From: a virus
Lineage: Duplodnaviria > Caudoviricetes
Direction: 5' to 3' (one strand)
Virus record (IMG/VR): IMGVR_UViG_3300030382_003361
Location: 1-63,560 of that record
Length of the DNA: 63,560 bases
Shown: in pieces, positions 1 through 63,560 of the stretch
Numbering within the stretch: the first letter of the stretch is position 1
Layout of the letters: each line of letters starts with the position of its first letter
Notes under the pieces: generated by a model
Databases searched by the model: none
Told to the model about the DNA's origin: nothing
The model's input: the letters and a program-made list of their open reading frames with translations, nothing else
Translations under genes and position numbers: made by a program

Positions 1-207
1 ATCCTTATCCATTACCAAGCCGCCATAAACATAAGACACTAAAGTGTTGATAGGTAGGGCATTAATGTTTTTCTCAATAAAGTCAGCAATCTTAATTCCA
101 GTGGGGATTTCAATTTGATATAAAGTGGAAACAAAATCTTTGCCCACTTCGTAATCTCTATTTTTAATATTAATATCAGCTACTGTATACCTCCGTTTTA
201 ACTCCAT
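1..207 (-). CDS. 5' part of a 116-aa hypothetical protein spanning the circular junction (continues 63553..63410)
   Basis: Hand translation MELKRRYTVAD...YGGLVMDKD is open to position 1. Confidence 0.75.
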   Translation of the reverse strand, partial: MELKRRYTVADINIKNRDYEVGKDFVSTLYQIEIPTGIKIADFIEKNINALPINTLVSYVYGGLVMDKD

Positions 208-415
208 GATTATTTAATTCTTTTAATCTATACTCTTGAATTTTAGACAACTTTCCCCCTGTTTTTTTGACTTCCGAAAAAAGAACCGGGCAATTGGGAG
301 GGATAGCTATTAAATCTGGTATCCCATTTTTATTAGTCTTCATTAACTTAATAACATAATACCCTTCAGCTTCTAATTCTTTTATTCTTTTGCGCTGAAC
401 TTGCTGTTCGGTCAT
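176..415 (-). CDS. VRR-NUC family nuclease
   Basis: GIPDL...FSEVK...LSKIQEYR motifs; adjacent to helicase. Confidence 0.85.
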   Translation of the reverse strand: MTEQQVQRKRIKELEAEGYYVIKLMKTNKNGIPDLIAIPPNCPVLFSEVKKTGGKLSKIQEYRLKELNNHGVKTEVYSS

Positions 416-416
416 T

Positions 417-1649
417 CTACAAAGTTAATAAATCTCGCTTAAAGTGATTAAGGGTGTAGTCTTTCTTTTTTACAACAGCTTTGTAAATATCATCTTCTAT
501 TCCGTTTTCACTGAATATCCAGTAAATTTTATTATACAATCTGTCTTTAGTTGTCATACGATCACGGCTTTGCCAGTAGGAGGTGGCGCTAAAATCTATA
601 TTGTAATACACTAAGGCTTGTGCTTTGCGTAAACTAATCCCCTCTCTCCCGCTTACAATTTGCAGAGCGATATTTTTATGAGTAGTATTAAAGCATTCTA
701 AATCTACACATATATCATCGCCAAATACTTTTTTTAACGCATTTAATTCTTCTTTGAATTTGTAAAATATCCCTATTTTTTTATTGCGAAAATGTTTTTT
801 AATAAACTTAGCCTTGGAATAATCAACCACCATAGATTGGCCACTTTCAAATTTTATTGTCCCTGAATAGAGTTGGTGAAGTTTAGTCATGAGTTTAACC
901 GCTGTGTCCGCCAGAATAACTTCTGCCTCTCCTTCTACTACTAAGTCTCGTTTTAATTTACGGATTAAACCCATAGTAGTATCATCTATAGTCACGCGTA
1001 AAACCTCCTCAGAAGTCTTTGTAATGAATCCTGCGCGCTTTTGAGTGTAATTAAGGGTGTAACCCTTCATAGCATCTAAAATGCTTCTTAAGCCCTTAGA
1101 ATAATCATTTACATACATACTCCCTATTTTCCTTTGGTTTACTTTTACATAAGTTTTAGCGAAAGCATAAAAGTTTTTGCAGTTGCTAAAAGGGTTGTTG
1201 GTTATCCCGTATACTTGATGATACATCTGGCTGTAAGATTCGGGAGTGGGAGTACCGCTCATTAAAATAACATAAGGACTGGATCGCCGGATAATTTCTT
1301 TCACTTGTTTAGACCGTTTATTAGGCTTAGGGAAAGCGCCCAATGAATGAGCTTCGTCACACACAATTAAATCCCAGCCCGTTTGTTTGATTTTATGTAA
1401 GGACTCATAATTAATAACTGTTAGCTCAAAAGCGGGGCTAAGCATAGTATAATCATACTCAATACTTGAAATAGCTTTTTTCTTCGTAATAAATAATACG
1501 CTATTCACTTCTAATTTTTGTGCAATACCAAAGCTGGTTAGGGTTTTTCCGGTTCTCACTTCCATAGCTAAATATAAAAACGAGGAGGATCGTAGAATGG
1601 TAGTCCCTTTACCTATTAATTCTACCTGGTAATCTCTAAACTCCATCAT
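417..1649 (-). CDS. SF2 (SNF2-like) DEAH helicase
   Basis: RDYQ Q-motif, TGKT, CDEAH, SGTP, QSRDR. Confidence 0.88.
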   Translation of the reverse strand: MMEFRDYQVELIGKGTTILRSSSFLYLAMEVRTGKTLTSFGIAQKLEVNSVLFITKKKAISSIEYDYTMLSPAFELTVINYESLHKIKQTGWDLIVCDEAHSLGAFPKPNKRSKQVKEIIRRSSPYVILMSGTPTPESYSQMYHQVYGITNNPFSNCKNFYAFAKTYVKVNQRKIGSMYVNDYSKGLRSILDAMKGYTLNYTQKRAGFITKTSEEVLRVTIDDTTMGLIRKLKRDLVVEGEAEVILADTAVKLMTKLHQLYSGTIKFESGQSMVVDYSKAKFIKKHFRNKKIGIFYKFKEELNALKKVFGDDICVDLECFNTTHKNIALQIVSGREGISLRKAQALVYYNIDFSATSYWQSRDRMTTKDRLYNKIYWIFSENGIEDDIYKAVVKKKDYTLNHFKRDLLTL

Positions 1650-4057
1650 AAATCTAATGCGCTCTCGGTTTCATAAAAGTGAGGGGTAACAAATTCAATC
1701 CACCTACCTACATTATCGCGTCCTTCAGAGGGAGGGCAGTTAAACTGAAAAAGAGAGTAGGCTACCAGCCATTTATTAAATCTGTTTCTACTAATGGTCA
1801 TTTTAGCCTTTGGAGCAAAATCAGGGTTTTCATCTATAAAGTCTAAATATAAATCATTTTTATAGATGCGCTGTTTGGTTATTAGTTTAGTGTTTTTCTG
1901 ACCCCCAATTACTCCGCACCACTCCACAAACTCATGGCAGGTTTCAGCAGAAAGTTTTCGGGTTTTAAGGTTAACAAACTCACTTTTTAATAAGCCGTTC
2001 TCTAAATATAATTGTAGGCATTTTACCATATAGTTATCAAATTGACACCATTGGTTATCATCCCATTCTCCAAACATTAATTTGCCAAATTCTACTAATG
2101 GAGTAAAGTCTTTGGTATAAAACTGACTTAATTCTAATTCCCACTTTCGTCTTTCAAAAGACGATCCCTTCCCTTTTATAGCATAATTGGTAGTAATAGC
2201 GACCTTAGGAGATTTATGAAAAGGAATTTTAATAGCATCTTTATTTTTCTTTTCTAAGGTTAACCCTTCTGTTACTACGCTAAATAATCTTTCGAAATCA
2301 AAATTTCTCTTTACATCATCAAAACATAAAATTTGAGTATCGGCTGAGACTAACTGATAAGCAAAAGATTTTTCAAAGTTAAATTGCTTTCCATCTATTA
2401 CTACTAATTTTTTCATGTGAGACAATCCAGTCATAAACAACCCTTTGCCAGTTCCTCCCTCGGGATTATCGGAAATTAATTCATCATTTAAGATGGTCGC
2501 AGGACAATAAGAAAGGTTTTTCCACCCATGAAGGAGAAATCCTATTGTAGACCTCATGGAGCGAATACGCTGTTCAGTAGCGCCTGCAATATTGGAAATA
2601 AATACTTCGTAATCACACTCCGCAATATCACACATATCAAATACCCTATCTATAACATGATCTTTCCATACATATCCTCCTAAATCTAAGTAGTCTATAG
2701 GAAGAACCTCATCTTTTGTTACCTTAACGGCACAATTTTTGTAGTATAAATAGGCAGTGTCTTTTGTGTCTTCTATAAAATAAACATCAATAGAAGAAAG
2801 GAGGGTTAAAAATTCTTCTCTAAAATATCTCGTTCGTTCTGCAAAAAAATTATAGACACTGGTATCTTCAACATCCAGTAAATAATCTAATACAAAATCT
2901 TTTATTTCTTTTTCGGAAGTATGGTCAATTAAATTGTTAGTGACTTTTACGAATACATAATTCTTACTCCCTTCAGGGTTAAACTTATAAAACCCATTAT
3001 CTTCTAAAAACATTTTAAAAGTGATGTGAATTATTCTAATAACCCCCTTTTCGTTCTTACTCCAAAATTTTTGATCAGCTTGTTCCTCTTCTAACCTTTT
3101 GACTACATGTTCTATTACACTAACCTCTACACTTTTGTCTCCGCTAAGTTCTGCTTGTATTTCTTTTTTAGAAACCCCTCTTCTTAATTGTTGCTTAACG
3201 GTATTTACTTTGTCTTCGTCTTCATAGTATTTTGTACCAAAATTTTGTTGTTGTTCGTAAGCAGAATTAATAGTGCGCTCTATTTCGTTTTTAGAAAAAT
3301 CTGAAGAATCAAAACTACTCATTACATATTCGGCTAAAGTTTTAGAAATTCCAAAATCATTAAAAGCTGCCGCTAAAATATATACATTGTTATTTCTTTC
3401 TCCACTCTTGAGGCCATATTTTCTTTCCCACCATTTCATTAGAATATCCACTATTTTATTTTCATTTGTAATAGGAATTGTTTGAATATCTTTATGCTTA
3501 ACTACTTCTTGGTATTGGTGTTCGGTAATTTGATTCCACACACTGGACTGTTCGTTAATAAAAATTAACGGATCGTAGGACTCATAACATACGCGAGATA
3601 AATTTTTACAAGTGGTATCAAAATAAGGAGAATTAAAATGCTTTTCTAAGGAATTAAAAAAGCTTCGATGATTATCTTCTTCATCCGGAATCTTAACTAA
3701 TACTTTTAATCCTAATCCGCTTGGGGATATAAAAACAGAGTAAGTATATCTGTCTTTGGTCAGTCTTTCTTTTTCTTCTAATAAGAGTTTATCACTTTCA
3801 TACCCATCAAAATCTAAACAAATCAATCCACTATGGGTTTCTAAAGAACTATCATTTCTTTTTGTAAATTTACCACTGAAACAAATTGCCGGTAATGTCT
3901 GCTTTAATAAATTTCTTAGTGTCTTATCTTTTTCTTCTCGTATTTTTTTTACTACTTCTTTTGATGACCCCTCTTGTATTCGTTTTAATACTATACTTAC
4001 ATCTCTGTAAAAAGGCTGGGCGGTGTCCTTTATGTCCTTAAAAATTGTGATTTCCAT
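1646..4057 (-). CDS. Primase-helicase (BT4734/VirE-N-like N-terminus, PriCT, P-loop helicase)
   Basis: CLDFD, SPSGLGLK, GERNN, Walker A GGTGKG, Walker B CFDD. Confidence 0.85.
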   Translation of the reverse strand: MEITIFKDIKDTAQPFYRDVSIVLKRIQEGSSKEVVKKIREEKDKTLRNLLKQTLPAICFSGKFTKRNDSSLETHSGLICLDFDGYESDKLLLEEKERLTKDRYTYSVFISPSGLGLKVLVKIPDEEDNHRSFFNSLEKHFNSPYFDTTCKNLSRVCYESYDPLIFINEQSSVWNQITEHQYQEVVKHKDIQTIPITNENKIVDILMKWWERKYGLKSGERNNNVYILAAAFNDFGISKTLAEYVMSSFDSSDFSKNEIERTINSAYEQQQNFGTKYYEDEDKVNTVKQQLRRGVSKKEIQAELSGDKSVEVSVIEHVVKRLEEEQADQKFWSKNEKGVIRIIHITFKMFLEDNGFYKFNPEGSKNYVFVKVTNNLIDHTSEKEIKDFVLDYLLDVEDTSVYNFFAERTRYFREEFLTLLSSIDVYFIEDTKDTAYLYYKNCAVKVTKDEVLPIDYLDLGGYVWKDHVIDRVFDMCDIAECDYEVFISNIAGATEQRIRSMRSTIGFLLHGWKNLSYCPATILNDELISDNPEGGTGKGLFMTGLSHMKKLVVIDGKQFNFEKSFAYQLVSADTQILCFDDVKRNFDFERLFSVVTEGLTLEKKNKDAIKIPFHKSPKVAITTNYAIKGKGSSFERRKWELELSQFYTKDFTPLVEFGKLMFGEWDDNQWCQFDNYMVKCLQLYLENGLLKSEFVNLKTRKLSAETCHEFVEWCGVIGGQKNTKLITKQRIYKNDLYLDFIDENPDFAPKAKMTISRNRFNKWLVAYSLFQFNCPPSEGRDNVGRWIEFVTPHFYETESALDL

Positions 4058-4061
4058 TTAT

Positions 4062-4245
4062 TAGTGTCGGTTCTGTGTCGATTTAGTGTCGACTTATTTT
4101 TTCTAACTTATTGATTATTAATTATTTAGTTTTTTTAGTGTCGAAATGTTGAAAATAAATAAAAAAATATAAAAAAGTAGTAACTAAATATATATTTTTT
4201 TCGTAAAACAAAAGAAGTGAAGGATAAACCGACACCACGACACTA
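4062..4245. repeat. Iteron-like locus A (GTGTCG x4 direct, CGACAC x2 inverted, AT-rich); putative origin
   Basis: Copies at 4062, 4075, 4084, 4136; inverted at 4230, 4238; immediately upstream of the primase gene. Confidence 0.75.
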
Positions 4246-4277
4246 AAAAGAAAAGGGGAAAACCCCCTTTCTTTTAG
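4243..4277. terminator. Intrinsic terminator-like hairpin, possibly bidirectional
   Basis: AAAAGAAAAGGGG-AAAA-CCCCCTTTCTTTT downstream of the SSB gene. Confidence 0.7.
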
Positions 4278-4298
4278 AGCGAACTACCACAACATGTA

Positions 4299-4589
4299 TT
4301 AAAATGGTAAGTCCCCTTGCTCTGCCTCTGCAGGTGTATCAGAGACAGCTTCTTCTTTTTTGTGATTTGGATCAGGCTTAAAAGTATCTACCGCTACATA
4401 ATGAGTTTTCCCATACTGATCGGTTTCCCTTTTTTGTTGAACCACTAACTTAATGTATTTTTTACCGTCATACTCAAACATGTGCTCTTGGGGTAAATCA
4501 GTTAAACATACACTACATGCAATTAAGTTTCCTTCAAATTTAGAAACTCCACTGCCTACATAAATTTTTTCTTCATTTGTCTTTTCCAT
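4299..4589 (-). CDS. Putative single-stranded DNA-binding protein
   Basis: Acidic tail ending DLPF; in recombination cluster. Confidence 0.65.
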   Translation of the reverse strand: MEKTNEEKIYVGSGVSKFEGNLIACSVCLTDLPQEHMFEYDGKKYIKLVVQQKRETDQYGKTHYVAVDTFKPDPNHKKEEAVSDTPAEAEQGDLPF

Positions 4590-4788
4590 AATTATTATTT
4601 AATAAAATTTGTTCCAACAATTTTTTAGTTGCGAGGTAGCATTGGGCTGCCTCTTTTTGAGACTTATGATCGGTTGGAACTTGCAACCATATTGCTCGTT
4701 TTTTCCTCCGCTTAATCCATTTAAGCGTGTAATCAAAGAATTTCACGGTGGATATAATTTTCAATATCTTCTGTCGGGTTATCTCCAT
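4573..4788 (-). CDS. Hypothetical protein overlapping both neighbours
   Basis: Fills the gap between nuclease and SSB; start uncertain. Confidence 0.5.
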   Translation of the reverse strand: MEITRQKILKIISTVKFFDYTLKWIKRRKKRAIWLQVPTDHKSQKEAAQCYLATKKLLEQILLNNNYGKDK

Positions 4789-5470
4789 AAAACTTATTAT
4801 ATACTTCTATAGCTTTCTCTACTTTATCTTTTCCATACTCTAAAAAAGTAGGGGAAGGATAAAAGATTCCTAATTCGAAAGTGAGTTTGTCTACTACATA
4901 AAAGACTAACGGTTTATCAAAAAACTGTTGATATAAATAAGCTTGACTATCATAATTGTATTTTCTTGCGCTATACTTAAAGTCTTTTATATTAGAGGTA
5001 GTTTTAAGATCTATTAACTTATCTGAACAAACTATATCTGCCTTCCCTTTCCATAACATCCCCATAACTTCATGTATTACAGGTACTTCAAACGCATTAT
5101 CGTCAGAATAAATAGCTTCATAAAACTCTAAATTATTCTTCATGCAGTGGATTGCTTTATTTATTTCCTCTCTTTCTTTTAGCAACATCATGATAGGGTT
5201 GTTATGTTTTACCACCTCTTCTTTGTAAAGTTTAGTATTTCTACTGGAGGCCTCTATACTCCAGTACTCTTTATTATCTAATTTGTCAGGCTCTAACATA
5301 GCCGCGTGAAAGTATCTCCCTAATAACATTGCTTTTGTCATTTCTTTTTCTTGCCGAAAGCTTTTAGGATCATTTAATAAAGTAATAATGTCCGAGTTAG
5401 ATAAGTATTGCTTTCCAAAATCTCCGTAGTAATGCTTATCTGATTTAAGTTTAGTTAATTCTTTTTCCAT
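4733..5470 (-). CDS. PD-(D/E)XK exonuclease VIII/DUF3799-like
   Basis: LSNSD, GRYFH..MLEP, KGKAD, IDLKTT, YDSQAYLY. Confidence 0.82.
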   Translation of the reverse strand: MEKELTKLKSDKHYYGDFGKQYLSNSDIITLLNDPKSFRQEKEMTKAMLLGRYFHAAMLEPDKLDNKEYWSIEASSRNTKLYKEEVVKHNNPIMMLLKEREEINKAIHCMKNNLEFYEAIYSDDNAFEVPVIHEVMGMLWKGKADIVCSDKLIDLKTTSNIKDFKYSARKYNYDSQAYLYQQFFDKPLVFYVVDKLTFELGIFYPSPTFLEYGKDKVEKAIEVYNKFYGDNPTEDIENYIHREIL

Positions 5471-6078
5471 TATTTTAGATTTTTAGAAAGTTCCTTTTTC
5501 ACATTAGCTTTAATTTTATACTTAACCTCTAAATTCTTTACCAATTTAGGAAGTCCTAAATCTTTATTGTCTGCAACATACTTTAATACCTTACCCCAAT
5601 TCTCATCCCCTATATTTAATTCAAAAGTTGTCATGCTTTTGGAATGAGGGGGTTTAGGGGTAGAAACAGGAGGGGTAATAGTTGAGGTTATATCTTCTCC
5701 TATCCATAAGGATAAACCTAATCCGTGCATAGCGCACGCTTTTGCAGTTGATCGCTGAATAGCAGTATTAACATCCATTGACGTTATCTTCTCTAATAAT
5801 ATAGAGTTGTTTCTATAGTCCATAACTGGTAGATAGTCAATGTGTTCTAAACCATCTAATGTTATTCCTACTTTTACATAAGCCGTTTTACCATCACTAA
5901 AAAAATTTAGTCCAGTATGTTCGGATTCATAAATTGTTCGTTGAGCTGTTGGGTGGTGTAATTTTACGAGCGCCCAAGCATTCGCCCACGACAGATAACT
6001 ATATTGTCCTTTTTTCTCAATCTTATCTTTAACCGAGATAGCAGATAGTTCCTTAAAAATGTTCTTTTTCTTTTCCAT
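5470..6078 (-). CDS. Sak/Rad52-like ssDNA annealing protein (DUF1071-like)
   Basis: YLSWANAW, LPVMD, NTAIQR..KACAMHGLGL. Confidence 0.85.
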   Translation of the reverse strand: MEKKKNIFKELSAISVKDKIEKKGQYSYLSWANAWALVKLHHPTAQRTIYESEHTGLNFFSDGKTAYVKVGITLDGLEHIDYLPVMDYRNNSILLEKITSMDVNTAIQRSTAKACAMHGLGLSLWIGEDITSTITPPVSTPKPPHSKSMTTFELNIGDENWGKVLKYVADNKDLGLPKLVKNLEVKYKIKANVKKELSKNLK

Positions 6079-6475
6079 TTGATTTGATTTTAGTTAGTTT
6101 ATTATTATATCCTGCATACTTTTTCACAATATTTTCCCTTTGCACTTTTAACTTTTGTATATGCTTGTCGTTTTTACGAGTATTAATTTCCTCTCTCATT
6201 CGTTCTTCTATCATCCCTAATTTTCTTTTACAATTTCCCATAGACAATCTTATTCCTCCTTCTCTCCATCCGTACTTAAAAAAAAATTTGTATTCTTTTG
6301 AGGTTAGTTCTCTAAAATAATCCCCTCCTCTCCCACAATTTAATAATTCTATTTGGGTAGAAAATTTTTGCAGTTTTACTCCGTAGTTTATCACGCTTAC
6401 TCCCGTCGGAAGCGCAGTGTGTATTGCGTCAGCGTCTTCACTTGCTTCGGTGTATATCTCTTCTAAACTATACAC
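6053..6475 (-). CDS. Hypothetical protein
   Basis: 140-aa ORF coupled to neighbours. Confidence 0.7.
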   Translation of the reverse strand: MYSLEEIYTEASEDADAIHTALPTGVSVINYGVKLQKFSTQIELLNCGRGGDYFRELTSKEYKFFFKYGWREGGIRLSMGNCKRKLGMIEERMREEINTRKNDKHIQKLKVQRENIVKKYAGYNNKLTKIKSNGKEKEHF

Positions 6476-6767
6476 TCTTTAATTCTTCCATTAAATCCTT
6501 AAAGTCCCGATCATTATCTATCATTTTTTTAGCATTCTTGTAGCCATAAATAATAGTAGAGTGGTAAATCTCATGTCCCTGTTCAGCCATAAAGCGTTGA
6601 ATGTATGAAATTCTAATAGGACGTTCCATACATAAATAGTAGAGCATTTGTCGTGCATCTACACATTCTCGTTTCCTTGTTTTGTCAAACATTTCATCTA
6701 AAGTAATATGAAATTGTTTGGCGATTGCTTTTGCGTATACATCAAAAGCCTTCTTTTTCATTTCCAT
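6468..6767 (-). CDS. DnaA C-terminal-like HTH DNA-binding protein
   Basis: RKRECVDARQMLYYL...HSTIIYG resembles DnaA domain IV. Confidence 0.7.
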   Translation of the reverse strand: MEMKKKAFDVYAKAIAKQFHITLDEMFDKTRKRECVDARQMLYYLCMERPIRISYIQRFMAEQGHEIYHSTIIYGYKNAKKMIDNDRDFKDLMEELKSV

Positions 6768-6790
6768 TTTTTTGTTTTTTAAGTTAGGCG

Positions 6791-6798
6791 CAAATATA
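6791..6798 (-). promoter_or_regulatory. Bacteroidota -7 box (TATATTTG) for the replication operon
   Basis: CAAATATA on + strand, 23 nt upstream of the ATG at 6767. Confidence 0.65.
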
Positions 6799-6888
6799 AT
6801 TATTTAATATAACTTTTGCAAGTTTTGTGTATTGTTTTTTTATTTTCCCTATAAATTTTTATTCACAAGATGTGCACTAATGGAGTAA

Positions 6889-7152
6889 TCAACCCTCTTT
6901 TTTACACTGCACTCTGTATAATATAAGATAACCTATTAAATCAAGCATTGTATCCTCTGTTTTATCATTGAGCCCTACTGATTTTATCCTACTTAATTTA
7001 TCGTCTATACGAGCAAGTATTCCCTCTTTTGGCGATAATTTTGAAAAGATTTGTGGGGGATCGTTAGCCGTATCTCCGTATGCTTTATTTTTTTCTAACA
7101 ATAAGGCGACTACTTCTCTGCCTACTTCTTTAATTAACTCATCTGTTTTCAT
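6889..7152 (-). CDS. DUF1599/nucleotide-modification-associated domain protein
   Basis: KNKAYGD, RIDDKLSRI, DTMLDLIGY. Confidence 0.75.
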   Translation of the reverse strand: MKTDELIKEVGREVVALLLEKNKAYGDTANDPPQIFSKLSPKEGILARIDDKLSRIKSVGLNDKTEDTMLDLIGYLILYRVQCKKEG

Positions 7153-7307
7153 TTTAATTTACTGGTTAAGGTTTTGCGTTGAGATAATAGTTGTTTAGTT
7201 TCTTCCTCATTCTCTCTTATTTTCTTTTTCTTTAACCTACCATCTATCTTGTTAATCTCATGAAAGATAGCCATCCTACTATTTGTTTTTCCCTTTCTTT
7301 TACTCAT
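7149..7307 (-). CDS. Small basic hypothetical protein, 52 aa (below track cutoff)
   Basis: MSKRKGKTNSR...TSKLK; ATGA overlap with next gene. Confidence 0.6.
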   Translation of the reverse strand: MSKRKGKTNSRMAIFHEINKIDGRLKKKKIRENEEETKQLLSQRKTLTSKLK

Positions 7308-7309
7308 AA

Positions 7310-7606
7310 TTATTTATTTTTTTCGTTCATATACTCTTTTAATCTATCGCACATTTTATTTTTCCATATCAGTTTTTCTACAATCTCCGTGTCCTCCTCT
7401 ACTTTTCCACTATACTTAAAATAGTTGTCAAGTTCTATTGTGTTCTCTCGGTAAAGTCTTTCTAAAAAATTTTGTTGTCTCACTTCTTGTATAAACTGAT
7501 CGGTTAATTCTTTTTTATCGCTTAATTGTTGTAGCCATTGTATGTATTCTTTGTTTGGCTCTTTTTTCCTTTTCTCTTTTAAGATTAAATCATCTATGTC
7601 TTTCAT
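7310..7606 (-). CDS. Hypothetical protein
   Basis: Tightly packed ORF. Confidence 0.65.
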   Translation of the reverse strand: MKDIDDLILKEKRKKEPNKEYIQWLQQLSDKKELTDQFIQEVRQQNFLERLYRENTIELDNYFKYSGKVEEDTEIVEKLIWKNKMCDRLKEYMNEKNK

Positions 7607-7623
7607 ATTTTTTTAGGTTTTAG

Positions 7624-7860
7624 TTAATCAATAAGTTCTACATTTTGTGGATCAATATAGTTAGGATGTCCTTTTTCATCTTCTAAATGAAAATACCATA
7701 TCGGTATATCCCCAGTTCCCTCTAACATTTCTTGTAGGGTAATTGTTATTTCCCCATCACAAGAGAGTTCCTCTGCTACTCTTTTTCCCCAATAAAGATA
7801 ATCATCTTTGTCGGAAAACATATAATCAACAAAGGTTGCTTTGTTTAGTTTGTATTTCAT
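7624..7860 (-). CDS. Hypothetical acidic protein
   Basis: Tightly packed ORF with A-rich leader. Confidence 0.65.
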   Translation of the reverse strand: MKYKLNKATFVDYMFSDKDDYLYWGKRVAEELSCDGEITITLQEMLEGTGDIPIWYFHLEDEKGHPNYIDPQNVELID

Positions 7861-7861
7861 T

Positions 7862-8035
7862 TTATTTAGTTTTAGTAAAATTATTTTTATTTATTATTGT
7901 TGATATTCTTCCACTTGTTTTCCACAACCTCAATTCTTTTTCTCCAAACATATTCACTACTTTATAGTAGTATTTAGGAGTTTCTAAAACTTTTGCGTTT
8001 GAACAAGTGGCGTTAAACTCTCTTTTGTTTTCCAT
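7862..8035 (-). CDS. Hypothetical protein, 57 aa (below track cutoff)
   Basis: MENKREFNATCS...NFTKTK fills the gap exactly. Confidence 0.6.
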   Translation of the reverse strand: MENKREFNATCSNAKVLETPKYYYKVVNMFGEKELRLWKTSGRISTIINKNNFTKTK

Positions 8036-8047
8036 AGTTATTTAGTT

Positions 8048-8254
8048 TTAGTTATACAATTCAATTTCAGTAAAGATAAAGTCCATATTTTCCTCCATAC
8101 TCTCCTCTAACAAACTCTCCTCACTGGTATCTCTATCCTCGTTTTGTTCTTTAATGTATTTTTTCCATCCTTTTTCGGTAAACACTCCTTCTGACTTCCT
8201 ACCATCATACATACATTCGTATTCTACCAAGTAATAAGTTTCTTTCTTTTTCAT
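8048..8254 (-). CDS. Hypothetical acidic protein
   Basis: Packed ORF. Confidence 0.65.
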   Translation of the reverse strand: MKKKETYYLVEYECMYDGRKSEGVFTEKGWKKYIKEQNEDRDTSEESLLEESMEENMDFIFTEIELYN

Positions 8255-8271
8255 TTTATTTGGTTTTTAGT

Positions 8272-8934
8272 TTATATGCTTGTTATTACTTCCTCACATA
8301 ATTGTTGAGGTATCTTACTTCGTTCATAATTTCCTTTTAATCCCTGTGTACCTGTTTGACTTCCTCGTGGAGCAGAAATATGGCACGAATCCCCATTTTT
8401 ACACATAGGTTTTGGTTTCCACCTGTAATTGTTAGTCCATATATCAGTTGGTTTCATTCTTTCATCTCCATATTGACAATAAGTTAAACTATGTCTAATA
8501 CAATCCATATCATCCCATTGTGGGGCTTTTCTCATCTTCCCTCTTGGGTTTTCTACCCACCATATAAGGTTAGGGTTAAGTTTAAGATACTCTTTAATTA
8601 TTTCCATTGTCTTACGCATAATCTCTATACCTAATTTGGCTGAATCAGTTTTAGGAGTAAAAATTTCTCCCTTTACCCAATTCCTGCCTATACAAGCAAC
8701 ACTAAATGCAGTACAGGGAGGAGAAGCCCATATAACATCAGGAATGTAAAATTCATCTAATTCTCCCACTTGCATTTCATTTAATCGGTAGTCCCAATCT
8801 AAAATATCTCCCACCCAATTTGTTTGTGGAAAATCTTGAATATCAACTGAAAAGACTTCCATTCCTTTGCTTTCAGCAACTTTTCCAATGGATCTTGAGC
8901 CACTAAATAATTCTAATACTTTATATTTTTTCAT
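8272..8934 (-). CDS. Compact C5-cytosine DNA methyltransferase
   Basis: LELFSG (motif I), ASPPC (IV), VENP (VI). Confidence 0.85.
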   Translation of the reverse strand: MKKYKVLELFSGSRSIGKVAESKGMEVFSVDIQDFPQTNWVGDILDWDYRLNEMQVGELDEFYIPDVIWASPPCTAFSVACIGRNWVKGEIFTPKTDSAKLGIEIMRKTMEIIKEYLKLNPNLIWWVENPRGKMRKAPQWDDMDCIRHSLTYCQYGDERMKPTDIWTNNYRWKPKPMCKNGDSCHISAPRGSQTGTQGLKGNYERSKIPQQLCEEVITSI

Positions 8935-8942
8935 TAGTTTAT

Positions 8943-9710
8943 TTAATTTTTAGTTAATTCAACATCTACAGAGTCAAAAGAATCAATATATTCTTTGGCT
9001 TCTTCTAATGTTTTGCCAATATATTCATATCCATAATCTAAATAATACCCTACCCCACTTTCATAATTAGGGTGTTCTTCCTTTAATTTAACAAGATACT
9101 CTCCTTTATATTCTATATCTTCACTCCATATAGGGACATCATACTCACACTCATCTATAACTTTTCCATCCTCTACATCTAATTCTCCTCCCCATCCCTG
9201 TTCCTCCTCGTAATGATAATGAAAAGATGGGAAATCCCTCATAAACATTTCTAATATATTATCTGCTATAGGACTCCACGCAGTTTCAAACCTTAAAGAT
9301 TTAAAATTTCTTCCCCCTTTGTCTAAAACAAAGGGGAATGTTTCATCATTAATTTCCAAACTACAATCTCCCCATTTTGTTCCCCAATTCGTGCAACTCC
9401 AATCATACCAGTTATTTGATCCAAATTTTTTAATAAGGTTGTCGGACATCTTTTGGGTTATACCTTTGTCTAACCATAAGTGTTCTCCTTCTTTATGTTC
9501 TTTTAATTTCTTTTTATTCTCTTTCTCTTGTTTTTCAAACTCTTTTTTAGATATGATTGTTGGTGGACATTGTGTATTATCCATCTCATTTGGGCGTGGA
9601 ATGTAATAATCACAAATTGATTTTGATTTTTCTATTTCCTTTAATATCTTTTCTTGTTTTTTTGTAAGTGGAGTAGATATTGAAATCCCACTATAAACCC
9701 AGTTTGGCAT
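8943..9710 (-). CDS. YubB/DUF1281-like ferredoxin-fold protein
   Basis: MPNW start, WYDW...WGTKW, FETAWSP. Confidence 0.75.
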   Translation of the reverse strand: MPNWVYSGISISTPLTKKQEKILKEIEKSKSICDYYIPRPNEMDNTQCPPTIISKKEFEKQEKENKKKLKEHKEGEHLWLDKGITQKMSDNLIKKFGSNNWYDWSCTNWGTKWGDCSLEINDETFPFVLDKGGRNFKSLRFETAWSPIADNILEMFMRDFPSFHYHYEEEQGWGGELDVEDGKVIDECEYDVPIWSEDIEYKGEYLVKLKEEHPNYESGVGYYLDYGYEYIGKTLEEAKEYIDSFDSVDVELTKN

Positions 9711-9823
9711 AATTTTGTTGTTTTAATTAGTTATTATTTGTTGTTTTAATTGTTAAAAATTAGTGTGTTATTTCTCGGACAATTCCATAAACATAGTTTT
9801 TTTATACTTGTCTCACTAATTTA

Positions 9824-10042
9824 TTACTCATCTCTCATATCTTCCAAATAGTTTTCTCTTTGTGTGGCTTCATATTCATAATCCTCTACTGCTTCACAAT
9901 ACTCATTGCACTCACTACATAATAGTTTGTTCTCATTAAACATTTCACTAAACATTTCTTCATAATCTGAACCACAGCAATCGCTTACCATACTACACCC
10001 CTCATCATCAGGGGACATTAATTTCCAGTTATCGTAATTCAT
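9824..10042 (-). CDS. Small acidic Zn-ribbon-like protein
   Basis: SDCCG...CSECNEYC. Confidence 0.65.
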   Translation of the reverse strand: MNYDNWKLMSPDDEGCSMVSDCCGSDYEEMFSEMFNENKLLCSECNEYCEAVEDYEYEATQRENYLEDMRDE

Positions 10043-10458
10043 AATTCTTCTATATGTGTTAGTAATTCATTTGGCGTACCCTCAAATATCTTTTTATTTT
10101 CATAGTCCATTACTTTTACTTTAATCTGCTCCTTTTCGTTCCCCTCTATTAAGTAAGTGTAATCCTCCCAAACATCTTTGGTATCAGGCGAATACAAATA
10201 TATATTCCCTACCCCATCTTTGAAATGACTTACCAGTTGAGCCGACAAACATCCCATTCCGTTTGCTATTCTTTCTTTTCTATCTACTCCATACCCATTC
10301 ACTATTGTAAAACGAGATAAAAAATTTGCTAACTCCTCTCCGTGTCCTTTTAGGTAGCCATCATATTGGCGATACATACACATTATTTTATCTTTTTTTG
10401 TCTTACCCTTTTTGTCTTTGTAGGTTTCTATAACCTTTGTTAAACTTCTTGTTCCCAT
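10039..10458 (-). CDS. Conserved-type phage hypothetical protein
   Basis: MGTRS...YRQYDGY..GHG pattern. Confidence 0.75.
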   Translation of the reverse strand: MGTRSLTKVIETYKDKKGKTKKDKIMCMYRQYDGYLKGHGEELANFLSRFTIVNGYGVDRKERIANGMGCLSAQLVSHFKDGVGNIYLYSPDTKDVWEDYTYLIEGNEKEQIKVKVMDYENKKIFEGTPNELLTHIEEL

Positions 10459-10477
10459 AGTTTCTATTTTTTAGTTA

Positions 10478-10828
10478 TTAAATTTTATGTTCTCCAAACT
10501 TATCATCTTGTGCTTCCATATCTGCTAAAAATTCTGCCTTTGTAGATGTTTTTACATCATCATAACACTCCTCAAAATCAAATTCAAGTTTATGTTCTCC
10601 ATTTACCAAAGTATAAGGTATATCGTATGTATCAACAATCATTCTTTGTAATCCCCCCAAATGATATTCAAATCTTCTCAATAATTCATCATCTTCAAAG
10701 AATAATTTTCCATTTTCAGAAACAAATCCTTTTTTAATATACTTATCAAAAATCCTACACACATCATCATCAATTTCCTCAATTATTTCCTCTATACCTA
10801 CTTCTTTATATTTTTCGTTTAATTTCAT
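10478..10828 (-). CDS. Hypothetical acidic protein
   Basis: Packed ORF. Confidence 0.65.
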   Translation of the reverse strand: MKLNEKYKEVGIEEIIEEIDDDVCRIFDKYIKKGFVSENGKLFFEDDELLRRFEYHLGGLQRMIVDTYDIPYTLVNGEHKLEFDFEECYDDVKTSTKAEFLADMEAQDDKFGEHKI

Positions 10829-11159
10829 TTTAGTTAATTTTAGTTAATTTATTTTCCTATTCTGATTGCTATAAAAGGTAGTAGAATTATTATTTCCCAT
10901 TTTTGTAGTATTATTCCTACTCCTATTAAAGTTTTATCAATTTCCCAACTGATCATTTTATCATTTTTATTAAAAGGTTAGTATATGTTCTGTTGTCTTT
11001 CCAGTTTTCTTTACTTTTATATTGGCTTAATATCTTATTAAGCAATTTTTGTTCTTCTTTATTGAGTAAGTTTTTCATTTATACAATTTTTGTAATAGTT
11101 AATAATGTGCAATAATAGTGTATAATTTTATTACAACCTAATTTTTTTTTACTTTTTTT

Positions 11160-11396
11160 TCAAAAACTTTTTATGTGCGATAGCAAATGATATAATGCTA
11201 TTGCGATTCCAGTTAGAAAAGTAGTAGCAAATATCCCAAAAATCACACCCTCTCTTAATAATTGAGGTAGTTTTTTCTTAAATTTTACCCAATTTTCTTG
11301 ATCTTCATCAGTCCAATCTAACTCATTTACAATTTTATCTGACTTTTCTTTGTCTGACAATTTACTCCATTTGTTTAATTTTTCTACTCTTTTCAT
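11160..11396 (-). CDS. Small membrane-anchored protein
   Basis: C-terminal hydrophobic helix. Confidence 0.65.
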   Translation of the reverse strand: MKRVEKLNKWSKLSDKEKSDKIVNELDWTDEDQENWVKFKKKLPQLLREGVIFGIFATTFLTGIAIALYHLLSHIKSF

Positions 11397-11397
11397 T

Positions 11398-11622
11398 TTA
11401 TTTAGGTTTAGTTATTAAATAGTTTTCTAATATCCCCCTACTCATAGTATCAAATCCCTTAAATGCCACTTTTCCATTATCATAATCCTCATAGTATTCA
11501 TCTAAATCATAAGGGAAATCTTCTTTTTCTGAACATCCACAACAAAATCCTAATTCATTTCCACTTATTCCTGCTACAAAATCTTGTTCGCACATTATAC
11601 ATATATCTTTTAATTCTTTCAT
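11398..11622 (-). CDS. Small Cys-containing hypothetical protein
   Basis: CIMC...CCGC. Confidence 0.6.
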   Translation of the reverse strand: MKELKDICIMCEQDFVAGISGNELGFCCGCSEKEDFPYDLDEYYEDYDNGKVAFKGFDTMSRGILENYLITKPK

Positions 11623-11624
11623 AG

Positions 11625-12089
11625 TTATTTAATTTTAATGTTATAGTGTTCTCCCATTGGGCTATCGTGGTGGCTTATTCTTACTTCATACTCATTCTCT
11701 TTTATCTTTTCTATGTAGTATGTTAAGTCGCATTCAGGGGTTATCTCTCTAAATATATCTTCTCCTTTTGTTAATTCAAACTCTTTATATCCAGCTCGAT
11801 TTCTCCATCCCATATTTCTCCCCTCAACATATATTGTCTTGCCTATATATTGTCTAAATTCTTCTTCTAAATCATCTCTAAAATACTCAAAATGATAATC
11901 CCCTATATAGTAGTCGTTTTCAAAATACTCTTCTATCTCCTTATCTGTTACGCTTTCAGACTCTCTTTCTTCATCACATAGTTTGCTTACTAAAAATTCT
12001 TGTTTATCTCTTTTGAAAAAATCTATTTCGTTTTGCATAAAAGCAGAAACATCATAAAAAGTTTCCCATACATAAGTTTTTGTTTTCAT
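11625..12089 (-). CDS. Hypothetical protein
   Basis: MGWRNRAG, SHHDSPMG motifs; packed ORF. Confidence 0.7.
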   Translation of the reverse strand: MKTKTYVWETFYDVSAFMQNEIDFFKRDKQEFLVSKLCDEERESESVTDKEIEEYFENDYYIGDYHFEYFRDDLEEEFRQYIGKTIYVEGRNMGWRNRAGYKEFELTKGEDIFREITPECDLTYYIEKIKENEYEVRISHHDSPMGEHYNIKIK

Positions 12090-12090
12090 T

Positions 12091-12423
12091 TTATTTAGTT
12101 TTAAGGATTCTTTCTAATTGCTCCACTACAATATCTAACATTTCGCCATCACTTAAATAATGCCCATTGGTTTCATCTTGCGAATGAATTGGATCTTTAA
12201 TCATTTTGGTTAAATTTTTAATTTCTGTTTCCATAGGTTTATTTAGTTTTAGTTTTGGTAAAACATTAGAAAGAATCAAATTATTATATTTTATCATATC
12301 TGTATTGAAATTGTCTAAATTACTTATCCCCCACTTCATTGCTTGGGTATAATTAGAAAAGTATTTTCTATCTGTCGTAAAATTCTTGTCTTTGTTAAGG
12401 TAGTCGATATAATGCTTTTTCAT
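12091..12423 (-). CDS. Hypothetical protein, probably a fusion of two small genes (internal start 12234)
   Basis: Leader motif AACTAAAACTAAATAAA precedes the internal in-frame ATG. Confidence 0.6.
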   Translation of the reverse strand: MKKHYIDYLNKDKNFTTDRKYFSNYTQAMKWGISNLDNFNTDMIKYNNLILSNVLPKLKLNKPMETEIKNLTKMIKDPIHSQDETNGHYLSDGEMLDIVVEQLERILKTK

Positions 12424-12424
12424 T

Positions 12425-12622
12425 TTATTTAGTTTTATTGAGGTTTATTACTCTGTTTCTTTCTATCCACAAACTATCTGTTTTATAGTCGTACTCATTC
12501 CATAGTTTGCTCATCTCTTTATCTATCTTAATTAACTCCTGTTGTTGTTCTGTTGTTAATTTACTCATTCCACAAGAGGAAAAAATGAGTAGGGCTACGA
12601 TTAAAATTGTTTGTGTTTTCAT
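12425..12622 (-). CDS. Small lipoprotein
   Basis: Signal peptide with lipobox FSSC. Confidence 0.7.
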   Translation of the reverse strand: MKTQTILIVALLIFSSCGMSKLTTEQQQELIKIDKEMSKLWNEYDYKTDSLWIERNRVINLNKTK

Positions 12623-12648
12623 TAGTTATTTGTTTTTAGTTATTTAAT

Positions 12649-12951
12649 TTATCTGTATTTTATGTTTGCAATTACACTTGTTCCACTATTTATCATATCA
12701 AATACCTCGTTCCAGTTCATCTTATCCATTTCCCACTCTATATCATCTTTTCTCCATTCTATTTGAAAGTTAGAGTAAGCAAAAGGAGAAGTGTTTATTC
12801 GATAATCTCCATTCCCATCTTTTTTAACTATCCATCTGTATTTATTATCACACATTACAGATACTAAATCTATTTTAATTTCTCTTGGTTTCCCCTCGAT
12901 TTTTAATATCGGTGGGTTGTCTTTTAATTCTCTATACATTTGTTTTCTCAT
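12649..12951 (-). CDS. Hypothetical protein
   Basis: Packed ORF. Confidence 0.65.
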   Translation of the reverse strand: MRKQMYRELKDNPPILKIEGKPREIKIDLVSVMCDNKYRWIVKKDGNGDYRINTSPFAYSNFQIEWRKDDIEWEMDKMNWNEVFDMINSGTSVIANIKYR

Positions 12952-12988
12952 TTTTATTTATTTTTAAGGTTATTAAATTTGTATTTTA

Positions 12989-13348
12989 TTACTCATCAAA
13001 AAATTCTTCTATTACGCTTTGTTGTCCGTAAAATTCCTCTCTGGCGTTTTGAGTTGCTAATAAAGACGCTAATAGTTCGCTATTTATATGTTTTGGCTCA
13101 TATCCATACTCTTGGGCTATCTCCATACTTTCGCACAAACTACAATCGTTTTCTTTAAGATATTCTATTGCTCTTGCATAATATATGATTTCAATATCAA
13201 AGGCGTTATGATCACTTAATTCCCCTTCTAACTCATCATAGGAATTTATATCTTCTAATTCACAAGAGTATAAGGAGTCGATAATATCAAATTCTAATTC
13301 TTTTGATAGTTGCTCAAAAAACTTTTCTTTTTGCTTAATTGTTTTCAT
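12989..13348 (-). CDS. Highly acidic hypothetical protein (possible DNA mimic)
   Basis: Strong Asp/Glu excess, early region. Confidence 0.65.
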   Translation of the reverse strand: MKTIKQKEKFFEQLSKELEFDIIDSLYSCELEDINSYDELEGELSDHNAFDIEIIYYARAIEYLKENDCSLCESMEIAQEYGYEPKHINSELLASLLATQNAREEFYGQQSVIEEFFDE

Positions 13349-13350
13349 AA

Positions 13351-13572
13351 TTATTTAGTTTTAGTTTCTTCTGTTTTTTCTATGTAGGTTATCATATCCA
13401 CTTCATTATTTTCGCTAAACGAATATTCTAAATTGTAATACTCAACTCCATCATCTCCACAATCATTACAAGTGTATTTATACCACACACACTCTCCATC
13501 TATATCCATACTACCATATTCTAAATTCTCTCCCTTACACTTTACACATTTTCCCTCTCCTATATTTTCCAT
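13351..13572 (-). CDS. Zn-ribbon protein
   Basis: CVKC...CNDC. Confidence 0.7.
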   Translation of the reverse strand: MENIGEGKCVKCKGENLEYGSMDIDGECVWYKYTCNDCGDDGVEYYNLEYSFSENNEVDMITYIEKTEETKTK

Positions 13573-13606
13573 AGTTATTTAGTTTTAATTAATCCTATAT
13601 TGTTTT

Positions 13607-14086
13607 TTACTTAAAAACTACACCAATAGATTGCAAATAGTCTTTATTCAAAATTTCTTCGCCTTTTTTAGTTTCTTCATCTACTACCTTCTGAATTGCC
13701 TGTAAGCCATCTTTATATTTTTTTAATAAAGTAGGAATAGAAACCTTATATCCACTAATATCATACCCCCAATCTCTTTTCAATACCACTCCTTTTTTAC
13801 TATCCTTTTCTAATTGTTTTTGATTAATTAATTTATTTACAATACTATCAATACAATAAAAATCTTTCTCTTTTATTTTATCGTATTCCTTTTCTAATTG
13901 TTTCATTAATTCTACATCAAAAGCAGTATATTCATATTCTCCACCATAAGCTCCATCATAAACACTACTAACTAATTTTCCTTTGTAATATAACTCACAA
14001 TTAAATCCTTGCCCATCGTGTCCTTTGTGAAACTTTAATTTTTTAATACTACATTCGTTTGTTAAACTTTGCATTGTTGTTTTCAT
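13607..14086 (-). CDS. Hypothetical protein
   Basis: GFNCELY...DGAYGG; packed ORF. Confidence 0.7.
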   Translation of the reverse strand: MKTTMQSLTNECSIKKLKFHKGHDGQGFNCELYYKGKLVSSVYDGAYGGEYEYTAFDVELMKQLEKEYDKIKEKDFYCIDSIVNKLINQKQLEKDSKKGVVLKRDWGYDISGYKVSIPTLLKKYKDGLQAIQKVVDEETKKGEEILNKDYLQSIGVVFK

Positions 14087-14105
14087 TGTTTTTGTTTTTA
14101 GTTAA

Positions 14106-14396
14106 TTATTCGAGCGTCAAAACTCTTATTGCTTCAGCATTTATTTCGTCAATTTCTTGGCTGACTTCTCTTAAATCTTTTAATGATAAGTTTGGAATGT
14201 TTTGGATTTCATCTTTATTCCACATTTCTTTTATCATATAATTGGTTTGAATTTTGTAAATCAATTGTGATTTTTCATCATATTCTTTTAAGCTGCCTTT
14301 GTCATTAGAGTCCATAAATTCTTTTCCAAACATCAACTCGAAATAATCTTTTTTAGTCATTGCTTGTTTTGTAATTGGGTGTCTGTAAGTTTTCAT
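14106..14396 (-). CDS. Hypothetical protein
   Basis: Packed ORF. Confidence 0.65.
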   Translation of the reverse strand: MKTYRHPITKQAMTKKDYFELMFGKEFMDSNDKGSLKEYDEKSQLIYKIQTNYMIKEMWNKDEIQNIPNLSLKDLREVSQEIDEINAEAIRVLTLE

Positions 14397-14578
14397 TTTG
14401 TTTTAGTTTTAGTTTTAATCATAAATAATTTATGGTTTAACAGGATATTTTCTGCTATTTGTTCATTTAATTCTTGTTCTATTGCTTCTTTTAGTTTGAT
14501 AGTTTCTTTTAAAGCGTTTTGTAACTGAACTCTTGTTGCTGTTTTAATCATTTGTTTTTGACTTTCTAATAATTTCAT
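14393..14578 (-). CDS. Small coiled-coil protein
   Basis: Heptad pattern; ATGA overlap. Confidence 0.6.
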   Translation of the reverse strand: MKLLESQKQMIKTATRVQLQNALKETIKLKEAIEQELNEQIAENILLNHKLFMIKTKTKTK

Positions 14579-14598
14579 TGTTTTAGTTTTTTAGTTAA

Positions 14599-14811
14599 TT
14601 ATTCGCATTCTAACGCTTCTTCGCTATCCTTTATAGCATAATTTATGCTGTCTTCCATTTCGATTATTTGTTTAGACAAGTTCAATATCTGCCTTAATCC
14701 GTCAATTTCGTATGTTTCCATTTCGTATGTTTCGCCACTTCTTATTGCGTCGTAACAATCTTCTAAATCTTTAGCAGTATTTTCAAATCTGCAGTAACTC
14801 ATATTTCCCAT
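14599..14811 (-). CDS. Phage hypothetical protein of MSYCRFENT type (start revised to 14811)
   Basis: ATG at 14811 has the A-rich leader; the track's upstream extension looks non-coding. Confidence 0.7.
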   Translation of the reverse strand: MGNMSYCRFENTAKDLEDCYDAIRSGETYEMETYEIDGLRQILNLSKQIIEMEDSINYAIKDSEEALECE

Positions 14812-15052
14812 AATTTTAGTGTTTTTAGTTATTAAATTTATTTGTTTGTTCCTCTGTAAAGTTTTGCTCTTTCGTGCCGTTCCTAACGGACAGAGGAGGG
14901 TGAAAAACAAGTATTAACCGAAAATATATTTTATTATTCTTTGCATTAAAGTTGTTTTTTGTTGCGTGTAATTACTTTGATAAGGGGGTATTTTATGCCC
15001 TTTTGAATTTACGCAGTAGCTAATTTGGTTGTTTTGATAATGTTTCATAGTT

Positions 15053-15322
15053 TTATTTATTAAGGTTTTTAAGTATATATTCTTTGCTGTCTATCTTCTT
15101 TTGCGTTTCTGCCTTTGTTTCTCCTAAAAATTGGTTTCTGTATTTTCCTGTTGTAACTGAATAATCCCAATAATAACTATCTAAATAGGTTTTTCCTGTC
15201 TTGTAGTTTTTTATAGCGATTACACTTCTATAACTTTGAAATGTTTCTTTGTCCTTTTCGCTAATCAAAAATTGGTTTGCGATTGGGTTTCCGTTGTTGC
15301 TTCTAAAATTTGCTACTTTCAT
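15053..15322 (-). CDS. First gene of leftward early arm, phage hypothetical
   Basis: FQSY.SVIA, WDYSVTTGKY motifs. Confidence 0.75.
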   Translation of the reverse strand: MKVANFRSNNGNPIANQFLISEKDKETFQSYRSVIAIKNYKTGKTYLDSYYWDYSVTTGKYRNQFLGETKAETQKKIDSKEYILKNLNK

Positions 15323-15654
15323 AATGTTTGTATTTGTGGTTAATAATTGTTTGCAATATGAGTATAAAATGTTTATTAAACAAATAAATACAGGTTTATT
15401 TTCAAATAAATTTCATATTTGTTGTAAGTTGCTCAATTTCAGGCGTTTAGATGGGTAAAAATATGGTGTTTTGTTTGTGGTTTGGGGTGTTCGTGGGGTT
15501 ATTAAGGGGGATTTCTCCCCCTATTACCTTTTTATTTCGTCGAATTGGGGGAAGGTTTAACGCTTTTTTGCTGTTCATTTGGGGGAATGTTTGAACGATT
15601 GAACAAGACAACAAGCAAAGATCCTGAAAAGAGCAAGACAACACAAAGGATTTA

Positions 15655-15870
15655 TTTTGTTGCGTGTGTGTGTGTTGGTTGGCTGGTTGTTGGCTGGTTG
15701 TTGGTTGGCTGGTTGTTGGCTGGTTGTTGGTTGGTTGGTTGTTCTGTTTGGTTGTGCGTGGGCGTGGGCGTGTAGCTTATGAGCCGAGCAAGTAAGCCGA
15801 GCCGAGCCGAGCAAAGCAAGACAAGACAAGCCGAGCCAGTAAGCCGAGCCACCACCCCACCACCCCCACA
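15655..15870. repeat. Bipartite microsatellite block at strand switch
   Basis: 119-nt A-free G/T tract with a 26-nt tandem duplication, then six GCCGAG copies and C-rich runs. Confidence 0.9.
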
Positions 15871-16007
15871 GAGAAAAAGGTAAAACAATCCCCAAAAAAA
15901 TTTTGAAAACATCACCCCCCTTAACAAAAAAAAGTCGTTTCCCTTTGGAGTCCCCGTTCGTATAATGGGGGGGAACCCTCAACCTCAATATATCTAAAAA
16001 AAATTAT

Positions 16008-16015
16008 TATCTTTG
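16008..16015 (+). promoter_or_regulatory. -7 box TATCTTTG, first rightward promoter
   Basis: Matches TAnnTTTG; upstream of 16033. Confidence 0.7.
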
Positions 16016-16032
16016 TAAAAAATTAAAACGTC

Positions 16033-16245
16033 ATGGCAAAGAAAACAAGTACAACCTCAGATTATGTAAACGGTCTTTATGTAAAAGACGGTAGACTAAT
16101 AAACGATAGATTCCCCTCAGAAAGTGGAATAGCAAAAGCAGCGCGTATTAAGCGAGCTGTAAAAAACGATAGAAAAATCAACCAGATTGCTGAAGGTATT
16201 GAACTGGCTGAAGATAAAAAGAACTGGCGAGAGTTAGAGTTCTAA
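16033..16245 (+). CDS. Small hypothetical protein
   Basis: Own promoter and terminator. Confidence 0.75.
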   Translation: MAKKTSTTSDYVNGLYVKDGRLINDRFPSESGIAKAARIKRAVKNDRKINQIAEGIELAEDKKNWRELEF

Positions 16246-16284
16246 AGATTTCCCATTTGTTCTGTTTTGATTAGTTGTTAAAAG

Positions 16285-16316
16285 GAGTCCTTAATATATA
16301 AAGGGCTCTTTTTTTT
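16285..16316 (+). terminator. Intrinsic terminator
   Basis: GAGTCCTT/AAGGGCTC stem plus T run. Confidence 0.7.
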
Positions 16317-16344
16317 ATTCTATATTTATATTTATACCTATTAT

Positions 16345-16524
16345 TGACACTTTAGTGTCGATTTAGTGTCGATATTAAAAATACTAATATATTAATAATC
16401 AATAAGTTATAAAGATTAGTGTCGAAGTGTCGATTTGAAGTCCAAATTTTTATAAAAAATATTTTACGCTATATAGAATATATATAAAGAGTAAAATAGA
16501 AACACTTTCTTGACACCCTGACAC
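16345..16524. repeat. Iteron-like locus B, same architecture as locus A
   Basis: AGTGTCGA-containing copies at 16353, 16364, 16417, 16426; TGACAC at 16345, 16511, 16519. Confidence 0.75.
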
Positions 16525-16545
16525 AAAAGCATATTAATTTTTTAG

Positions 16546-16553
16546 TATCTTTG
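16546..16553 (+). promoter_or_regulatory. -7 box upstream of groEL
   Basis: TATCTTTG. Confidence 0.7.
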
Positions 16554-16581
16554 CCGATATTAATTTAATTAAATTCACGAT

Positions 16582-18249
16582 ATGAGCACACAGGGATACA
16601 TTCCAAAAGACCTTGCGTTTGATAATGAAGCAAGGGAAAAACTAATTAGCGGAATCGCCGCTATTTCTAAAGCCGTTAAGAGTACTCTCGGCCCTCGCGG
16701 GCAAACGGTATTGATAGAATCCGAAAACCATACGCACGGCCTAACTGTAACTAAAGACGGGGTAACCGTTGCTAAGTCTATATTTCTTTCTGACCCTATA
16801 GAGAATTTGGCGGTTAGTATGATGAAGCAGGCGGCTGACAAAACAGCTAATGTCGCAGGAGACGGAACAACTACAGCTATTGTCCTGACAGAAGCTTTAG
16901 TGCAGGCGGGACTTAAATGGATAAAGCCAGAACACAATACCACCGAGATTATTAAGGTGATTAAAAGTGAAACAGAGAACCTTATAAAGTATTTAGATGG
17001 ATTAGCAAAAGAAGTAGATGAAGACAAATTATTACATGTAGCTACTATTTCTGCCAACAATGATAACGAGTTAGGTAAGATTATCGCTGACGCTTACAAT
17101 AAAGTAGGAAAAGACGGAGTAGTAACAGTCGAGAAATCTAAAACTGAAAAGACTTATGCGGAGGTTACTAATGGTATAAAGGTAAACCGCGGATACTCAT
17201 CTCCTTTATTTATTACTGATCAGCGAAAAGATGAATGTGTTTTAGAAGATGTAAAAATATTAGTATGCGACCAAGAGATCAATAACATTTTACAAATTGA
17301 AAAAGTGCTGAAGCCTATTATTAATGGAGGAGACAAACTCCTTATTATAGGAGAGTGTTCGGGTAATGTGATAAACACCTTAGCGGCCAATGTCATGAGA
17401 AACGGATTAAAGCTTTGTAATATCCCTGTCCCATCTTTTGGCTATCGTACCCATGAGCTCATGCAAGATATTGCTCTGGCTGTAGGTGCTAAATACTTTT
17501 CAGAAAAGACAGGCGATGACTTGTCTTTAATTACCGAAGCCGATTTAGGACATGCTAATAAAATAAGAGTAAATAAAGACTCTACCGTTATCTTAAGAGA
17601 GGAAGAAATAAGTTCTGAGATCATTAAGCGCGTAGAAGAATTAAGAGAACAACAAGATCTTTTAACTGAACCAGGGGAAAAAGAGTTTGTAAATGAAAGA
17701 ATAGCCAGTTTAGCTGGAGGAATAGGATGTATATACGTAGGAGGCAATTCTGATATTGAGCAAAAAGAAAAATTTGACCGAGTCGATGACTCGGTATGCG
17801 CTGTGCGCAGTGCCCTACAAGAGGGCATTATTCCAGGAGGAGGATTAGCTTTATATGATATAGGAAAAAAATTAACTTGTGATTGTAATGACAAGAGCAG
17901 AAAAGAAGATGGAAAACCTATAAATCTCTTTGATATAGGCAGAGAGATATTAGGAGAGGCTATTCAATCTCCCTTAAAGCAAATCCTTATTAATGCAGGA
18001 AAAGACCCGGACGAGATTATGGATGTTATCTACAAAGATTTAAAAGTAGAAGAAATGAGAGACGAGGATCAAAACACTAAAGGTTATAATGTAGTGACCG
18101 AACAATTCGGTGATATGTATGAGGCGGGAATTATTGATCCATTAAAAGTAACCAAACAAGCGTTATCCAATGCTATTAGTGTAGCTACAACCATACTCAC
18201 AACAAACGCTATAGTTACGCATGCTCGGGCAGGGACTGATGGGGAGTAA
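16582..18249 (+). CDS. groEL: Phage chaperonin GroEL (Cpn60)
   Basis: TLGPRG, TKDGVTVA, AGDGTTTA, GIIPGGG, GIIDP. Confidence 0.97.
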   Translation: MSTQGYIPKDLAFDNEAREKLISGIAAISKAVKSTLGPRGQTVLIESENHTHGLTVTKDGVTVAKSIFLSDPIENLAVSMMKQAADKTANVAGDGTTTAIVLTEALVQAGLKWIKPEHNTTEIIKVIKSETENLIKYLDGLAKEVDEDKLLHVATISANNDNELGKIIADAYNKVGKDGVVTVEKSKTEKTYAEVTNGIKVNRGYSSPLFITDQRKDECVLEDVKILVCDQEINNILQIEKVLKPIINGGDKLLIIGECSGNVINTLAANVMRNGLKLCNIPVPSFGYRTHELMQDIALAVGAKYFSEKTGDDLSLITEADLGHANKIRVNKDSTVILREEEISSEIIKRVEELREQQDLLTEPGEKEFVNERIASLAGGIGCIYVGGNSDIEQKEKFDRVDDSVCAVRSALQEGIIPGGGLALYDIGKKLTCDCNDKSRKEDGKPINLFDIGREILGEAIQSPLKQILINAGKDPDEIMDVIYKDLKVEEMRDEDQNTKGYNVVTEQFGDMYEAGIIDPLKVTKQALSNAISVATTILTTNAIVTHARAGTDGE

Positions 18250-18538
18250 GTATTATAAAGGGGAGTGGGTAGTTAGCTATCTTAATGTGACGGAGATAAA
18301 AGGGGATTTTGATGAGTTCTCTTTACAGAACTTAATTCGTCAAGATAGAGGGTATGATTGGGCAAGACTATTGTGTGATATAGACCAAGAAGGATTAAAA
18401 GAGTTAATTGAGGTAGAAAAAAGAGGAGTAGATTATAGAGTGATACAAGGAAATCATAGATTAAAAGTATTACAATACTTATATCCGTCTAATAATATAT
18501 TAAGATTTAAATTAAAAAGATATGAAACCAATAAATAA
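18221..18538 (+). CDS. ParB/sulfiredoxin-N-like small protein (start may be 18239)
   Basis: YRVIQGNHRL motif. Confidence 0.55.
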   Translation: MLGQGLMGSKYYKGEWVVSYLNVTEIKGDFDEFSLQNLIRQDRGYDWARLLCDIDQEGLKELIEVEKRGVDYRVIQGNHRLKVLQYLYPSNNILRFKLKRYETNK

Positions 18539-18779
18539 ATACATTATCATTAAAATGATTGAAGAGGAATTAAAAACAGAATCAGGCTTATTACTGTCTG
18601 CTCACGATGCTTCATCGTTTCGTTATAAAAAAGGAGAGGTTATAAAAGCCGGAACACATGTAGAGGTAATAAAAGAAGGGGATATTATCTTTTATGATAA
18701 GTCTGCCGGACACAGGATGTTAATAGAAGATAATCCTTATACTATTATCTCTGAGCGAGATGTCGTTGTTGTCTTATAA
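18522..18779 (+). CDS. groES: Co-chaperonin GroES (Cpn10)
   Basis: MKPINKYII, KTESGLLL mobile loop, IISERDV. Confidence 0.9.
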   Translation: MKPINKYIIIKMIEEELKTESGLLLSAHDASSFRYKKGEVIKAGTHVEVIKEGDIIFYDKSAGHRMLIEDNPYTIISERDVVVVL

Positions 18780-19176
18780 ATTTATTCATCTCTATAATCA
18801 TATTCCTATATACTTTGTCCATATAAGAAGCGTCATGCCTAAATAAAGGGTTGATGTTTGGAGACTCTCCAATTTCTTCGCCTTCTAATTTTTTATAGAT
18901 AGTATCTACCAGCCGCTTACCTTTATAGGATAGTTCGTATAAAGTAGTGTGTTTCCCTACCCGTTTACGCCAGACGTGAATCCACCCCTTTTTTAAAAGG
19001 ATATTAAACCGGGCGGTATCCCAAGACATTACCTCTTCAAACTCTTTAAACCGTGTTTTATTAAAAATTTGTTCGCTGTAGAGAAAAAGTAGCATATCAA
19101 TATCCGGTGTGCCAATCTTATATTTTGCTTTTATCCAATACCGGATAACACGCCAGTATTTCATATAATTTTTCAT
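18745..19176 (-). CDS. Putative winged-helix (MarR-like) regulator
   Basis: LLKKGWI...YELSYKGK wing pattern; lone minus-strand gene in late arm. Confidence 0.6.
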   Translation of the reverse strand: MKNYMKYWRVIRYWIKAKYKIGTPDIDMLLFLYSEQIFNKTRFKEFEEVMSWDTARFNILLKKGWIHVWRKRVGKHTTLYELSYKGKRLVDTIYKKLEGEEIGESPNINPLFRHDASYMDKVYRNMIIEMNKFIRQQRHLAQR

Positions 19177-19189
19177 TTAATTAAATTTG

Positions 19190-19211
19190 TATCTTTGCAA
19201 CTACAAAAGTA
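19190..19211. promoter_or_regulatory. Face-to-face -7 boxes
   Basis: TATCTTTG (+) at 19190-19197; TACTTTTG (-) at 19204-19211. Confidence 0.6.
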
Positions 19212-19227
19212 CTAAAAACAAATTAGC

Positions 19228-19962
19228 ATGGCTAACGGCAAATACAGAGTAAAGAAAGTCGACCCTGGATTTCATCCTGTTAAAAAAGAAAAGGATGACT
19301 CTAAGAAAAAGAAAATTTCTAAAGAAAAAAAGGCTTCTCTAACAAATACTGAAATTGAGCGTAAGAAAAAACTAACTAAGCAACAGTTAGATCATAAAGA
19401 AAAATTAAAAAAAGAAAAGGAGAAGTTTGAAAAGAAGGGGAAAAAATCTGTAGAGAAGAAGAAGAAGAAGATCCAAAAAGCTAAAGATAAAGAAACTAAA
19501 AAGTGGGATAAAACTAAGAAAAGATATACTAAGAGAACAACCAGATACGATAAGAGAAGTAAAAAAATACAAGAGAGAATTAAAAAACTTCAAGCAGATG
19601 GGGTTACTCCAAAGGAAAAAATAAAGATCAACAAGCTCAAGGATAAGTTAGAAAAGAAAAGAAAAACGATAGAACGAAAAAGGTATGAGAGCCAAAAAGA
19701 CGCTACTCTTAAGAAAGAGAAAAAGGTAAAAAAAGTAAAAGAGAAGTATGACAAAAAAGGAAAAAAATCTTACGCTGCAGCGAAAAAGAAAGCACAGCGC
19801 CTAAGAGATAAAAATTATGCCGAGCGCGAAAAAATTAAGACTAAGATGCGAAAAAAGAAGGAGAGAGCTGAGAGAAAAGAAGGAAGAAAAAAGAGAAGAA
19901 TGGCTTCAACCGGATTTAGAAGATGGGATGGCACATGGACTAAGCCTGGAGACGTCGAATAG
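19228..19962 (+). CDS. Extremely Lys-rich protein
   Basis: About one third Lys; 244-codon open frame. Confidence 0.75.
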   Translation: MANGKYRVKKVDPGFHPVKKEKDDSKKKKISKEKKASLTNTEIERKKKLTKQQLDHKEKLKKEKEKFEKKGKKSVEKKKKKIQKAKDKETKKWDKTKKRYTKRTTRYDKRSKKIQERIKKLQADGVTPKEKIKINKLKDKLEKKRKTIERKRYESQKDATLKKEKKVKKVKEKYDKKGKKSYAAAKKKAQRLRDKNYAEREKIKTKMRKKKERAERKEGRKKRRMASTGFRRWDGTWTKPGDVE

Positions 19963-19971
19963 CCAATCATC

Positions 19972-20241
19972 ATGACTAAAGAGTTAAGCGAAAATACTAT
20001 CTTTAATGTGAGCGTCAAAACTCTTATTGCTATTGGAGCGGCTATTGGGACTGTTATTAGCATGTGGTTCATGCTCCAGGCAGATATAGCAGACGCTAAA
20101 GAATTACCAGAACCAGCTATAACCAGGATAGAGTTTGATATGAAAGATGAGCTTATTCGCCAAACTATTATGTCAACAAAAGACGATGTAGAGGAAATTA
20201 AAGAAGATATAAAAATGATTAAAGCAAAGCTTTATGAGTAA
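19972..20241 (+). CDS. Single-TM coiled-coil protein
   Basis: N-terminal hydrophobic helix, coiled tail. Confidence 0.7.
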   Translation: MTKELSENTIFNVSVKTLIAIGAAIGTVISMWFMLQADIADAKELPEPAITRIEFDMKDELIRQTIMSTKDDVEEIKEDIKMIKAKLYE

Positions 20242-20614
20242 ACTCAGCCCTGTATGGAGGATATTTATATCCTATCTTTTAATAATATTTTTTGTATTAT
20301 TAGCAGCAGGCGCTTTTAGTCAGACAAGATTGTGTGAAGAAAAAATTTGCGTGGTAGAGTTTAATGCTTATTGGAATAAAAACAATAGTGTGAACTGGTT
20401 AGATAGTTTAGAAAACTGTGGGGTAATAAGAATACTCATAACAGATAAAGAAATGTTGAAAGATATACAAAATAGATATAAAATACAGAATGTACCTACA
20501 ATAATTATTTTTAATGGCGAGGAGAGACAAAGATTCCAGGCTTGCCTGAGATTTAAGATGGGGGTGCAGAAAGAAGAGGTTCAAGCATTAGTGGATAAAA
20601 TATTATTGGAATAA
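20234..20614 (+). CDS. Exported thioredoxin-fold protein lacking CXXC
   Basis: Signal/TM, VVEFNAYWN, NVPTIIIFNG. Confidence 0.65.
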   Translation: MSKLSPVWRIFISYLLIIFFVLLAAGAFSQTRLCEEKICVVEFNAYWNKNNSVNWLDSLENCGVIRILITDKEMLKDIQNRYKIQNVPTIIIFNGEERQRFQACLRFKMGVQKEEVQALVDKILLE

Positions 20615-20619
20615 TATGT

Positions 20620-20627
20620 TATCTTTG
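20620..20627 (+). promoter_or_regulatory. -7 box
   Basis: TATCTTTG upstream of 20653. Confidence 0.65.
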
Positions 20628-20652
20628 TAAATAATTTTAAAAACAAAAAACA

Positions 20653-21048
20653 ATGAGAAAGTACATACTAACAGTTGGGATCGCATTGATATCATTAGGC
20701 GCATCTGCGCAGTGGATGGTAACAACGACGGTTAACCAACCAGCAAACGGAGAGAGCTGGGCAACCGCTCACTTCACGGACAATATGGGAATTGGCTACA
20801 TGCACAAAAACATGGTAGCTGGAGTAGTAAAAAATGGAGAGGATTATGATATATTTGGGAGATATGGGATAAATGATAATGTATATGTTGCGGCTCAAAT
20901 GGCAACAGATTCTACACATAATTTGAATATAGGAATTGGATATTCATTAAATGTATGGAAAGGATTATCGATCGAGCCATATTACATCAAAGAGCTGGAT
21001 TCAGATGAAGAGGGTAGTTTTAAATTAGGATTAAGTTATAAACTTTAA
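20653..21048 (+). CDS. Putative small outer-membrane beta-barrel
   Basis: Signal peptide ending ASA-Q, alternating strands, C-terminal GLSYKL. Confidence 0.6.
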   Translation: MRKYILTVGIALISLGASAQWMVTTTVNQPANGESWATAHFTDNMGIGYMHKNMVAGVVKNGEDYDIFGRYGINDNVYVAAQMATDSTHNLNIGIGYSLNVWKGLSIEPYYIKELDSDEEGSFKLGLSYKL

Positions 21049-21060
21049 AAAATAGAAAAC

Positions 21061-21285
21061 ATGGAAAATATTTTTAATATGGTAAGCGGATTTTTTAGTA
21101 AAATGACATCATTGTTCGTAGGATTATTATCTTTCGGAGTAATGGCAGAAATTTTATTTGGAAGTCCAGTGATGGGTATGTCTGTGATCGGTAACGTAAT
21201 GGACATTATAAATCTTTTAGGAAATAACGGAGTGGTTGGATTAATAGCGCTCGTTATACTTTACGAATTAATTAATAAAAAATAA
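21061..21285 (+). CDS. Small hydrophobic membrane protein
   Basis: Two or three hydrophobic segments. Confidence 0.7.
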   Translation: MENIFNMVSGFFSKMTSLFVGLLSFGVMAEILFGSPVMGMSVIGNVMDIINLLGNNGVVGLIALVILYELINKK

Positions 21286-21289
21286 AATT

Positions 21290-21556
21290 ATGGCCAAAGA
21301 ATTATCCGCCTTTGAAAAAGCTTTTGCGGCAGCACGCAAGAAAGGGAAATCTAAATTTATCTTTCACGGTAAAAGTTATACTACTGAACTTGCAGAGCCT
21401 AAGAAAAAGGCTACGATGACCAAAAATCTCCAGAAGAAGAATCAAGGGTTTAATATTAAAAAAGGTAAAATAAATGAGCCTGTATTGAAAAAGAAGGCGG
21501 GTACAGGGGGAGGGAACCCTTTTAAGACCCTCTCTAAGTTAGTAAAAAAGAAGTAA
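21290..21556 (+). CDS. Small basic protein
   Basis: FEKAFAAARKKG..F.FHGKSYTT. Confidence 0.7.
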   Translation: MAKELSAFEKAFAAARKKGKSKFIFHGKSYTTELAEPKKKATMTKNLQKKNQGFNIKKGKINEPVLKKKAGTGGGNPFKTLSKLVKKK

Positions 21557-21575
21557 TTAATAAAAACAAATAGTT

Positions 21576-21785
21576 ATGAAAAAGCAAGGTTACAACGCAA
21601 GATTAGACGAGTCATTAGGTAGTAAACACCGTGGTTCACATTCTCAGTCTTTAAAAGACCGTAGAGATGAATCTAAAGCTATGTCTAAAAAAGATTATGG
21701 TCACGCTTATGGCGGCGATCATAATATGTCGTATGAAAAAATTAATAACGTGAAGAAACATATTTCAGCACACATTAAAAAATAA
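21576..21785 (+). CDS. Small basic protein
   Basis: QGYNARLDESLG. Confidence 0.7.
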   Translation: MKKQGYNARLDESLGSKHRGSHSQSLKDRRDESKAMSKKDYGHAYGGDHNMSYEKINNVKKHISAHIKK

Positions 21786-21786
21786 T

Positions 21787-21993
21787 ATGGCAAAAAAAGG
21801 AAGAACCAAAAAAGAAAAGTTCCCTGAGATTAAAAAATCGCATGAGGGCAAGTTTACTGCTTGGGCAAAAAATAATGGATTTAAGGATGCTTGCAGCGCG
21901 GCAAACGCCGTAATGAAGAGTACCGATGATTATTCTGCCTCAGTAGTAAAAATGGCTAATTATGCGAAAAATTTTGGGTGTAGCCGAAAATAA
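21787..21993 (+). CDS. Small basic protein
   Basis: HEGKFTAWAK...ANYAKN. Confidence 0.7.
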   Translation: MAKKGRTKKEKFPEIKKSHEGKFTAWAKNNGFKDACSAANAVMKSTDDYSASVVKMANYAKNFGCSRK

Positions 21994-22087
21994 GGTTTGG
22001 GTAAATACTTTAAATCTAAATGGAATGAGTTGCTGCGAGCCTTATTAATAGGGTCTGGCGGATGCAATAAGAAAAATTGTAAATGCA

Positions 22088-22276
22088 ATGAAAAGAACAA
22101 GAGTTGACGATATCCCTATTAAAAAATCCAGAGGATTAGGGGATACGATAGAGAAATTTACTCAAGCAACAGGAATAAAAAAAGCAGTCGAAACCGTGGC
22201 GAAAGCCACGGGAGGCGGCTGCGGATGTAATAAACGTAGGGATTCGTTAAATAGAACGTTCCCTTATAATAAATAA
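22088..22276 (+). CDS. Small basic protein with CGC motif
   Basis: GLGDTIEKFT..TGIK...CGC..RR..LN. Confidence 0.75.
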   Translation: MKRTRVDDIPIKKSRGLGDTIEKFTQATGIKKAVETVAKATGGGCGCNKRRDSLNRTFPYNK

Positions 22277-22282
22277 ATAATT

Positions 22283-22765
22283 ATGGCATATCAAAAACTC
22301 CAAGTCGGCAAAGGGTTAGCAGTAATACTTTCAGACACAGTAAAAATACCTGACCCCTCAACACAAGTGTTAAGCGGAACAGCAAATTTTAGTGTGGCCA
22401 GTACATTAACAGATGTAGGCACAACCTTTTTAACAGCAGGTATTCAAGAAAATGCTATTGTATATAATACAACAGCAGGTATAGCTTATTATGTAACAGC
22501 GATTACAGATGATCTAAACCTTGCTTTATCTCCAGCTACAACCGGAGGTGCATCTGATGATTATGTTATATATAATGCGCCCTCTAACGGAAATGTTTTA
22601 TATGTAGGCGGTGCAGGAATTGTTTCAGTAATAATGGCAGGCGATAAAGACTCTGGTGTTACTACTGATTTTGCAGGCGTTCCAGCAGGAGCGTTTTTAC
22701 CTATTCAAGCAGTACAAGTAGCTACAACTACTACTACAGCGACTGACATTGTAGCACTTTGGTAA
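22283..22765 (+). CDS. Putative virion structural protein
   Basis: LYVGGAG...GAFLPIQ...DIVALW with inserted beta module. Confidence 0.7.
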   Translation: MAYQKLQVGKGLAVILSDTVKIPDPSTQVLSGTANFSVASTLTDVGTTFLTAGIQENAIVYNTTAGIAYYVTAITDDLNLALSPATTGGASDDYVIYNAPSNGNVLYVGGAGIVSVIMAGDKDSGVTTDFAGVPAGAFLPIQAVQVATTTTTATDIVALW

Positions 22766-22766
22766 T

Positions 22767-23960
22767 ATGCCTACAGGAATTGGAATCGGAATAGGAGGAG
22801 ATGTATTTAACACATTCCCAGGTGGTGGTGGTGGTGTTTCCGGTAGTCTGTACTCTGTTCGATTCGATGGCGGGACTCAAGAATTAAATTATACCGGAGG
22901 GATTCCTGTAATGGGAACATCGGGCACTGGAGATTGGACTGTCTCCTTTTGGTTTAAAGCGGTGCAAATAGCAACCGGTACTAATCAGCGAATTTTGTTT
23001 TTTCAAGGAACAGGGATGAATATCACCTGGTATCTCACCTCGACAGGACTTTTACAAGCAGGAGGGGCGTGGAACGATAGTTCTGTCTATTCTTTTTCAG
23101 ACGGCACCTGGTATAACGTTACCTATGTGGCAGACCGAAGTAATTCCTTGGGAGCCCCTACCGCTCGCGGATACTATTGGGTTGATGGGGTAATGACTGA
23201 CTACAAAGATATATCAGCTTCTACCGGAGCATTTCCTACTACCGGTAGTCAAACTATTATAGGAAATAATCCGAGCGGAATACAAGCTTTTGATGGGTGG
23301 GTAGATGAAGTGTCTATCTGGAATGGAACTCTCAGTGACGCGCGGGTAATAGATATTTATAATGGAGGCTCTCCAGTTGACCTTTATGGGCAGTCTGGAT
23401 TGAATCATTATTGGAGAATGGGTGATCCTAATGGCCCGGCTTCTTACCCCACAATTGTAGATGCGGCTTATCCGGCCTTAGGTTCTGAGCTTCTCTTAAA
23501 TACAGATTTTAGTGCGGGCGCTACTTATTGGTCAGGCAATCCCGCGCTGCCCTCCAGTTGGACTATTACAACTCAAGCAAATTATGATGGAGTAACAGGC
23601 GGACAGGAATTAATACAGAGGTTCTCAGACCAGATACCGGCAGGAACACCTCTTACAGCAGGTACAACAGTAAAGGTTGAATTTGATATATCAGATGTTG
23701 AACCAGCTAAAACTGCTTATTTTAGATTAGATTACAATGGTACTCCAGACCAAATATTTGGATATACAAACTTTTCTGCAGGCAAATATACTTATTACCA
23801 TACACTAACAGCTACACTTGACAGATTATCTTTTGCTGCTATAATTACAGGTACAGGAGGTTATTTTTCAATAAACAATGTATCACTTAAAGAAGTATAC
23901 GGATTACCGTTAACGATGGTTAATCAATCAAGCGCTAACATAACCACTGATGTACCATGA
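22767..23960 (+). CDS. LamG/concanavalin-like virion protein
   Basis: WTVSFWFK, FDGWVDEVSIWN, YWRMGD. Confidence 0.8.
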   Translation: MPTGIGIGIGGDVFNTFPGGGGGVSGSLYSVRFDGGTQELNYTGGIPVMGTSGTGDWTVSFWFKAVQIATGTNQRILFFQGTGMNITWYLTSTGLLQAGGAWNDSSVYSFSDGTWYNVTYVADRSNSLGAPTARGYYWVDGVMTDYKDISASTGAFPTTGSQTIIGNNPSGIQAFDGWVDEVSIWNGTLSDARVIDIYNGGSPVDLYGQSGLNHYWRMGDPNGPASYPTIVDAAYPALGSELLLNTDFSAGATYWSGNPALPSSWTITTQANYDGVTGGQELIQRFSDQIPAGTPLTAGTTVKVEFDISDVEPAKTAYFRLDYNGTPDQIFGYTNFSAGKYTYYHTLTATLDRLSFAAIITGTGGYFSINNVSLKEVYGLPLTMVNQSSANITTDVP

Positions 23961-24202
23961 TAACAAATGAATTAGCTACTCAATATGCGATAGCACCTAT
24001 GGATGATATAGACTTAATTGATCCTATAGAGGTATTAGGTTACAAAGACACCTGGAGAAGAAATTTAGAAGAATCAAAGCTTTTAATTGGCTTTGAAGGC
24101 CCTACGCCCGACACCTTATCCCTTTACACTATTTACTCCCATACTGACATGTTATCCCTCGTACGAGACCTCGAAGGAGGCTGGTATGAAGATAATGAAT
24201 AA
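23957..24202 (+). CDS. Small acidic partner of the LamG protein
   Basis: ATGA overlap. Confidence 0.65.
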   Translation: MITNELATQYAIAPMDDIDLIDPIEVLGYKDTWRRNLEESKLLIGFEGPTPDTLSLYTIYSHTDMLSLVRDLEGGWYEDNE

Positions 24203-24221
24203 AAAATCTTATATTTGCACT

Positions 24222-24311
24222 ATGAATTGGTATCAAACAACAACGATGGTAACAGAAGTAATATACGTTCAATCTTCTACGTACCCTATAGATGATGAGA
24301 GAAGTTCGTAA
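24222..24311 (+). CDS. Possible 29-aa leaderless peptide preceding the endolysin
   Basis: ATG 4 nt after TATATTTG (24210-24217). Confidence 0.4.
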   Translation: MNWYQTTTMVTEVIYVQSSTYPIDDERSS

Positions 24312-24708
24312 AATCATTATCCATTGCTCCGCGACTCGAGAAGGGCAACATATTTCTGCTGCCACTATAGATTCTTGGCATAAACAAAGAGGGTGGAAAG
24401 GAATAGGATACCATTTTGTTGTAGGCCTTGACGGGATTATGGAGTACGGACGATCCGTTGAAAAGGTAGGGGCTCACACTAAAGGATATAATAAGTCCAG
24501 TATTGGAGTATGTTATATAGGTGGGGTTGAAAAAGACGGAAAAACTCCTAAAGACACCAGAACGCCTGAGCAAAAAGACTCTCTTATTCATTTATTATCT
24601 ACATTAAAACGATTGCATCCTAATGCTATTATACATAGTCATAATAATTTTGCACATAAAGCCTGCCCTTCCTTTGACGCTACCGAAGAATATAAAGACT
24701 TAAAATAG
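24292..24708 (+). CDS. Endolysin, T7-lysozyme-like N-acetylmuramoyl-L-alanine amidase
   Basis: IIIHCSAT, GYHF, GAH, H....KACPSF. Confidence 0.93.
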   Translation: MMREVRKIIIHCSATREGQHISAATIDSWHKQRGWKGIGYHFVVGLDGIMEYGRSVEKVGAHTKGYNKSSIGVCYIGGVEKDGKTPKDTRTPEQKDSLIHLLSTLKRLHPNAIIHSHNNFAHKACPSFDATEEYKDLK

Positions 24709-25110
24709 ATGAGTATTTTAACAGAGATATTTAGCAGTGGGGCCGAAGGATTAGTAAAAGGAGTAGGTGATGTTCTTGACGACCTAACTACAAGCAAAGA
24801 AGAAAAGTTAGCTGCCGAGCAAAAAATAAAAGAATTAATTTCCAACTATGAAGTGGAGATGGAAAAAACAGTAACCGACAGATGGAAATCTGATATGGGA
24901 TCTGATTCTTGGTTAGCTAAAAATGTTAGGCCTATGGTTCTTATATTTTTAGTGATATCTACAGTCGTTATGATTTTTATTGATGCCGGAGAAATAAAGT
25001 TTGTAGTAGAACAGAAATGGACTGATCTATTACAGATAGTGCTTATTACCGTAATAGGAGCTTATTTTGGAGGCCGCTCATTTGAGAAAATACAAAAACC
25101 TAAGAAATAA
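24709..25110 (+). CDS. Holin (GTA 3TM-like)
   Basis: RW.SDM.SDSWL.KNVRP, TM helices, AYFGGRS. Confidence 0.8.
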   Translation: MSILTEIFSSGAEGLVKGVGDVLDDLTTSKEEKLAAEQKIKELISNYEVEMEKTVTDRWKSDMGSDSWLAKNVRPMVLIFLVISTVVMIFIDAGEIKFVVEQKWTDLLQIVLITVIGAYFGGRSFEKIQKPKK

Positions 25111-25116
25111 ATATTC

Positions 25117-25389
25117 ATGAAGAATTTAAAATACCCCCTCTTTATAATAGGGATTGGGTTTCTTGCTATTGGAATTTTTACTCTATTATGGGGCAAGGTG
25201 ACTACCGATTGGACAGGAACTACCCAAGGGGAATATGTATTTGATTCTATAAAAGCTCAAAGAGATCAGGACAGCATCGAAGCTTACTTAAAATGTTGGT
25301 ATGAACTATCTGATACTAATAGTAATGGAGAGATAGATGATACGGAGCATTTATGGGAAGGAGATAACGGAGAAACATTTTACGAGTAA
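25117..25389 (+). CDS. Membrane-anchored protein with EF-hand-like loop
   Basis: N-terminal TM; DTNSNGEIDDTE. Confidence 0.6.
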   Translation: MKNLKYPLFIIGIGFLAIGIFTLLWGKVTTDWTGTTQGEYVFDSIKAQRDQDSIEAYLKCWYELSDTNSNGEIDDTEHLWEGDNGETFYE

Positions 25390-25419
25390 AGGAAGTAAAA
25401 TACATTTCATAAGTTTTCT

Positions 25420-25427
25420 TATCTTTG
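25420..25427 (+). promoter_or_regulatory. -7 box
   Basis: TATCTTTG upstream of 25453. Confidence 0.65.
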
Positions 25428-25452
25428 CAGTTATTAACTTAACTTAAATACA

Positions 25453-25710
25453 ATGACAAAAACAATTGAAAAAAAAGAACTGGAGTCTCTGCAAAATTTG
25501 AACGCAGAATTTAATAAGATTAAAACCCAATTAGGGGATTTATCTTTACAGAAGCATAACTTATGTTTGAAGGTAGAACAAATTAAAGGAGAGTTTCAAG
25601 TTTTAGAAAAAGACTTAATGGAGAAGTACGGAGTAGACTCTGTAATTAACCTGGAAACCGGAGAAGTAAAAGAAAAAGAAAAAGAACCCGTAGATGGCAA
25701 AGATAAATAA
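25453..25710 (+). CDS. Coiled-coil protein, possible fibre chaperone
   Basis: Heptads, KYG...INLETGE. Confidence 0.7.
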   Translation: MTKTIEKKELESLQNLNAEFNKIKTQLGDLSLQKHNLCLKVEQIKGEFQVLEKDLMEKYGVDSVINLETGEVKEKEKEPVDGKDK

Positions 25711-26218
25711 CACCACCGTATATCCCAATGTACTACCGACAGCTAATGACTATGTGGTATTAACGGATGTTAATGATTCAGATCAAACTAAGACAGCGAC
25801 AGTTGCTGACTTTCAGTTATTTTTTGGAATTACAACATTAGAGGTAACTTTAACATCTACTCAGCTTTTAAACTCTTTTACCAACCCTGTTACTTTAGTT
25901 CCAGCTCAAGGAGCAGGGACATATATCATCCCTCAAGGACAAATGGTCTCTAAGGTTAATTATGGAACAGTAGCTTATGATTTTGGAGGTGATGTGTGGC
26001 TTGGACCTGCACTGGGAGGAGGGATATATTATTTTGCGTGGAATCAGAATTTCATGAATTGGGCATCATCTATAATCTTGGCAGGGCCGATAGGCATTTC
26101 CAGCCAGATGTTAATTGGCGCAGAAAATACAGATTTACTATTTTTTAGCGGAGCTAACCCTACTGTAGGAGATGGAACTTTGGACTTAAGCTTTCAATAT
26201 AAAGTAATAACAATATAA
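25694..26218 (+). CDS. Short fibre/spike-like protein
   Basis: N-terminus paralogous to the next gene. Confidence 0.65.
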   Translation: MAKINNTTVYPNVLPTANDYVVLTDVNDSDQTKTATVADFQLFFGITTLEVTLTSTQLLNSFTNPVTLVPAQGAGTYIIPQGQMVSKVNYGTVAYDFGGDVWLGPALGGGIYYFAWNQNFMNWASSIILAGPIGISSQMLIGAENTDLLFFSGANPTVGDGTLDLSFQYKVITI

Positions 26219-26221
26219 GAA

Positions 26222-28504
26222 ATGGCAAAAATTGAAAATACCACCGTCTATCCTACCGTCTTACCCACGGCTGACGATTTACTGATAGCCACTGATACAA
26301 GTGATGATAATAAGACGGTTACATTTTTAGTTAGTAGTCTTATCGCTCCTTCATCTACACTGCAAGGACTGCAATCTGTTTTAGATACTGGAAATATTGC
26401 TACTCAAACTATGGATTTGACTGGGGATATTAATTTATTAGGAGGTCCAGGTGTTGGATTCCTTGAAACTTGTCAAATTAAATTAGGAGGTAGTTATGGA
26501 GCGGCTGGACAGGTAGTAACTTCACAAGGAGCAGGTTCTTGTGCAATATGGTCTACCCCATCAGCAACATCATGTTGTAGTTTAGATGCCACATTAACAG
26601 TAGGGAATACTTCTTCCCAAGATATTGTACTCGTTAGTAGTCAATTCCAGACAGGAGGAGCGGGAGGAGGTGTGCAGATTACTGGGCCAGCCAGTCTGGT
26701 AAATACAGGGATAAGCATATTTAGCAATACAGTTAGCTTGGTAGGAACAGCTTTAAATTTTGATGCTACTGCGCAAATTAATGATGGTGCGGGTTCAACT
26801 GGTGGAATAGGAGATATCCTAACTGCTACCGCTACAGGAGTTGAGTGGTCAAGCACAATTCCATCGTCATTATGTTGTAATTTACAAGACACTTTAACTT
26901 CAGGTAATACAGCGACAGGGATTGGTATATCAATGACCGCCACATCCCCATTAACATTGGATGCTACGTCAAATATTACCTCATCAGGAACAAACACATG
27001 GAACGGAACAAATACATTTACTGCAGACATTGAAGTAGACGGCACTCTTGAAGACGGCTTAGGGTCGGCTGGCGTTGCGGGTATGGTACTTAGTTCTACA
27101 GGAACTGCAGTAGAGTGGGTTTCAGTAGCGTCTTTAGCGTGCTGTGATTTAGAAGATACTTTAACTGCAGGAAATACAGCAGTTAACAATATGGGATTAA
27201 CAGGAACTCTTACGGTAACCGGTTCGGTTGTGTTAGGATCATCTACTTTAAGCGCTTCAGGTTCAGTAGGAGCGGCGGGGCAAATACTATCTTCTACAGG
27301 TACGGCTACCCAATGGATAAATGCTTCTGCTTTATGCTGTAACTTACAAGACACTTTAGATGTTGGAAATAGCGCCAACCAAAATATAACTCTAACTACT
27401 GCTGGTAACACGATTACCGCACCGTTAGTTGATCCCGACCAAATTGTAGATACTGCAGGAGGAACAGGATTAGCGGGAGAGATTTTAAGCTCTACCGGAG
27501 CAGGTTTAGCATGGATTTCCAGTAGCGCTGCATATAACTGGACGGTAAAAGACGACGCCTCTTTATTAGACGTGGTAAATAGCGGAGATACTTTACTCAT
27601 ATCCGGAGGGACAGGTTTAACATCTGCTTTAACAAACGGAGGAACAAATGTTCCAAGGATGACATTAGATTTAGATGATACAGCGGTAACACCAGGATCT
27701 TATACTAATACTGATCTCACCGTAGACGCTCAAGGAAGAATTACAGCGGCAGCCAATGGAACAGGAGGAGGAGCTGTCACATCGGTGTCGGCTGGAGCTC
27801 CTGGAACAAGTACAGGAACGCCTTTAACTATCACTCCTACCACCGGGGTTGTAGTGGCTACATCCAATGCTTATGCAGGAACAACTAACGTAGGACATGT
27901 ACCACCAGGCGGAACAGCAGCAACATTTTTAAGAGGAGACGCGACATGGCAGTTGCCTCCCGCCGCCCCGAGTATTCTTAATGTAGAAAAACAATTCTAT
28001 TGTGCAGAATCTACAGATTTTAGCACCAGTGTTCACTGGACATGGCATGACCAAATAAATATCGACGCTCCCTCTACCAAAGTAGACCAGCCAGTTCCAG
28101 ATATAGCGTCTATATCAGCAAGAAATGCCTCTTTTGGAGCGGTATATATTAATCCTGATACCGCGGATTGTGAAGCAGCGAGTTGTGCGAAAGTTTTATG
28201 TTCTGTTAAATATGTACTCTCTACTACCGAGGCCGTTACAATAAATCTATACAAGATAGATTTTTGTCCAGGAGGCGTAGAACCTTGGCCTTATACAGCA
28301 GCTGTACTTGCAAACTCATGTAATTTTGCTGCAGGAGTCGACCACGAATTAGTATGTTGTAATGGAGTAAATTTTAATACACCGTCTGCTCAACTACTAA
28401 ATCCAGGAGAGGGGTATATCATGACTATGAGTGCTTTTGGAGCAGCCTCAACCATAGTGCATGGAAACTTCAGCCTCCAAATGATTACTCAAGATTGCAC
28501 TTAG
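26222..28504 (+). CDS. Tail-fibre-like protein with CCxL repeats
   Basis: Gly/Thr-rich; GQILSSTG..W and L.DTL..GN repeats; TVDAQGRIT. Confidence 0.75.
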   Translation: MAKIENTTVYPTVLPTADDLLIATDTSDDNKTVTFLVSSLIAPSSTLQGLQSVLDTGNIATQTMDLTGDINLLGGPGVGFLETCQIKLGGSYGAAGQVVTSQGAGSCAIWSTPSATSCCSLDATLTVGNTSSQDIVLVSSQFQTGGAGGGVQITGPASLVNTGISIFSNTVSLVGTALNFDATAQINDGAGSTGGIGDILTATATGVEWSSTIPSSLCCNLQDTLTSGNTATGIGISMTATSPLTLDATSNITSSGTNTWNGTNTFTADIEVDGTLEDGLGSAGVAGMVLSSTGTAVEWVSVASLACCDLEDTLTAGNTAVNNMGLTGTLTVTGSVVLGSSTLSASGSVGAAGQILSSTGTATQWINASALCCNLQDTLDVGNSANQNITLTTAGNTITAPLVDPDQIVDTAGGTGLAGEILSSTGAGLAWISSSAAYNWTVKDDASLLDVVNSGDTLLISGGTGLTSALTNGGTNVPRMTLDLDDTAVTPGSYTNTDLTVDAQGRITAAANGTGGGAVTSVSAGAPGTSTGTPLTITPTTGVVVATSNAYAGTTNVGHVPPGGTAATFLRGDATWQLPPAAPSILNVEKQFYCAESTDFSTSVHWTWHDQINIDAPSTKVDQPVPDIASISARNASFGAVYINPDTADCEAASCAKVLCSVKYVLSTTEAVTINLYKIDFCPGGVEPWPYTAAVLANSCNFAAGVDHELVCCNGVNFNTPSAQLLNPGEGYIMTMSAFGAASTIVHGNFSLQMITQDCT

Positions 28505-28528
28505 AATAATAAATAAAAATAAAATGAA

Positions 28529-28747
28529 ATGGACATTAGAAAAATATCAATTGGAGCAGATTATAAATCTGGAGCTATGCACTACATTGTAGGGCAAGAT
28601 GTTTTAGGAGGCGCATACCAAATTCATCTAATTCAAGCTCAAGATAATTCCTATAAAATTTGGGTAGAAAAAAATAAAGAAGTCTTTGTATGGAAAGAGT
28701 TCTTATGTACACTTCCTATCTCTGTAGAGTATAATATAAATTTTTAG
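28529..28747 (+). CDS. Hypothetical protein
   Basis: IRKISIG.DYK..AMHY.VGQ. Confidence 0.75.
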   Translation: MDIRKISIGADYKSGAMHYIVGQDVLGGAYQIHLIQAQDNSYKIWVEKNKEVFVWKEFLCTLPISVEYNINF

Positions 28748-29310
28748 TGAGGTCTCCTTTTAATTTTATCGTCACCCCGGTTAACGAGCGTAGATATGAT
28801 AATATAAAAAAAATTGAAGGAGTAGATTTTATTACCAGTGTTTCTGAAGAAGACCATACCGCTTCAAATAGATTCGCGCAGGTAAAAGAACTCCCTATTA
28901 ATTATACCGGTCCTATACAAAAAGGAGATATTTTAGTGGTACATCATAATGTATTTAAGTTTTACAATGACATGCAGGGGAGACAACAAAGTGGCAGAAG
29001 TTTCTTTAAAGATGATTTGTTTTTGGTAGACGAACATCAGTTTTTTCTGTACAAAAATCAAGACGCATGGAAGGCTCACGGCAAATATTGTTTTATTATC
29101 CCGGGAGACATTAAAGAATCTTATCTTAGCAAGCCAGGAACAGAAGAGCCGTTATTTGGGACAATTAAATATATTAACCAAGAATTAATAGACTTAGGAT
29201 TAAAAGAAGGAGATGAAGTCTCTTATCAGCCCGATAGTGAATATCCTTTTGTGATAGACGAAGAAAAGCTTTATCGCATGTATACAGATAATATAACTTT
29301 TCTCGTATGA
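28747..29310 (+). CDS. GroES-like tandem-domain protein (GTG start)
   Basis: Two GroES-like halves (IQKGDILVVHHN; LKEGDEV...KLYRM). Confidence 0.55.
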   Translation: MRSPFNFIVTPVNERRYDNIKKIEGVDFITSVSEEDHTASNRFAQVKELPINYTGPIQKGDILVVHHNVFKFYNDMQGRQQSGRSFFKDDLFLVDEHQFFLYKNQDAWKAHGKYCFIIPGDIKESYLSKPGTEEPLFGTIKYINQELIDLGLKEGDEVSYQPDSEYPFVIDEEKLYRMYTDNITFLV

Positions 29311-29888
29311 TATATATAATAGACAATTTTATAGATACAGAACTCTTTGGAATTGCAAAACAATATTTAGATAAAGGGAAATTTGTAAAACATACATCAG
29401 GAGGAAAAAATTTTTATATTCAAGAGTCTCCCGCGACTTTTAACAGTTATGTTTTAAGAAAATTAGAAGCTATAGAAGGGTCAGAGGTAGAAAATATACT
29501 AAGTTTCTTTCGGGTATCTACTGACCAATTAGATACCAGTTGGAGAATACATTCCGATCTAAACATAAAAGGAGATCGTCCGGACAGAGCAATTGTCCTA
29601 TATATGTCTCCCCGGGAGAAAGAAGAATTGCACGGAACAGCTTTATGGGAGCATCAGATATACGGGAGAGAACTTCCTCCCGCTATTACGGACGAGGATT
29701 ATGATAGTATGATAAAAATAGATGCGGAAAATATAGATATGTGGAGATTAAGTACGGTTATAGGATATCACCAAAATAGAGTAGTTTCTTACCCCGCCTC
29801 TTACTTTCATAGTAAATATCCTAATAAATCATGGGCCGGAGGAAGAGAAGTTTTTGTAATGTTTTATAAATATAAAAAAACTAAATGA
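29307..29888 (+). CDS. 2OG-Fe(II) oxygenase-like protein
   Basis: IIDNF, IHSD, GTALW, NRVV.Y...YFHS, R. Confidence 0.75.
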   Translation: MIYIIDNFIDTELFGIAKQYLDKGKFVKHTSGGKNFYIQESPATFNSYVLRKLEAIEGSEVENILSFFRVSTDQLDTSWRIHSDLNIKGDRPDRAIVLYMSPREKEELHGTALWEHQIYGRELPPAITDEDYDSMIKIDAENIDMWRLSTVIGYHQNRVVSYPASYFHSKYPNKSWAGGREVFVMFYKYKKTK

Positions 29889-30940
29889 AAAGAATTGCAA
29901 TAGTGGGAGCTGGTAATGCTGGGTGTATAACCGCATTAGAATTATTAAATAATCCTGAGTTGCATGAAATTACTATATATCATAGCCCCGAAGAACATCC
30001 AATAGAAAAAGTGGGGCAAGGAACTCTCCCTGGTTTTACACGTATGTTATACAATAAACTGGGTGTCGACTGGTATAATAATCTAATTGATGCCACGGTT
30101 AAGACAGGTATATTATATGAAGGATGGGGTAAAAAACAAGATAAAATATTTCACCAGTTTTGCTCTAACAGTTGTACAGCGTCCCATTTTGTTCCTCAGA
30201 AATTATCCAACTTAGTATTAAAATCTGGCTTATTTAACATTGAAGAAAAGATTATAGATAATCCTGAGCAAGAGATAGATTGTGATATAATATTTGATTG
30301 TAGGGGTAGGCATAACAGAGATAAAAATAATTACGATACATTGATTAGTCCTATTAACTGTGTTCTTCTTGGTAAAAGATTAAGACTAAAATCAGATTAT
30401 GACTTAATCTACACAAGAGCCGTTGCCACACCTAATGGGTGGACCTTTATTATACCTAATAAGGATACGATATCGTACGGTTATTTACATAATAATAAGG
30501 TGACATCTAAACCTGAGGCTTCTCAAGACTTTATAGAAAGATTTAATATAACTTGTATTGATGATTATATAACGTTTGATAATTATGCGGCGAAAAATAT
30601 GTTTGTAGGCGATAGAACTATACTACAGGGAAACGCTTATGGATTTATAGAACCATTAGAAGCAACAGCTATTAACTTTTATCATCAATTATGTGTCGAA
30701 GCTAAGAATACTATTTTCAATGGTGTCGATTCGTATGAAACTAACAATGAAGTAAAAGCAGGTATCCAAAGGGTTGAAACGTTTTTATTATGGCATTATC
30801 AATTTGGATCTAAGTATGATACTTCTTTCTGGGAGTATGCTAAAAATTTACCGTTTAATCCTAAATTTAACGCAAAAAGTCTAAACGAGGTCTGGGAAAA
30901 AACACAGAGAGGGTCACGTTATGTCGAAGAAGTAATATAA
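29885..30940 (+). CDS. Flavin-dependent (tryptophan) halogenase-like protein
   Basis: GAGNAG, ATVKTGI, WTFIIP, FIEPLEAT. Confidence 0.8.
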   Translation: MKRIAIVGAGNAGCITALELLNNPELHEITIYHSPEEHPIEKVGQGTLPGFTRMLYNKLGVDWYNNLIDATVKTGILYEGWGKKQDKIFHQFCSNSCTASHFVPQKLSNLVLKSGLFNIEEKIIDNPEQEIDCDIIFDCRGRHNRDKNNYDTLISPINCVLLGKRLRLKSDYDLIYTRAVATPNGWTFIIPNKDTISYGYLHNNKVTSKPEASQDFIERFNITCIDDYITFDNYAAKNMFVGDRTILQGNAYGFIEPLEATAINFYHQLCVEAKNTIFNGVDSYETNNEVKAGIQRVETFLLWHYQFGSKYDTSFWEYAKNLPFNPKFNAKSLNEVWEKTQRGSRYVEEVI

Positions 30941-30965
30941 TTAATAATTAAAATAAAATTAAATC

Positions 30966-31166
30966 ATGGGGGTACAAAAAAATATTGGCAGACTAAAAGC
31001 ACAAAATCAAGTGCTTCTGGAGAATCTTAAAAAATTAATTATACAAGAAAACGACACTCGAGAATTGGCTATTGGTACATTAGAGATTTTAAAACTATTG
31101 CCAGGGTATGAAGAAGCGATTAAACAATTAAAAGAAAGAGTAAAAGATGGACATAAAGGAGATTAA
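30966..31166 (+). CDS. Hypothetical protein
   Basis: Packed ORF. Confidence 0.65.
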   Translation: MGVQKNIGRLKAQNQVLLENLKKLIIQENDTRELAIGTLEILKLLPGYEEAIKQLKERVKDGHKGD

Positions 31167-31425
31167 ATTAAGCATTATCGAGGCGGGGGAAAAGGCCGTT
31201 AAACAATTAGTAAAGGTAGCTAAAGAAGAGATCATTAAATATGATAAAGATGATGAATTAGCGGCGGATCGGCTTAAGAATGCGGCGGCTACTAAAAAAC
31301 TCGCTATATTTGATGCGTTTGAAATTTTAAAAAGAATAGAAGAAGAGAAGGCTCTTATAGAAGGAGTCTCTTTAGAAGATACTAATAAAACCCCTAAAGG
31401 ATTTGCAGAATCAAGATCAAAATAG
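31147..31425 (+). CDS. Putative terminase small subunit
   Basis: Small helical protein overlapping terL start. Confidence 0.5.
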   Translation: MDIKEIKLSIIEAGEKAVKQLVKVAKEEIIKYDKDDELAADRLKNAAATKKLAIFDAFEILKRIEEEKALIEGVSLEDTNKTPKGFAESRSK

Positions 31426-33649
31426 ATTACATCGCGTACTAACAGGAATAGTTCCTAAGCATGTTATTTCGAATAAAAATCGTGCTAAAAGTTGGAAAGC
31501 TGGTTATGATAGTAAATACGATATAATTATTATCTCTAAAAACGGAACATTAGGAGAAGTATATGAGATTAATGGGTTAAAAATTGGACTCCCTAAGATG
31601 CCTAAAAAAGTATCTTCTACTTCTAAAACAAAAAGTGAGCAATATTGGGAGCCTCATGTTTTACCCAAACATCTTAAACGTATACAGACTATTTTTCAAT
31701 GGCACGACACACCTGCTCCTTTTAAGTCTTTATGGATAGATTATATAGAAGAAGAGTTTGATAAACGGGAAGAAGGACATTGGTTTATGAATAATGGGGA
31801 TCCGACTTATATTACAGGAACTCATTATATGTATTTACAATGGACAAAAATTGATGTAGGAAATCCGGATTTTAGAGAAGCGAATCGAATTTTTTATCTA
31901 TTTTGGGAAGCTTGTAAGGTAGATAAAAGATGTTTTGGCATCTGTTATTTAAAAATAAGGCGTTCGGGGTTTTCGTTTATGAGTTCGTGCGAAGGAGTAA
32001 ATTGTGGTACAATTACAAAAGATGCCCGTATAGGTATTTTATCGAAAACAGGTTGGGATGCGAAAAAAATGTTTACCGATAAAGTTGTTCCTATCTCTAA
32101 CAATTATCCTTTCTTTTTTAAACCTATTCAAGATGGTATGGATAAACCAAAAACTGAATTAGCATATAGAGTGCCAGCCTCTAAGATTACTAAAAAAAAT
32201 ATGTATGAAATTGAGAGTGAGGAATTAGAAGGGTTAGATACCACTATAGATTGGAAGAACACTTCGGATAACAGTTATGATGGAGAAAAATTATATTTAT
32301 TATTACACGATGAAAGTGGTAAATGGGAAAAACCGGAAAATATTTTAAATAATTGGAGGGTTACTAAAACCTGTTTAAGATTAGGAAGTAAAGTGGTAGG
32401 GAAATGTATGATGGGATCGACGTCTAACGCTTTAGACAAAGGGGGAAGAAATTTTAAATCTTTATATGATGACTCAGACTTATCTAAGAGAAATTCTAAC
32501 GGTCAAACAAAAAGCGGGTTGTATTCTTTATTTATACCTATGGAATGGAATTTTGAAGGATACATAGATAAGTACGGGATGCCTGTATTACACAATCCTC
32601 CTGCTCCTATTATGGGGATAGATGGAGAGGAGATTACAATGGGTGCAATTAATTATTGGGAAAATGAAGTAGCTTCATTAGCTTCGGATGCAGACGCTTT
32701 AAATGAATTTTATCGTCAATTTCCTCGAAGTGAATCTCATGCTTTTCGCGACGAAAGTAAACAGTCTTTATTTAATCTCACTAAAATTTATCAGCAAATT
32801 GATTATAATGATTCTTTAATCATAGACCACCATTTAACCCGAGGTTCTTTTCACTGGAAAGATGGGGTACAGGATACTAAAGTAATCTGGTCTCCTAATA
32901 AGAGAGGGCGGTTTTTAGTAGGATGGACACCGGCGCCGCATTTACAAAATCGGGTAGATGAGTATAGAGGACAGAAAAAACCAGGGAATGAACATTTAGG
33001 ATGTTTTGGTTGTGATTCCTATGATATTTCCGGTGTGGTGGTGGGGCGTGGATCAAACGGGTCTCTACATGGGTTAACCAAATTTAGTATGGATGACGCT
33101 CCTTCTAATCAGTTTTTTTTAGAATATATAGCGCGGCCTCAAACTGCAGAGATATTCTTTGAGGAAGTTTTAATGGCTTGTATTTTTTATGGAATGCCTA
33201 TTTTATGCGAGAACAACAAACCCCGTTTACTTTATCATTTTAAGAATAGAGGGTATAGAGGGTTTTGTATGAATCGGCCTGATAAACGTTATAATAAATT
33301 ATCTAAAACAGAGAAAGAACTGGGCGGTATCCCTAACAGTTCGGAAGATGTTAAACAATCCCATGCTTCAGCGATTGAATCTTATATTGAAAAATATATT
33401 GGGTTAGATTTTGAGGGGGCTTATAGAGACCCTGACGAGATGGGGACAATGTATTTTCGGCGTACTTTAGAGGACTGGGCTAAATTTGATATTAATCATA
33501 GGACTAAATATGATGCAACTATAAGTTCAGGGTTAGCCATTATGGCTATTCAAAAACACTTATATACACCGTCTAAAGAAAAATCAAAAATAAGTGTTAA
33601 CTTTGCACGATATAATAACAAGAGTAGTATTAGTGAACTAATTAGATGA
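31403..33649 (+). CDS. terL: Terminase large subunit
   Basis: KIRRSGFS Walker A, LLHDESGK Walker B, GST, GCDSYD nuclease; precedes portal. Confidence 0.9.
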   Translation: MQNQDQNRLHRVLTGIVPKHVISNKNRAKSWKAGYDSKYDIIIISKNGTLGEVYEINGLKIGLPKMPKKVSSTSKTKSEQYWEPHVLPKHLKRIQTIFQWHDTPAPFKSLWIDYIEEEFDKREEGHWFMNNGDPTYITGTHYMYLQWTKIDVGNPDFREANRIFYLFWEACKVDKRCFGICYLKIRRSGFSFMSSCEGVNCGTITKDARIGILSKTGWDAKKMFTDKVVPISNNYPFFFKPIQDGMDKPKTELAYRVPASKITKKNMYEIESEELEGLDTTIDWKNTSDNSYDGEKLYLLLHDESGKWEKPENILNNWRVTKTCLRLGSKVVGKCMMGSTSNALDKGGRNFKSLYDDSDLSKRNSNGQTKSGLYSLFIPMEWNFEGYIDKYGMPVLHNPPAPIMGIDGEEITMGAINYWENEVASLASDADALNEFYRQFPRSESHAFRDESKQSLFNLTKIYQQIDYNDSLIIDHHLTRGSFHWKDGVQDTKVIWSPNKRGRFLVGWTPAPHLQNRVDEYRGQKKPGNEHLGCFGCDSYDISGVVVGRGSNGSLHGLTKFSMDDAPSNQFFLEYIARPQTAEIFFEEVLMACIFYGMPILCENNKPRLLYHFKNRGYRGFCMNRPDKRYNKLSKTEKELGGIPNSSEDVKQSHASAIESYIEKYIGLDFEGAYRDPDEMGTMYFRRTLEDWAKFDINHRTKYDATISSGLAIMAIQKHLYTPSKEKSKISVNFARYNNKSSISELIR

Positions 33650-36081
33650 AAGCAGTTGAAATCAACATAAAGTCTGCTGCCTTTCCGGATCAATTTGTCT
33701 CCGACAAAAAGAAAGCAACAGAGGAGTTTGGACTGCAAGTAGGCCAAGCTATTCAGTACGAATGGTTTCGTAGAGATGGAATGCAATGTAGGTTCTACAA
33801 CCAATGGGCAGAATTTCATCGTTTGCGCCTGTATGCGCGTGGCGAACAATCCGTTCGTAAGTATAAAAATGAATTAGCAATAGACGGTGATTTATCTTAC
33901 CTTAATTTAGATTGGACGCCAGTTCCAATTATTCCTAAATTCGTAGATATTGTAGTTAATGGGATGTCCGATAGATTATTCCATGTGAAAGCGACGGCTG
34001 TAGACGTTATGTCTGCAGAAAAACGCAGTCAGTTTCAAGAAATGGTAGAGGTAAATGTGGTGGCGAAAGATTTATTCCTTCAAATAGAAAACGATTTCAA
34101 TATGAAGGTGGGTCAGATTAATCCTAAAGAGCTACCCGAAAGTGATGCCGAAATGGAGTTATACATGCAGCTTAACTATAAACCCGGTATTGAGATTGCT
34201 AATGAAGTGGCGATTCAAAGTATGTTAGAAGAAAATCATTACGAACAGGTTCGTAAAAGATGTGACTTAGATATTACAACCCTGGGAATTGGAATATGTA
34301 AACATACTTTTCAGAAAGGAGACGGAATACGGGTAGAGTATGTTGATCCAGCCAATGTGGTATATAGCTACACAGAAGATCCTCATTTTAAAGATACGTT
34401 TTATTGGGGAGAGATTAAAACTGTCCCGATTACGGAAGTTTTAAAAATTAATCCCGATTTAACCGAAAAAGACTTAGAGGAAATTTCCAAATATAGTCAA
34501 GCATGGTATAACTACTATAACGTAGCGGCCATGTATGAAAACAGTATGTTCGCTCGGGACACTTGCACTCTTTTATATTTTAATTACAAAACAACAAATA
34601 GCTTTGTTTATAAAAAGAAAAAAATGGCGGAAGGAACATTTAAGGTGGTAGAAAAAGATGACGAGTTTAATCCGCCGCAAGAAATGATGGATGAAGGAGA
34701 GTTTGAGAGAGTAGAAAAAAGAATAGATGTGTGGTATGAAGGAGTAATGGTGATGGGGACAAATCTCCTTATTGAATGGAAAATGATGGAAAATATGGTT
34801 CGTCCTAATTCCGCTAATCAATTTGCTATGCCTAATTACATCGCTGTTGCACCCAGAATGTATAAAGGAAGATTAGAATCTTTAGTTAGACGCATGATTC
34901 CTTTTGCCGACTTAATTCAGGTTACTCACCTGAAGTTACAACAAGTAGTTTCCAAAGTTGTTCCTGATGGAGTGTTTATTGATGCCGACGGATTAAGTGA
35001 AGTTGATTTAGGGACAGGGAATGCTTATGACCCTTCCGATGCTTTACGTTTATATTTCCAAACTGGTAGTGTAGTAGGAAGGAGTTATACCCAAGATGGA
35101 GAGTTTAATAATGCTAAAGTTCCAATTACTCAACTTACGTCAAGTAGTGGAGCACAAAAAATGCAAATGCTAATTGGTAACTATAATCATTATTTAGATA
35201 TGATAAGAACTGTAACCGGTCTTAATCAAGCCCGAGATGCTTCGACACCTGATCCAGATTCGTTAGTAGGCATTCAAAAATTAGCGGCTTTAAACTCTAA
35301 TACGGCTACGCGTCATATTTTAAAATCCAGTTTGTATTTAACTAAAACTTTAGCGGAAGCTTTATCTTTACGGACAGCCGATATTTTAGAATACTCAGAT
35401 TTTAAAGATGAGTTCGCTATGCAGATAGGGAAATATAATTTAGGAATTTTAGAAGAGATTAAAAATTTATATTTATATGATTTTGGTATTTTTATTGAAG
35501 TATCTCCCGACGAGGAAGAGAAGGCTTTATTAGAACAGAACATACAAATGGCTTTACAGAAAGGGGGAATTGATTTAGAAGACGCTATTGATATTAGAAC
35601 TCTTAATAATTTAAAAATGGCTAATCAATTATTAAAAGTTAAAAGGAAACAAAAACAACAGGAACAGCAACAGCAAAAAGCTCAAGAGATGCAAATGCAG
35701 CAACAAAACAACATGCAGTCTCAGCAAGCGGCGGCCCAAGCCTCTATGCAAAAAATGCAAGCCGAAACTCAATCTAAAATGCAAATTGCTCAGGCCGAAA
35801 TAGGTTTCCAGATTGAAAAACAAAAAAATGAAGCCGCTTTAAAACAACAATTAATGCAAGTAGAGTTTCAATTTAATATGCAATTAAAAGGAATAGAACA
35901 GTCACAAATAGATAAACGTGAAAACGAAAGAGAGAAAGGAAAGTCGGATAGAATAGCAGAAGCTAATACGCAACAATCTAAAATGATTGAACAAAGAAAA
36001 AGAAATTTACCAGCTCAGAACTTTGAGTCTAATGAAGATAGTTTAGATGGGTTTGATTTAGCAGAATTTGACCCGCGATAA
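33646..36081 (+). CDS. Portal protein
   Basis: Position after terL; PIIPKFVDIVVNG; Gln-rich coiled barrel. Confidence 0.85.
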   Translation: MKAVEINIKSAAFPDQFVSDKKKATEEFGLQVGQAIQYEWFRRDGMQCRFYNQWAEFHRLRLYARGEQSVRKYKNELAIDGDLSYLNLDWTPVPIIPKFVDIVVNGMSDRLFHVKATAVDVMSAEKRSQFQEMVEVNVVAKDLFLQIENDFNMKVGQINPKELPESDAEMELYMQLNYKPGIEIANEVAIQSMLEENHYEQVRKRCDLDITTLGIGICKHTFQKGDGIRVEYVDPANVVYSYTEDPHFKDTFYWGEIKTVPITEVLKINPDLTEKDLEEISKYSQAWYNYYNVAAMYENSMFARDTCTLLYFNYKTTNSFVYKKKKMAEGTFKVVEKDDEFNPPQEMMDEGEFERVEKRIDVWYEGVMVMGTNLLIEWKMMENMVRPNSANQFAMPNYIAVAPRMYKGRLESLVRRMIPFADLIQVTHLKLQQVVSKVVPDGVFIDADGLSEVDLGTGNAYDPSDALRLYFQTGSVVGRSYTQDGEFNNAKVPITQLTSSSGAQKMQMLIGNYNHYLDMIRTVTGLNQARDASTPDPDSLVGIQKLAALNSNTATRHILKSSLYLTKTLAEALSLRTADILEYSDFKDEFAMQIGKYNLGILEEIKNLYLYDFGIFIEVSPDEEEKALLEQNIQMALQKGGIDLEDAIDIRTLNNLKMANQLLKVKRKQKQQEQQQQKAQEMQMQQQNNMQSQQAAAQASMQKMQAETQSKMQIAQAEIGFQIEKQKNEAALKQQLMQVEFQFNMQLKGIEQSQIDKRENEREKGKSDRIAEANTQQSKMIEQRKRNLPAQNFESNEDSLDGFDLAEFDPR

Positions 36082-36111
36082 GTAGCTTAAAAGGAGTGTA
36101 TAATAATTGTT

Positions 36112-36119
36112 TAACTTTG
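36112..36119 (+). promoter_or_regulatory. -7 box for scaffold/capsid operon
   Basis: TAACTTTG. Confidence 0.65.
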
Positions 36120-36136
36120 CAAAAAAATTAAATCTA

Positions 36137-37312
36137 ATGGAAAATAAAATTACAGTAAAAGACTTAGGACAAGTCGAAGAAAAGTCCAAAGCGCAAGTAG
36201 AGGAAGAGTTGTTAAAAAAACATGAAGAAGAAGAAGTACAAGCGCAAACCAGTGAAGCTGGAGTGGAAAGAGTTAACTTGGAGCAGTCTAATAGAAGCCC
36301 TGAGAGTTCCTCTTCCTCACCGGAACAAGAAAGTGTACCGGAGGAAAGTAAAACACAAGAAAAAACTCCCTCCTCAGAGTTAAATGAGGAAAACGTTCTT
36401 TCGTATATTAAACAAAGATATGATAAAGATATATCGTCAGTAGAAGAATTATGGGCTCAACAAGAGTCTAATGAAGACCTCCCTGAAGATGTGTCGGCAT
36501 ATTTTAAATATAAAAAAGAAACGGGACGCGGTATTGAAGATTATGTGCGATTACAAAAAAATTACACAGAAATGGACGACGACGCGGTGTTAACTGATTA
36601 CTATACGGCTACCGAAGATGGGTTAGACGCTATAGATATTCAAGATGTCATGGAGGATAAATTTGGAGTGGATGAAGACTTAGATGATCCAAAAGATATT
36701 AAGAAGAGAAGGTTAGCGAAAAAAAGAGAACTTTCAAAGGCGAAGAAGTTTTTTGAAAAGCAAAAGGAACAATATAAAATTCCGCTTGAGTCAAGAGGGG
36801 ATGGGTTGTCCAAAGAACAAGAAGATGCTTTTAAGTCGTATAAAAGTTATGTTGAGGAGTCTAAAACTACCGAAGACGCGAGAAAAAAAAGGTATGATTG
36901 GTTTCTTACTAAAACCAATGAGGTTTTTAACGATGAGTTCAAAGGTTTTGAGTTCAATATCGGAGAAAAAAGTTTTACCTTTAAACCTGGTGACGCTAAG
37001 GAGTTAAAAAGTCGCCAGTCTGATGTCAATACATTTGTAAATAAATATATGGACCAAGAGACTGGAATGATGAAGGATGCACAAGGATATCACCGAGCAA
37101 TAGCTATGGCGATGAACCCTGAGAAATTTGCAAAATTCTTCTACGACCAAGGGGTGGCAACGACAGTAGATGATGTGGCGAGAAAATCGAAAAACATCAC
37201 TATGGATCGTCAAACTCCACAAACTTTTAGTAAAGACGGGTTGAAGATTAGATCAGTCGGAGATTCAAGTAGTGGAAGAGGACTCAAAATTAGAAGTATT
37301 AAAAAAAGTTAA
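36137..37312 (+). CDS. Putative capsid scaffolding protein (start revised to ATG 36137)
   Basis: Acidic, helical, between portal and MCP; the track start at 36107 lies upstream of the promoter box. Confidence 0.7.
   Translation: MENKITVKDLGQVEEKSKAQVEEELLKKHEEEEVQAQTSEAGVERVNLEQSNRSPESSSSSPEQESVPEESKTQEKTPSSELNEENVLSYIKQRYDKDISSVEELWAQQESNEDLPEDVSAYFKYKKETGRGIEDYVRLQKNYTEMDDDAVLTDYYTATEDGLDAIDIQDVMEDKFGVDEDLDDPKDIKKRRLAKKRELSKAKKFFEKQKEQYKIPLESRGDGLSKEQEDAFKSYKSYVEESKTTEDARKKRYDWFLTKTNEVFNDEFKGFEFNIGEKSFTFKPGDAKELKSRQSDVNTFVNKYMDQETGMMKDAQGYHRAIAMAMNPEKFAKFFYDQGVATTVDDVARKSKNITMDRQTPQTFSKDGLKIRSVGDSSSGRGLKIRSIKKS
36222..36383 (+). CDS. Nested +1-frame 53-aa basic protein with ArfA-like motif
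   Basis: MKKKKYKRKPVKLEWKELTWSSLIEALRVPLPHRNKKVYRRKVKHKKKLPPQS; A-rich leader. Confidence 0.6.
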   Translation: MKKKKYKRKPVKLEWKELTWSSLIEALRVPLPHRNKKVYRRKVKHKKKLPPQS

Positions 37313-37333
37313 TAATTAAAAAAATTAGAAATT

Positions 37334-38746
37334 ATGCCAGTAAATGCAACCCCCGGGTATGATTTGCAACCCAGTGCGGAGCGAGTAGCTTTAGCAACAA
37401 ACTATATAACTAACTTTGATTTCTTGAATCAGTATCTTCCAGATACTTATGAAAAGGAATTTGAGCGTTATGGCAATCGAACAGTCGCTTCATTCTTACG
37501 AATGGTAGGCGCAGAAATGCCTTCTAACTCAGACATGATTACGTGGGCTGAGCAAGGAAGGTTACACACTAAGTATACAAACTGTACATCAGCAGGAGCA
37601 GCAGCAGCCAATACTGCAACATGGACAGTGAATGATGTTTTAGTTCCAGGTACAGGTACTATAGCAATTAGAGTAGGACAAACTGTATTATTATCAGATA
37701 ACACAGCAGGTTCTAATTTATCTAATAAAGCTATTGTAACTGCAGTAACACCAGCAGCAGGCACTTTTACAGTTGCTTATTATGAAGCAGCAGGACAAGG
37801 CGTAGCTTTAGGTGTAGTAAGTAGTGTTATGATTTATGGTTCTGAATTTGCGAAAGGACAAGCAGGAATGACTGACTCCTTAGAATCAGACGATGTATTC
37901 TTTCAAAATTCTCCAATTATCATAAAAGATACTTATGAAGTAAGTGGTTCTGATATGGCTCAAATTGGTTGGGTAGAAATCTCAACTGAAGATGGCGGAT
38001 CAGGATATCTTTGGTATCTCAAATCAGAGCATGAAACAAGACTTCGTTTTGAAGATTATCTTGAAACTGCAATGATTGAAGCAGTTCCTGCAGAAGCAGC
38101 CTCAGGTGCAATAGCAGCTGTAGCTCCTGTTGGAAACAAAGGTTCTGAAGGTGTCTTTTATGTAGTAGGTAACAGAGGAAATGTTTATGGTGGTGGTAAC
38201 CCAACTACCTTAGCAGATTTTGATGCTGTTATTCAGAGACTTGACAAGCAAGGCTCTATTGAAGAAAATGTAATCTTTTGTGACAGACAATTCTCATTTG
38301 ATATTGACGATATGTTAGCTGCCCAAAACTCTTATGGAGCGGGTGGTACTTCGTATGGTCTTTTCGATAATGATGAGGATATGGCTCTCAACTTAGGTTT
38401 CACTGGATTCCGTAGAGGTTATGACTTTTACAAGTCTGACTGGAAATACCTTAACGATGCTACTATGAGAGGTGGTTTAGTAGGTGGGGCAATCAACGGA
38501 CTTTTAGTTCCTGCGGGCTCAACTACGGTTTATGACCAAATCTTAGGTAAAAACGCTAAGAGACCTTTCCTTCATGTAAGATATAGAGCTTCTGAAACTG
38601 AAGACAGACGTTATAAAACTTGGATCACTGGTTCTGCTGGTGGCGCAAGAACATCTTCTTTAGATGCAATGACAGTGAATTTCTTATCTGAAAGAGCATG
38701 TTGTACATTAGGTGCAAACAACTTCTTCTTATTCCAAGACGCATAA
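37334..38746 (+). CDS. Major capsid protein
   Basis: 470 aa after scaffold, followed by a strong terminator; QYLPD.YEKEFERYG, W.EQGRLH. Confidence 0.85.
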   Translation: MPVNATPGYDLQPSAERVALATNYITNFDFLNQYLPDTYEKEFERYGNRTVASFLRMVGAEMPSNSDMITWAEQGRLHTKYTNCTSAGAAAANTATWTVNDVLVPGTGTIAIRVGQTVLLSDNTAGSNLSNKAIVTAVTPAAGTFTVAYYEAAGQGVALGVVSSVMIYGSEFAKGQAGMTDSLESDDVFFQNSPIIIKDTYEVSGSDMAQIGWVEISTEDGGSGYLWYLKSEHETRLRFEDYLETAMIEAVPAEAASGAIAAVAPVGNKGSEGVFYVVGNRGNVYGGGNPTTLADFDAVIQRLDKQGSIEENVIFCDRQFSFDIDDMLAAQNSYGAGGTSYGLFDNDEDMALNLGFTGFRRGYDFYKSDWKYLNDATMRGGLVGGAINGLLVPAGSTTVYDQILGKNAKRPFLHVRYRASETEDRRYKTWITGSAGGARTSSLDAMTVNFLSERACCTLGANNFFLFQDA

Positions 38747-38759
38747 GAAGATTAATCAT

Positions 38760-38792
38760 AAGGGGAGGACTAACCTCCTCCCCTTTTTTTTT
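38760..38792 (+). terminator. Intrinsic terminator
   Basis: GGGGAGGA/TCCTCCCC plus T run. Confidence 0.85.
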
Positions 38793-38815
38793 AACTTAAA
38801 TTAAATTATACTAAA

Positions 38816-39607
38816 ATGGAAAATACACAAACAAAAAAAGTTGCGATTAAAAAAAAGAAAGCGTTAATCGCAAAAACTTACCGCTTAACAAGAAATGCAG
38901 CTCCTATCTGTTACATGCTTTCTTCCCACAATACTAAACGATCTCCTTTACAATATTTTGATGACCAAACGGGTGTAAACCGATCTCTTCGTTATGCAAG
39001 AAATCAAAAAAGCCCATTTGAAGATGAGCAAGATGGAAATGCTATTTTAGAGCCTATTATTTTTGAGGATGGGCTTCTGCATGTTCCTAAAACAAATCAG
39101 GTGCTACAAGAATTTTTATATTATCATCCGTCTAACGGAATGGTATTTGAAGAGGTTGACAAAAGCAAAGAAGCAGCAGAGGAATTAGAGATGGAAGATG
39201 TGGTTTTAGACGCTCAGGTAATTGCCAGAGATTTAACAGTAGACAAATTATCTACACTCTGCCGCGTGTTAATGGGAGCAGCAACCGATAAACTTACTAC
39301 GACTGAACTAAAAAGAGATATATTGGTTTTTGCTCGTACTAATCCTATAGATTTTTTAGATGCTTTAGATGACCCAATGTTAGAGGTTCAAGACAATGTA
39401 GTTCAGTTTTTTAGTAACAGTATATTGTCTCTTAGAAATAAACAAAGAGATGTTTATTTTAATCTTCCTAAAAACAAAAAGAAAATGTTGACTGTTCCTT
39501 TTGGGGAAGACCCTGCTGATATTGTGGCTTCTTATATGCAAACCGATGAAGGTATAGAAACTTATAAAGTGCTACTTAAGGCCTTAAAAAAAGATAAAAA
39601 AGATTAA
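38816..39607 (+). CDS. Conserved-type protein downstream of MCP
   Basis: LRYARNQKSPF.DEQ, FEDG.L.V. Confidence 0.75.
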   Translation: MENTQTKKVAIKKKKALIAKTYRLTRNAAPICYMLSSHNTKRSPLQYFDDQTGVNRSLRYARNQKSPFEDEQDGNAILEPIIFEDGLLHVPKTNQVLQEFLYYHPSNGMVFEEVDKSKEAAEELEMEDVVLDAQVIARDLTVDKLSTLCRVLMGAATDKLTTTELKRDILVFARTNPIDFLDALDDPMLEVQDNVVQFFSNSILSLRNKQRDVYFNLPKNKKKMLTVPFGEDPADIVASYMQTDEGIETYKVLLKALKKDKKD

Positions 39608-39654
39608 CTATCTTTGCGTAGTTATTTTTTATTAACCCATTAAAATTTTTTATT

Positions 39655-39930
39655 ATGGACAAATTTATAAGTGTGCCTGTAACGGGCGAAACAAATTTCT
39701 TGGTTAGCGTCTCTGATGTAATCGCTATTACAAGAACAAGTACCACTGAAAACAAAATTACATACAACAGTGGAAATACAGCAACTATTACATCAGGAAC
39801 GGAAGTAGCTGTAAATGATTTTAGAGATGCTTTACAAAACGCTATGGTATTAGCTCTGGAGACCTCATGGACTAACGTTGTATTCACGTTTGTTCCTCCA
39901 ACAGCCGTATCTGGAATAGTAATAGCCTAA
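39655..39930 (+). CDS. Small putative capsid accessory protein
   Basis: -7 box at 39609-39616; MDKFISVPV N-terminus. Confidence 0.65.
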   Translation: MDKFISVPVTGETNFLVSVSDVIAITRTSTTENKITYNSGNTATITSGTEVAVNDFRDALQNAMVLALETSWTNVVFTFVPPTAVSGIVIA

Positions 39931-39934
39931 GGTT

Positions 39935-40732
39935 ATGGGAAAGTATATTAGTGTTCCTGTAAAAATGTACGCTGGCTCAACTGCAACGAATACGGCAGCG
40001 GTAGACAGCGGCACAACCAGTGCGGCAACAAGCGATAAATTAACGGAAGCCGGACAAAACTTTGTGACTACAGTCACTGTAGGAGATTATGCGGTAATTA
40101 CTACCGGTATTGCTGGATTTCCAGTCCGATCTTATTCGGTTATTACAGCTGTCGACTCTGACACTGTATTAAGTTTAGGAGTAGGAAATGGAACAACAGC
40201 AGGAGTAGGAGGTTTAGCAGCAAGCGGAACAGCCTATTCTATTATCAAATCCGCAGATATTAATTATTGTGTACTTTCAGGAGGAACTTTCAATTCGAAT
40301 GTTAAACCTGGAGACATGGTTTGTAACGAAGCTACTAACCTTAACTATCGAGTTACTAATGTTTCTGTAGACGGAACAACTCTAACTTTAGATACTAAAG
40401 GAGCTGTAATCGTTGGTGATGATTTCTTTCTCTTATCCGAAAGAAGCGAGTCTGGTAACCAAAAAGTGATGTTAGATAAAGTTATGGAACTAAGAGGTAA
40501 TGCTTCTGATGGTGAGGTAACTTTTCACTATAAAAAAGGCGCTGCAGGTAATGACAAATTAGTTATTGCTATGGGAGATGCTGTTAGTGATGATGCTTAC
40601 TTTGGAGATTTCTATAAGGTCTGTCAAACAGCTTGGGAATCTCAATGGCAAAATGTTTGCGTACAAATGCCTATCGTTTCTTCCAGCGGAACACAAACGG
40701 TACAGTGGGCAGCAAGTTTTACTTGGTCGTAA
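39935..40732 (+). CDS. Putative capsid accessory protein with beta modules
   Basis: MGKYISVPV N-terminus similar to upstream gene. Confidence 0.65.
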   Translation: MGKYISVPVKMYAGSTATNTAAVDSGTTSAATSDKLTEAGQNFVTTVTVGDYAVITTGIAGFPVRSYSVITAVDSDTVLSLGVGNGTTAGVGGLAASGTAYSIIKSADINYCVLSGGTFNSNVKPGDMVCNEATNLNYRVTNVSVDGTTLTLDTKGAVIVGDDFFLLSERSESGNQKVMLDKVMELRGNASDGEVTFHYKKGAAGNDKLVIAMGDAVSDDAYFGDFYKVCQTAWESQWQNVCVQMPIVSSSGTQTVQWAASFTWS

Positions 40733-40755
40733 ACCTATACCTGTTATATTAATAA

Positions 40756-40786
40756 AGAAGAGGGTAATTTTACCCTCTTTTTTTTT
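40756..40786 (+). terminator. Intrinsic terminator abutting a -7 box (40790-40797)
   Basis: AAGAGGGTAA/TTACCCTCTT plus T run. Confidence 0.8.
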
Positions 40787-40801
40787 CCTTATCTTTGTAG
40801 T

Positions 40802-41110
40802 ATGAATAAATATCTAAGCGTTTTTCTCGTCGATTTTGGAACAAGAAGCATGTATAGTGTAGATGACATAATCGGGGTAACGATGCCTGCTAATAACGAA
40901 GTAGCCTTATGGTATCAGGGAGGCATGACACTAACCTTTACTCTAAGTGGTACTTTTGCCGGCGACAATAATGCGCCTGTAGATTACATATCAGACGTAA
41001 TCGCAACCGCGGTAGCGGGCGAGAATACATTAGAAGAAGAGTTAGTAGGAATAACGGATTTAAGTGGAAATGCTACTCAAATTCTTTCCGTAGCAATAGC
41101 AACCGCCTAA
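40802..41110 (+). CDS. Small acidic protein, possible third paralog
   Basis: MNKYLSV start; ATG 4 nt after TATCTTTG. Confidence 0.65.
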   Translation: MNKYLSVFLVDFGTRSMYSVDDIIGVTMPANNEVALWYQGGMTLTFTLSGTFAGDNNAPVDYISDVIATAVAGENTLEEELVGITDLSGNATQILSVAIATA

Positions 41111-41168
41111 GGTTGTAAAAAAAACCCTCCTTCTTTTTTTGTTATCTTTGTAAAAACATTTTCGAGTT

Positions 41169-42119
41169 ATGCCAGCATCAATAAATGAAGTGCGAAATAC
41201 AGTATTAGCAATAGCTAATAAGAATAACTATGGGTATATTTCTCCTCAAGATTTTAACCTGTACGCTCAACAAGCGCAGTTAGATATATTTGAAGATTAT
41301 TTCTATTCTTATAATAATTGGGTTAATAAACAAAACCAGCGTCTGTCCGGCACAGGATATGCGGATATTATTAAAGGGTTAGAAGAAGTTATTGATTCGT
41401 TTTCAGTACAATTGGTGTTAACGCAAAATAACGCTAATGTCTATGATTTACCTTTAGATTATTATTTAGTCAATAAATTATTTTACTATCCCGATATTTT
41501 ATTTACCGGGACAGCTACAGCCACTTCTGCTAATCAATTAGTAGATGCGGCAGCGGTAGGATGGACAACTATTCCTGCGGGATCTCCCACTCCTCGTATT
41601 GGAAGCATTGTCTTTAATACCACCACTTTAAATAATGCTTTTATAACGGGAGTAGTTAACACTACCACTGTTAATTTAAGCGCTAACATTATGACGATTG
41701 GAGATACTTATAATATTTATTCTCATACAAATATCAAGGAGGTAGAAAGAGTTAGTCAAAATAAAATATTTTATTTAACTAACTCTCAATTAACGGCGCC
41801 GACACAATCCTATCCGGCGTACGTGTTGGACGGTAATTCAGTTACTATCTATCCTTCTACTATTTTAAATGCCGGAGATATTCATATTCAATATGCTCGC
41901 TATCCTTTAGCTCCAGCATGGACGTGGAATACGTTAGTAGGGGGAGAACCGATATTTGATGCTACTCAACCTGGATTTCAAGAGTTTGAATTACCTGAGG
42001 CAGACGAGCCGGCATTAATTGCTAAAATCTGTCAATATGTAGGCATAGAAATTAGAGAGCCAGATGTGTATAAATTCGGACAACAAGACGAAGTTACTGA
42101 TAACCAAGAAACCAATTAA
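41169..42119 (+). CDS. Head-tail adaptor/ring protein
   Basis: NKNNYGYISPQDFNLYAQQAQ; -7 box at 41143-41150. Confidence 0.65.
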   Translation: MPASINEVRNTVLAIANKNNYGYISPQDFNLYAQQAQLDIFEDYFYSYNNWVNKQNQRLSGTGYADIIKGLEEVIDSFSVQLVLTQNNANVYDLPLDYYLVNKLFYYPDILFTGTATATSANQLVDAAAVGWTTIPAGSPTPRIGSIVFNTTTLNNAFITGVVNTTTVNLSANIMTIGDTYNIYSHTNIKEVERVSQNKIFYLTNSQLTAPTQSYPAYVLDGNSVTIYPSTILNAGDIHIQYARYPLAPAWTWNTLVGGEPIFDATQPGFQEFELPEADEPALIAKICQYVGIEIREPDVYKFGQQDEVTDNQETN

Positions 42120-42121
42120 TT

Positions 42122-43045
42122 ATGACTTATATTACCGATTACCAATATTATGAAAATAGTCAGACTGTCCCTCTCGACGCGAATTGGGGCTCCTATCAAT
42201 ATGTTACTTTAGATGATATAGTGAATAATTTTATGTTAATGTACCAAGGGAATACCGAATTGATCGGTCATGTAAATAGATATCAAGTTTTATTTCACGC
42301 AAAAAGAGGGATTCAAGAACTGAATTACGATGCGATGAAAGAAATTAAAATTTTAGAATTACAAATTTGCGATGATTTACGATTTATTCTTCCTCAAGAT
42401 TATGTAAATTGGATAAGAGTCTCTCTCCATAAAGACGGCGTTTTAATGCCTATGGTGGAAAATATCCAGACTAACTGGAGCGGAGCTTATCTCCAAGACC
42501 ATGATTGTCGAATTTTATTTGACATAGACGGTAATGTGTTAAAACCATCTGATTCTTATTTAGATATTGAAAGACTTGAAAATACTAAAAAAAGTATATA
42601 TCTGAATCAGAATAGCCCTTATAATAATTCATGGGGATGGAATGTAGATGGTTGTTGGTATTTTGATTACGGAATTGGACAGCGTTTTGGATTAAACACC
42701 GAAACAGCTAACATTAACCCTACTTTTAGTATAAACAAAAAAGGAGGGGTAATTAATTTTAGTTCTGGATTAGGAGGAAAATTAGTGGTATTAGAATATG
42801 TTTCTGATGGGATGGAAAACGGAAACGACGGAAGTGTAAGTGTCAATAAATTATTCGAAGAATTTATATATGCCTATATTAAATTTTCTATTTTGAATGG
42901 CAGATTTGGGGTACAAGAATATGTAATTAATCGCTCACGAAAAGACAAGTCATCTTTGCTTCGGAATGCGAAATTAAGATTAAGTAATATACACCCTGGT
43001 CGATTATTAATGAACTTAAGAGGCCAGAATAAATGGATAAAATAA
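42122..43045 (+). CDS. Tail tubular/ring protein
   Basis: KRGIQELNYD, LPQDYVN; position before nozzle. Confidence 0.6.
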   Translation: MTYITDYQYYENSQTVPLDANWGSYQYVTLDDIVNNFMLMYQGNTELIGHVNRYQVLFHAKRGIQELNYDAMKEIKILELQICDDLRFILPQDYVNWIRVSLHKDGVLMPMVENIQTNWSGAYLQDHDCRILFDIDGNVLKPSDSYLDIERLENTKKSIYLNQNSPYNNSWGWNVDGCWYFDYGIGQRFGLNTETANINPTFSINKKGGVINFSSGLGGKLVVLEYVSDGMENGNDGSVSVNKLFEEFIYAYIKFSILNGRFGVQEYVINRSRKDKSSLLRNAKLRLSNIHPGRLLMNLRGQNKWIK

Positions 43046-43046
43046 T

Positions 43047-46000
43047 ATGGATGTTAGTGTAGACTTTAGGTTAGGTAAAATGAACAAGAGCGTGGACGAG
43101 AGATTAGTCCCGCAGGGTCAATATATAGACGCGTTAAATGTTCGTTTAGGCTCTACTGAACTGACTGAAGTAGGGGCAGTAGAAAACTCTATGGGTAATA
43201 CCCAGCTGTCCTTTTTAGAATACAATAATCTACCTTTAGGAGACGCGCGCTGTATAGGAGCCTATGAAGACGGAATGGAGGAAACCATCTATTGGTTTGT
43301 GCATGACGATAACAATCCTTCTTCTCCCACCGGTAAAGTTGATTTAATAGTATCTTTTGAAGCTAATATAAATGTCCTCACTTATCATGTAGTTAGTACA
43401 GAGGTTTTAAATTTTGATTGGGATTATTTGATGACTGCCGTGGATAAGATTGAGAATCTGTTATTTTTTAGCGATGACTTAAACCCTCCTCGGGTAATTA
43501 ATGTTACCAGGAATTATAACGATGAATCTCATCCCACTTTTCCTTTACAAGAACAAGATGTAGGAGTAATTGTAAAAGTCCCAGGATTTGAAGATTCGAC
43601 CGCTACCTATGACCCATTACCAGCTCCTTTTATGACAATGTTAGATTTGCCTGGGCAAGAGAATTATATGAAAGATAGATTTCTCTCTTTTGCCTACCGA
43701 TACCGGTATGAAGACGGTCAATATAGCGCTACTTCTGTCTTTACTAATCCTGCTTTTCAGCCAGGTTCTTTTCGGTTCGATATAAGTAATTTTAATAATG
43801 CTTCTATGCAAAATAGGTATAATGGAGCAGATATCACTTTCTGCACTGGTTCACAGCGGGTAGTAGAAGTAGATTTACTTTACAAACAAACAACTTCCAA
43901 TGTTATTTATGTAATAGAAAGGTTTAATAAGCAAGATCTTGGATGGGCAAACAATAACTACGAAACTGTTCAATTCACAAATAGTAAAATATATACGACG
44001 TTAGGCTCAGATGAGCTGCTAAGATTATATGATAATGTGCCTCGTATCGCTAAAGCCTCTACTATCCAAGGGAATAGGCTGATGTATGGTAATTATGTGG
44101 ATGGATATGATGTGACTCTTACAGAAGGAGGGCAAAATATAGCTATGAATTATAATACTCAGTGGGTGTACAAGCAAATCGCTGGAGAGTCTTTAGCTCT
44201 TCCAGTTACCACTACAGGAACACCTTATACTATCGACCCTACTAATACAGTAAATGTCCCAGATTGTGTGATTCAATTTGATTTATCAGGGGCTAATCCT
44301 ACTTCAGGACCTTTAGCTGCAGGAACTACTTTTAATTTTACTACGACGATAATGCACCATTCTACAACGGTGAACGGAGGGAATAGTGTAAATGCTTCGT
44401 GGCAAAATTCTTCTCCGTTTTCAGTAAATTGGAGCTTTACCTGTACCACTCAATATGCAGATGTAGACGCTATGTGTGCGTCGATAGATTTTCAAGACAA
44501 AATTGGTTCACTGCCGGGGCTGTTTCAAGAAGTATTTCCTATTAACTATTCCGCTTTTGGAGGAACAGTGACTGATAAATTTAATTCGAGAATCCAAGCT
44601 CCCTCAGGAACACAATGCGAGTTTGTTAATAGTTCGATTACAGGGGTATGTCCTAATCCGATTGTTCCATGGCCTTATACTCCCACTTTATTATATTCTG
44701 GGACTGTAACAAATATAGTAGCTAATACCTTAGAAGATAATACGCAGACTTTTACCCCTCCTACCGATCCGGCTATTGGTAGTGTTGTGACCAATACAGA
44801 TACAGGAGTGACAGCAACAGTGGTAAGCGTAGATAGTGCTACCGTTCTAACTTTATCTGCAGATATTTTTACCGCCGCTATCGTTCCTCCCGCTCCGGGG
44901 GAAGCCTATAAGATTGAAACTCCAGCAGCAGCCGCACCTTGTGTTCAACAAGGATTTACTTATTCAACTATACCGGGTGGATTTCAACTACAAGTAATAG
45001 CCTGTGAGTATTATTTTGATGACGGTTTAGCGAATCCTGATAGTATTAGTATTATGTATGAGTACTTTTATTTTGAAGCTTTCTCCAGTCAAGCAGGGTA
45101 TTTTAGCACCCCTAATACATTAAGCCTGCACAGTAATAGAGATTTTGAAACAGGGGTAGTGTATATGGACGATTATGGGAGAGCTTCTACGGTATTAGTA
45201 AGTAATGATAATACCATGTTTGTTCCTCCATTAGCTTCCGTTTATAAAAACAGAATTAAAGTAACTTTATTTAACCTTCCGCCTTATTGGGCGACGAAAT
45301 ATAAATTTGTAGTAAAACCAAGTCAAGGAGGGTATTTTACGGTATATACTTTCCTTATGTACGTGCAAGAAGATGGAAGTATGGGAGATGAGCCTTCAAC
45401 CGTATGGTTTAGATTAGAAGGAGATAATACTAATATATTAAAAGTAGGAGACGAATTAATTGTTAAAATGGACACGGGTGGCCCGATGAATACAGAAATA
45501 ACAACCACTGTATTAGAGATAAAAGCTTTTTCAAAAGGAGAAATTTCGGGAGGAAGTTTGCCGGGCCTTTATATGGCGTTAAAACCCCAAGGATTTACTA
45601 CTGAACTTGGGCCAGATGCGGTAATAAATAACGGATCAAAAAGTAGAGATTCTAATGATACTGGAGATTGTGATGATGGTAGAATTACTGATTATAGTTT
45701 AAACCTTATTTCTGACCCTTCTACTGCTTATTCTCTTCCTGCCGGCTCAACTATTAGAATTAAAATAGATAATTGGAGGGGAGGAGGAGGAGGAAGTTGT
45801 GATAGTAAAAGTGTTTCGTATGATGAGAATTTTACTTCTACGGCAGATTATCCGGATTTTTATACTTGGGCAATAGGAGATAGTTTAGCAAGCAAAATGA
45901 CTACGGCTAACGCATCAGTACACGAAATGGGTATTTCTTTTAACCCTATCAGCACAACCAGTAGTACTACTCCTGGAGGAGTGTCCTGTTTTAACACCAC

Positions 46001-48158
46001 CTGCTGGGTAAGAAAAAGTGGAAATGCTCAATACTTTTGTAATGATGGGGCTATTCCTCGATGTTGGGAGTGGACAGAATATTATAACGGACATATAAAA
46101 ACAACAATAGAAGTAACAAGAGGGGGTGCTTTAATGGTTTTTGAAACTATCCCCGAAGAAGTAGACCCTAATTTATTTTATGACGCTTCGGATATTTACT
46201 CCATTGGCCCTGATCCAGCAACAGGAACAGGTCGTTTTCATTTAGCCCAACGAACTTTTACCCCTCCTACCGGGCCTTATCTTTTAAACAGTCTTAATTG
46301 GAACGACAAAGACGGGGTTTTTACTATTGGCCAACAAGACCAAACAGGAGCATTACCTTTAGAGTCAGTTATAGATTTTGCTAATTGTTATACGTTTGGA
46401 AATGGAGTGGAAAGTATGCGAATTTTAGATCGAGCCGGACAGAAGTATTTTAATTTAGGAGAAAGAGTATTAGCTGTGTCGAATCAAGATTTTAAAGAGT
46501 CGGACAGATTTGCCGGCATGACGTATAGCGGAGTATATAGTGGACCGGCTAATTCTAATAATCTCAATGAGTTTAATTTAGGGTTGGTTAACTATAAAGA
46601 TTGCGAACCATCTTTTGGCCCTATTCAAATTTTACACTCAAGAGAAACCGATATTTTATGCCTACAAGAAGACAGAATTTCGTATGTATTAGCAAGTAAA
46701 AATGTTATTTCTGATTCAACAGGAGGAGGAGCAATTGCTTCTGTTCCAGAGGTTTTAGGAACACAAATTGCCCGTATTGAAGAATTTGGGATAAGTTTTA
46801 ATCCTGAAAGTTTTGCTACCTGGGGGCCTGATATGTTTTTTACTGATGTAAAAAGAGCTTCAGTATTAAATTTACGAGGGTCTTCCCGAACATCCGACCA
46901 ATTACAAGTAATCTCTCAATATGGTATGCGTTCGTGGTTTAGAGATGAATTTGTTGGAGCGATACATACTCAAAAGTTAGGAGGGTATGATCCGTATATG
47001 AATGAATATGTATTGTCAGACAATAGCCGATCTATTCCGTTTCCTATTCCCGAAGTTCCATGCGGCCAAACGTTAACTCAGACCGCCGCGGTTAATCCTT
47101 TAACTTTTATTGTAAATTTAACCCCTGTACCGGGAGTAATTACAGTTAACTATACTATTACAGCAGGAACAATAAATATTAACGGAGTGTGGAATAGCGT
47201 TCCTTTTACCTCAGGAAATGTTAGTACAAGTGGGTCGTTTACTTTTAATAAACTTTATAGCACTCCAGAAGAAGCGGATGTAAATATAGATATTATAAGC
47301 GGTCCGGCTACCTACACGGTAGAATTTGAATGTCCTCCAGAAATACCGCTCACGGTTGTGCAGTTTGTTATTTGTACCCCTAATTATAGTGGACAAACCA
47401 TGCACTATGAGTATGATTGGACTGACATGCCTCCAGGGCCATACATTAGCCCTTTGTCTTCTAACGCCGCTACCTTACAAATTATTCAGCCTTCGGCTTA
47501 TATGTCTAATACAGGAACTCGAGGGGTAGGAATGTTCCCTTATGATGGAGGAAATACAGATATTACATTACAAAGCCATAAGTTAGGTCCGGATACATTT
47601 AATTTTGATCCAGCTATTCATAAATTAAGATGGTTATCTTCTAATACAGTATACCCTAATAATCCCACAGGAGCGACTAATGTTTTAGCAGCTACTACCT
47701 CTGTTGTTCCTATTACTAACCCAAGTGCAGGGTTGTATGAGGCAACCATTATTAATGCTTCTCTTCCGATAGGAAATCAGTATTTATATTTGGTGTGGGA
47801 TTTAAGACGAGTAACGTCGACTACTTTATGTTATTGTGCCGGAACAGCAGCAGAAGCGTGTTGTGAATGTATATGGCCGTGTGAACCAAATTGTTGGTTT
47901 GGACCTCAAACCCCAAGCCAATCTATGGCTTGTACCACAGACACTAATAGTGGAGGAGCGGCCCAATATAGTTTTAATGGAACTGGATTAATTCCCGTAC
48001 AAGCCGATGTGGTATACGATAATCTAAATTGTGATCCGACCGCATATTTAGCGGCTGGGTTTTATATAGTTGACCCTGCTCAACCATCAGGCGCAAGTCC
48101 TAAAAATTGGATAGAGATAGGGTCGTTTGGAACAGTAATAAATACAGGAACATGTTAA
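43047..48158 (+). CDS. Tail nozzle/stabilization protein with Cys-rich extension
   Basis: KMNKSVDERLVP.GQY.DALN, YGNYVDGY, FGISFNPESF, LGGYDPY. Confidence 0.75.
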   Translation: MDVSVDFRLGKMNKSVDERLVPQGQYIDALNVRLGSTELTEVGAVENSMGNTQLSFLEYNNLPLGDARCIGAYEDGMEETIYWFVHDDNNPSSPTGKVDLIVSFEANINVLTYHVVSTEVLNFDWDYLMTAVDKIENLLFFSDDLNPPRVINVTRNYNDESHPTFPLQEQDVGVIVKVPGFEDSTATYDPLPAPFMTMLDLPGQENYMKDRFLSFAYRYRYEDGQYSATSVFTNPAFQPGSFRFDISNFNNASMQNRYNGADITFCTGSQRVVEVDLLYKQTTSNVIYVIERFNKQDLGWANNNYETVQFTNSKIYTTLGSDELLRLYDNVPRIAKASTIQGNRLMYGNYVDGYDVTLTEGGQNIAMNYNTQWVYKQIAGESLALPVTTTGTPYTIDPTNTVNVPDCVIQFDLSGANPTSGPLAAGTTFNFTTTIMHHSTTVNGGNSVNASWQNSSPFSVNWSFTCTTQYADVDAMCASIDFQDKIGSLPGLFQEVFPINYSAFGGTVTDKFNSRIQAPSGTQCEFVNSSITGVCPNPIVPWPYTPTLLYSGTVTNIVANTLEDNTQTFTPPTDPAIGSVVTNTDTGVTATVVSVDSATVLTLSADIFTAAIVPPAPGEAYKIETPAAAAPCVQQGFTYSTIPGGFQLQVIACEYYFDDGLANPDSISIMYEYFYFEAFSSQAGYFSTPNTLSLHSNRDFETGVVYMDDYGRASTVLVSNDNTMFVPPLASVYKNRIKVTLFNLPPYWATKYKFVVKPSQGGYFTVYTFLMYVQEDGSMGDEPSTVWFRLEGDNTNILKVGDELIVKMDTGGPMNTEITTTVLEIKAFSKGEISGGSLPGLYMALKPQGFTTELGPDAVINNGSKSRDSNDTGDCDDGRITDYSLNLISDPSTAYSLPAGSTIRIKIDNWRGGGGGSCDSKSVSYDENFTSTADYPDFYTWAIGDSLASKMTTANASVHEMGISFNPISTTSSTTPGGVSCFNTTCWVRKSGNAQYFCNDGAIPRCWEWTEYYNGHIKTTIEVTRGGALMVFETIPEEVDPNLFYDASDIYSIGPDPATGTGRFHLAQRTFTPPTGPYLLNSLNWNDKDGVFTIGQQDQTGALPLESVIDFANCYTFGNGVESMRILDRAGQKYFNLGERVLAVSNQDFKESDRFAGMTYSGVYSGPANSNNLNEFNLGLVNYKDCEPSFGPIQILHSRETDILCLQEDRISYVLASKNVISDSTGGGAIASVPEVLGTQIARIEEFGISFNPESFATWGPDMFFTDVKRASVLNLRGSSRTSDQLQVISQYGMRSWFRDEFVGAIHTQKLGGYDPYMNEYVLSDNSRSIPFPIPEVPCGQTLTQTAAVNPLTFIVNLTPVPGVITVNYTITAGTININGVWNSVPFTSGNVSTSGSFTFNKLYSTPEEADVNIDIISGPATYTVEFECPPEIPLTVVQFVICTPNYSGQTMHYEYDWTDMPPGPYISPLSSNAATLQIIQPSAYMSNTGTRGVGMFPYDGGNTDITLQSHKLGPDTFNFDPAIHKLRWLSSNTVYPNNPTGATNVLAATTSVVPITNPSAGLYEATIINASLPIGNQYLYLVWDLRRVTSTTLCYCAGTAAEACCECIWPCEPNCWFGPQTPSQSMACTTDTNSGGAAQYSFNGTGLIPVQADVVYDNLNCDPTAYLAAGFYIVDPAQPSGASPKNWIEIGSFGTVINTGTC

Positions 48159-48176
48159 ATTTAAAATTATAGAATT

Positions 48177-50345
48177 ATGCCTTGTGGAACTTTAGGAACC
48201 TACTTTTTTGACGGAACAAGCTTTAGCGGAGCTACAGCCGTCTATACTACCAGCGCTTTAACTACTCCCGCACCTGATGGGTATTACTCTCAGGGAGGAT
48301 TATACCGTCAACAATTCGGGGGATTATTAGGTCCGGTTGTCCCGTGCCCTGCATGTACTATTGACTGTGGAGACCCTATTTTAGGACAAGGAAATCACGG
48401 AAAATATATACTTAATTTACAGTTAGGGTCTACTCCAGGGGCGGCAATTATTACTTTTAACGTAGGAGCTCCAGGCGTAGAATTAGCTGTGCCTGATGGA
48501 TGTACGTGGTTTTATGAAGACGCTGCAGGAACTCCAATCGCAGCTTCAGAATACTCTTCTTTAGTGGGAGGTTATCAAGAAGGTTTAATTGGATGTCAAT
48601 CAGGCTATCCCGCCAGCTGGTATTATTGTAACGGAGGAAATACTATTCAAACCAACATAGGATTCCCTTATGCAAATAGCGGAACAGAGTATACTTACAC
48701 TTCAGGCGCTTGGGCTGTAACGGGAGTCGCTACCATTGGGCCTTATGATGGTATAGTCGCTCCGGCTACACCCGGACAATCTACTTTGTTAGATTGGAAT
48801 TGTACTAATAATTGCGTAGCAGACGTAGCTAACTGTTGTGGTGCTGGAAATTGTGTAGGGTGTGGAATTGCTATTCCAGAATGTACTCCAGGAACTCCTA
48901 TAGCTCCTAATTTGCCTACCGGAACAAACTGGCCACAATGTGGAAATGAGTCGCGAAATGCGGTAATGGTCGTACCTTCTCCCCCTGGAGTCACCAATAC
49001 AGTACTAACAATAGAAGTGGAGGCTCCTTGTGCGGGCACGTGGTGGGCTATTGATGTTCAGTGCCCCGAAGAGCTTACTGCTATACCTTCATCTACGATC
49101 GTTACATCAGGGCCTGTTTGCGATGCCGTTATTACGACGGAGTATTATCATGTCCCTGTGGATGCTTGGGGCAATACTAATCCTAATTCAGGATATGATG
49201 CAGCGCAAGATTTTAATCCGGGAAATGGGGTTGTGGCAGCGGGACAAGCTAAAGGAACATTAGGATGGCATGATTGGATATTTGTAGATAAATATGGAGT
49301 AACTCCTCTTCCGGCTGGAAACTATAAAATGGAGTCTCCAGCAGGATCAGGTACTTATTGGGATGTAAAAGTAGGTATAAATTCTTATGATAGCTGTGAT
49401 CCCTCTTGTAACCCTCCTTTTGCACAATTTCCTCATGCAACCTACCCGCCTACAGGGCCGGTTCAAGACGGAATAGTAGACTCTATGTGCGAATGCCTTC
49501 CACCAGCACCATGCGCCACTCCAATTCCAGGAGCTGGCGGCACGGGAGAGTATTTCTTAAATATCGATTTAGGGGCAACACAAGGGGCTGCTATTGTTAA
49601 ATTTGATCCAATGGCTGTTCCGGACAGATGTGAATGGACGTATGACGGGACGACAGCATCTTATTATTCTCAAAATAATGTACTTAACCCGTCTACCGGT
49701 GATGGATATTTAGAAGGGCTTATTGGCACAATTGGATCGGGAGGGGGATGTACTCCTGCTCAAACTAACGCGGGAACTACTCCTTCTACCTCTTCTGCAG
49801 GAACTATATGGAATTGGAACGGAACTACTTTTATTAACACTCTTACGCCGACCACTATAGGTCCTTATGGAGCGATAATGACAGGGGTTAACGCAACTTC
49901 TTTAACAGCCGCAGCGCCAGCAGGAACAGGAGCTTTCGGACCTCCAATGAGGCAATGGCCTTGTATGGTTATTCCGAAACCTAATGCTTCTCCACAAATA
50001 GCCAATATAATAATAGATGGGCCTTGTGGAGGAACAGCATGGAATGTTCAGGTAATTTGCCCTGGGCCGCTTCCAAGTGTTCCTGTAAATATTGTAAGCA
50101 CGAGTTGCGCAGGGCCTTTCGATGGGGAGATGTTTTTTGCAGATGTAAACTCGGCAACACCTCATTCTTCGACACTAATTGGCTCTAATGATTGGGTGTT
50201 TGAAGATGAAAATGCTGAGACTCCTTATCCTGCAGGGACTTATACTATAGATAATGGAGGTGGAGTGATAGCGTGTGTTGTAATAGCAAATTATGCAGGA
50301 GGAAGCATAGTGCATCAGTATTCATTATGCGCGGGAAGTTGTTAA
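48177..50345 (+). CDS. Cys/Gly/Pro-rich virion protein with internal duplication
   Basis: Two copies of G.Y.LN..LG...GAAI..F...AVPD.C.W.Y...W...V.CP. Confidence 0.75.
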   Translation: MPCGTLGTYFFDGTSFSGATAVYTTSALTTPAPDGYYSQGGLYRQQFGGLLGPVVPCPACTIDCGDPILGQGNHGKYILNLQLGSTPGAAIITFNVGAPGVELAVPDGCTWFYEDAAGTPIAASEYSSLVGGYQEGLIGCQSGYPASWYYCNGGNTIQTNIGFPYANSGTEYTYTSGAWAVTGVATIGPYDGIVAPATPGQSTLLDWNCTNNCVADVANCCGAGNCVGCGIAIPECTPGTPIAPNLPTGTNWPQCGNESRNAVMVVPSPPGVTNTVLTIEVEAPCAGTWWAIDVQCPEELTAIPSSTIVTSGPVCDAVITTEYYHVPVDAWGNTNPNSGYDAAQDFNPGNGVVAAGQAKGTLGWHDWIFVDKYGVTPLPAGNYKMESPAGSGTYWDVKVGINSYDSCDPSCNPPFAQFPHATYPPTGPVQDGIVDSMCECLPPAPCATPIPGAGGTGEYFLNIDLGATQGAAIVKFDPMAVPDRCEWTYDGTTASYYSQNNVLNPSTGDGYLEGLIGTIGSGGGCTPAQTNAGTTPSTSSAGTIWNWNGTTFINTLTPTTIGPYGAIMTGVNATSLTAAAPAGTGAFGPPMRQWPCMVIPKPNASPQIANIIIDGPCGGTAWNVQVICPGPLPSVPVNIVSTSCAGPFDGEMFFADVNSATPHSSTLIGSNDWVFEDENAETPYPAGTYTIDNGGGVIACVVIANYAGGSIVHQYSLCAGSC

Positions 50346-50363
50346 GAAAAAAAATATAAAATT

Positions 50364-51164
50364 ATGCCTTATAGCGAATGTAAAACATTATCATATAGCG
50401 AAGAAGCCAAGGGTTGGCCTTCTTTTTATTCTTTTTGTGCGGACTGGATGCTCGGTATGAATAGTTATTTTTATACTTGGAGTGGAGGAAATTTATGGAG
50501 ACATAATACTAATCCTCTTCGAAACTCTTATTATGGAACGCTTTATCCATCCACTATTACAGGAGTATTTAACGTAGAACCTCAAACTATTAAGCTTTTT
50601 AAAACCATGAGTTTTGAAAGTGATGATAATTGGGCGTGCACCAATTTAACTACTGACTTAGCCAATGGCTCTATGCTTAACACTTGGTTTGTAGAAAAAG
50701 AAGGGGAGTGGTTTACTTTCTTAAGAGAAAACGCGGGCACATTAGATTGGAGAGATAGATCGGCTAATGGAATTGGAGCGGCTAATACCGTGAGTGGGCC
50801 AGTTAACGCTACAGTAATAGATTTTACGGTAGACGTAGGCACTCTTATAAAAGGGCGAACTCCACCAGATATAGGAGATGCGGTATATTTTGGAAATATC
50901 CCTACTTTTGCTGGTTTTGCAACAGCGGTAGTTCCTTTTCAAACAACGGATCCTTTAGGAGTAGTAACTTTAGCTTCTATTACTGTAGACTGTACCACAG
51001 GGGTAGTTCCTGCTCCAACGGACTTTATTTTATTTATTAAAGATGCTGTAGCAGAATCCCACGGAGCCCGCGGATATTTTATGGAATTTACCTTGGAAAA
51101 TAATAATACCAACCCTGTTGAACTGTTTGCGGTAGGGAGTAGTGTAATGAAAAGTTATCCATAG
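50364..51164 (+). CDS. C-terminal part of the stabilization protein as a separate gene
   Basis: TLSYSE..KGWPSFYSF, EKEGEWF, GARGYF, VELFAV. Confidence 0.65.
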   Translation: MPYSECKTLSYSEEAKGWPSFYSFCADWMLGMNSYFYTWSGGNLWRHNTNPLRNSYYGTLYPSTITGVFNVEPQTIKLFKTMSFESDDNWACTNLTTDLANGSMLNTWFVEKEGEWFTFLRENAGTLDWRDRSANGIGAANTVSGPVNATVIDFTVDVGTLIKGRTPPDIGDAVYFGNIPTFAGFATAVVPFQTTDPLGVVTLASITVDCTTGVVPAPTDFILFIKDAVAESHGARGYFMEFTLENNNTNPVELFAVGSSVMKSYP

Positions 51165-51184
51165 ATTTTACTATCTTTGCATAA

Positions 51185-51595
51185 ATGAAATTAAATGTAC
51201 TTCCTTTAACCGAAACTGATTACGAAGAGATTCTATGTCAGTGGTGGAAAGACTGGAGATGGACACCTCCTTCAAGAGATTTTTTGCCGGATAATGGTAC
51301 AGGAGGATTTATGGTGTATGATGATACAACGCCAATTTGTGCAGGGTTTATGTATTTAACAAACTCGAAGGCGGTATGGTGTGATTGGATTATATCGAAT
51401 TTTAGATATAAAGACAAGCAAAAACGAAGAGACGCTTTATTATTATTAGTACGTACTATAAGTAATTTAGCAGAAGATTTGGATAAAAAATTTATTTACG
51501 CATTGATAAAAAATAAACCTTTGGTTGACGTGTACAAAAAAGTGGGTTTTGTAGAAGCAAGCACTTACACTCATGAAATGATAAAAACGATTTAA
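51185..51595 (+). CDS. GNAT-like acetyltransferase-fold protein
   Basis: PICAGFMY, YKKVGF; position before ejection genes; -7 box at 51172-51179. Confidence 0.6.
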   Translation: MKLNVLPLTETDYEEILCQWWKDWRWTPPSRDFLPDNGTGGFMVYDDTTPICAGFMYLTNSKAVWCDWIISNFRYKDKQKRRDALLLLVRTISNLAEDLDKKFIYALIKNKPLVDVYKKVGFVEASTYTHEMIKTI

Positions 51596-51597
51596 TT

Positions 51598-52368
51598 ATG
51601 GCAGTAGTAACCGCAGCGGTAGTAGGTATAGGGACAGGAATATATTCCGCCTATAGTTCTTTCGATAATGCCGCTAAACAAAAACAAGCAGCAGAAGACG
51701 CAGATAGAGAGGCAAAAAAATTAATGAACGACGCTAAGAAAAAAGCTGAAAAAGATCATTATGAAGGTTTAGCCGTTCCATTAGATGCTTATGATGCCGA
51801 ATTTGAAAACATTTTAGCTGGTCAACAACAATCAGTAGAAGCCTTGCAAGAAGGTGATGCGAGAGCGTTAGCATCTGGAGTAGGTAGAGTGGGGGCCGCA
51901 CAACAAGAAGCTACCGAAGAGCAGCGGATAGCTATGGGACAAGATATATATAATTTAGATGTCCAGAAAGCAGAGTCAAAAGACGCTATCAATCAGCAGT
52001 TAATTGAAATGGATGCGGCTGGTGCAAGAGAGCAAAACCTCCGAGCGAGAGAATCCGAACAAGCAAGACAGCAATCTATTCAACAAGGGGTTCAGGCTGT
52101 AGGGCAAACCTTACAATCTGCAGCGAGCCTTGTCCCATTATATAGTCAAAATCGAGCTACCAGAAGAGGAGCAAAAATGGGAGAACAGTTTTCCGACCAG
52201 GGCGTAGGTGAAGGTAAATTTAGAACTAAAGAAGAGTTCCAGTCTGCTTTAGGAGAAAAATATGCGAGTGGAGATATTACTAAACAAATGTATAGAGGAT
52301 TTAAGAAAAACCCATCTTCGTTTAGTTATGAGGCAATTTTTGGCAAAGATTTTGATCCCTATAAATAA
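51598..52368 (+). CDS. Internal virion/ejection protein
   Basis: Hydrophobic Ala/Gly N-terminus, Gln/Ala coiled coils. Confidence 0.65.
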   Translation: MAVVTAAVVGIGTGIYSAYSSFDNAAKQKQAAEDADREAKKLMNDAKKKAEKDHYEGLAVPLDAYDAEFENILAGQQQSVEALQEGDARALASGVGRVGAAQQEATEEQRIAMGQDIYNLDVQKAESKDAINQQLIEMDAAGAREQNLRARESEQARQQSIQQGVQAVGQTLQSAASLVPLYSQNRATRRGAKMGEQFSDQGVGEGKFRTKEEFQSALGEKYASGDITKQMYRGFKKNPSSFSYEAIFGKDFDPYK

Positions 52369-52374
52369 ATATAT

Positions 52375-54570
52375 ATGGCAAAAGGAATTGTAAATTACAC
52401 CCCCCGAGGACCTGCATCAACTAAAAAAGATATTGACTTTGATGTTTACGCAGAAAGAGATGTTACTAAAAGTCAAGTAAATTGGGCGGATGTAGCTAAA
52501 AATATTACAGGAGAACTCGAAACTATTCGAGACGATAGGCAGGGTAGGAAAGCTGAAATCCAAAAAGCTACCGATGAGTCGATGACCCAGTTGGATGATA
52601 TGGGCAAGTATGATAATCAAACACTCATGGATTTGGTTGTAGATGGTTCAAATTTTGCCGCTAATAGTATGAACACCCAGAAAAAACTTATGGAAAAAGG
52701 GTTGATAAAACCCCATGACTATACTAAATTTACTCAAAATGTAAGCTCTGGATTTAAAACGTTCAAGGCTACAGCCGAGGGTTGGGATAAGGATTTTGCA
52801 GAATATACTAAAAGAACAGAAGATGGAACAAATAGTAGTTTAGAAGTGTATTTAGCTAAACAAGTAGAATCCTTTGGTAACATTAATGATATGCAATTAT
52901 ACACCAATCCACAAACAGGAAATATGGCGTTAGCCTCTACTTATGTGGATGATAATGGAATAACGCGTATAAATGAAGACCCTAATAGTCATATTAGTAT
53001 GCAAAGGCTGAATGCACTAAGTAAACAAAGAATAGATAAAGTAAATGTAGGGGAAGTGTCTAAAGTGTATAGCGCTGAATTAGGAACATGGATAACAGCA
53101 GCTTACGATGCGAGTGATAAATCCGTGACCTCGATTGAAGATATAAGAAGGGGTAAAGATTTTCAGGATCTATTAGAAGTAAAGGCTAACCAAGCTATAG
53201 CAAACCCTACCCATGCTGGTAGTATCTTAGCGGATAATAATTTAATGACATCAGATGGAGAAAAATATAGAGGGGGATCTCAGGAGGAGTTTGACCAATG
53301 GGCAAAAGACCATCCTGGAACAGAGAAGATTCAAGTACCGCCTTTGGCTGATGAAACCGAAGGAAATGCTTTTAGGCAATGGGTTAATGATACTTACCCT
53401 GAGAAAGCTACAGAATTTGACTTAGATGCCACAGGAGCTCATGATAATGAATTTATCAAAAAGGCTTATGAGTCATTAGGAGAAGAATACGCCCGAGATG
53501 TATTAGGTATTGAACCTACCGTAGGGGGAGTAGAGAATCCTATTATTGTTATGGAGTATGACCAAAAAACCCAAAGAAAAATTCCAAAGTTAACTGAGAA
53601 CCAAGAAAAAGTAGCCAAAGATTTTGTGAAGTCGGCTATTGAAGGACACTTGCCGCATATAGAAAAAGTACAGCAAGGGAAATTCCCTCCTGCTAAAAGA
53701 GCGCCAACTGCGATTAGTTATGGACAAGAAAAAGAAGAAAAGGTACATACCAGCTTAGTAACCGAATATGACCTTATATTAAGTTCAGATAATCCAGATG
53801 AAATAAACAGATATTTAGATCGTAGAATTAGCGAAAAAAATAAAGCTATCAATACTTATAATGCAGACAATGAAGATGACCAACAGGCTACTATTGAAAA
53901 TAGAGAGGTAACGACAAATGATGCAGGTAATCAGGTAATCCGATTCACTCTCTCCGATGGCACAACAGTAGATGTGGATAGAAGCTTAAGTTATACCGAC
54001 CAAATGGTTCAATTAGACGAAGCATTAAACCCAGAAGGAACTCTTAATTTATCCGAAATTGAAGACGCTGCAAAAAAGATGGAGATTGACATGAATAAGG
54101 AGGGTAGTAAGTATGAAACCGATGGAAAAGTGAAGGTATCAAAATCTCAATTCAAGCAGCCTGATTATAGCCAGCCAAAAATGGTAGGAGGAAAAGTTCA
54201 AACTGCTGACGCATATATACAGAGCGAACTGGGAGCAACCCTTGAGGTAGGAAGTGATAGTGATAATCAAATAAAACAAGTCTTCTCTGAAGCAACAACT
54301 GGATATCTGCCTTCTGACTTTAAAAAATTAATGGCTGAAAACGGAACATCTCTTAAAGTTAAATATGAAGGACGTGGGGCACGAACAGATGTAATGACCA
54401 TGAGTTTAAATGGTATAACGATAACACTTAAGCCACGAAAGACTAATAAATCCGCCACACTATGGCAGACTATCATGGATGATTTAATAAAACCTGCTAT
54501 TGAGAAATCCAACAAAGAACGAGGGGGAGGAACAACGAAAAAGAACGAAGGACGCGGAAATTCAAGATAA
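52375..54570 (+). CDS. Internal virion/ejection protein
   Basis: Large helical protein in podovirus core-gene position. Confidence 0.6.
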   Translation: MAKGIVNYTPRGPASTKKDIDFDVYAERDVTKSQVNWADVAKNITGELETIRDDRQGRKAEIQKATDESMTQLDDMGKYDNQTLMDLVVDGSNFAANSMNTQKKLMEKGLIKPHDYTKFTQNVSSGFKTFKATAEGWDKDFAEYTKRTEDGTNSSLEVYLAKQVESFGNINDMQLYTNPQTGNMALASTYVDDNGITRINEDPNSHISMQRLNALSKQRIDKVNVGEVSKVYSAELGTWITAAYDASDKSVTSIEDIRRGKDFQDLLEVKANQAIANPTHAGSILADNNLMTSDGEKYRGGSQEEFDQWAKDHPGTEKIQVPPLADETEGNAFRQWVNDTYPEKATEFDLDATGAHDNEFIKKAYESLGEEYARDVLGIEPTVGGVENPIIVMEYDQKTQRKIPKLTENQEKVAKDFVKSAIEGHLPHIEKVQQGKFPPAKRAPTAISYGQEKEEKVHTSLVTEYDLILSSDNPDEINRYLDRRISEKNKAINTYNADNEDDQQATIENREVTTNDAGNQVIRFTLSDGTTVDVDRSLSYTDQMVQLDEALNPEGTLNLSEIEDAAKKMEIDMNKEGSKYETDGKVKVSKSQFKQPDYSQPKMVGGKVQTADAYIQSELGATLEVGSDSDNQIKQVFSEATTGYLPSDFKKLMAENGTSLKVKYEGRGARTDVMTMSLNGITITLKPRKTNKSATLWQTIMDDLIKPAIEKSNKERGGGTTKKNEGRGNSR

Positions 54571-57500
54571 TGTTTGAAGATAAAACCATAGAAGAAGTAG
54601 AGCAGTTATTAGCCGACTATATAGCCACTGTAGATAATCCTGAATATGGAGGCGATATGGAGGTGATAAACTCTAAATTTCCAGAATTTCAAAATGTAGA
54701 CCCTCAGTTGTTAGAAGATTATATTGCTACTTATAATAATCCTGAATATGGGGGAAATATAGAGATTATTAATTCTAAATTTCCAGAATTTTTTGAAGGG
54801 TTAAAAAAAAAAGACGCTGGCGTGGTTACTTCGGAAACGGAAGGTATGGAATCCGTTACACCTCAAGAAGGGGAAGAAGTTATCTCATCGGATGCTTCGC
54901 AAGTAACTACAACTGAATCTCCTGAAGGAGAAGTAACCGAAGATGTTACTCTCGAATCACAAACCGTTATTCCTGAAGATGAAGATGAGGAGGAGATTGA
55001 AGGAATGGAAACCTATGTCAGTCCTTATGCGACAGGTGAGGGAGAAAAAAATACCTGGATAGAAGACTTCGCAGGTAAAAATGAGTTAACAGATTTTTTT
55101 GGAGATATATATAGAAGCTGGGATGCAGGCCAAGCTCAAGGAGGTAGTATAGATGAAAGTTTAGAGTTATGGGCAAAAGGAGATAACGCTACAGACGAAG
55201 ATATTGAAGCTTTTTTAGCAGCGCAAGAGCGTATGCAGTCCAAAGGAGAGTCCGATGAAATGCGTGACTTTAATAAAATATATCAAGCAGAAGATGGAGG
55301 TTGGTGGGGATTTATTAAAGGGGTAGCCGCTAACCCTACCGTTATTCCTCAACTTTTTACATCTTCAGTAAGCGCTATGGTTAATCCAGCTGTCTTAGCA
55401 GCAGGGGCAGGAGGAGCAGCAGTAGGAGCAGGGATTGGATCAACAGGGTTTAGCGCAGGACCCTTAGGAGTATTTACTACTGCAGGAGGAGCTATTGCGG
55501 GAGGAATGGGCGCTATGGGTGCAACTTTAGAAACAGGATTAACATTTTCTGAACTACTTTTAGAAGAGTTAGGAGATAAACCTATGACTAAAGAGAATGT
55601 AAGAAAAGTTTTACAAGACCCGGAGGCTATGGCCAGTATCAGAAGAAAAGCTTTAGGAAGAGGATTAACTATTGGGGCGGTAGATGCAATCTCAGCAGGA
55701 GTTGCGAGTAAAGTCACTGCGGGAACTATTAAGGCGGTTAGAAAAGGGAAGAAAGTAAAAAAATTAGCAACGATGGCAGGAACGGCTGCTGGAGGAACAG
55801 TAGAGGCGGTAGGGGGATCTACAGGAGAAGTGGCTGGTAGGTTAGTTGCAGGACAAGAAATGGATGTGGCTGAAATTGGTTTTGAAGGAATAGCTGGAAC
55901 AGCAACCGCACCACTTACCATAGGGTATGGTATATATAAAGCTAACCGTGGACCTGTATCAAAAGCGCAAATAGAAGATATACTGGACAATGGATCAGAC
56001 GAAGATATTGCTGGGGTAAACTTAGAAATAATCAATGACCCTGAATTAAAACAAAGAGCTGCAGATGCTAAGGAAAATATAAAAACAGAAACACGATTAC
56101 GAGGGGAATTTGAGGAGGCGGGAATTACCGATGAAAATGATATAAATGAATTACTGGATTTAGAAAAACAAAAAGAAAAATTAGAAGGAGCTACCTCTGA
56201 GACAGCAAAAAATCGAGTAAAACAGATTGTTGATCAAATAGAGGCAGTTATACAAAAAGGAGCTTTCAGAAAGAAAGCAGTGGAAGAGACTACGGAGCAA
56301 ACTACTGAAGAAACGATTGAAACCCAGAGAGAAGAAGAATTAGAAGAGCATATAGATAAATTTTTTACTGAAGATAAAGAGACTGGTAATAGAGTAGGGC
56401 CAAATCCTGATACTCAACCTGAATTATACAATGAAGAAATTAAGAAGAGGGATGATATTAATAAGAAATATGATGAATTATTAACCGAAAAAAAGAAACA
56501 AGATGCCATTCAAAAGCAAAGCACAGAAACGCTGGATGTTCAAGAACAAACCCCAGATGGCCAAAGAGTGGGCGAACGAGACGCCCCAGTGGCTGAGGTT
56601 ACCCGAGAGAGTGAAACGGAAATTGAAACCGATACTCAACCGCCAACGCAAGAGGAAGTAGCTGTTCAAGAGGAAGCTAAAGATTTACAAACATTATTAG
56701 AAGAACAAGAAACAGTTCCTACTCCAGAAGCTGAAGTCACAACCCAAGAAACAGCAGTAGAAGTAGACACCGAGGCAGGAACAGTAGGCGTAACACGAAG
56801 CGATGGAACAAAAGTGGTATTAAAAGGATCAAGTGTCGCTCCTAATGTACAGATTACTGAACAAACTACTGAACAGACAAAAACAGGAAAGATTGGAAAT
56901 ATTTTAGTAGCCAAAGCGAAGAATGCAGGGAAGGCAATAGCTAAATTATTACCTGGCGCAAATATTGTTATTCATGCCACAGAAAAAGCCTATAACCAAG
57001 CGGTTGCTGAGAACGCAAAAGGATCAAGGGGTGCTTATTCAGGAAACACTAATACTATCCATATTAACGCTAATAAGGCTAATGCTAAAACCCTAACACA
57101 TGAAGTTTTTCACGCTATCCTTAAAAATAAACTAAAGTCAGAGGTAAATATACAGGCGGTAACTAAACGAATGGTGAATGCTGTTTCAAAAAGCCTAAAG
57201 AATAGACCTAAATTAAAAGCAATGTTGGATAAATACGCTTCTAATTTTGCAGAAAATCTTCAGAGCGAAGAAAAATTAGCGGAATTAGTAGGAGCTTTAG
57301 CTGACGATTTTACTAAATTAGATGCTCCTACCAGAAGTCTCGTAAAGCGATGGTTAGATAAAATAGCACAAACTTTTGGCATTACTACTGAAACTCAATC
57401 TGTTCAAGATACTATTGACCTTTTAAATACTATTGCGGAAAAAGTATCTACAGGACAAGAGGTTACAAAAAAAGATGTGAAGAGTGTTAAAAAAAGAAAA

Positions 57501-60500
57501 CCGAAAAAGAAATCTAAAACCAAAAAATCTCCAGATGATGAAATGAGAGAGGCTTACGAACAACGAGAGAAGCAATTAGAGAAAGAGATGCAAGGAGAAA
57601 CAGGACTAAAGGGTCCTGTGAGTTACATCGAACAACAAATCCACGATTATTTTGGGGGGATAACCAGAGAAGACTTTGACCAATTTGGTGATCGTAATTT
57701 AAGAAGTAGAGCTTTAAACTTTTTATTAAGAAAAGAAGCCTCTCCTATTGACGCTCAAGCTATGGAGATAAGTGAGATGGCGGGTGTAGAGATTACCCCT
57801 CAAGACATTGTAGATTACATGGTGGACCGAGTAAATAGCCCAGGAAAATATGCTCAAGCAAAAACACAAGCTCTTACAGGGCTGGCTAAATTAGCAGCGG
57901 ATTATAATATGAATCCTCGAGGGTTTATGCCTGCTAATATCCATAATTTATACGCTCTTAAAAAGGCAGCCCAAGAATTTGGAGCAGAAGTGAAGGCGGG
58001 TATAATAAGAGAAGGATATAGAAAAGGCGAAGTGGCAGGGTATTATTTTACTAAAGGCGGGAGATTTCTTAATCCTATAGCTCAAGATAAAACCCAAGCA
58101 ATTAAAGGAGAGAATGCAAAAAAAGTAACTGATCAAAAAGATAATGTAGCAAACATTATACAGACAGCCCGTGAAAATAATTTTAGTGATGCGGCTATTA
58201 AGAAGTATTTAAGCGATGTAAAAGGGCTTACTGAAGCTGAGGTTACTACCGCCTTAGAAGTTCAAACTAAACTGTTAGAAAAAATTCCAACCACTTTTAC
58301 AGCTGTAGAGGGAGGGTTGGCTCAGGGATTAAAACTATTTAATGAAGTTAAATCTGAGTTAAAAAAGTTTGCTGCTGATAAGAAAAATAGCTTAGGAGAT
58401 GTTAGAGCTAAGGCTATGGAATTAATGCAAAACCATGAGATATTCCAAAAGCAACCTGATCAAATTCAACAAGAATTAATAAGCTCCTTTGATAGAACTT
58501 TAGGAACTCAAGCTAACCCTAATGTACAAAAGCAAATCAGCGAAATAAGAAATGATATTAAACAACGAAAAGCAGGAGCAAAAAATCTTAAAGCTGCCCA
58601 AACTAAAGTGAAGAATTTTATTCGTAGAACCCTTCCTGCATCTAAAACCTACACCCAAGCTCAAATTAACAAGTTAGTAAGTTTAGTAAGTAATAGTACA
58701 GAAACCAACTTCCAACAACAAAGCGAAAAAGTATTACAGATTGTAGATCAAGAGCGTGCTAAGATGAAGAAAGGAGCTCTTAAAAAGATTCTTGATTTAG
58801 TAAAAGCGAAAGCTAAAAAACGAAGATTAGGAAGTAAAAAAGTTAGAAGTAAAGGTCTGGACGCAGAAGGTCAAGGGTTTTTTGCAGCTGTAAAACCTAT
58901 ATTAGAAGCGGCTATAAAACAAGACGCAGATACGCTGGCGGCAATTAAAAACAGATTAGATGAAAACGAATCGGTTATTGATGAGGCGTTACAGAAAGAG
59001 TTAAGAGGAGAAAAGCTGACGGCTAATGAACAGAAGCTGTTAGACGAGGCATTTGCGTATGATACTTTTGCAGAAGTAAGTGCCATGCAAGTAGAAGATG
59101 TTGAAGTGTTACTTCAGGGATTAAAGGATGTGAGAACAGAATCTATTAAGAGGTTATCCAGCAGACGATTGGCCAGAGCTAAAGCTAACGAAAGAATGAC
59201 ATCTCAAGCTGATAAACAAATCCAAGAGGACTATGGAATATTATATAATGAAGACGGAACTCTTAAGTCAGAAAATCAACTGCGGAATGAGAAGAATGAA
59301 ATATGGAACAATTTCAAAAAATTAAAGATATGGTCGGGAATAAAACAATGGGCGGCTCGAACAGACTTCACTTCCACCACAGGAATCTTTGATTGGTTTA
59401 GAAACCGTTTATTTCATTTAGGCACTCTTACTAATATATTAGACAGAACCCATAAAAAAAACACCTTCTTTAGAGATAGCATCTACCGTCCTTTAAATCG
59501 GATGAATGAAAAAGCCGTAGGAGGACATCAATCGGAACGAACGAAGTTAGACGCTCTGGCTAATACTATTGAGGGTGTAACCCGGGGGGTAAGACAAATT
59601 GTAGGAAATTTAGCTACAGGAGTTCATCATCTTACAGGAATGCCTAAAGCCCTTTCAGGGCCTTATAATGCTGATCAATTATTAAGAATATACGCTTTAA
59701 GTAAAAACGATATACAGAGAGCGAAGTTAGAAAAAATGGGAATTGGCCCTACCCAGCTCGCGCAAATTGAAGGGATTGTTGGGCCAGAGGCCGTGCAATT
59801 CGCAGATAAAGTAGTAGATTATTTAAGTAATACCTACTTTGACAGTGTTAATTCCGTATACTCACAAACCAATGATGTAAATTTAGGATATGTACCCAAC
59901 TACTTCCCCACAAAAACCGCCCAGACTAATGTGGATGGAAAACTATTAGAAGATGGAAATTTTAACGGTATATTTAATGAAGAAACCGCGCCTGCTCTTA
60001 AAGAAAGAATAGATAGGACAGGAGAGATTGATTTAAAAGGAAACTTTATCGAGGTATTAGATAACCATTTTCAGTCGATGGAGAAATATAAGGCCTTTGC
60101 AGAGGGAGTAAAAAAACTAAACTCTTTATTTAAAATAAAATCTGTTAACACTTTAGTAGAACAAACAGGATTAAAGTCTGCTATCAAAACAGCTATAAAT
60201 TTTGTTGTTAATCCTAATTCTGGCCCTCAGATTCCACCAACTCTAATCAATAGAGCTATGAGTAAATTTACATCCTATGCTTTAGCTTTTAAATTGATTC
60301 AAATCCCTAAACAAGCGTCTTCTTTTATTACAGCTTTTGAGAACTATAGTTTTAGAGGAGAAGGAAAACCATATATCCCAGGTATGGATACTCTTGGGTT
60401 TATGATGGACACCGCTTATTTAATCGCCACCCTCCCTATGCAAATTAAAAAAGCTTACGGGATATCTGCGGAATTTAGAAATAGAATAAAACAAGGATTA

Positions 60501-61610
60501 GAAGGGGATATTTACGGATTAGCATCTGGAGCAAAAACATTTAAACCTGTGCGAAAAGGGTCAGGTTTCTGGGCTAAAGCCGTCCAAGCACTAAGAACTG
60601 GCGCTGCGGCCCCAACTATATTAGGTGATATATTAGGGGTAATGGGGTATATGATTAATTACAATCGAAACATTGCTAACGGCATGAGTAAAGCAGAAGC
60701 ATTAGAAGCCTTCAACGATTACAATGCGACTCAGCAAACCAGAAGAGGAACAGAAAAAATTCCTTTACAAATGGATCAACATGCTATAAGCCGTTCTTTT
60801 ACTATGTTTGGAAGCACTCTTTTTCTACAACTTAATAAAGTTTCCTCTACTTTTACTAATGTGATGAGGGCACTAAAAGACGGGAAACCCCCCAGGACAC
60901 AAGATCTTAGAGGGTTTATACTAAATTATTCAGCAGCCAATATGATGTTTATGGGAATTGCTAATATCGCTAAGTTTATTGAGGGAGAGGATGAGGATAG
61001 AGAAGACGCATTAGACGCCGTGCGAGACGCAGGATTAGGACTTAATATTATTTATCAAATTCCGTTATTAGGGGCGGCAGTAGAGACTATGGTTAACAAA
61101 GCGACGGACTCGAGAAAACCTGTGAGTGATGTAGTAAATCCTTATATCAATGTGTTTAGAAAAATTAGTAAGGGAATTGACGACAAGAGCGTGTTTAGAG
61201 TCATCCAGCCGTTTATTGAGTTAGTGTTGGGAGCCCAAATGGATCCTTTTATTGCGCTCTATAACGGCCTAAGTGGTGATGATATTATATCCGATAAAGA
61301 GGGTTTTGATGAGAGTAATGTGTATGATATATTAGGAATCAGTAAGTCATACCGACCAAAAGAACATATACAAAAACCTCCTACTGCGCAAGAAATGAAA
61401 ATATACAAGAAAGAAAACCCTGAGCTTTATTTACAATTACTTGAGCTTTACCCTCCTGAGGATAAAAAAACAGAGAGCATGAAGCAGCGAGAGAAAAATC
61501 TCAAGAAAGAAAACCCTGAACTTTATTTACAATTAAAAGAGCAAGGAACCCTTAAAGAACACTTAAGAAAAAAACGCAAGAAAGACGAAAAAGAATGGGA
61601 AATATTTTAA
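54570..61610 (+). CDS. Giant (2346 aa) ejected/polyvalent protein with zincin-like HEXXH domain
   Basis: Gly/Ala hydrophobic helices; IHIN...THEVFH...EEKLAE. Confidence 0.75.
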   Translation: MFEDKTIEEVEQLLADYIATVDNPEYGGDMEVINSKFPEFQNVDPQLLEDYIATYNNPEYGGNIEIINSKFPEFFEGLKKKDAGVVTSETEGMESVTPQEGEEVISSDASQVTTTESPEGEVTEDVTLESQTVIPEDEDEEEIEGMETYVSPYATGEGEKNTWIEDFAGKNELTDFFGDIYRSWDAGQAQGGSIDESLELWAKGDNATDEDIEAFLAAQERMQSKGESDEMRDFNKIYQAEDGGWWGFIKGVAANPTVIPQLFTSSVSAMVNPAVLAAGAGGAAVGAGIGSTGFSAGPLGVFTTAGGAIAGGMGAMGATLETGLTFSELLLEELGDKPMTKENVRKVLQDPEAMASIRRKALGRGLTIGAVDAISAGVASKVTAGTIKAVRKGKKVKKLATMAGTAAGGTVEAVGGSTGEVAGRLVAGQEMDVAEIGFEGIAGTATAPLTIGYGIYKANRGPVSKAQIEDILDNGSDEDIAGVNLEIINDPELKQRAADAKENIKTETRLRGEFEEAGITDENDINELLDLEKQKEKLEGATSETAKNRVKQIVDQIEAVIQKGAFRKKAVEETTEQTTEETIETQREEELEEHIDKFFTEDKETGNRVGPNPDTQPELYNEEIKKRDDINKKYDELLTEKKKQDAIQKQSTETLDVQEQTPDGQRVGERDAPVAEVTRESETEIETDTQPPTQEEVAVQEEAKDLQTLLEEQETVPTPEAEVTTQETAVEVDTEAGTVGVTRSDGTKVVLKGSSVAPNVQITEQTTEQTKTGKIGNILVAKAKNAGKAIAKLLPGANIVIHATEKAYNQAVAENAKGSRGAYSGNTNTIHINANKANAKTLTHEVFHAILKNKLKSEVNIQAVTKRMVNAVSKSLKNRPKLKAMLDKYASNFAENLQSEEKLAELVGALADDFTKLDAPTRSLVKRWLDKIAQTFGITTETQSVQDTIDLLNTIAEKVSTGQEVTKKDVKSVKKRKPKKKSKTKKSPDDEMREAYEQREKQLEKEMQGETGLKGPVSYIEQQIHDYFGGITREDFDQFGDRNLRSRALNFLLRKEASPIDAQAMEISEMAGVEITPQDIVDYMVDRVNSPGKYAQAKTQALTGLAKLAADYNMNPRGFMPANIHNLYALKKAAQEFGAEVKAGIIREGYRKGEVAGYYFTKGGRFLNPIAQDKTQAIKGENAKKVTDQKDNVANIIQTARENNFSDAAIKKYLSDVKGLTEAEVTTALEVQTKLLEKIPTTFTAVEGGLAQGLKLFNEVKSELKKFAADKKNSLGDVRAKAMELMQNHEIFQKQPDQIQQELISSFDRTLGTQANPNVQKQISEIRNDIKQRKAGAKNLKAAQTKVKNFIRRTLPASKTYTQAQINKLVSLVSNSTETNFQQQSEKVLQIVDQERAKMKKGALKKILDLVKAKAKKRRLGSKKVRSKGLDAEGQGFFAAVKPILEAAIKQDADTLAAIKNRLDENESVIDEALQKELRGEKLTANEQKLLDEAFAYDTFAEVSAMQVEDVEVLLQGLKDVRTESIKRLSSRRLARAKANERMTSQADKQIQEDYGILYNEDGTLKSENQLRNEKNEIWNNFKKLKIWSGIKQWAARTDFTSTTGIFDWFRNRLFHLGTLTNILDRTHKKNTFFRDSIYRPLNRMNEKAVGGHQSERTKLDALANTIEGVTRGVRQIVGNLATGVHHLTGMPKALSGPYNADQLLRIYALSKNDIQRAKLEKMGIGPTQLAQIEGIVGPEAVQFADKVVDYLSNTYFDSVNSVYSQTNDVNLGYVPNYFPTKTAQTNVDGKLLEDGNFNGIFNEETAPALKERIDRTGEIDLKGNFIEVLDNHFQSMEKYKAFAEGVKKLNSLFKIKSVNTLVEQTGLKSAIKTAINFVVNPNSGPQIPPTLINRAMSKFTSYALAFKLIQIPKQASSFITAFENYSFRGEGKPYIPGMDTLGFMMDTAYLIATLPMQIKKAYGISAEFRNRIKQGLEGDIYGLASGAKTFKPVRKGSGFWAKAVQALRTGAAAPTILGDILGVMGYMINYNRNIANGMSKAEALEAFNDYNATQQTRRGTEKIPLQMDQHAISRSFTMFGSTLFLQLNKVSSTFTNVMRALKDGKPPRTQDLRGFILNYSAANMMFMGIANIAKFIEGEDEDREDALDAVRDAGLGLNIIYQIPLLGAAVETMVNKATDSRKPVSDVVNPYINVFRKISKGIDDKSVFRVIQPFIELVLGAQMDPFIALYNGLSGDDIISDKEGFDESNVYDILGISKSYRPKEHIQKPPTAQEMKIYKKENPELYLQLLELYPPEDKKTESMKQREKNLKKENPELYLQLKEQGTLKEHLRKKRKKDEKEWEIF
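56503..56661 (+). CDS. Nested +1-frame 52-aa basic protein of MPFKSKAQ type
   Basis: MPFKSKAQKRWMFKNKPQMAKEWANETPQWLRLPERVKRKLKPILNRQRKRK; A-rich leader. Confidence 0.7.
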   Translation: MPFKSKAQKRWMFKNKPQMAKEWANETPQWLRLPERVKRKLKPILNRQRKRK

Positions 61611-61611
61611 G

Positions 61612-61854
61612 ATGAACCACTTTGATGAAGCTTCTTGCATGAACTACAGCTACCAACTTCTTACTGGTAGAAAAACTATGGAAGACTTACTTGATGAGAC
61701 AGACAATCTTATGATTATTTTTAATCCTGAACGCCCTCATGTGGTGATGATAGAAGATGTTTACGATGTGCTTATTGAGTATTTTATAACAACTGAAGAG
61801 TATGAAAAATGCGCCGAACTAAAGGTGATTAAAGAACAGTCTCTTCTTCCGTAG
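61612..61854 (+). CDS. Small protein with UvrB/C-like C-terminal motif
   Basis: EEYEKCAELK. Confidence 0.65.
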   Translation: MNHFDEASCMNYSYQLLTGRKTMEDLLDETDNLMIIFNPERPHVVMIEDVYDVLIEYFITTEEYEKCAELKVIKEQSLLP

Positions 61855-62062
61855 TGTTAGAATTAATTTCTTTTTCTATCTCTGCTAATAACTGGGTAGC
61901 CGTATAAATAGGCAATTTATGACTATAATTTTTATATATCTGAGTAAAATTGTTAGCTTTCTTATCCCAGGTCCAAAATGTATTGACCTTTCTTTTAGCA
62001 TTGTGTCGTAATACCCACTTTATTGTTTTATAGTTCATCTTCGGTTTTGATTTGGTCTTCAT
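61829..62062 (-). CDS. Hypothetical protein
   Basis: Last gene of leftward arm; start may be 62038. Confidence 0.6.
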   Translation of the reverse strand: MKTKSKPKMNYKTIKWVLRHNAKRKVNTFWTWDKKANNFTQIYKNYSHKLPIYTATQLLAEIEKEINSNTTEEETVL

Positions 62063-62411
62063 GGTTTCTATTTCGGTTATACTGATCTACTAAGAAATTT
62101 TTATCGTAGTTTTTGCGCTCCGCTTCTAATTTGTAGTATAAAAAAGATTGAAAGCCGCTTACATGAGAGTCTGTAGGGAAAAAATACTTCCAACCCTTGG
62201 ATTTTCCTTTAACAATGTAATAACAAAACGCCACCCCTATTTTACCCGTGGATTTTCTAAAGTTGATTACGGCCGTATGGTCTGAGGTGGGTATTATTTC
62301 ATCTACCGAAAAAGATTCATTATTCCCATTACCTACTCTATCTGTATACGAGAAACGTGTAGCAATTGTTTCACTAAACACTCTTAATTCTTTAGCTATT
62401 ATTTTTTGCAT
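62028..62411 (-). CDS. Hypothetical protein
   Basis: Packed ORF. Confidence 0.7.
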   Translation of the reverse strand: MQKIIAKELRVFSETIATRFSYTDRVGNGNNESFSVDEIIPTSDHTAVINFRKSTGKIGVAFCYYIVKGKSKGWKYFFPTDSHVSGFQSFLYYKLEAERKNYDKNFLVDQYNRNRNHEDQIKTEDEL

Positions 62412-62433
62412 GGCCAGATCACTACTATTTTTT

Positions 62434-63153
62434 TCATAACTTCATTAAACAATTAATAGCTGTATGTCCTCCTAAAATTACCGCGCATCCTATTGCTTGT
62501 TTCTTAAAATGGCGGGCGTAGGCCGCCCCATAGGTGGTGCAGTCGATTCCACATCCTACCTGCATTCCAAAGACCCTAAAATTCCTACCCACCAACCACT
62601 CACAGTACGCCTGGGTATGGATATGGCCCTGAACGGTTGACATCATATCGTTTTTTGCTTTAGTCCTCGCAGTGCCTCCTTCTCCATGCACATATTGCAC
62701 ATTATCATATACCACTCTTTCTGTCCAGTTCCAGCTCGTTCCTAATACTTCATTGTAAGATTTTATCCATTGGCTGGGGATATCCGAAGTTTGAGCCTTC
62801 CTCATAATCATACGGTCATGATTTCCGATTACCACATCGGCGACCGGGAATGCTTTACACCACTTTTTAATACCTTCTGCCGCTTTTTCTAATTCATCAG
62901 CCCCACCCAAACCATCTGCCGAAGTTTCATGGTATGAACTGTAATGATTATCCAGTAAATCCCCAATAAATATGACTTGATTACAATTATATTTGGCATA
63001 GGTTTGAATAGCGAACTGATGATATCCTTTTAACTCGAAAGGGCAATGTAAATCTCCCACCACTAAAATCCTTCTCTCGTCTGCGGTAATATGCTCATAG
63101 GCAACGCGTCTATTACCGCTTAAACGAGGCCGTGTCTCTGTGTTAGATTTCAT
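62434..63153 (-). CDS. Calcineurin-like metallophosphoesterase
   Basis: GDLH, GDLLD, GNHD, HG, GHIH. Confidence 0.9.
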   Translation of the reverse strand: MKSNTETRPRLSGNRRVAYEHITADERRILVVGDLHCPFELKGYHQFAIQTYAKYNCNQVIFIGDLLDNHYSSYHETSADGLGGADELEKAAEGIKKWCKAFPVADVVIGNHDRMIMRKAQTSDIPSQWIKSYNEVLGTSWNWTERVVYDNVQYVHGEGGTARTKAKNDMMSTVQGHIHTQAYCEWLVGRNFRVFGMQVGCGIDCTTYGAAYARHFKKQAIGCAVILGGHTAINCLMKL

Positions 63154-63327
63154 CTGAAAGTGATTGAATTAAATCGGCTAATACTTTTATTAGCTCTTGT
63201 GCTTTTTTCTTAGCATGTCTCTTTCCATTAAAGCCTCGTAGAGTTCGTCTCCAAAGTCATGAACGCTCCGACATACAAAATTAATATGAGCAATAGAGCG
63301 GGTATCTTCTTTTTTTATGGGTGACAT
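63143..63327 (-). pseudogene. Small gene apparently frameshifted near 63215-63220
   Basis: Frame 1 MSPIKKED...LMER stops at 63190; a second frame HAKKKAQELIKVLADLIQSLSDEI runs to 63143; -7 box at 63349-63356. Confidence 0.45.
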
Positions 63328-63409
63328 TTTACGCACATAGTATACAGACAAAATTAACATTTTGCTCGCTAATACAACACTCCTTACGCAAAAGTTATGA
63401 GCACGGATA

Positions 63410-63553
63410 TTAACAGTCAGTAGAATGGGTAAAAACTAAATCTAAATTCATTAAATCTAAATACTCATCCATAGGAACTAACTGAAGATCCGACAGGATA
63501 GGGTCGTATTCGTCTGGCTGTATTACTTCTATTGCGAAAGTGACAGGGTGATT
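63410..63553 (-). CDS. 3' part of the junction-spanning gene
   Basis: NHPVTFAIEV...THSTDC* in frame with 207..1 after removing the 7-nt duplication. Confidence 0.75.
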   Translation of the reverse strand, partial: NHPVTFAIEVIQPDEYDPILSDLQLVPMDEYLDLMNLDLVFTHSTDC

Positions 63554-63560
63554 ATCCTTA

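Follow-up and report, generated by a model that had tools for sequence, protein, structure and literature searches.

The two loci that precede the primase-helicase and groEL genes of an uncultured marine phage are copies of one module, and we conclude that they are probably twin replication origins of the SaPI/P4 type, with the self-loading primase-helicase as their reader and a duplication like that of oriL and oriR in phage SPP1. The window, that is, the whole stretch of DNA analyzed, is the complete 63.6-kb genome of this phage, whose host belongs to Bacteroidota and in which no lysogeny genes were found. Our reading draws on what we observed of the anatomy of the module, its conservation in relatives, the match between the A and B iteron words within a genome, and changes of word that are linked to changes in the primase-helicase.

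Anatomy of the two loci

In each copy, two or three iterons in 11-bp phase and a conserved IHF-like anchor are followed by a tandem pair of iterons, then by an AT-rich tract of ~78 bp, and finally by an inverted pair. The two copies, 12.3 kb apart, and their surroundings are as follows.

176..1649, minus strand: SNF2-type helicase and VRR-NUC/Holliday-junction-resolvase-like nuclease, downstream of the primase gene
1646..4057, minus strand: primase-helicase gene (803 aa), with an AEP/PrimPol N-terminal part, a DUF5906 SF3-type helicase core and a C-terminal winged helix
1649..1990, minus strand: variable winged-helix C-terminal domain, about the last 115 residues of the primase-helicase
4062-4245: locus A as a whole, ending 5 nt before the primase ATG (4057, minus strand)
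4064..4092, plus strand: left array of A, three iterons GTGTCG(G/A) starting at 4064, 4075 and 4086 (11-bp phase)
4104..4122, plus strand: anchor of A, the 19-mer TAACTTATTGATTATTAAT, the same word as the usual B anchor in relatives
4138..4152, plus strand: middle tandem pair of A, GTGTCGA and degenerate ATGTTGA, 8-bp period
4153..4229: AT-rich spacer of A (85% A+T), candidate DNA unwinding element
4230..4243, minus strand: right pair of A, two inverted iterons 8 bp apart (CGACAC on the plus strand, at 4230 and 4238)
4246..4271, minus strand: terminator-like hairpin (4271-4251) and T run closing the upstream minus-strand operon
4299..6078, minus strand: SSB-like 96-aa protein (DLPF C-terminal end), PD-(D/E)XK exonuclease and Sak single-strand annealing protein
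16280..16313, plus strand: terminator-like hairpin after the gene of a 70-aa protein (16033-16245)
16345-16524: locus B as a whole, ending 57 nt before the groEL ATG (16582)
16345..16372, plus strand: left array of B, inverted TGACAC at 16345 and GTGTCGA at 16355 and 16366 (11-bp phase)
16391..16409, minus strand: anchor of B, the 19-mer of A as its exact reverse complement
16419..16433, plus strand: middle tandem pair of B, GTGTCGA at 16419 and 16427, 8-bp period
16434..16510: AT-rich spacer of B (82% A+T, (TA)n core), candidate unwinding element
16511..16524, minus strand: right pair of B, two inverted iterons 8 bp apart (TGACAC on the plus strand, at 16511 and 16519)
16546..16553, plus strand: TATCTTTG, a match to TAnnTTTG, with 21 nt separating it from the preceding iteron and 28 nt from the groEL ATG
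16582..18249, plus strand: phage groEL, the first gene 3' of locus B (Pfam Cpn60_TCP1, E 3e-62; phrog_5725)

The word GTGTCGATTTAGTGTCGA starts at 4075 in A and at 16355 in B; the next TAGTGTCGA follows at 4136 in A, 52 nt after 4084, and at 16417 in B, 53 nt after 16364, and in both loci the inverted pair comes 94 nt after TAGTGTCGA. This shared spacing had been pointed out in a sequence-only reading of the genome, which also placed A before the primase gene and B before groEL, each with a terminator on the side of upstream transcription, and noticed the 19-mer with its IHF consensus and exact reverse complement in B; all of this is borne out here. Beyond that list, an extra inverted copy (TGACAC at 16345) forms the left edge of B, and a degenerate seventh-type copy (ATGTTGA, 4146-4152) gives A a middle tandem pair as in B. 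Allowing up to three mismatches, TAACTTATTGATTATTAAT has only two matches in the window, 4104-4122 (plus strand) and 16391-16409 (reverse complement), and it includes YAANNNNTTGATW, the reverse complement of the IHF consensus of E. coli.

Against 0.23 expected copies, TAGTGTCGA occurs six times in the window (0 of 100 shuffles reached six), five times within A or B and once inside a coding region, on the minus strand at 50169; GTGTCGA occurs 13 times against 2.29 expected, with seven copies in the loci. The 80-bp window with the lowest duplex stability in the genome lies in A (4116-4195); the fourth in this ranking lies in B. Overall, A and B are oriented as direct repeats, with the 19-mer inverted, and the centers of the iteron pairs are 91-93 bp (~9 helical turns) apart. 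Relative to the downstream gene, the modules are oppositely oriented, the gene-proximal part being the 11-bp array in A and the inverted pair in B. The cumulative GC skew has its minimum at ~14-16 kb, the same place as the switch in gene orientation, and thus does not discriminate.

Conservation in relatives

Searches of viral contigs returned 403 relatives by primase and 106 by groEL, and we examined 80 loci of each kind. The sequence-only reading had proposed looking for paired loci in relatives, and they exist: the same geometry is retained before the primase gene and before groEL, while the iteron word varies between genomes, and both modules could be seen by eye in 16 of 18 genomes. A strict pattern of pair, AT-rich spacer and inverted pair was called in 54/75 B regions, with a spacer of 77-85 nt in 45 of the 54, and in 26/80 A regions, with spacers of 75-84 nt (A+T 0.71-0.93). 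Within a genome the words of A and B agree, the summed self-score over 18 genomes being 277 compared with a permuted mean of 84 (sd 21, maximum 172; 0/20,000 permutations reached 277).

Of 65 relatives in which an SSB-like gene could be identified upstream of the primase, 19 lack locus A, indicating that it is dispensable, and in relatives without it the primase ATG comes directly after the terminator. The copy upstream of groEL is universal in this phage family, and A is an optional second copy. Among 60 distinct B modules, the anchor is oriented as in A in 42 and inverted in only three, the window included. The "inverted core" of the sequence-only reading is a lineage-specific flip of a conserved anchor, not a crossover core.

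The protein that tracks the iteron word

Two near-identical genome pairs that differ in the words at their modules, L069 vs L071/L072 and G006 vs G007, served as natural experiments, in comparisons covering ~21-23 kb. L069 and L071/L072 are 95-100% identical in DNA until module A begins, 55-87% across module A and the primase gene, and 84-99% (mostly 90 or more) past the primase stop; their primases are 74% identical, compared with 95-100% for six flanking replication proteins. The word in A changes from TTAACAT to TTAACAC, and that of the distant module B shifts in the same sense between terminator, promoter and groEL flanks that are ~99% identical. In module B of G006 and G007, the words are replaced within nearly identical flanks, anchor and AT-rich spacer, and primase identity is 76.4% in the last 110 residues compared with 98.2% elsewhere, 27 of the 38 differences falling at residues 692-780 in the C-terminal winged-helix region, one of the protein's most variable stretches. 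In BLASTP comparisons, no protein family other than the primase-helicase had diverged in both natural experiments while being common to them and the window.

Three dedicated DNA-binding regulators were rejected as readers of the word, among them the DnaA-C-like and wHTH proteins put forward by the sequence-only reading. The DnaA-C-like protein has a nearly invariant recognition helix and is 99-100% identical in both natural experiments, the helix of the 143-aa wHTH regulator is the same across genomes with at least six different words, and L121 and L122 have nearly identical copies of the 70-aa protein despite their different words.

How the C-terminal domain relates to the word is not straightforward: G009 and G007 share the same words although their domains are only 75.5% identical, no closer than that of G006. 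Mantel correlations with B-word similarity (r = 0.28 for identity of the C-terminal domain, 0.24 for the rest of the primase and 0.34 for groEL) are explained mostly by shared ancestry, and a column-wise association with the word in 18 primases gave no convincing column, the sole perfect one being an I/L position in the catalytic domain. In the clade of G006, G007 and G009, two different words (ATGWC.. and ATTCC) occur within one module, which may point to a second binder.

The primase-helicase matches Pfam families BT4734-like_N (E 2e-20) and PriCT_1 (E 5e-7); its DUF5906 match (E 7.6e-7) lies above the cut-off, and DUF5906 was found in 36/40 relatives. The C-terminal domain is modeled as a winged helix (pLDDT 80; 86-95 over the part encoded by 1649..1990), and its best structural matches are all winged helices. 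The origin-binding domain of phage P4 (PDB 1ka8) aligns over 72 residues with a Z score of 5.5 (rmsd 3.2); many unrelated winged helices tie with it in the range of 5-6. The helicase core was modeled too poorly to be used, and no sequence similarity to solved proteins, SaPI Reps and P4 alpha included, was detectable.

Alternative explanations

The modules might instead serve transcription control only, as operator or enhancer arrays bound by the primase-helicase C-terminal domain or another factor that loops or wraps the AT-rich DNA, with autoregulation of the primase gene at A, a groEL/late operon switch at B, and replication starting elsewhere. We regard this as unlikely, but it suits the anatomy of B too. 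A TAnnTTTG box, the Bacteroidota -7 promoter consensus, matched in the window at 16546..16553, follows the right pair in 48/48 called B modules, so that B always adjoins a promoter; in 37 of the 48 it lies 14-24 nt away, which puts the pair at the position of a -33 element or a class-II-type activator site. In the window, too, the right pair of B occupies what would be the -33 element of the groEL promoter. Terminators precede both loci, the last A iteron ends at a typical autoregulatory distance from the primase ATG, and the ~9 helical turns between pair centers would suit looping. However, A has no TAnnTTTG box on either side, and the opposite orientation of A and B to their downstream genes means that no promoter-bound logic is common to both. 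Nor is A needed for primase expression, given the relatives in which the primase ATG directly follows the terminator. Moreover, the protein that tracks the word is the primase-helicase and not one of the dedicated regulators, and the anatomy agrees with published origins. Of the options that the sequence-only reading had left side by side, two origins is the best supported, by anatomy, its conservation with genome-specific words and the primase-helicase link, operators probably hold in part for B, and recombination sites lack support.

It is highly improbable that the loci are cis sites of another kind, whether for site-specific recombination at the two ends of the 12.3-kb early region, for pac/cos-like packaging with an IHF bend, or for partition of a plasmid-prophage: the directly repeated loci with their inverted 19-mer, and the anchor's E. 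coli IHF consensus match, as in lambda attP and cosB, would suit them, but a scan of 86 ORFs showed no integrase or other site-specific recombinase, and no invertase, ParA/ParB or small-terminase-like binder near either locus, the anchor is not inverted in most B modules, relatives with B alone exist, word changes follow the primase-helicase and not a terminase or recombinase, and the A-B joints in assembled contigs of public runs, where reads joining A to B had been suggested as a check, all have short sides of ≤42 nt, none of them well supported.

Comparison with known origins

The SaPI reports (bioRxiv 10.64898/2026.10.17.759575; PMC9371898) describe origins with iterons of five or six nucleotides, arranged in opposite directions on the two sides of an AT-rich region of ~100 bp. 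A self-loading Rep reads them through the winged helix of its C-terminal domain, and PriRep5 of SaPI5 is a primase-helicase fusion. The twin origins proposed here share iterons of 5-7 nt, at least two per side, opposed around an AT-rich tract of ~80-100 bp; an initiator that is itself an SF3-type helicase (fused to a primase in SaPI5), with a C-terminal winged helix as its reader, predicted in our case; and cognate pairs of words and initiators, which are island-specific in SaPIs. Unlike SaPI origins, which lie immediately downstream of rep, the phage module is upstream of the initiator gene, is present twice, 12.3 kb apart, adds the 11-bp-phased array and conserved IHF-like anchor, and is fused to a promoter in copy B; the element is a 63.6-kb phage of Bacteroidota, and its primase-helicase lacks detectable sequence similarity to solved Reps.

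For SPP1, published work (PMC6316719; PMC3485210) describes oriL and oriR as similarly organized, with direct repeats together with an AT-rich unwinding element, ~13 kb apart on the circularized genome, one at the initiator gene and the other intergenic between transcription signals, as A and B are. Both phages encode an SSB, a 5'-3' exonuclease, a single-strand annealing protein and a junction resolvase, a set proposed in SPP1 to restart replication forks that stall where the initiator occupies the second origin (PMC6316719; PMC3485210); here, recombination and restart genes adjoin locus A (4299..6078), the SSB-like gene (4299-4589) lying in the minus-strand operon upstream of it. In contrast to our candidate reader, gp38 of SPP1 is described there as a separate origin-binding protein needing the loader gp39 and the DnaB-type helicase gp40, and oriL lies inside gene 38, whereas A is upstream of the primase-helicase gene.

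With P4 alpha, the phage shares a single multifunctional primase-helicase with a C-terminal winged-helix domain, origin-binding in P4 and the predicted reader here, although the structural match is tied with many others and comes without sequence similarity. P4 also has two separate iteron loci, ori and crr, some kilobases apart on one replicon, but its iterons are 8-mers in other arrangements. The modules further resemble pSC101, P1 incC/incA and E. coli oriC, where asymmetric initiator sites in ~11-bp phase, an IHF site between clusters and an adjacent AT-rich unwinding element are found, and in P1, two iteron clusters flank the initiator gene. Yet, the initiators of iteron plasmids and oriC (Rep and DnaA) recruit a separate DnaB helicase, unlike the one proposed here, plasmid iterons are about 19-22 bp compared with 6-9 bp, and the phage DnaA domain IV-like protein does not track the variable word.

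A proposed model of initiation

From these observations, we infer how binding, melting and firing may proceed and what the duplication may do. Short asymmetric iterons (core GTGTCG/A), which flank a 77-78 bp AT-rich unwinding element in opposite directions and are joined on one side by the 11-bp-phased extra iterons and conserved IHF-like anchor, would be read by the C-terminal winged helices of a hexameric primase-helicase that the phage itself encodes. Its rings would load on both sides of the AT-rich tract, which would melt. Because no DNA polymerase is encoded in the phage genome, the enzyme would then prime for that of the host. Since B adjoins the groEL-operon promoter, transcription and the binding of the initiator probably affect one another there. 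Locus A may have one of three roles: that of a second origin, that of an autoregulatory site, or the one proposed for SPP1 oriR, in which the bound initiator forms a fork barrier and so triggers a switch to recombination-dependent synthesis of concatemers. The layout itself, iterons with an AT-rich module, is one already known from other phages and from phage satellites.

Two colinear iteron modules in one genome

The window, an entire virus record (63,560 bp, 36% G+C) with an estimated completeness of 100% and no end repeats, carries its genes in two divergent gene modules. Genes of the − strand run from ~15.3 kb down to 1, resume at 63.4 to 61.8 kb and encode a DnaA domain IV-like protein, the annealing protein Sak, a PDDEXK exonuclease, an SSB-like protein, the 803-aa primase-helicase, an SNF2 helicase and a VRR-NUC nuclease; those of the + strand (16.0 to 61.9 kb) begin with a 70-aa gene, followed by groEL, groES and later the lysis, terminase, portal and virion genes. 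The cumulative GC skew has its minimum at ~14 to 16 kb, the same place as the gene-strand switch. Scanning of the 86 ORFs with Pfam and PHROGs found no DNA polymerase, integrase, recombinase or ParAB, and Rfam and tRNA scans of positions 1 to 20000 and of the whole window gave no match. Among named phage records searched by nucleotide sequence, an uncultured Caudoviricetes sp. genome was the only close one, and matches to cultured relatives were confined to parts of the primase. Distant cultured relatives have Flavobacterium, Polaribacter, Cellulophaga and Maribacter as hosts, and the host of the window is probably a member of the Flavobacteriia. Six marine metagenome runs from three studies, one of them perhaps the source, contain the window or part of it in contig form, with no RNA run among the listed holders.

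Genes and other features around the two loci
1646-4057, − strand: primase-helicase gene
4062-4245: locus A
4299-4589, − strand: 96-aa SSB-like protein with an acidic tail ending in DLPF, resembling the bacterial SSB C-terminal tip; no family match; conserved at 65 of 80 primase loci
6468-6767, − strand: stand-alone 99-aa DnaA domain IV homologue (Pfam Bac_DnaA_C, E 8e-10)
15400-16000: non-coding region between the divergent gene modules, with G-rich and C-rich short tandem repeats (a 26-bp unit, 2.7 copies, at 15673-15743; AGCCG runs at 15782-15849), within which public-run contigs break
15575-15988, − strand: 137-aa ORF of low complexity, probably no gene
16033-16245, + strand: 70-aa gene
16251-16275: conserved non-coding word (TTCCCATTTGTTCTGTT...) between the stop of the 70-aa gene and the terminator, without an Rfam match; retained at most groEL-upstream loci of relatives even though protein identity is 55-87%
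16345-16524: locus B
from 16582, + strand: groEL
18522-18779, + strand: groES
18745-19176, − strand: 143-aa winged-helix regulator (wHTH), Sar/MarR-like, a lone − strand gene within the + module, conserved at 75 of 80 groEL loci
28747-29307, + strand: second GroES-like protein, 187 aa (phrog_13932), so that the phage has groEL plus two co-chaperonin-like genes

Re-examination of the sequence confirmed every element that the sequence-only reading had listed for A and B. The loci lie 12.3 kb apart and are colinear on the + strand, each running from a left array through the anchor, a tandem pair and an AT-rich spacer to an inverted pair, and terminator-like hairpins precede both in the direction of transcription. 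A is followed by a − strand gene (primase) and B by a + strand gene (groEL), so the module shows opposite ends to its downstream gene at A and at B. From primase start to groEL start the distance is 12.5 kb in the window and, from contig coordinates, 10.7 to 11.6 kb in four relatives.

Elements of modules A and B in the window
4064, 4075 and 4086 (A); 16345 (inverted), 16355 and 16366 (B): left array, 11-bp phase
4104-4122 (A); 16391-16409, inverted (B): 19-mer anchor
4138 and 4146 (A); 16419 and 16427 (B): middle tandem pair of GTGTCGA, degenerate at 4146, 8-bp period
77-78 bp in A and B: AT-rich spacer, 82-85% A+T
4230 and 4238 (A); 16511 and 16519 (B): inverted tandem pair facing the middle pair
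16546-16553 (B): TAnnTTTG box, TATCTTTG

The word TAGTGTCGA occurs six times against 0.23 expected, a number reached in none of 100 shuffles, and five of the six copies fall within A or B; the sixth, at 50169, was rejected as a site, as it lies within a coding region and its companions are absent. The anchor of A has exactly one further match in the window, inverted and within B. SaPI origins consist of penta- or hexanucleotide iterons, at least two per side, opposed around an AT-rich centre of ~100 bp (bioRxiv 10.64898/2026.10.17.759575; PMC9371898), and to that extent the anatomy of A and B matches theirs: in both loci, at least two short iterons flank the centre on either side, in opposite directions. 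The least stable 80-bp window of the genome (4116-4195; −80.2, genome mean −99.8, sd 6.3) lies inside A, and the fourth least stable non-overlapping one (16319-16398; −82.5) inside B. In sequence terms, the AT-rich centre of A and B thus fits a candidate unwinding region of the SaPI type, of ~80 to 100 bp.

Module B is general in relatives and module A is optional

A viral contig collection yielded 403 relatives of the primase-helicase and 106 of groEL, and among the best 80 loci of each we found the paired loci that the sequence-only reading had proposed to look for. Nearly all relatives keep the same order upstream of groEL, that is, terminator, phased sites, anchor, tandem pair, AT-rich spacer, inverted pair and promoter box. 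A strict search pattern (pair, 55 to 130 nt, inverted pair) gave calls in 54 of 75 B regions; the spacer is 77 to 85 nt long in 45 of them and 64 to 128 nt in the remaining nine, among which are several mis-calls on other words. In the A regions this pattern gave 26 calls among 80 (spacers of 75 to 84 nt), and many additional A regions carry arrays of other periods, seen by eye, that it misses. Among the 65 primase loci with an identifiable upstream SSB-like gene, the gap measures 192 to 592 nt in 46 and 39 to 128 nt in 19; in all 19 short-gap loci arrays are absent and the primase ATG directly follows the terminator, and two of the 46 (L063 and L070, gaps of 568 and 592 nt) have coding-like sequence before the primase ATG and no array. 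B is therefore the general module, to which A is added as an optional second.

Of 60 distinct B modules, 45 have the anchor in the form TAANNNNYT[GC]AT; 42 of these copies run in groEL sense and three, the window's included, are inverted; the copy of the closest relative (L087) is degenerate and inverted. What had first been read as an inverted core shared by A and B is therefore better described as a lineage-specific flip of a conserved element. Both anchor copies match WATCAANNNNTTR, the IHF consensus of E. coli, exactly, and with a host that is probably flavobacterial this IHF/HU site is putative.

Downstream of the right iteron pair of B, a TAnnTTTG box, the −7 promoter consensus of Bacteroidota, follows in all 48 called modules, at a distance of 14 to 24 nt in 37 of them; none was found at A. 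A sigma-70-type promoter scan, whose consensus differs from that of Bacteroidota, gave nothing above shuffles. At four relatives' loci (L131, L132, L133 and L140), module B and groEL are separated by an additional small ORF that has a promoter box of its own, so that module B is not in every case directly 5′ of groEL.

The words of A and B vary in concert

In relatives, the window's word TCGACAC is replaced by TCGACAT, TTAACAT, TCAACAC, TTGACAT, TCGTCAT, TTGAGCAT and others. We compared the 6-mers repeated in A with the ones repeated in B in 18 genomes with both loci captured (module A being absent in two of them) and permuted the genomes. The summed A-B self-score was 277 against a permuted mean of 84 (sd 21, maximum 172), and none of 20,000 permutations reached it; the self-score ranked first in nine of the 18 genomes, two of these tied with a near-duplicate, and among the top four in all 18. 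The near-duplicate genomes in the set make the test conservative. That all copies co-vary at two loci more than 10 kb apart argues that one genome-encoded, sequence-specific protein reads them, and we regard A and B as almost certainly functional sites for such a protein.

Module B of three relatives (G006, G007 and G009; loci L121, L122 and L117) holds two different words, ATGWC.. and ATTCC, and in G006 the second word makes up an 11-bp array, which hints at two reading heads or two binders.

The primase-helicase as the proposed reader of the word

Two pairs of near-identical genomes with changed words served as natural experiments, each spanning ~21 to 23 kb per pair. In the first (L069 versus L071), DNA identity is 95-100% as far as the first base of module A, 55-87% across module A and the primase gene, and 84-99% (mostly at least 90%) after the primase stop; the primase is 74% identical, compared to 95-100% for six flanking replication proteins. 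In A the word TTAACAT becomes TTAACAC, and it changes likewise in module B of the same genomes, where the surrounding terminator, promoter and groEL are ~99% identical and the adjoining 70-aa gene differs. In the second (G006 versus G007, 91-95% DNA identity), the flanks, anchor and AT spacer of module B align almost perfectly and the words are replaced. The primase of this pair is 76.4% identical over its last 110 residues and 98.2% over the remainder, with 27 of its 38 differences at residues 692-780 and 19 at residues 753-780. A BLASTP cross-check left the primase-helicase as the single family that diverged in both experiments and is common to the window.

These comparisons support the iterons and the primase-helicase as a cognate pair, a picture blurred by G009, whose words are as in G007, yet whose C-terminal domain is only 75.5% identical to that of G007, and by the association tests. 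Testing alignment columns against word positions in 14 protein families gave no decisive column, the automatic word calls being noisy; Mantel and partial correlations of the B word with identity in the C-terminal domain, the rest of the primase and groEL were all significant and none discriminating. In both tests, the signal of the C-terminal domain was inseparable from shared ancestry.

The other candidate readers fare worse. The DnaA-C-like and wHTH proteins had been proposed as binders from the sequence, but their recognition sequences stay constant while the words vary, which rules them out for the variable word: the recognition helix HSTIIHGY of the former is almost invariant in 73 relatives, and the latter has the same helix-wing sequence in genomes with at least six different words. 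We speculate that the DnaA domain IV-like protein might instead read the conserved anchor, or host DnaA boxes. The 70-aa protein was rejected as well, being nearly identical in L121 and L122, where the words are completely different, as were the 140-aa, SSB-like, Sak, exonuclease, SNF2 and VRR-NUC proteins, which are 95-100% identical in the natural experiments where compared.

Domain make-up of the primase-helicase

Profile matches place an AEP (PrimPol) domain at the N terminus of the primase-helicase (Pfam BT4734-like_N, E 2e-20, and PriCT_1, E 5e-7, both above cut-offs; NCBIfam PrimPol_Db, E 2e-10, below the family cut-off) together with DUF5906 (E 7.6e-7; 30.2 bits, cut-off 27.6), which is also found in 36 of 40 relatives. 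This is the N-terminal AEP plus DUF5906 arrangement of D5, NrS-1 and P4-alpha-type proteins; DUF5906 forms the SF3/AAA+ helicase core in both NrS-1 and vaccinia D5 (PMC9611036). When folded with 40 relatives, the last 164 residues gave a mean pLDDT of 80 (86-95 in the final domain), and the best structural matches of the modelled C-terminal domain were all winged helices, with Z 6.2 for the RFX DNA-binding domain and ~5.4 for Cdc6/Orc1; the P4 origin-binding domain aligned with Z 5.5 and an rmsd of 3.2 over 72 residues. For this model, such Z values show fold, not kinship. A Foldseek search with it returned no match at E ≤ 0.001, and the weak rows were mostly winged helices. The model of residues 301-803 (mean pLDDT 58, ATPase core <50) was too poor for a structure search.

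In SaPIs, a self-loading SF3 Rep reads the iterons through its C-terminal winged helix, and the Rep of SaPI5 is fused to a primase (bioRxiv 10.64898/2026.10.17.759575; PMC9371898). Among solved-structure chains, neither phmmer with the primase-helicase (none at E ≤ 1) nor hmmsearch with a 40-sequence profile of residues 301-803 (none at E ≤ 10) found a relative. This absence of sequence kinship to SaPI Rep/PriRep lowers the chance that the protein is a SaPI Rep, not that it works like one; its make-up, a DUF5906 core and a modelled C-terminal winged helix, fits a SaPI-type initiator, for which iteron reading would be predicted.

DISCUSSION

Of the functions that the sequence-only reading had considered for A and B, two replication origins remain the best account, in view of the anatomy, the conservation and the link to the primase-helicase, and recombination sites are not supported. 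We rejected att or inversion sites for site-specific recombination: the 86 ORFs, scanned against Pfam and PHROGs, gave no cognate recombinase and no member of an integrase or invertase family, and the shared 19-mer is the conserved anchor, present also in relatives with only one module, and not a crossover core. Public-run contigs gave no trustworthy A-B joint, the sides of the listed joints being at most 42 nt; a joint from 4136 to 14832, found in two public sequencing runs (X2 and X3), probably derives from a relative. We consider it fairly probable that A and B are twin origin modules read by the primase-helicase as their initiator. A full-text search found no literature on the origins of these phages.

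The P4 ori/crr pair is one analogue of such twin modules, and phage SPP1 offers another. Its oriL and oriR have like organisation, lie ~13 kb apart and are both bound by gp38, and a fork stalled at gp38-oriR is the proposed trigger of a switch to concatemer synthesis that involves an exonuclease, an SSAP, an SSB and a junction resolvase (PMC6316719; PMC3485210). A and B likewise share words, order and spacings, from which we infer one common binding protein, and the window also encodes SSB-like, PDDEXK exonuclease, Sak and VRR-NUC/Hjc-like proteins next to A; the type of initiator differs. The SaPI comparison has limits as well. Whereas the SaPI origin lies directly downstream of rep, A immediately precedes the primase-helicase ATG and B stands in front of groEL, 12.3 kb away, and, unlike SaPIs, the window has two copies, a conserved anchor and a putative promoter fusion at B, with a proposed initiator that shows no detectable sequence relatedness to SaPI Rep/PriRep among solved structures.

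One may go further and read B as a fused origin-promoter, A as an initiator-bound fork barrier and specificity as re-set by co-substitution, although we think it rather unlikely that all three hold jointly. At B, the initiator's iteron pair would replace the −33 element of the promoter of the chaperonin/late operon, so that loading of the primase-helicase would gate late transcription, or transcription would gate loading, as a replication-coupled timing switch. The optional module A, as an initiator-bound fork barrier, would bring about an SPP1-like switch to recombination-driven concatemer synthesis. The specificity of the system would be re-set by co-substitution of a few winged-helix residues and of all iterons at both loci.

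What these data provide is a concrete, testable candidate pair of origin and initiator for uncultured marine phages of Flavobacteriia, a large family with 403 primase relatives in a single viral collection. Words that changed at two distant loci along with the C-terminal domain of the initiator form a natural record of the re-setting of origin specificity, which could guide recognition experiments on self-loading helicases, and a minimal replicon for genetic work in Bacteroidota might be built from the module and the primase-helicase gene. A functional origin-promoter fusion at B would offer a simple instance of replication coupled to late gene expression.

What the first reader, a model, noticed from the sequence alone, without database searches (positions are those of the whole stretch)
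36222..36383. Second hidden +1-frame gene inside the scaffold gene, with an ArfA-like motif
Seen: a 53-aa ORF (MKKKKYKRKPVKLEWKELTWSSLIEALRVPLPHRNKKVYRRKVKHKKKLPPQS) after TTAAAAAAAC, under the acidic N-terminal linker of the scaffold. Established: E. coli ArfA, a ribosome rescue factor, carries NKKGKGSYMRKGKH and binds the ribosomal mRNA channel. The nested peptide has NKK-VY-RRKVKH. Inference: a ribosome- or nucleic-acid-binding peptide expressed from the capsid transcript. Caveat: Glu-rich frames automatically give Lys-rich +1 frames, so the motif is the evidence, not the charge.
Basis: partly seen in the sequence, partly recalled or inferred. Interest (0 to 1): 0.85.

Follow-up and report, generated by a model that had tools for sequence, protein, structure and literature searches.

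The report
Real hidden gene inside phage scaffold gene
A 53-residue, very basic protein is encoded in a second reading frame inside a marine phage's capsid-scaffold-like gene; it belongs to a widespread but uncharacterised family of small phage proteins, and its proposed kinship with the ribosome rescue factor ArfA is not supported.

Summary
The ORF at 36222..36383 exists exactly as described. I judge it a real gene, but not because it is open. Given the scaffold protein and local codon usage, the +1 frame stays open by chance with P=0.072.

The evidence is evolutionary:
- Inside the ORF, substitutions follow the codon periodicity of the +1 frame, not the scaffold frame. In 8 independent pairs, 72 of 168 changes are +1-synonymous against 13 of 151 scaffold-synonymous. 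Naive dN/dS is 0.08-0.10 in +1 and 6.6-7.3 in the scaffold frame.
- A profile built only from nested peptides finds small proteins in public data (60 hits at E<=1e-3 among 1.84 billion).
- Of 93 loci fetched with the family profile, 68 have the gene nested, all at +1, in scaffold homologues. The other 25 carry it free-standing in unrelated phage neighbourhoods.

The family lies near Pfam DUF7230 but below its cut-off.

ArfA homology fails every test: the Pfam model, PDB profile searches, and hhalign (5.6-7.6% probability). Only a short Y.RK.KH tail resemblance remains.

Function is unknown. My best guess is binding of a nucleic acid, possibly ribosomal RNA, through the invariant basic tail.

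The parts
36222..36383 (+). Nested gene: 53 codons plus TAA stop, in the +1 frame of the host gene.
   Evidence: ORF listed. +1-frame codon periodicity of substitutions. Naive dN/dS 0.08-0.10 in this frame.
36249..36368 (+). Conserved core of the small-protein family. It has a strand/helix part (KLEWKELTWSSLIEAL) and a basic tail (RVPLPHRNKKVYRRKVKHKK).
   Evidence: Six-frame search of the virus record with family profile A2 gives one match here, E 3.1e-18. It is the only copy in the record. A2 contains the window's own peptide, so this score is partly circular. The independent support is. AlphaFold2 predicts a helix at residues 20-27, with pLDDT 84-89 for residues 11-30.
36222..36224 (+). Presumed start codon ATG of the nested gene.
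   Evidence: All 19 ORF-bearing close relatives have an ATG upstream of the core. That includes 3 (L083, L144, L146) where the scaffold His codon is CAC and a different ATG is used. The start context is weak: 7th percentile of 46 window gene starts.
36212..36221 (+). TTAAAAAAAC: the A-rich, G-poor stretch before the start. It includes the upstream +1-frame stop TAA at 36213-36215.
   Evidence: Upstream regions of window genes are A/T-rich with G <= 0.15 at every position from -20 to -1, so there is no Shine-Dalgarno signal. The A-run is not conserved in other nested loci.
36137..37312 (+). Host gene, 391 aa. It is called scaffold by position only, lying between the portal and major capsid genes. 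Its acidic linker is read from the same DNA in frame 0.
   Evidence: (phrog_16786, unknown function, E 3.6e-9). Cultured relatives annotate it 'structural protein' or 'hypothetical protein'.
33646..36081 (+). Portal gene (context).
   Evidence: phrog_6547 portal protein, E 3.4e-150.
37334..38746 (+). Major capsid / virion structural protein gene (context).
   Evidence: phrog_13704, E 9.3e-103.

Best explanation
36222..36383 is a genuine protein-coding gene embedded out of frame (+1) in the 5' part of the scaffold-like gene of a complete ~63.6-kb tailed phage, probably of marine Bacteroidota. It encodes a 53-residue, strongly basic member of a widespread phage small-protein family, a sub-threshold relative of Pfam DUF7230. 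That family occurs at the same place and in the same frame in many related phages, and as a free-standing gene in unrelated phages.

Shown: the +1 frame is under strong purifying selection, while the scaffold frame over the same bases evolves as the passive frame.

Inferred (about 70%): the peptide is made by independent, probably low-level initiation at ATG 36222 on the late portal-scaffold-capsid mRNA. No Shine-Dalgarno sequence would be used, as is usual in Bacteroidota.

Inferred (about 30-35%, my best single guess): the short strand-plus-helix (LT.QEW..AL) makes a protein contact, and the invariant tail (P.P.RNKK[KV]Y.RK.KHK) lies in a nucleic-acid groove of a conserved host target. RNA or the ribosome seems more likely than the capsid, because free-standing copies sit among replication and RNA-repair genes, not capsid genes.
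For: (1) Window versus L001 (the two aligned scaffold proteins are 85% identical). Inside the ORF, differences at scaffold codon positions 1/2/3 are 15/5/1 of 52 sites each. In the rest of the gene they are 23/11/59 of 308-309. Fisher P is 0.0009 for position 3 and 4.5e-5 for position 1.

(2) Parsimony on an 18-sequence tree. The ORF core has 89/45/41 changes over 35 columns each; the rest of the gene has 389/247/1002, chi2 P=3e-21. Linkers of four groups without the ORF keep position 3 >= position 1.

(3) Eight independent pairs. Differences by +1 codon position are 46/34/88. +1-synonymous changes are 72 of 168 (18.5% expected, P=4e-13). Scaffold-synonymous changes are 13 of 151 (20.4% expected, P=1.6e-4).

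(4) Naive dN/dS, window versus L082 and L001: 0.10 and 0.08 in +1; 7.3 and 6.6 in the scaffold frame.

(5) 71 distinct nested cores. Mean pairwise identity is 67.1% for the +1 peptide and 46.2% for the scaffold-frame peptide. +1 is higher in 99.2% of pairs.

(6) A profile of 17 nested peptides finds 60 proteins at E<=1e-3 (5 at <=1e-10) among 1.84 billion representatives, and 153 in the 5.8-billion set. They align over the full length.

(7) Of 93 loci found with the family profile, 68 are nested, 68 of 68 at offset +1, in homologues of the window's scaffold (23-67% identity). The other 25 are free-standing.

(8) In one scaffold clade sampled without regard to the motif, 71 of 72 distinct genes carry an ATG-started nested ORF.

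(9) All 19 ORF-bearing close relatives keep an ATG before the core.
Against: - There is no direct evidence of translation or even transcription.
- The start context is poor: score -2.62, 7th percentile of 46 gene starts, and 28.6% of 1132 internal ATGs score as well.
- The gene is absent from 114 of 133 distinct nearest relatives, from 64 of 78 in a second clade, and from the two cultured or near-cultured relatives checked. It is therefore dispensable.
- The window peptide scores 15.8 bits against DUF7230, below the 27-bit cut-off.
- The AlphaFold2 model is weak overall (pLDDT 73, pTM 0.29).
- dN/dS was computed with a method that ignores the overlap.
- The 80 loci were chosen by the motif, so and the tree are biased towards presence.
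- The functional guess rests only on sequence features and on the few free-standing neighbourhoods whose flanking genes matched a known family.
Confidence: 0.85

Rival explanations
1. Chance by-product. A Glu/Gln-rich linker automatically gives an open, Lys-rich +1 frame with an ATG from His-Glu. Nothing is made, or nothing that matters.
For: P(open) is 0.072 for the window and up to 0.57 in relatives. The ATG is forced by CAT GAA. The frame is broken in 114 of 133 distinct close relatives. The start context is weak.
Against: It cannot explain the inverted codon periodicity confined to the ORF. It cannot explain the depletion of scaffold-synonymous changes (13 of 151). It cannot explain full-length homology to free-standing genes, or 68 of 68 nested copies sharing one frame.
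Confidence: 0.03
2. ArfA homologue or analogue. The basic tail enters the empty mRNA channel of stalled ribosomes, and the N-terminal part recruits a release factor, rescuing ribosomes during infection.
For: - Shared short motif NKK...Y.RK.KH.
- The hhalign score of 16.6 is reached by 1 of 400 whole-sequence shuffles and 1 of 400 local shuffles of ArfA.
- Another small basic ribosomal protein, E. coli S21, scores P=0.47.
- One free-standing copy lies between a CCA-adding/poly(A) polymerase-family gene and a metallophosphoesterase, an RNA-repair-like setting.
- Strict conservation of the tail suggests a conserved target.
Against: - No Pfam ArfA hit at E<=10.
- No PDB chain at E<=10 with either profile.
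- hhalign probability is only 5.6% and 7.6%, and only the tail aligns.
- ArfA's invariant N-terminal and KGKGS columns have no counterpart.
- The comparison was chosen post hoc.
- The other free-standing neighbourhoods examined give no support: replication genes, a chaperonin, or genes with no family match.
Confidence: 0.1
3. The peptide is not made on its own. It is made as a fusion to the first ~28 scaffold residues, by +1 ribosomal frameshifting or polymerase slippage on the A-run at 36214-36220.
For: The window has A7 directly before the ATG. L001 and L082 have A6G. Three database proteins (P0034, P0035, P0051; 83-110 aa) join a scaffold-type acidic N-terminus to the C-terminal half of the nested peptide.
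Against: - The A-run is absent from the other 14 complete group-A sequences (L013 is a cut fragment).
- The +1-frame stop at 36213-36215 leaves only 6 bases in which to shift.
- An ATG is kept in 19 of 19, including 3 where it is not forced.
- Free-standing homologues start with their own Met.
- The three fused proteins switch frame inside the nested ORF, not at its start, so they look like indels in assemblies.
Confidence: 0.07
4. Capsid-assembly or DNA-packaging accessory. The basic peptide binds the acidic scaffold linker or the packaged DNA, and is co-expressed with the capsid genes for that reason.
For: It is nested in the scaffold-like gene in 68 of 93 loci and in 71 of 72 genes of one clade. 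Peptide and linker carry opposite charge and come from the same DNA. Some free-standing copies lie beside DNA polymerase, topoisomerase and helicase genes.
Against: - 25 of 93 loci carry it with no portal, scaffold or capsid homologue of the window within about 4 kb.
- Many close relatives with the same capsid module lack it.
- Position-specific conservation (invariant Y, H, N) is unlike bulk charge-neutralising proteins.
- A nested gene with a weak start is unlikely to give the copy number needed for DNA condensation.
Confidence: 0.2
5. The constraint is on the nucleotide sequence (an RNA structure or regulatory site in the scaffold mRNA), not on a second protein.
For: Reduced change at scaffold third positions would also follow from an RNA element. 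A second stretch with few third-position changes exists at about 36700-36800 without a conserved ORF.
Against: The variation has a three-base period in the +1 frame: column entropy 0.686/0.531/0.936. The frame is kept open with an ATG. The translated product matches free-standing protein-coding genes.
Confidence: 0.02

Closest known systems
phiX174 gene E nested in gene D (external scaffolding protein gene)
   Same: A small gene lies wholly inside a phage scaffolding gene and is read in another frame. Nesting of E in D was seen in passages of PMC8227390. That D encodes the scaffolding protein is recalled.
   Different: - phiX174 is a 5.4-kb ssDNA microvirus; this is a ~63.6-kb tailed phage.
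- E is a membrane-spanning lysis protein (reference titles; the rest is recalled). This peptide has no hydrophobic stretch and no Cys.
- E is lineage-restricted. This family also exists as free-standing genes in unrelated phages.
Lambda Rz1 embedded in Rz (spanin pair); recalled, not checked by any search
   Same: An out-of-frame gene is embedded in another gene of a tailed phage and conserved across many phages.
   Different: Rz1 is an outer-membrane lipoprotein with a signal peptide and a lipobox Cys, and is functionally paired with its host gene. The peptide here has neither feature. It also occurs without the host gene.
Pfam DUF7230 (PF23876) and phrog_6310 / phrog_18092
   Same: These are ~42-residue families of unknown function that match the same basic tail. 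13 of 17 nested peptides hit DUF7230 at E<=1, best 0.00099. 11 of 17 hit phrog_6310 and 11 of 17 hit phrog_18092. One free-standing relative carries a precomputed PF23876 label (P0066). Another reaches 25.1 bits (P0048).
   Different: No sequence tested here reaches the 27-bit cut-off; the window scores 15.8 bits. Matches cover only the tail, not the LT.QEW..AL part. No function is attached to these families. A full-text search found no paper with the term DUF7230.
ArfA, alternative ribosome-rescue factor A (Pfam PF03889)
   Same: A small basic protein with a short helix followed by a Lys-rich segment and a Y.RK.KH motif.
   Different: No detectable homology. ArfA's invariant N-terminal block and KGKGS loop are missing. 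ArfA is bacterial; its named relatives listed are enterobacterial. This family is phage-borne.

Membership tests
Functional overlapping (dual-coding) gene | The alternative frame is kept open, with a start codon, in relatives that share the region. | tested here: met
   19 of 19 distinct close relatives with this linker type have an ATG ORF of 36-53 aa. In the L232-like clade, 71 of 72 do. Openness alone is weak evidence (P=0.035-0.57).
Functional overlapping (dual-coding) gene | Synonymous sites of the host frame are constrained, and substitutions follow the codon periodicity of the alternative frame. | tested here: met
   with controls on linkers that lack the ORF.
Functional overlapping (dual-coding) gene | The product is detected (ribosome profiling, mass spectrometry, tagging). 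| not testable with these tools
   RNA runs held only 0.04-0.06 of the sampled words. No cultured phage carrying the gene was found.
Phage small basic protein family defined here (alignments A1/A2) | Full-length match: LT.QEW..AL[RK].P.P followed by RNKK[KV]Y.RK.KHK, total length about 36-60 aa. | tested here: met
   A profile built from nested peptides alone (A1) retrieves free-standing proteins at E down to 1.0e-12 and 5.7e-14. The window peptide is 50% identical to P0072 in alignment A2. In the window, the W of QEW is replaced (SSL) and KKK is KKV.
Pfam DUF7230 (PF23876) | Score at or above the 27-bit gathering cut-off. | tested here: not met
   15.8 bits, E 0.015 for the window. Best of 17 nested peptides is E 0.00099. 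Best free-standing relative tested is 25.1 bits. The family is therefore a neighbour of DUF7230, not a scored member.
ArfA (PF03889) | Match to the family model (cut-off 25.5 bits). | tested here: not met
   No hit at E<=10 on the peptide or on the six-frame record. hhalign probability is 5.6% and 7.6%.
ArfA (PF03889) | Conserved N-terminal block and KGKGS loop (invariant columns of the ArfA alignment). | tested here: not met
   These columns are invariant in 14 ArfA sequences. They have no aligned counterpart in A2.
ArfA (PF03889) | Binds the empty mRNA channel and recruits RF2 to non-stop ribosomes. | not testable with these tools
   Needs biochemistry. No complex prediction was run.
Single-gene lysis proteins / embedded spanins (phiX174 E, lambda Rz1) | A transmembrane segment, or a signal peptide with a lipobox Cys. 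| tested here: not met
   The 53-aa sequence has no run of hydrophobic residues long enough to span a membrane, and no Cys. The family features themselves are recalled.

The most novel reading that the evidence does not exclude
The family is a phage-borne, ArfA-like ribosome factor for Bacteroidota. Its invariant tail would occupy an RNA channel of the host ribosome, to rescue or re-programme ribosomes during infection. It may have been born by overprinting in the acidic linker of a scaffold gene, where Glu/Gln codons give a Lys-rich +1 frame for free. It would then have spread as a free-standing gene to unrelated phages. That would make it a rare traceable case of a de novo overlapping gene escaping its cradle.
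Probability: 0.1. Interest if true: 0.9.

Novelty: new variant of a known kind. Interest (0 to 1): 0.72.

Why it matters
- Standard gene callers forbid long same-strand overlaps, so this gene is invisible in annotation. In the two cultured or near-cultured relatives inspected, only the host gene is annotated at this position, although those two lack the nested gene.
- The nested gene is under stronger selection than the scaffold residues it overlaps, and it recurs in well over a hundred phage contigs fetched here.
- It gives a clean, well-sampled example of a long-lived out-of-frame embedded gene in tailed phages. The same protein is also available as free-standing copies, which makes it useful for studying how two proteins share one DNA stretch and which frame came first.
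- It singles out an uncharacterised, strictly conserved 40-50 residue basic protein of Bacteroidota phages as a target for functional work.
- It warns that the sequence of the acidic 'linker' in these scaffold genes is partly dictated by another protein.

Tried and rejected
- Openness as evidence: rejected, because chance gives it in 3.5-57% of resamplings.
- Start-site strength: the context is weak, so it does not support the gene.
- Protein library searches: PDB profile searches with A1 and A2 found nothing at E<=10. NCBIfam gave nothing meaningful. The ESM Atlas gave only 'hypothetical protein' clusters, one with DUF7230 on 16% of members.
- S21-like idea (from a recalled resemblance to the N-terminus of ribosomal protein S21): hhalign probability 0.12%. 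Rejected.
- Cultured phages: tblastn of a free-standing member against the phage collection found no match (the low-complexity filter may hide the tail). The scaffold of the clade where the gene is near-universal hits the same 70 records as the window's scaffold. The two records I searched whole lack the gene. The Maribacter phage record never appeared in a listing and was not tested.
- RNA evidence: only 3 runs were found, holding 0.04-0.06 of the sampled words.
- Complex prediction (peptide with a release factor or with the scaffold): not run. A pass with a stand-in host protein would not have been decisive.
- Fold search: not run, because the model is a single short helix with pTM 0.29.
- The other +1 ORF of the scaffold gene (36753..37007): broken in most relatives.
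- Literature: four full-text searches found no description of this nested gene or of DUF7230 (one search was for Bacteroidota initiation). Supplementary files were not consulted.
- Papers seen: PMC8227390, passages only. PMC6847099, abstract and outline only. All others, search listings only.
Full report
**The observation.** One search lists an ATG ORF at 36222..36383 (+), 53 aa, reading MKKKKYKRKPVKLEWKELTWSSLIEALRVPLPHRNKKVYRRKVKHKKKLPPQS. One search shows TTAAAAAAAC at 36212-36221 in front of it, with a +1-frame TAA at 36213-36215. The ORF lies in the +1 frame of a gene that runs to 37312. That gene's conserved start is ATG 36137. The TTG at 36107 given by the ORF list is not conserved, since many relatives have stops between the two positions.

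**The setting.**
- The window is a whole IMG/VR virus record of 63,560 bases, rated 100% complete and linear, with 35.9% G+C.
- The upstream gene is a portal (phrog_6547, E 3.4e-150). The downstream gene is a virion structural / capsid protein (phrog_13704, E 9.3e-103). The host gene matches only phrog_16786, of unknown function, and no Pfam family. 'Scaffold' is therefore a name by position.
- Its only relatives among 50,697 phage records are 68 Flavobacterium phages, one Maribacter phage and one uncultured podovirus.
- Upstream regions of 46 window genes are A/T-rich with almost no G, so there is no Shine-Dalgarno signal. This fits Bacteroidota, which lack such sequences and favour A at -3 (abstract of PMC6847099).
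- 7 of the 13 genome-collection loci with the small gene are labelled as Bacteroidota lineages, all of them MAGs.

I fetched 80 relatives of the host gene from viral contigs and 80 from metagenomes. I fixed the frame with tblastn and translated the +1 frame of the N-terminal region. There were 161 sequences including the window. One (L154) was dropped for lack of an anchor motif, leaving 133 distinct regions.
- 19 of these carry an ATG ORF of 36-53 aa with a shared core.
- The other 114 have the frame broken, with the longest ATG ORF at 24 aa.
But the 114 have a different linker sequence, and the ORF goes with one linker type.
- Openness says little. Given each scaffold protein and local codon usage, the +1 frame stays open in 7.2% of resamplings for the window and 3.5-57% for ten relatives.

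**What decides the matter is how the region evolves.**
- Window versus L001. Differences inside the ORF fall 15/5/1 on scaffold codon positions 1/2/3 (52 sites each). In the rest of the gene they fall 23/11/59 (Fisher P 4.5e-5 for position 1 and 0.0009 for position 3).
- The switch is sharp at both ends of the ORF (sliding windows).
- On a tree of 18 ORF-bearing genes, parsimony gives 89/45/41 changes in the ORF core against 389/247/1002 in the rest (P=3e-21).
- Four control groups whose linkers lack the ORF keep position 3 at least as variable as position 1: 294/196/311, 11/12/48, 40/27/50 and 256/199/288.
- In eight phylogenetically independent pairs, 72 of 168 differences are synonymous in the +1 frame (18.5% expected, P=4e-13). 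Only 13 of 151 are synonymous in the scaffold frame (20.4% expected, P=1.6e-4).
- Naive Nei-Gojobori dN/dS for window versus L082 and L001 is 0.10 and 0.08 in +1, and 7.3 and 6.6 in the scaffold frame. The method ignores the overlap, so only the contrast should be read.
- Over this stretch the +1 protein is the one being conserved.

**The peptide has relatives that are ordinary genes.**
- A profile of 17 nested peptides (A1) found 60 proteins at E<=1e-3 among 1.84 billion representatives, 33-111 aa long. It found 153 in the 5.8-billion set, on contigs of up to 236 kb, none with an informative name.
- They align over their whole length. There is an N-terminal Lys-rich stretch, then LT.QEW..AL[RK].P.P, then RNKKKY.RK.KHK.
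- With the wider alignment A2, the genome collection gave 13 loci, all MAGs. Viral contigs gave 346 confirmed relatives, of which 80 were kept.
- In 68 of these 93 loci the small ORF lies inside a same-strand ORF of at least 200 aa. That ORF is a homologue of the window's scaffold-like protein (23-67% identity). All 68 sit at offset +1, 28-133 codons from the host start, usually with an ~800-aa ORF before and a ~480-aa ORF after.
- In the other 25 loci the small gene stands alone, packed between other genes, with no homologue of the window's portal, scaffold or capsid protein in the fetched flanks.
- Neighbours of free-standing copies include:
  - a DNA polymerase exonuclease subunit and topoisomerase II (L174);
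  - a CCA-adding/poly(A)-polymerase family enzyme and a metallophosphoesterase (L165);
  - GroEL (L181);
  - a DnaB-like helicase (L173);
  - an AAA ATPase (L182);
  - many proteins with no match.
- Across 71 distinct nested cores (79 nested loci, 73 distinct, 2 dropped for short N-termini), mean pairwise identity is 67.1% for the +1 peptide, 46.2% for the scaffold-frame peptide and 71.1% for the DNA. Column entropy by +1 codon position is 0.686/0.531/0.936.

**How common is it?**
- Because the loci were picked by the motif, I rescanned viral contigs with two distant scaffold proteins, without regard to the motif.
- Among relatives of L232, 71 of 72 distinct genes carry an ATG-started nested ORF. 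Among relatives of L241, 14 of 78 do.
- One of the six scan patterns for L241 lies in the overlap region, which gives a slight bias.
- On a tree of 193 distinct scaffold C-terminal regions, 79 carry the gene. Presence changes 8 times by parsimony, against a mean of 61 for shuffled labels (ascertainment bias included).
- The gene is therefore old in this capsid module, near-universal in some clades, and lost or swapped out with the linker in others.
- The window holds one copy. The Manatee Spring podovirus and Flavobacterium phage elemoF hold none.

**ArfA.** E. coli ArfA does read ...EKNKKGKGSYMRKGKH....
- The Pfam ArfA model gives nothing at E<=10 on the peptide or on the six-frame record.
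- Profiles A1 and A2 find no PDB chain at E<=10.
- hhalign of A2 against ArfA gives 5.6% probability. Against an alignment of 14 ArfA sequences it gives 7.6%. Only the 23-24 residue tail aligns.
- The ArfA alignment is narrow: 80-93% identity, because the 120 best of 726 hits listed were all close relatives.
- The tail match is better than composition explains. 1 of 400 whole shuffles and 1 of 400 local shuffles reach the real score, and S21 as a control basic protein gives P=0.47.
- But the comparison was chosen because it looked alike. ArfA's invariant N-terminal block and KGKGS loop have no counterpart.
- Homology is not supported. An ArfA-like way of working is neither supported nor excluded.

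**Closest catalogued families.** DUF7230 is hit below threshold by 13 of 17 nested peptides, best E 0.00099. phrog_6310 and phrog_18092 are each hit by 11 of 17. All are of unknown function and match only the tail. Free-standing members score up to 25.1 bits against the 27-bit cut-off, and one carries a precomputed DUF7230 label. I treat the family as a neighbour of DUF7230.

**Expression (inferred).**
- All 19 close ORF-bearing relatives keep an ATG before the core. In three the scaffold His codon is CAC, so the forced ATG is gone and another ATG serves. This favours independent initiation.
- The window's start has A at -3 and -2 but scores low overall, suggesting low output.
- The A-run before the ATG invites frameshift or slippage ideas. 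It is not conserved in the other 14 complete group-A sequences (L013 is a cut fragment).
- Three database proteins that fuse a scaffold N-terminus to the peptide's C-terminal half switch frame inside the ORF. They look like assembly indels.

**Function (inferred).**
- AlphaFold2 on A1 gives a confident short segment (residues 11-30, pLDDT 84-89, helix 20-27) and a less ordered basic tail (pLDDT 64-73). Overall pTM is 0.29.
- There is no hydrophobic span and no Cys, so the peptide is not a lysis protein or a spanin.
- Position-specific invariance of N, Y, R, H and the lysines, in both nested and free-standing copies, points to one conserved partner rather than bulk charge.
- Free-standing copies among replication and RNA-repair genes argue against a role tied to the scaffold.
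- My best guess is binding of a host nucleic acid, RNA or ribosome more likely than DNA, at about one in three. A capsid or DNA accessory role gets about one in five.

**Novelty and limits.**
- Out-of-frame embedded genes are known in phages. phiX174 E in D is confirmed by passages; lambda Rz1 in Rz is recalled.
- I found no description of this one, or of DUF7230, in four full-text searches.
- Nothing here shows transcription or translation. RNA runs were too weak to use.

Noticed in passing
It has internal stops in 14 of 18 group-A relatives; only the window, L082, L001 and L087 lack them. It does not look like a gene.
   Followed up: yes
window about 36700-36960: Window and L001 are almost identical here at all codon positions. 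On the 18-sequence tree, third-position changes drop to about half the gene's norm, 27-33 per 15 codons against roughly 50-60. No conserved alternative ORF explains this. Possible causes are recent recombination, an RNA element or codon bias.
   Followed up: partly
window 36107 vs 36137: The mechanical ORF list starts the scaffold-like gene at TTG 36107. Relatives conserve Met-Glu at the position of ATG 36137, and many have stops upstream of it.
   Followed up: yes
window 36214-36225: An A7 run sits in the register of a -1 slippery heptamer (A AAA AAA; A AAA AAG in L001 and L082). A -1 shift would meet TGA at 36223-36225, which overlaps the nested ATG as ATGA. That arrangement could allow termination-reinitiation. 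The run is not conserved in the other nested loci, so I did not build on it.
   Followed up: partly
proteins P0034, P0035, P0051: These database proteins of 83-110 aa begin like the acidic scaffold N-terminus and end with the C-terminal half of the nested peptide. Their reading frame switches inside the overlap. They are probably indels in assemblies, but a natural frameshifted variant is not excluded.
   Followed up: no
proteins P0004, P0008, P0014, P0023, P0027, P0031, P0074, P0117, P0136, P0157, P0177; locus L190 3998-4189: Several called proteins of the free-standing type carry, before or after the conserved part, similar odd stretches rich in S-Y-I-Y. This looks like read-through of a conserved DNA element next to the gene, perhaps a promoter or terminator. 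It is unexplained.
   Followed up: no
window, all gene starts: Upstream regions of 46 long ORFs are A/T-rich with G at most 0.15 at every position from -20 to -1. A peaks at about -11 to -14 (0.61-0.74). No Shine-Dalgarno signal is present. This fits a Bacteroidota host.
   Followed up: partly
locus L396: One relative of the L241-type scaffold gene has its reading frame broken by stops after 81 codons. Either the gene is broken or there is an assembly error.
   Followed up: no

What the first reader, a model, noticed from the sequence alone, without database searches (positions are those of the whole stretch)
36222..56661. Possible general dual-coding strategy: acidic linkers of structural genes carry basic microproteins
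Two independent nested ORFs share frame (+1), size (52-53 aa), A-rich leader and location under acidic disordered linkers, and a third candidate follows an A10 run at 54803. Inference: the same DNA yields an acidic linker and a basic peptide, coupling their expression and possibly their interaction. This would extend the set of overt small basic genes at 21290-22276. Standard gene callers would miss this layer.
Basis: inference. Interest (0 to 1): 0.8.

Follow-up and report, generated by a model that had tools for sequence, protein, structure and literature searches.

The report
Hidden genes inside phage structural genes
Two small, very basic proteins and one frameshift product are encoded in second reading frames inside the structural genes of a marine phage; gene finders miss this coding layer, which is conserved in many related phages.

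Summary
The window is a complete 63.5-kb podophage record of the marine Flavobacteriia-phage type. Both nested +1 ORFs exist as described: 36222-36383 (53 aa) and 56503-56661 (52 aa).

Their number in the window is no higher than synonymous-codon shuffles give. Comparison with relatives nevertheless shows that both are real overlapping genes.
- The nested frame evolves like a coding frame (dN/dS 0.14-0.23). The host frame there evolves like a non-coding frame (1.3-1.6).
- The host frame is still kept free of stops in 42 of 42 nested copies, against 1 of 30 free-standing copies, and it is kept acidic.
- Both peptides belong to families that also occur as free-standing small phage genes. ORF2 has 3050 representative relatives. 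ORF1 has 172 relatives and is DUF7230-like.

The third candidate is real but different. An A10 run at 54803-54812 is conserved as A9-A11 in 45 of 59 related genes. It opens the -1 frame, not the +1 frame. That frame has no start codon and encodes a conserved aromatic, Arg/Gly-rich tail. This is a programmed slippage site.

Deposited phage records do not annotate these features (2 of 2 checked for the nested gene). Expression and function are untested.

The parts
36137..37312 (+). Host gene 1: 391-aa structural, scaffold-like protein between the portal gene (33646-36081) and the major capsid gene (37334-38746). It has a conserved N-terminal 28 aa, then a variable acidic linker.
   Evidence: It matches phrog_16786 (unknown function). 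The portal and capsid PHROG matches of its neighbours give the position. At least 595 related loci exist in IMG/VR. Host-frame dN/dS is 0.21 upstream and 0.15 downstream of the nested part. 'Scaffold-like' is inferred from gene position only.
36222..36383 (+). Nested gene 1 (53 aa, +1 frame, stop included): a very basic, DUF7230-like small protein with a conserved core around the motifs EW..AL and RNKKKY.
   Evidence: Nested frame dN/dS is 0.16 against 1.63 for the host frame (10 sequences, nucleotide alignment), and 0.23 against 1.30 with 64 sequences. Diversity is highest at host codon position 1 (0.356, against 0.178 at position 3). 172 small proteins are related, best E 6e-14. 75 of the best 80 IMG/VR loci carry it nested in +1.
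54570..61610 (+). Host gene 2: giant 2346-aa virion protein gene.
   Evidence: It matches phrog_32588 and no Pfam family. The homologue in Flavobacterium phage elemoF is annotated 'structural protein'.
54803..54812 (+). A10 slippery run, 233 nt after the giant gene's ATG.
   Evidence: 45 of 59 distinct related genes carry A9-A11 there (34 A10, 8 A11, 3 A9), at a median of 182 nt from the ATG. 45 of 46 KKK tripeptides in the first 100 codons are all-AAA, against 0 of 35 elsewhere in the same genes. It is the only run of 10 or more A on the + strand of the window.
54813..54916 (+). -1-frame tail read after slippage: about 34 codons, Arg/Gly/aromatic-rich, ending at TGA 54914-54916. There is no start codon, and the -1 frame is closed just upstream of the run.
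   Evidence: Alternative-frame identity is 49-64% against 33-40% in the host frame, in 3 relatives. 38 distinct tails share the motifs YG[IF]R and W[FI][FI]G. The frame stays open for 17-45 codons in 46 of 46.
56503..56661 (+). Nested gene 2 (52 aa, +1 frame, stop included): begins MPFKS, then a helical hairpin and a basic tail.
   Evidence: 43 of 69 related loci carry it nested. Nested frame dN/dS is 0.15 against 1.65 for the host frame, and 0.14 against 1.34 with 41 sequences. The family has 3050 representatives at E<=1e-3. It matches phrog_1375 at E 3.7e-4. AF2 gives pLDDT 82 with helices 6-15 and 17-26.

Best explanation
The late structural operon of this phage carries a second coding layer at three sites.

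(1) and (2) Two complete small-protein genes lie in the +1 frame inside acidic, disordered linkers: ORF1 in the scaffold-like gene and ORF2 in the giant virion-protein gene. I infer that each is translated by independent initiation at its own ATG, behind an A-rich leader without a Shine-Dalgarno sequence. That leader type is recalled as usual for Bacteroidota and was not checked here. Each would give a basic protein of about 52 aa while ribosomes in frame 0 read the same DNA as linker. [quoted passage not shown] On the host frame it acts only to keep it free of stops and acidic. This works through the third positions of the nested codons: T is avoided, because T before AA, AG or GA makes a host stop. 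G at those positions would turn host Lys codons into Glu codons; that second step follows from the genetic code and was not counted.

(3) At the A10 run, 78 codons into the giant gene, slippage shifts a share of the product into the -1 frame. The slippage is most likely by the RNA polymerase, adding one A, or else a -1 ribosomal shift on A AAA AAA. The result would be a short protein: the N-terminal domain plus a conserved tail of about 34 aa.

Shown here: conservation, frame-specific selection, family membership and codon adaptation. Inferred: translation, the mode of initiation or slippage, and every function. For function I favour nucleic-acid-binding or virion-internal roles, linked to the host proteins by co-expression.
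For: Frame-specific selection. On nucleotide alignments, the ORF1 region gives nested dN/dS 0.16 and host 1.63, while the rest of the gene gives host 0.15 and +1 frame 1.28. Between the window and L147 the 21 differences are 15 synonymous and 6 non-synonymous in the nested frame, but 1 synonymous and 20 non-synonymous in the host frame. Diversity peaks at host codon position 1 inside the ORF and at position 3 in the flanks. The first 29 codons of ORF2 in 27 sequences give 0.15 against 1.65. Larger sets give 0.23 against 1.30 (64 sequences) and 0.14 against 1.34 (41 sequences).

Both frames are used. The host frame has no stop in 42 of 42 nested ORF2 copies, against 1 of 30 free-standing copies (mean 4.6 stops). 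T at nested third positions is 3% against 21%. The net charge of the host-frame translation is -9.4 against +1.4. Resampling the codons of the same peptides with ordinary phage codon usage keeps the host frame open in less than 0.4% of trials.

They are real protein families. The ORF2 profile finds 3050 representatives (328 at E<=1e-10), mostly proteins of 45-100 aa that start at residue 1. The ORF1 profile finds 172 small proteins, and 8 of 10 nested copies touch DUF7230.

Genome-wide scan. Of 49 same-strand, stop-free alternative-frame matches to four relatives, the 12 in which the alternative frame beats the host frame all fall in these three regions.

Slippage site. A9-A11 is present in 45 of 59 genes. 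All-AAA coding of KKK holds for 45 of 46 cases at the site and 0 of 35 elsewhere, although AAA makes up 74% of Lys codons. The tail motif is conserved.

Leaders are gene-like.

A cultured phage carries two of the features. Flavobacterium phage elemoF gp18 has the nested MPFKS gene and an A10 run.
Against: There is no direct evidence of transcription, translation or slippage, and no RNA run is listed as holding the sequence.

The number of such ORFs in the window is what codon shuffles give.

ORF1 is absent from 72 of the 81 closest homologues of its host gene, which have 0 to 6 +1-frame stops in the aligned linker segment. It was not found in three deposited phage records. It is therefore dispensable or often lost.

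For the -1 tail the pN/pS contrast is weak: 0.68 in the alternative frame against 0.91 in the host frame, on an uncertain alignment. The +1 frame is also open there, for a median of 35 codons.

Nei-Gojobori estimates are biased in overlapping frames, and the sequences are related rather than independent. The alignments were built on the alternative-frame peptides and so lean towards that frame. Searches used nucleotide alignments and agree.

Own-codon permutation keeps the host frame open in 67% of trials for ORF2 and 19.5% for ORF1. The adaptation therefore lies in codon choice, not in codon order.
Confidence: 0.82

Rival explanations
1. Compositional artefact. Purine-rich codons of acidic linkers leave the +1 frame free of stops and make it read as Lys/Arg, so the ORFs are chance by-products.
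For: The counts of +1 ORFs equal the synonymous-shuffle expectation: 5 against 5.9, and 3 against 1.4 for basic ones with 0.125 of shuffles reaching the observed value. The other +1 ORFs of the window (36471, 36801, 49054, 53255) behave this way.
Against: Nested frame dN/dS is 0.14-0.23 while the host frame gives 1.3-1.6. Free-standing homologues number in the hundreds to thousands. In most homologues the same linker has 2-6 +1-frame stops.
Confidence: 0.03
2. The host frames are not read through. The 'giant' and 'scaffold-like' ORFs would each be two genes with a small gene between them, and frame 0 would be open across the small gene by accident.
For: Free-standing copies of the ORF2 family sit directly after the end of an ORF of more than 996 codons (L276, L284, L321) or between ORFs of 640 and 848 codons (L280). 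A split arrangement therefore exists in nature.
Against: The host frame is open in 42 of 42 nested copies against 1 of 30 free copies, with T3 depleted to 3% and the host translation kept acidic. Fewer than 0.4% of codon-resampled versions stay open. The 28-aa N-terminus of the scaffold-like protein is under frame-0 purifying selection (0.21) and has no stop before the linker.
Confidence: 0.04
3. The nested peptides are made as frameshift fusions to the host N-terminus rather than from their own ATG. An example would be loss of one A in the A7 run just upstream of the ORF1 ATG.
For: In the window an A7 run (TTA AAA AAA C) directly precedes the ORF1 ATG. The same genome uses an A10 run for recoding.
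Against: The A7 run is not conserved in clade members. The Met of ORF2 is invariant in 28 of 28 copies. Free-standing relatives start at the same residue. The leaders look like those of genes.
Confidence: 0.07
4. The A10 run is a DNA-level contingency tract. Replication slippage would switch the giant gene on and off; there would be no programmed transcriptional or ribosomal slippage.
For: Long homopolymers are hypermutable in DNA (established knowledge, recalled).
Against: The length is held at 10 in 34 of 59 lineages, with the giant gene in frame in all of them. The DNA contigs of four runs show no indel at the run, although contigs drop rare variants. The -1 tail carries a conserved motif and a defined stop.
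Confidence: 0.08
5. The conserved feature is a nucleic-acid element, such as an RNA structure or a protein-binding site, and not a peptide.
For: Contigs of other phages pile up only on 56489-56547, so that stretch is conserved at the nucleotide level.
Against: Variation has three-base periodicity in the nested frame. Synonymous divergence in the nested frame is high (pS 0.6-0.7) while the peptide is kept. Protein-level homologues have divergent DNA.
Confidence: 0.03

Closest known systems
Lambda Rz/Rz1 embedded spanin genes (PMC6139136 and PMC5295617: search listing and start of abstract only; the +1 embedding itself is recalled)
   Same: A complete small gene lies in the +1 frame inside a larger phage gene. 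I recall that the same pair of families also occurs in separated architectures. Here the small genes occur both nested and free-standing.
   Different: The nested proteins here have no lipobox or signal sequence and are extremely basic. The hosts are a scaffold-like gene and a giant virion gene, not a lysis gene. Two unrelated families are embedded in one genome.
Overlapping genes of phiX174-type phages and overprinting in viruses (PMC8227390: search listing and start of abstract; phiX174 details recalled)
   Same: Both involve dual coding in two frames. The frames show asymmetric constraint.
   Different: Here the nested genes belong to old, widespread families that are often free-standing. 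The likely history is therefore capture or read-through of an existing gene by a neighbour's linker, not de novo birth inside an old gene. That history is inferred.
Programmed transcriptional slippage: Thermus thermophilus dnaX, Shigella spa13, IS elements (PMC5009743, passages read)
   Same: A conserved homopolymer inside an ORF is followed by nearby alternative-frame stops. The outcome is a shorter product that shares the N-terminus with the full-length protein.
   Different: This site lies in the giant virion-protein gene of a phage. The alternative tail is itself conserved, with an aromatic, Arg/Gly-rich motif. Whether the polymerase or the ribosome slips is unknown.
Lambda gpG/gpGT -1 ribosomal frameshift (PMC5009743, legend of Figure 4 read)
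   Same: Two structural-module products share an N-terminus, probably in a fixed ratio.
   Different: Here the frameshift product is the shorter one. The site is a 10-base run near the 5' end, not a heptamer near the 3' end.
Pfam DUF7230 (PF23876) and PHROG phrog_1375, both of unknown function
   Same: The ORF1 family touches DUF7230 (8 of 10 copies, best E 2.6e-4). ORF2 matches phrog_1375 (E 3.7e-4; 7 of 28 copies).
   Different: All scores are below or without curated cut-offs. Neither library records a nested arrangement.

Membership tests
Embedded (nested) overlapping protein-coding gene | The ORF lies wholly inside another gene in a different frame of the same strand. | tested here: met
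   Both ORFs lie in frame +1 of their hosts. The ORF1 family is nested in 75 of 80 related loci and the ORF2 family in 42 of 80.
Embedded (nested) overlapping protein-coding gene | The nested frame is under purifying selection that host-frame conservation cannot explain. | tested here: met
   Nested frame dN/dS is 0.14-0.23 and host frame 1.3-1.6. The free-standing control gives the same off-frame value, 1.65.
Embedded (nested) overlapping protein-coding gene | The host frame is kept open and functional across the overlap. | tested here: met
   42 of 42 nested copies have no host-frame stop, against 1 of 30 free copies. T3 is 3% against 21%, and host-frame charge is -9.4 against +1.4. Fewer than 0.4% of resampled versions stay open.
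Embedded (nested) overlapping protein-coding gene | Both products are detected. | not testable with these tools
   No RNA holder was listed, and no proteomic data were at hand.
Pfam PF23876 (DUF7230) | The score reaches the gathering cut-off of 27 bits. | tested here: not met
   The window peptide scores 15.8 bits, E 0.015. 8 of 10 clade copies match at E<=1, best 2.6e-4. One database relative carries the family. It is a relative, not a formal member.
PHROG phrog_1375 | A significant profile match (no curated cut-off exists). | tested here: inconclusive
   E 3.7e-4, 21.8 bits, over residues 3-42. Only 7 of 28 nested copies match at E<=0.01.
Pfam PF11450 (DUF3008) | A profile match. | tested here: not met
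   No Pfam family matched ORF2 at E<=10. The protein atlas lists a DUF3008 cluster at only 0.85, which is a lead and no more.
Programmed slippage (recoding) site | A slippery homopolymer is conserved at a fixed place while similar runs are avoided elsewhere. | tested here: met
   A9-A11 is present in 45 of 59 genes. All-AAA coding of KKK holds for 45 of 46 cases at the site and 0 of 35 elsewhere.
Programmed slippage (recoding) site | A conserved alternative-frame ORF lies downstream and can be reached only by the shift. | tested here: met
   There is no start codon. The -1 frame has a stop at or just before the run in the window, G001 and G004; in L089 and G003 it is open for 21-22 codons before the run. 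The motif is conserved in 38 distinct tails. Alternative-frame identity exceeds host-frame identity in 3 of 3 matches. The pN/pS contrast is weak, 0.68 against 0.91.
Programmed slippage (recoding) site | Length heterogeneity is seen in RNA, or the trans-frame protein is detected. | not testable with these tools
   Only DNA contigs were available.

The most novel reading that the evidence does not exclude
A rule of the genetic code is being exploited. Because Lys/Arg codons read one base earlier give Glu/Gln/Lys codons, acidic disordered linkers of phage structural proteins would serve as parking places for whole, pre-existing genes of basic small proteins. The acidic linker and the basic protein made from the same DNA would be partners in fixed proportion. 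For example, the linker could escort or neutralise the basic protein during assembly, and the basic protein could then bind the packaged DNA or leave with it. Together with slippage at homopolymers, this would form a widespread, unannotated coding layer in marine phages.
Probability: 0.15. Interest if true: 0.85.

Novelty: new variant of a known kind. Interest (0 to 1): 0.74.

Why it matters
Fully embedded genes supported by this kind of evidence are, as far as I recall, few in tailed phages (not surveyed here). This genome holds two such genes from unrelated families, plus a recoding site, and all three are conserved in many uncultured marine phages. Among the stretches scanned, which were capped at 600 per search, at least 147 encode a relative of ORF1 and at least 379 a relative of ORF2.

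At least one cultured phage, Flavobacterium phage elemoF, carries the ORF2 gene and the A10 run, so both can be tested at the bench. Neither of the two deposited records checked for the nested ORF2 gene annotates it, so phage proteomes of this group are incomplete.

The free-standing and nested copies of one family form a natural experiment on how codon choice lets two frames coexist. They also point to a route to overlap by read-through or fusion across an existing gene rather than by de novo birth. The sharp contrast in all-AAA coding of KKK (45 of 46 at the site, 0 of 35 elsewhere) is a simple signature that could be used to find recoding sites in metagenomes.

Tried and rejected
- Window-only statistics cannot tell real nested ORFs from chance ones. 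I set them aside in favour of comparative tests.
- Single-peptide searches found nothing. The word-indexed protein search with ORF2 had no candidate. tblastn of either peptide against 50,697 phage records gave no match at E<=1e-3. Profiles were needed.
- The ORF1 profile found nothing in MW202828, Maribacter phage Panino or elemoF (0 of 3).
- Pfam gave no family for the five large structural proteins or for ORF2.
- A Foldseek search of the PDB with the ORF2 model found nothing at E<=0.001. The ORF1 model (pLDDT 75.6) was not searched.
- Homology between the window's structural proteins and the neighbours of free-standing copies was not detectable: tblastn gave only one shadow hit. Shared synteny is therefore not shown, and the capture history stays an inference.
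- The search for related loci with the N-terminus of the giant protein gave only 2 loci. I scanned the loci already held instead.
- Expression: no RNA holder was listed. Laying DNA contigs gave only presence, a pile-up of foreign contigs on 56489-56547, and no indel at the A10 run.
- Antisense alternative frames gave 228 stop-free matches. I did not analyse them, because antisense shadow conservation is hard to interpret. Antisense dual coding is therefore not excluded.
- Literature searches and a term search of PMC7077304 (it does not mention the elemo phages) found no description of these nested genes or of this slippage site. The library is incomplete, supplements are closed, and the paper that first described the elemo phages was not found.


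Full report
What the window is. The window is a whole virus record of 63,560 bases with about 35% G+C. It has a late structural block on the + strand. The portal gene is at 33646-36081, a 391-aa gene of unknown function at 36137-37312, and the major capsid gene at 37334-38746. Large virion genes follow, up to a 2346-aa ORF at 54570-61610. The nearest deposited relatives are an uncultured podovirus (MW202828), Maribacter phage Panino, the Flavobacterium 'elemo' phages and Cellulophaga phages, at 60-80% nucleotide identity over parts of the query.

Check of the observation. Both nested ORFs are there, in frame +1 of their hosts. They have 53 and 52 codons and net charges of +17 and +15, and they lie under host stretches of charge -10 and -11. 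The A10 run is at 54803-54812. The A fraction of the 20 nt before the two ATGs is 0.50 and 0.70. It averages 0.48 for 29 gene starts and 0.33 for 569 internal out-of-frame ATGs, of which only 1.6% reach 0.60. Within the window alone the ORFs are not more frequent than chance. In 1000 synonymous-codon shuffles of 47 genes, +1 ATG ORFs of 50 aa or more were 5 observed against 5.9 +/- 2.1 expected. Strongly basic ones were 3 against 1.4, and 0.125 of shuffles reached the observed value.

ORF1 in relatives. I examined 81 loci: 80 IMG/VR loci that encode a homologue of the 391-aa protein and MW202828. Nine keep a +1 ORF of 45-49 codons from the same ATG to the same stop. The other 72 have 0 to 6 +1-frame stops in the aligned linker segment. 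The ATG comes from a conserved host His-Glu pair, and the stop from a conserved host Glu-Leu-Asn.

On a nucleotide alignment, diversity inside the nested ORF is highest at host codon position 1 (0.356), against 0.165 and 0.178 at positions 2 and 3. In both flanks it is highest at position 3 (0.31-0.34). Nei-Gojobori estimates pooled over 45 pairs of 10 sequences give dN/dS 0.16 in the nested frame and 1.63 in the host frame. The rest of the gene gives 0.15 in the host frame and 1.28 in +1. The closest relative (L147) differs at 21 sites. These are 15 synonymous and 6 non-synonymous in the nested frame, against 1 and 20 in the host frame.

Of the best 80, 75 lie in frame +1 of an ORF of about 380-430 codons. 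Four are free-standing (L217, L221, L222, L229), and one sits in a truncated frame. With 64 distinct nested copies the contrast is 0.23 against 1.30. The same profile finds 172 called small proteins of 37-83 aa, with best E 6e-14. Eight of 10 nested copies touch Pfam DUF7230 below its cut-off.

ORF2 in relatives. Of 69 loci related to the giant gene, 43 carry a peptide starting M-x-FKS-x-AQ in frame +1 of the giant ORF. This holds although the host proteins share only 27-50% identity. The first 29 codons in 27 sequences give dN/dS 0.15 in the nested frame and 1.65 in the host frame. With 41 nested copies the values are 0.14 and 1.34.

An exhaustive profile search finds 3050 representative proteins at E<=1e-3, of which 328 reach E<=1e-10. 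Most have 45-100 aa and start at residue 1. Some carry the module at the N-terminus of longer proteins, joined to a weak P-loop ATPase/kinase-like region (AAA-type Pfam matches below their cut-offs), an IF3 C-terminal domain, or a SAM-lyase/DUF3293-like domain. Of the best 80 IMG/VR loci, 42 are nested in +1, 30 are free-standing small genes, and 8 are N-terminal modules.

Both frames are in use. The free-standing copies serve as a control. The frame one base upstream has no stop in 42 of 42 nested copies but in only 1 of 30 free copies, where the mean is 4.6 stops. T at nested third positions is 3% against 21%. The translation of that frame has net charge -9.4 against +1.4. Ordinary genes of the window have 32-40% T at third positions. 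When the same peptides are re-encoded with ordinary codon usage, the host frame stays open in less than 0.4% of trials. Permuting each ORF's own codons keeps it open in 67% of trials for ORF2 and 19.5% for ORF1. The adaptation therefore lies in which codons are used. This rules out the reading that frame 0 is open by accident, and it shows selection on the linker for openness and acidity.

Genome-wide scan. I took 856 alternative-frame stop-free stretches of 25 aa or more from 47 genes and compared them with four relatives. Two of these relatives are complete genomes. The scan gave 49 same-strand matches without stops. Alternative-frame identity exceeded host-frame identity in 12 of them, and all 12 fall in three regions: ORF1, ORF2 (including one shadow hit in the third frame), and 54797-54913 in frame +2. 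The other 37 had higher host-frame identity. The 228 stop-free antisense matches were not evaluated.

The third site. The stretch after the A10 run is conserved in the -1 frame (49-64% identity, against 33-40% in the host frame). It has no ATG, GTG or TTG. In three of the six distinct sequences examined the -1 frame is closed at or just before the run: TGA directly precedes it in G001 and G004, and lies two codons upstream in the window. In L089 and G003 that frame stays open for 21-22 codons upstream of the run.

Among 59 distinct 5' regions of related giant genes, 45 have A9-A11 there (34 A10, 8 A11, 3 A9), at a median of 182 nt from the ATG. The -1 frame then runs for 17-45 codons. It encodes a tail with the motifs YG[IF]R and W[FI][FI]G. 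In the same 59 genes AAA makes up 74% of Lys codons. Yet none of 35 KKK tripeptides beyond codon 100 is all-AAA, while 45 of 46 within the first 100 codons are. Slippery runs are thus avoided everywhere except at this one place. The pN/pS contrast for the tail is weak, 0.68 against 0.91, on a gappy alignment. The +1 frame is open there too, so the tail rests mainly on motif conservation and on the run. Conserved runs of this kind drive programmed transcriptional slippage in Thermus dnaX, Shigella spa13 and IS elements (PMC5009743, passages read). A -1 ribosomal shift on A AAA AAA is the alternative.

Deposited and cultured phages. The ORF2 profile matches inside the giant gene of Flavobacterium phage vB_FspP_elemoF_6-3D (gp18, 48718-59802) and inside that of MW202828 (741-12320). 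In both records only the giant CDS is annotated there. In elemoF the nested ORF has 42 codons, in +1 of gp18. ElemoF also has an A10 run 169 nt into gp18, and MW202828 has an A11 run at 187 nt. The word-indexed protein database holds no close relative of the window's ORF2 peptide, which fits gene callers skipping nested copies.

Structure and function. AlphaFold2 with the nested-copy alignments gives ORF2 a confident helical hairpin (residues 6-26, pLDDT 87-95) followed by a basic tail, with mean pLDDT 82. ORF1 gets two short helices, with mean pLDDT 75.6. No solved structure resembles the ORF2 model. The protein atlas places ORF2 next to clusters of 52-59-aa viral hypothetical proteins (scores 0.95-0.96), and ORF1 next to unnamed clusters and one cluster partly carrying DUF7230. 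Function is unknown.

Given the charge, the late structural context and the fusion partners, I favour nucleic-acid binding or a virion-internal role tied to the host proteins. This is inference. Free-standing ORF2-family genes lie right after, or between, very long ORFs in four of the six loci inspected. That suggests the nested state arose when a long gene read through or fused across an existing small gene. Homology of those long ORFs to the window's proteins could not be shown.

Comparison with what is known. Embedded +1 genes are known in phages, for example Rz1 in Rz (listings; details recalled). Overprinting is well described in viruses (listings), and programmed slippage is known. Three things are new here. 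The genes are two unrelated, widespread families of small basic proteins. The hosts are acidic linkers of a scaffold-like gene and a giant virion gene. And two embedded genes occur together with a recoding site in one structural operon. My literature searches found no description of this, but the library is incomplete and supplements were closed.

Verdict. The dual-coding interpretation is supported for both ORFs by comparative evidence. It is changed for the third site, which is -1 slippage and not a +1 ORF. Expression coupling and interaction remain unproven. No experiment has yet shown the products.

Noticed in passing
window 54600-54800: The N-terminus of the giant protein holds a tandem duplication of a unit of about 34 aa (two copies ending in the motif SKFPEF), just upstream of the A10 run. 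In the window the run lies 233 nt from the ATG, against a median of 182 nt in relatives.
   Followed up: partly
No similarity to the two nested families was tested.
   Followed up: no
window 55349-56035 (- strand): A 228-codon antisense ORF (190 codons from its ATG), rich in Ala and Pro, lies opposite the Gly/Ala-rich part of the giant gene. It looks like a compositional shadow. Contigs from other organisms pile up at 55357-55443 (depths 171 and 670 in two runs), which fits a low-complexity repeat.
   Followed up: partly
window 6278 (A9 on + strand, inside the - strand ORF 6053-6475) and 11142 (T9): These are further homopolymer runs of 9 in the early region on the other strand. I did not check whether they are conserved or are recoding sites.
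   Followed up: no
P0005, P0002, P0113 (database proteins): The MPFKS module is fused in frame to an IF3 C-terminal domain (Pfam E 1.5e-40), to a region with only weak, sub-threshold AAA-type P-loop matches, and to a SAM-lyase/DUF3293-like domain. The giant protein of elemoF is itself annotated with DUF3293. This may hint at function.
   Followed up: partly
window 36213-36219: An A7 run (TTA AAA AAA C) directly precedes the ORF1 ATG, with a +1-frame TAA overlapping it. It is not conserved in relatives.
   Followed up: yes
window 54813-54912, frame +1: All three forward frames are open for about 30 codons after the A10 run. In 46 related genes the +1 frame is open for 26-56 codons. The +1 peptides show no common motif.
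   Followed up: partly
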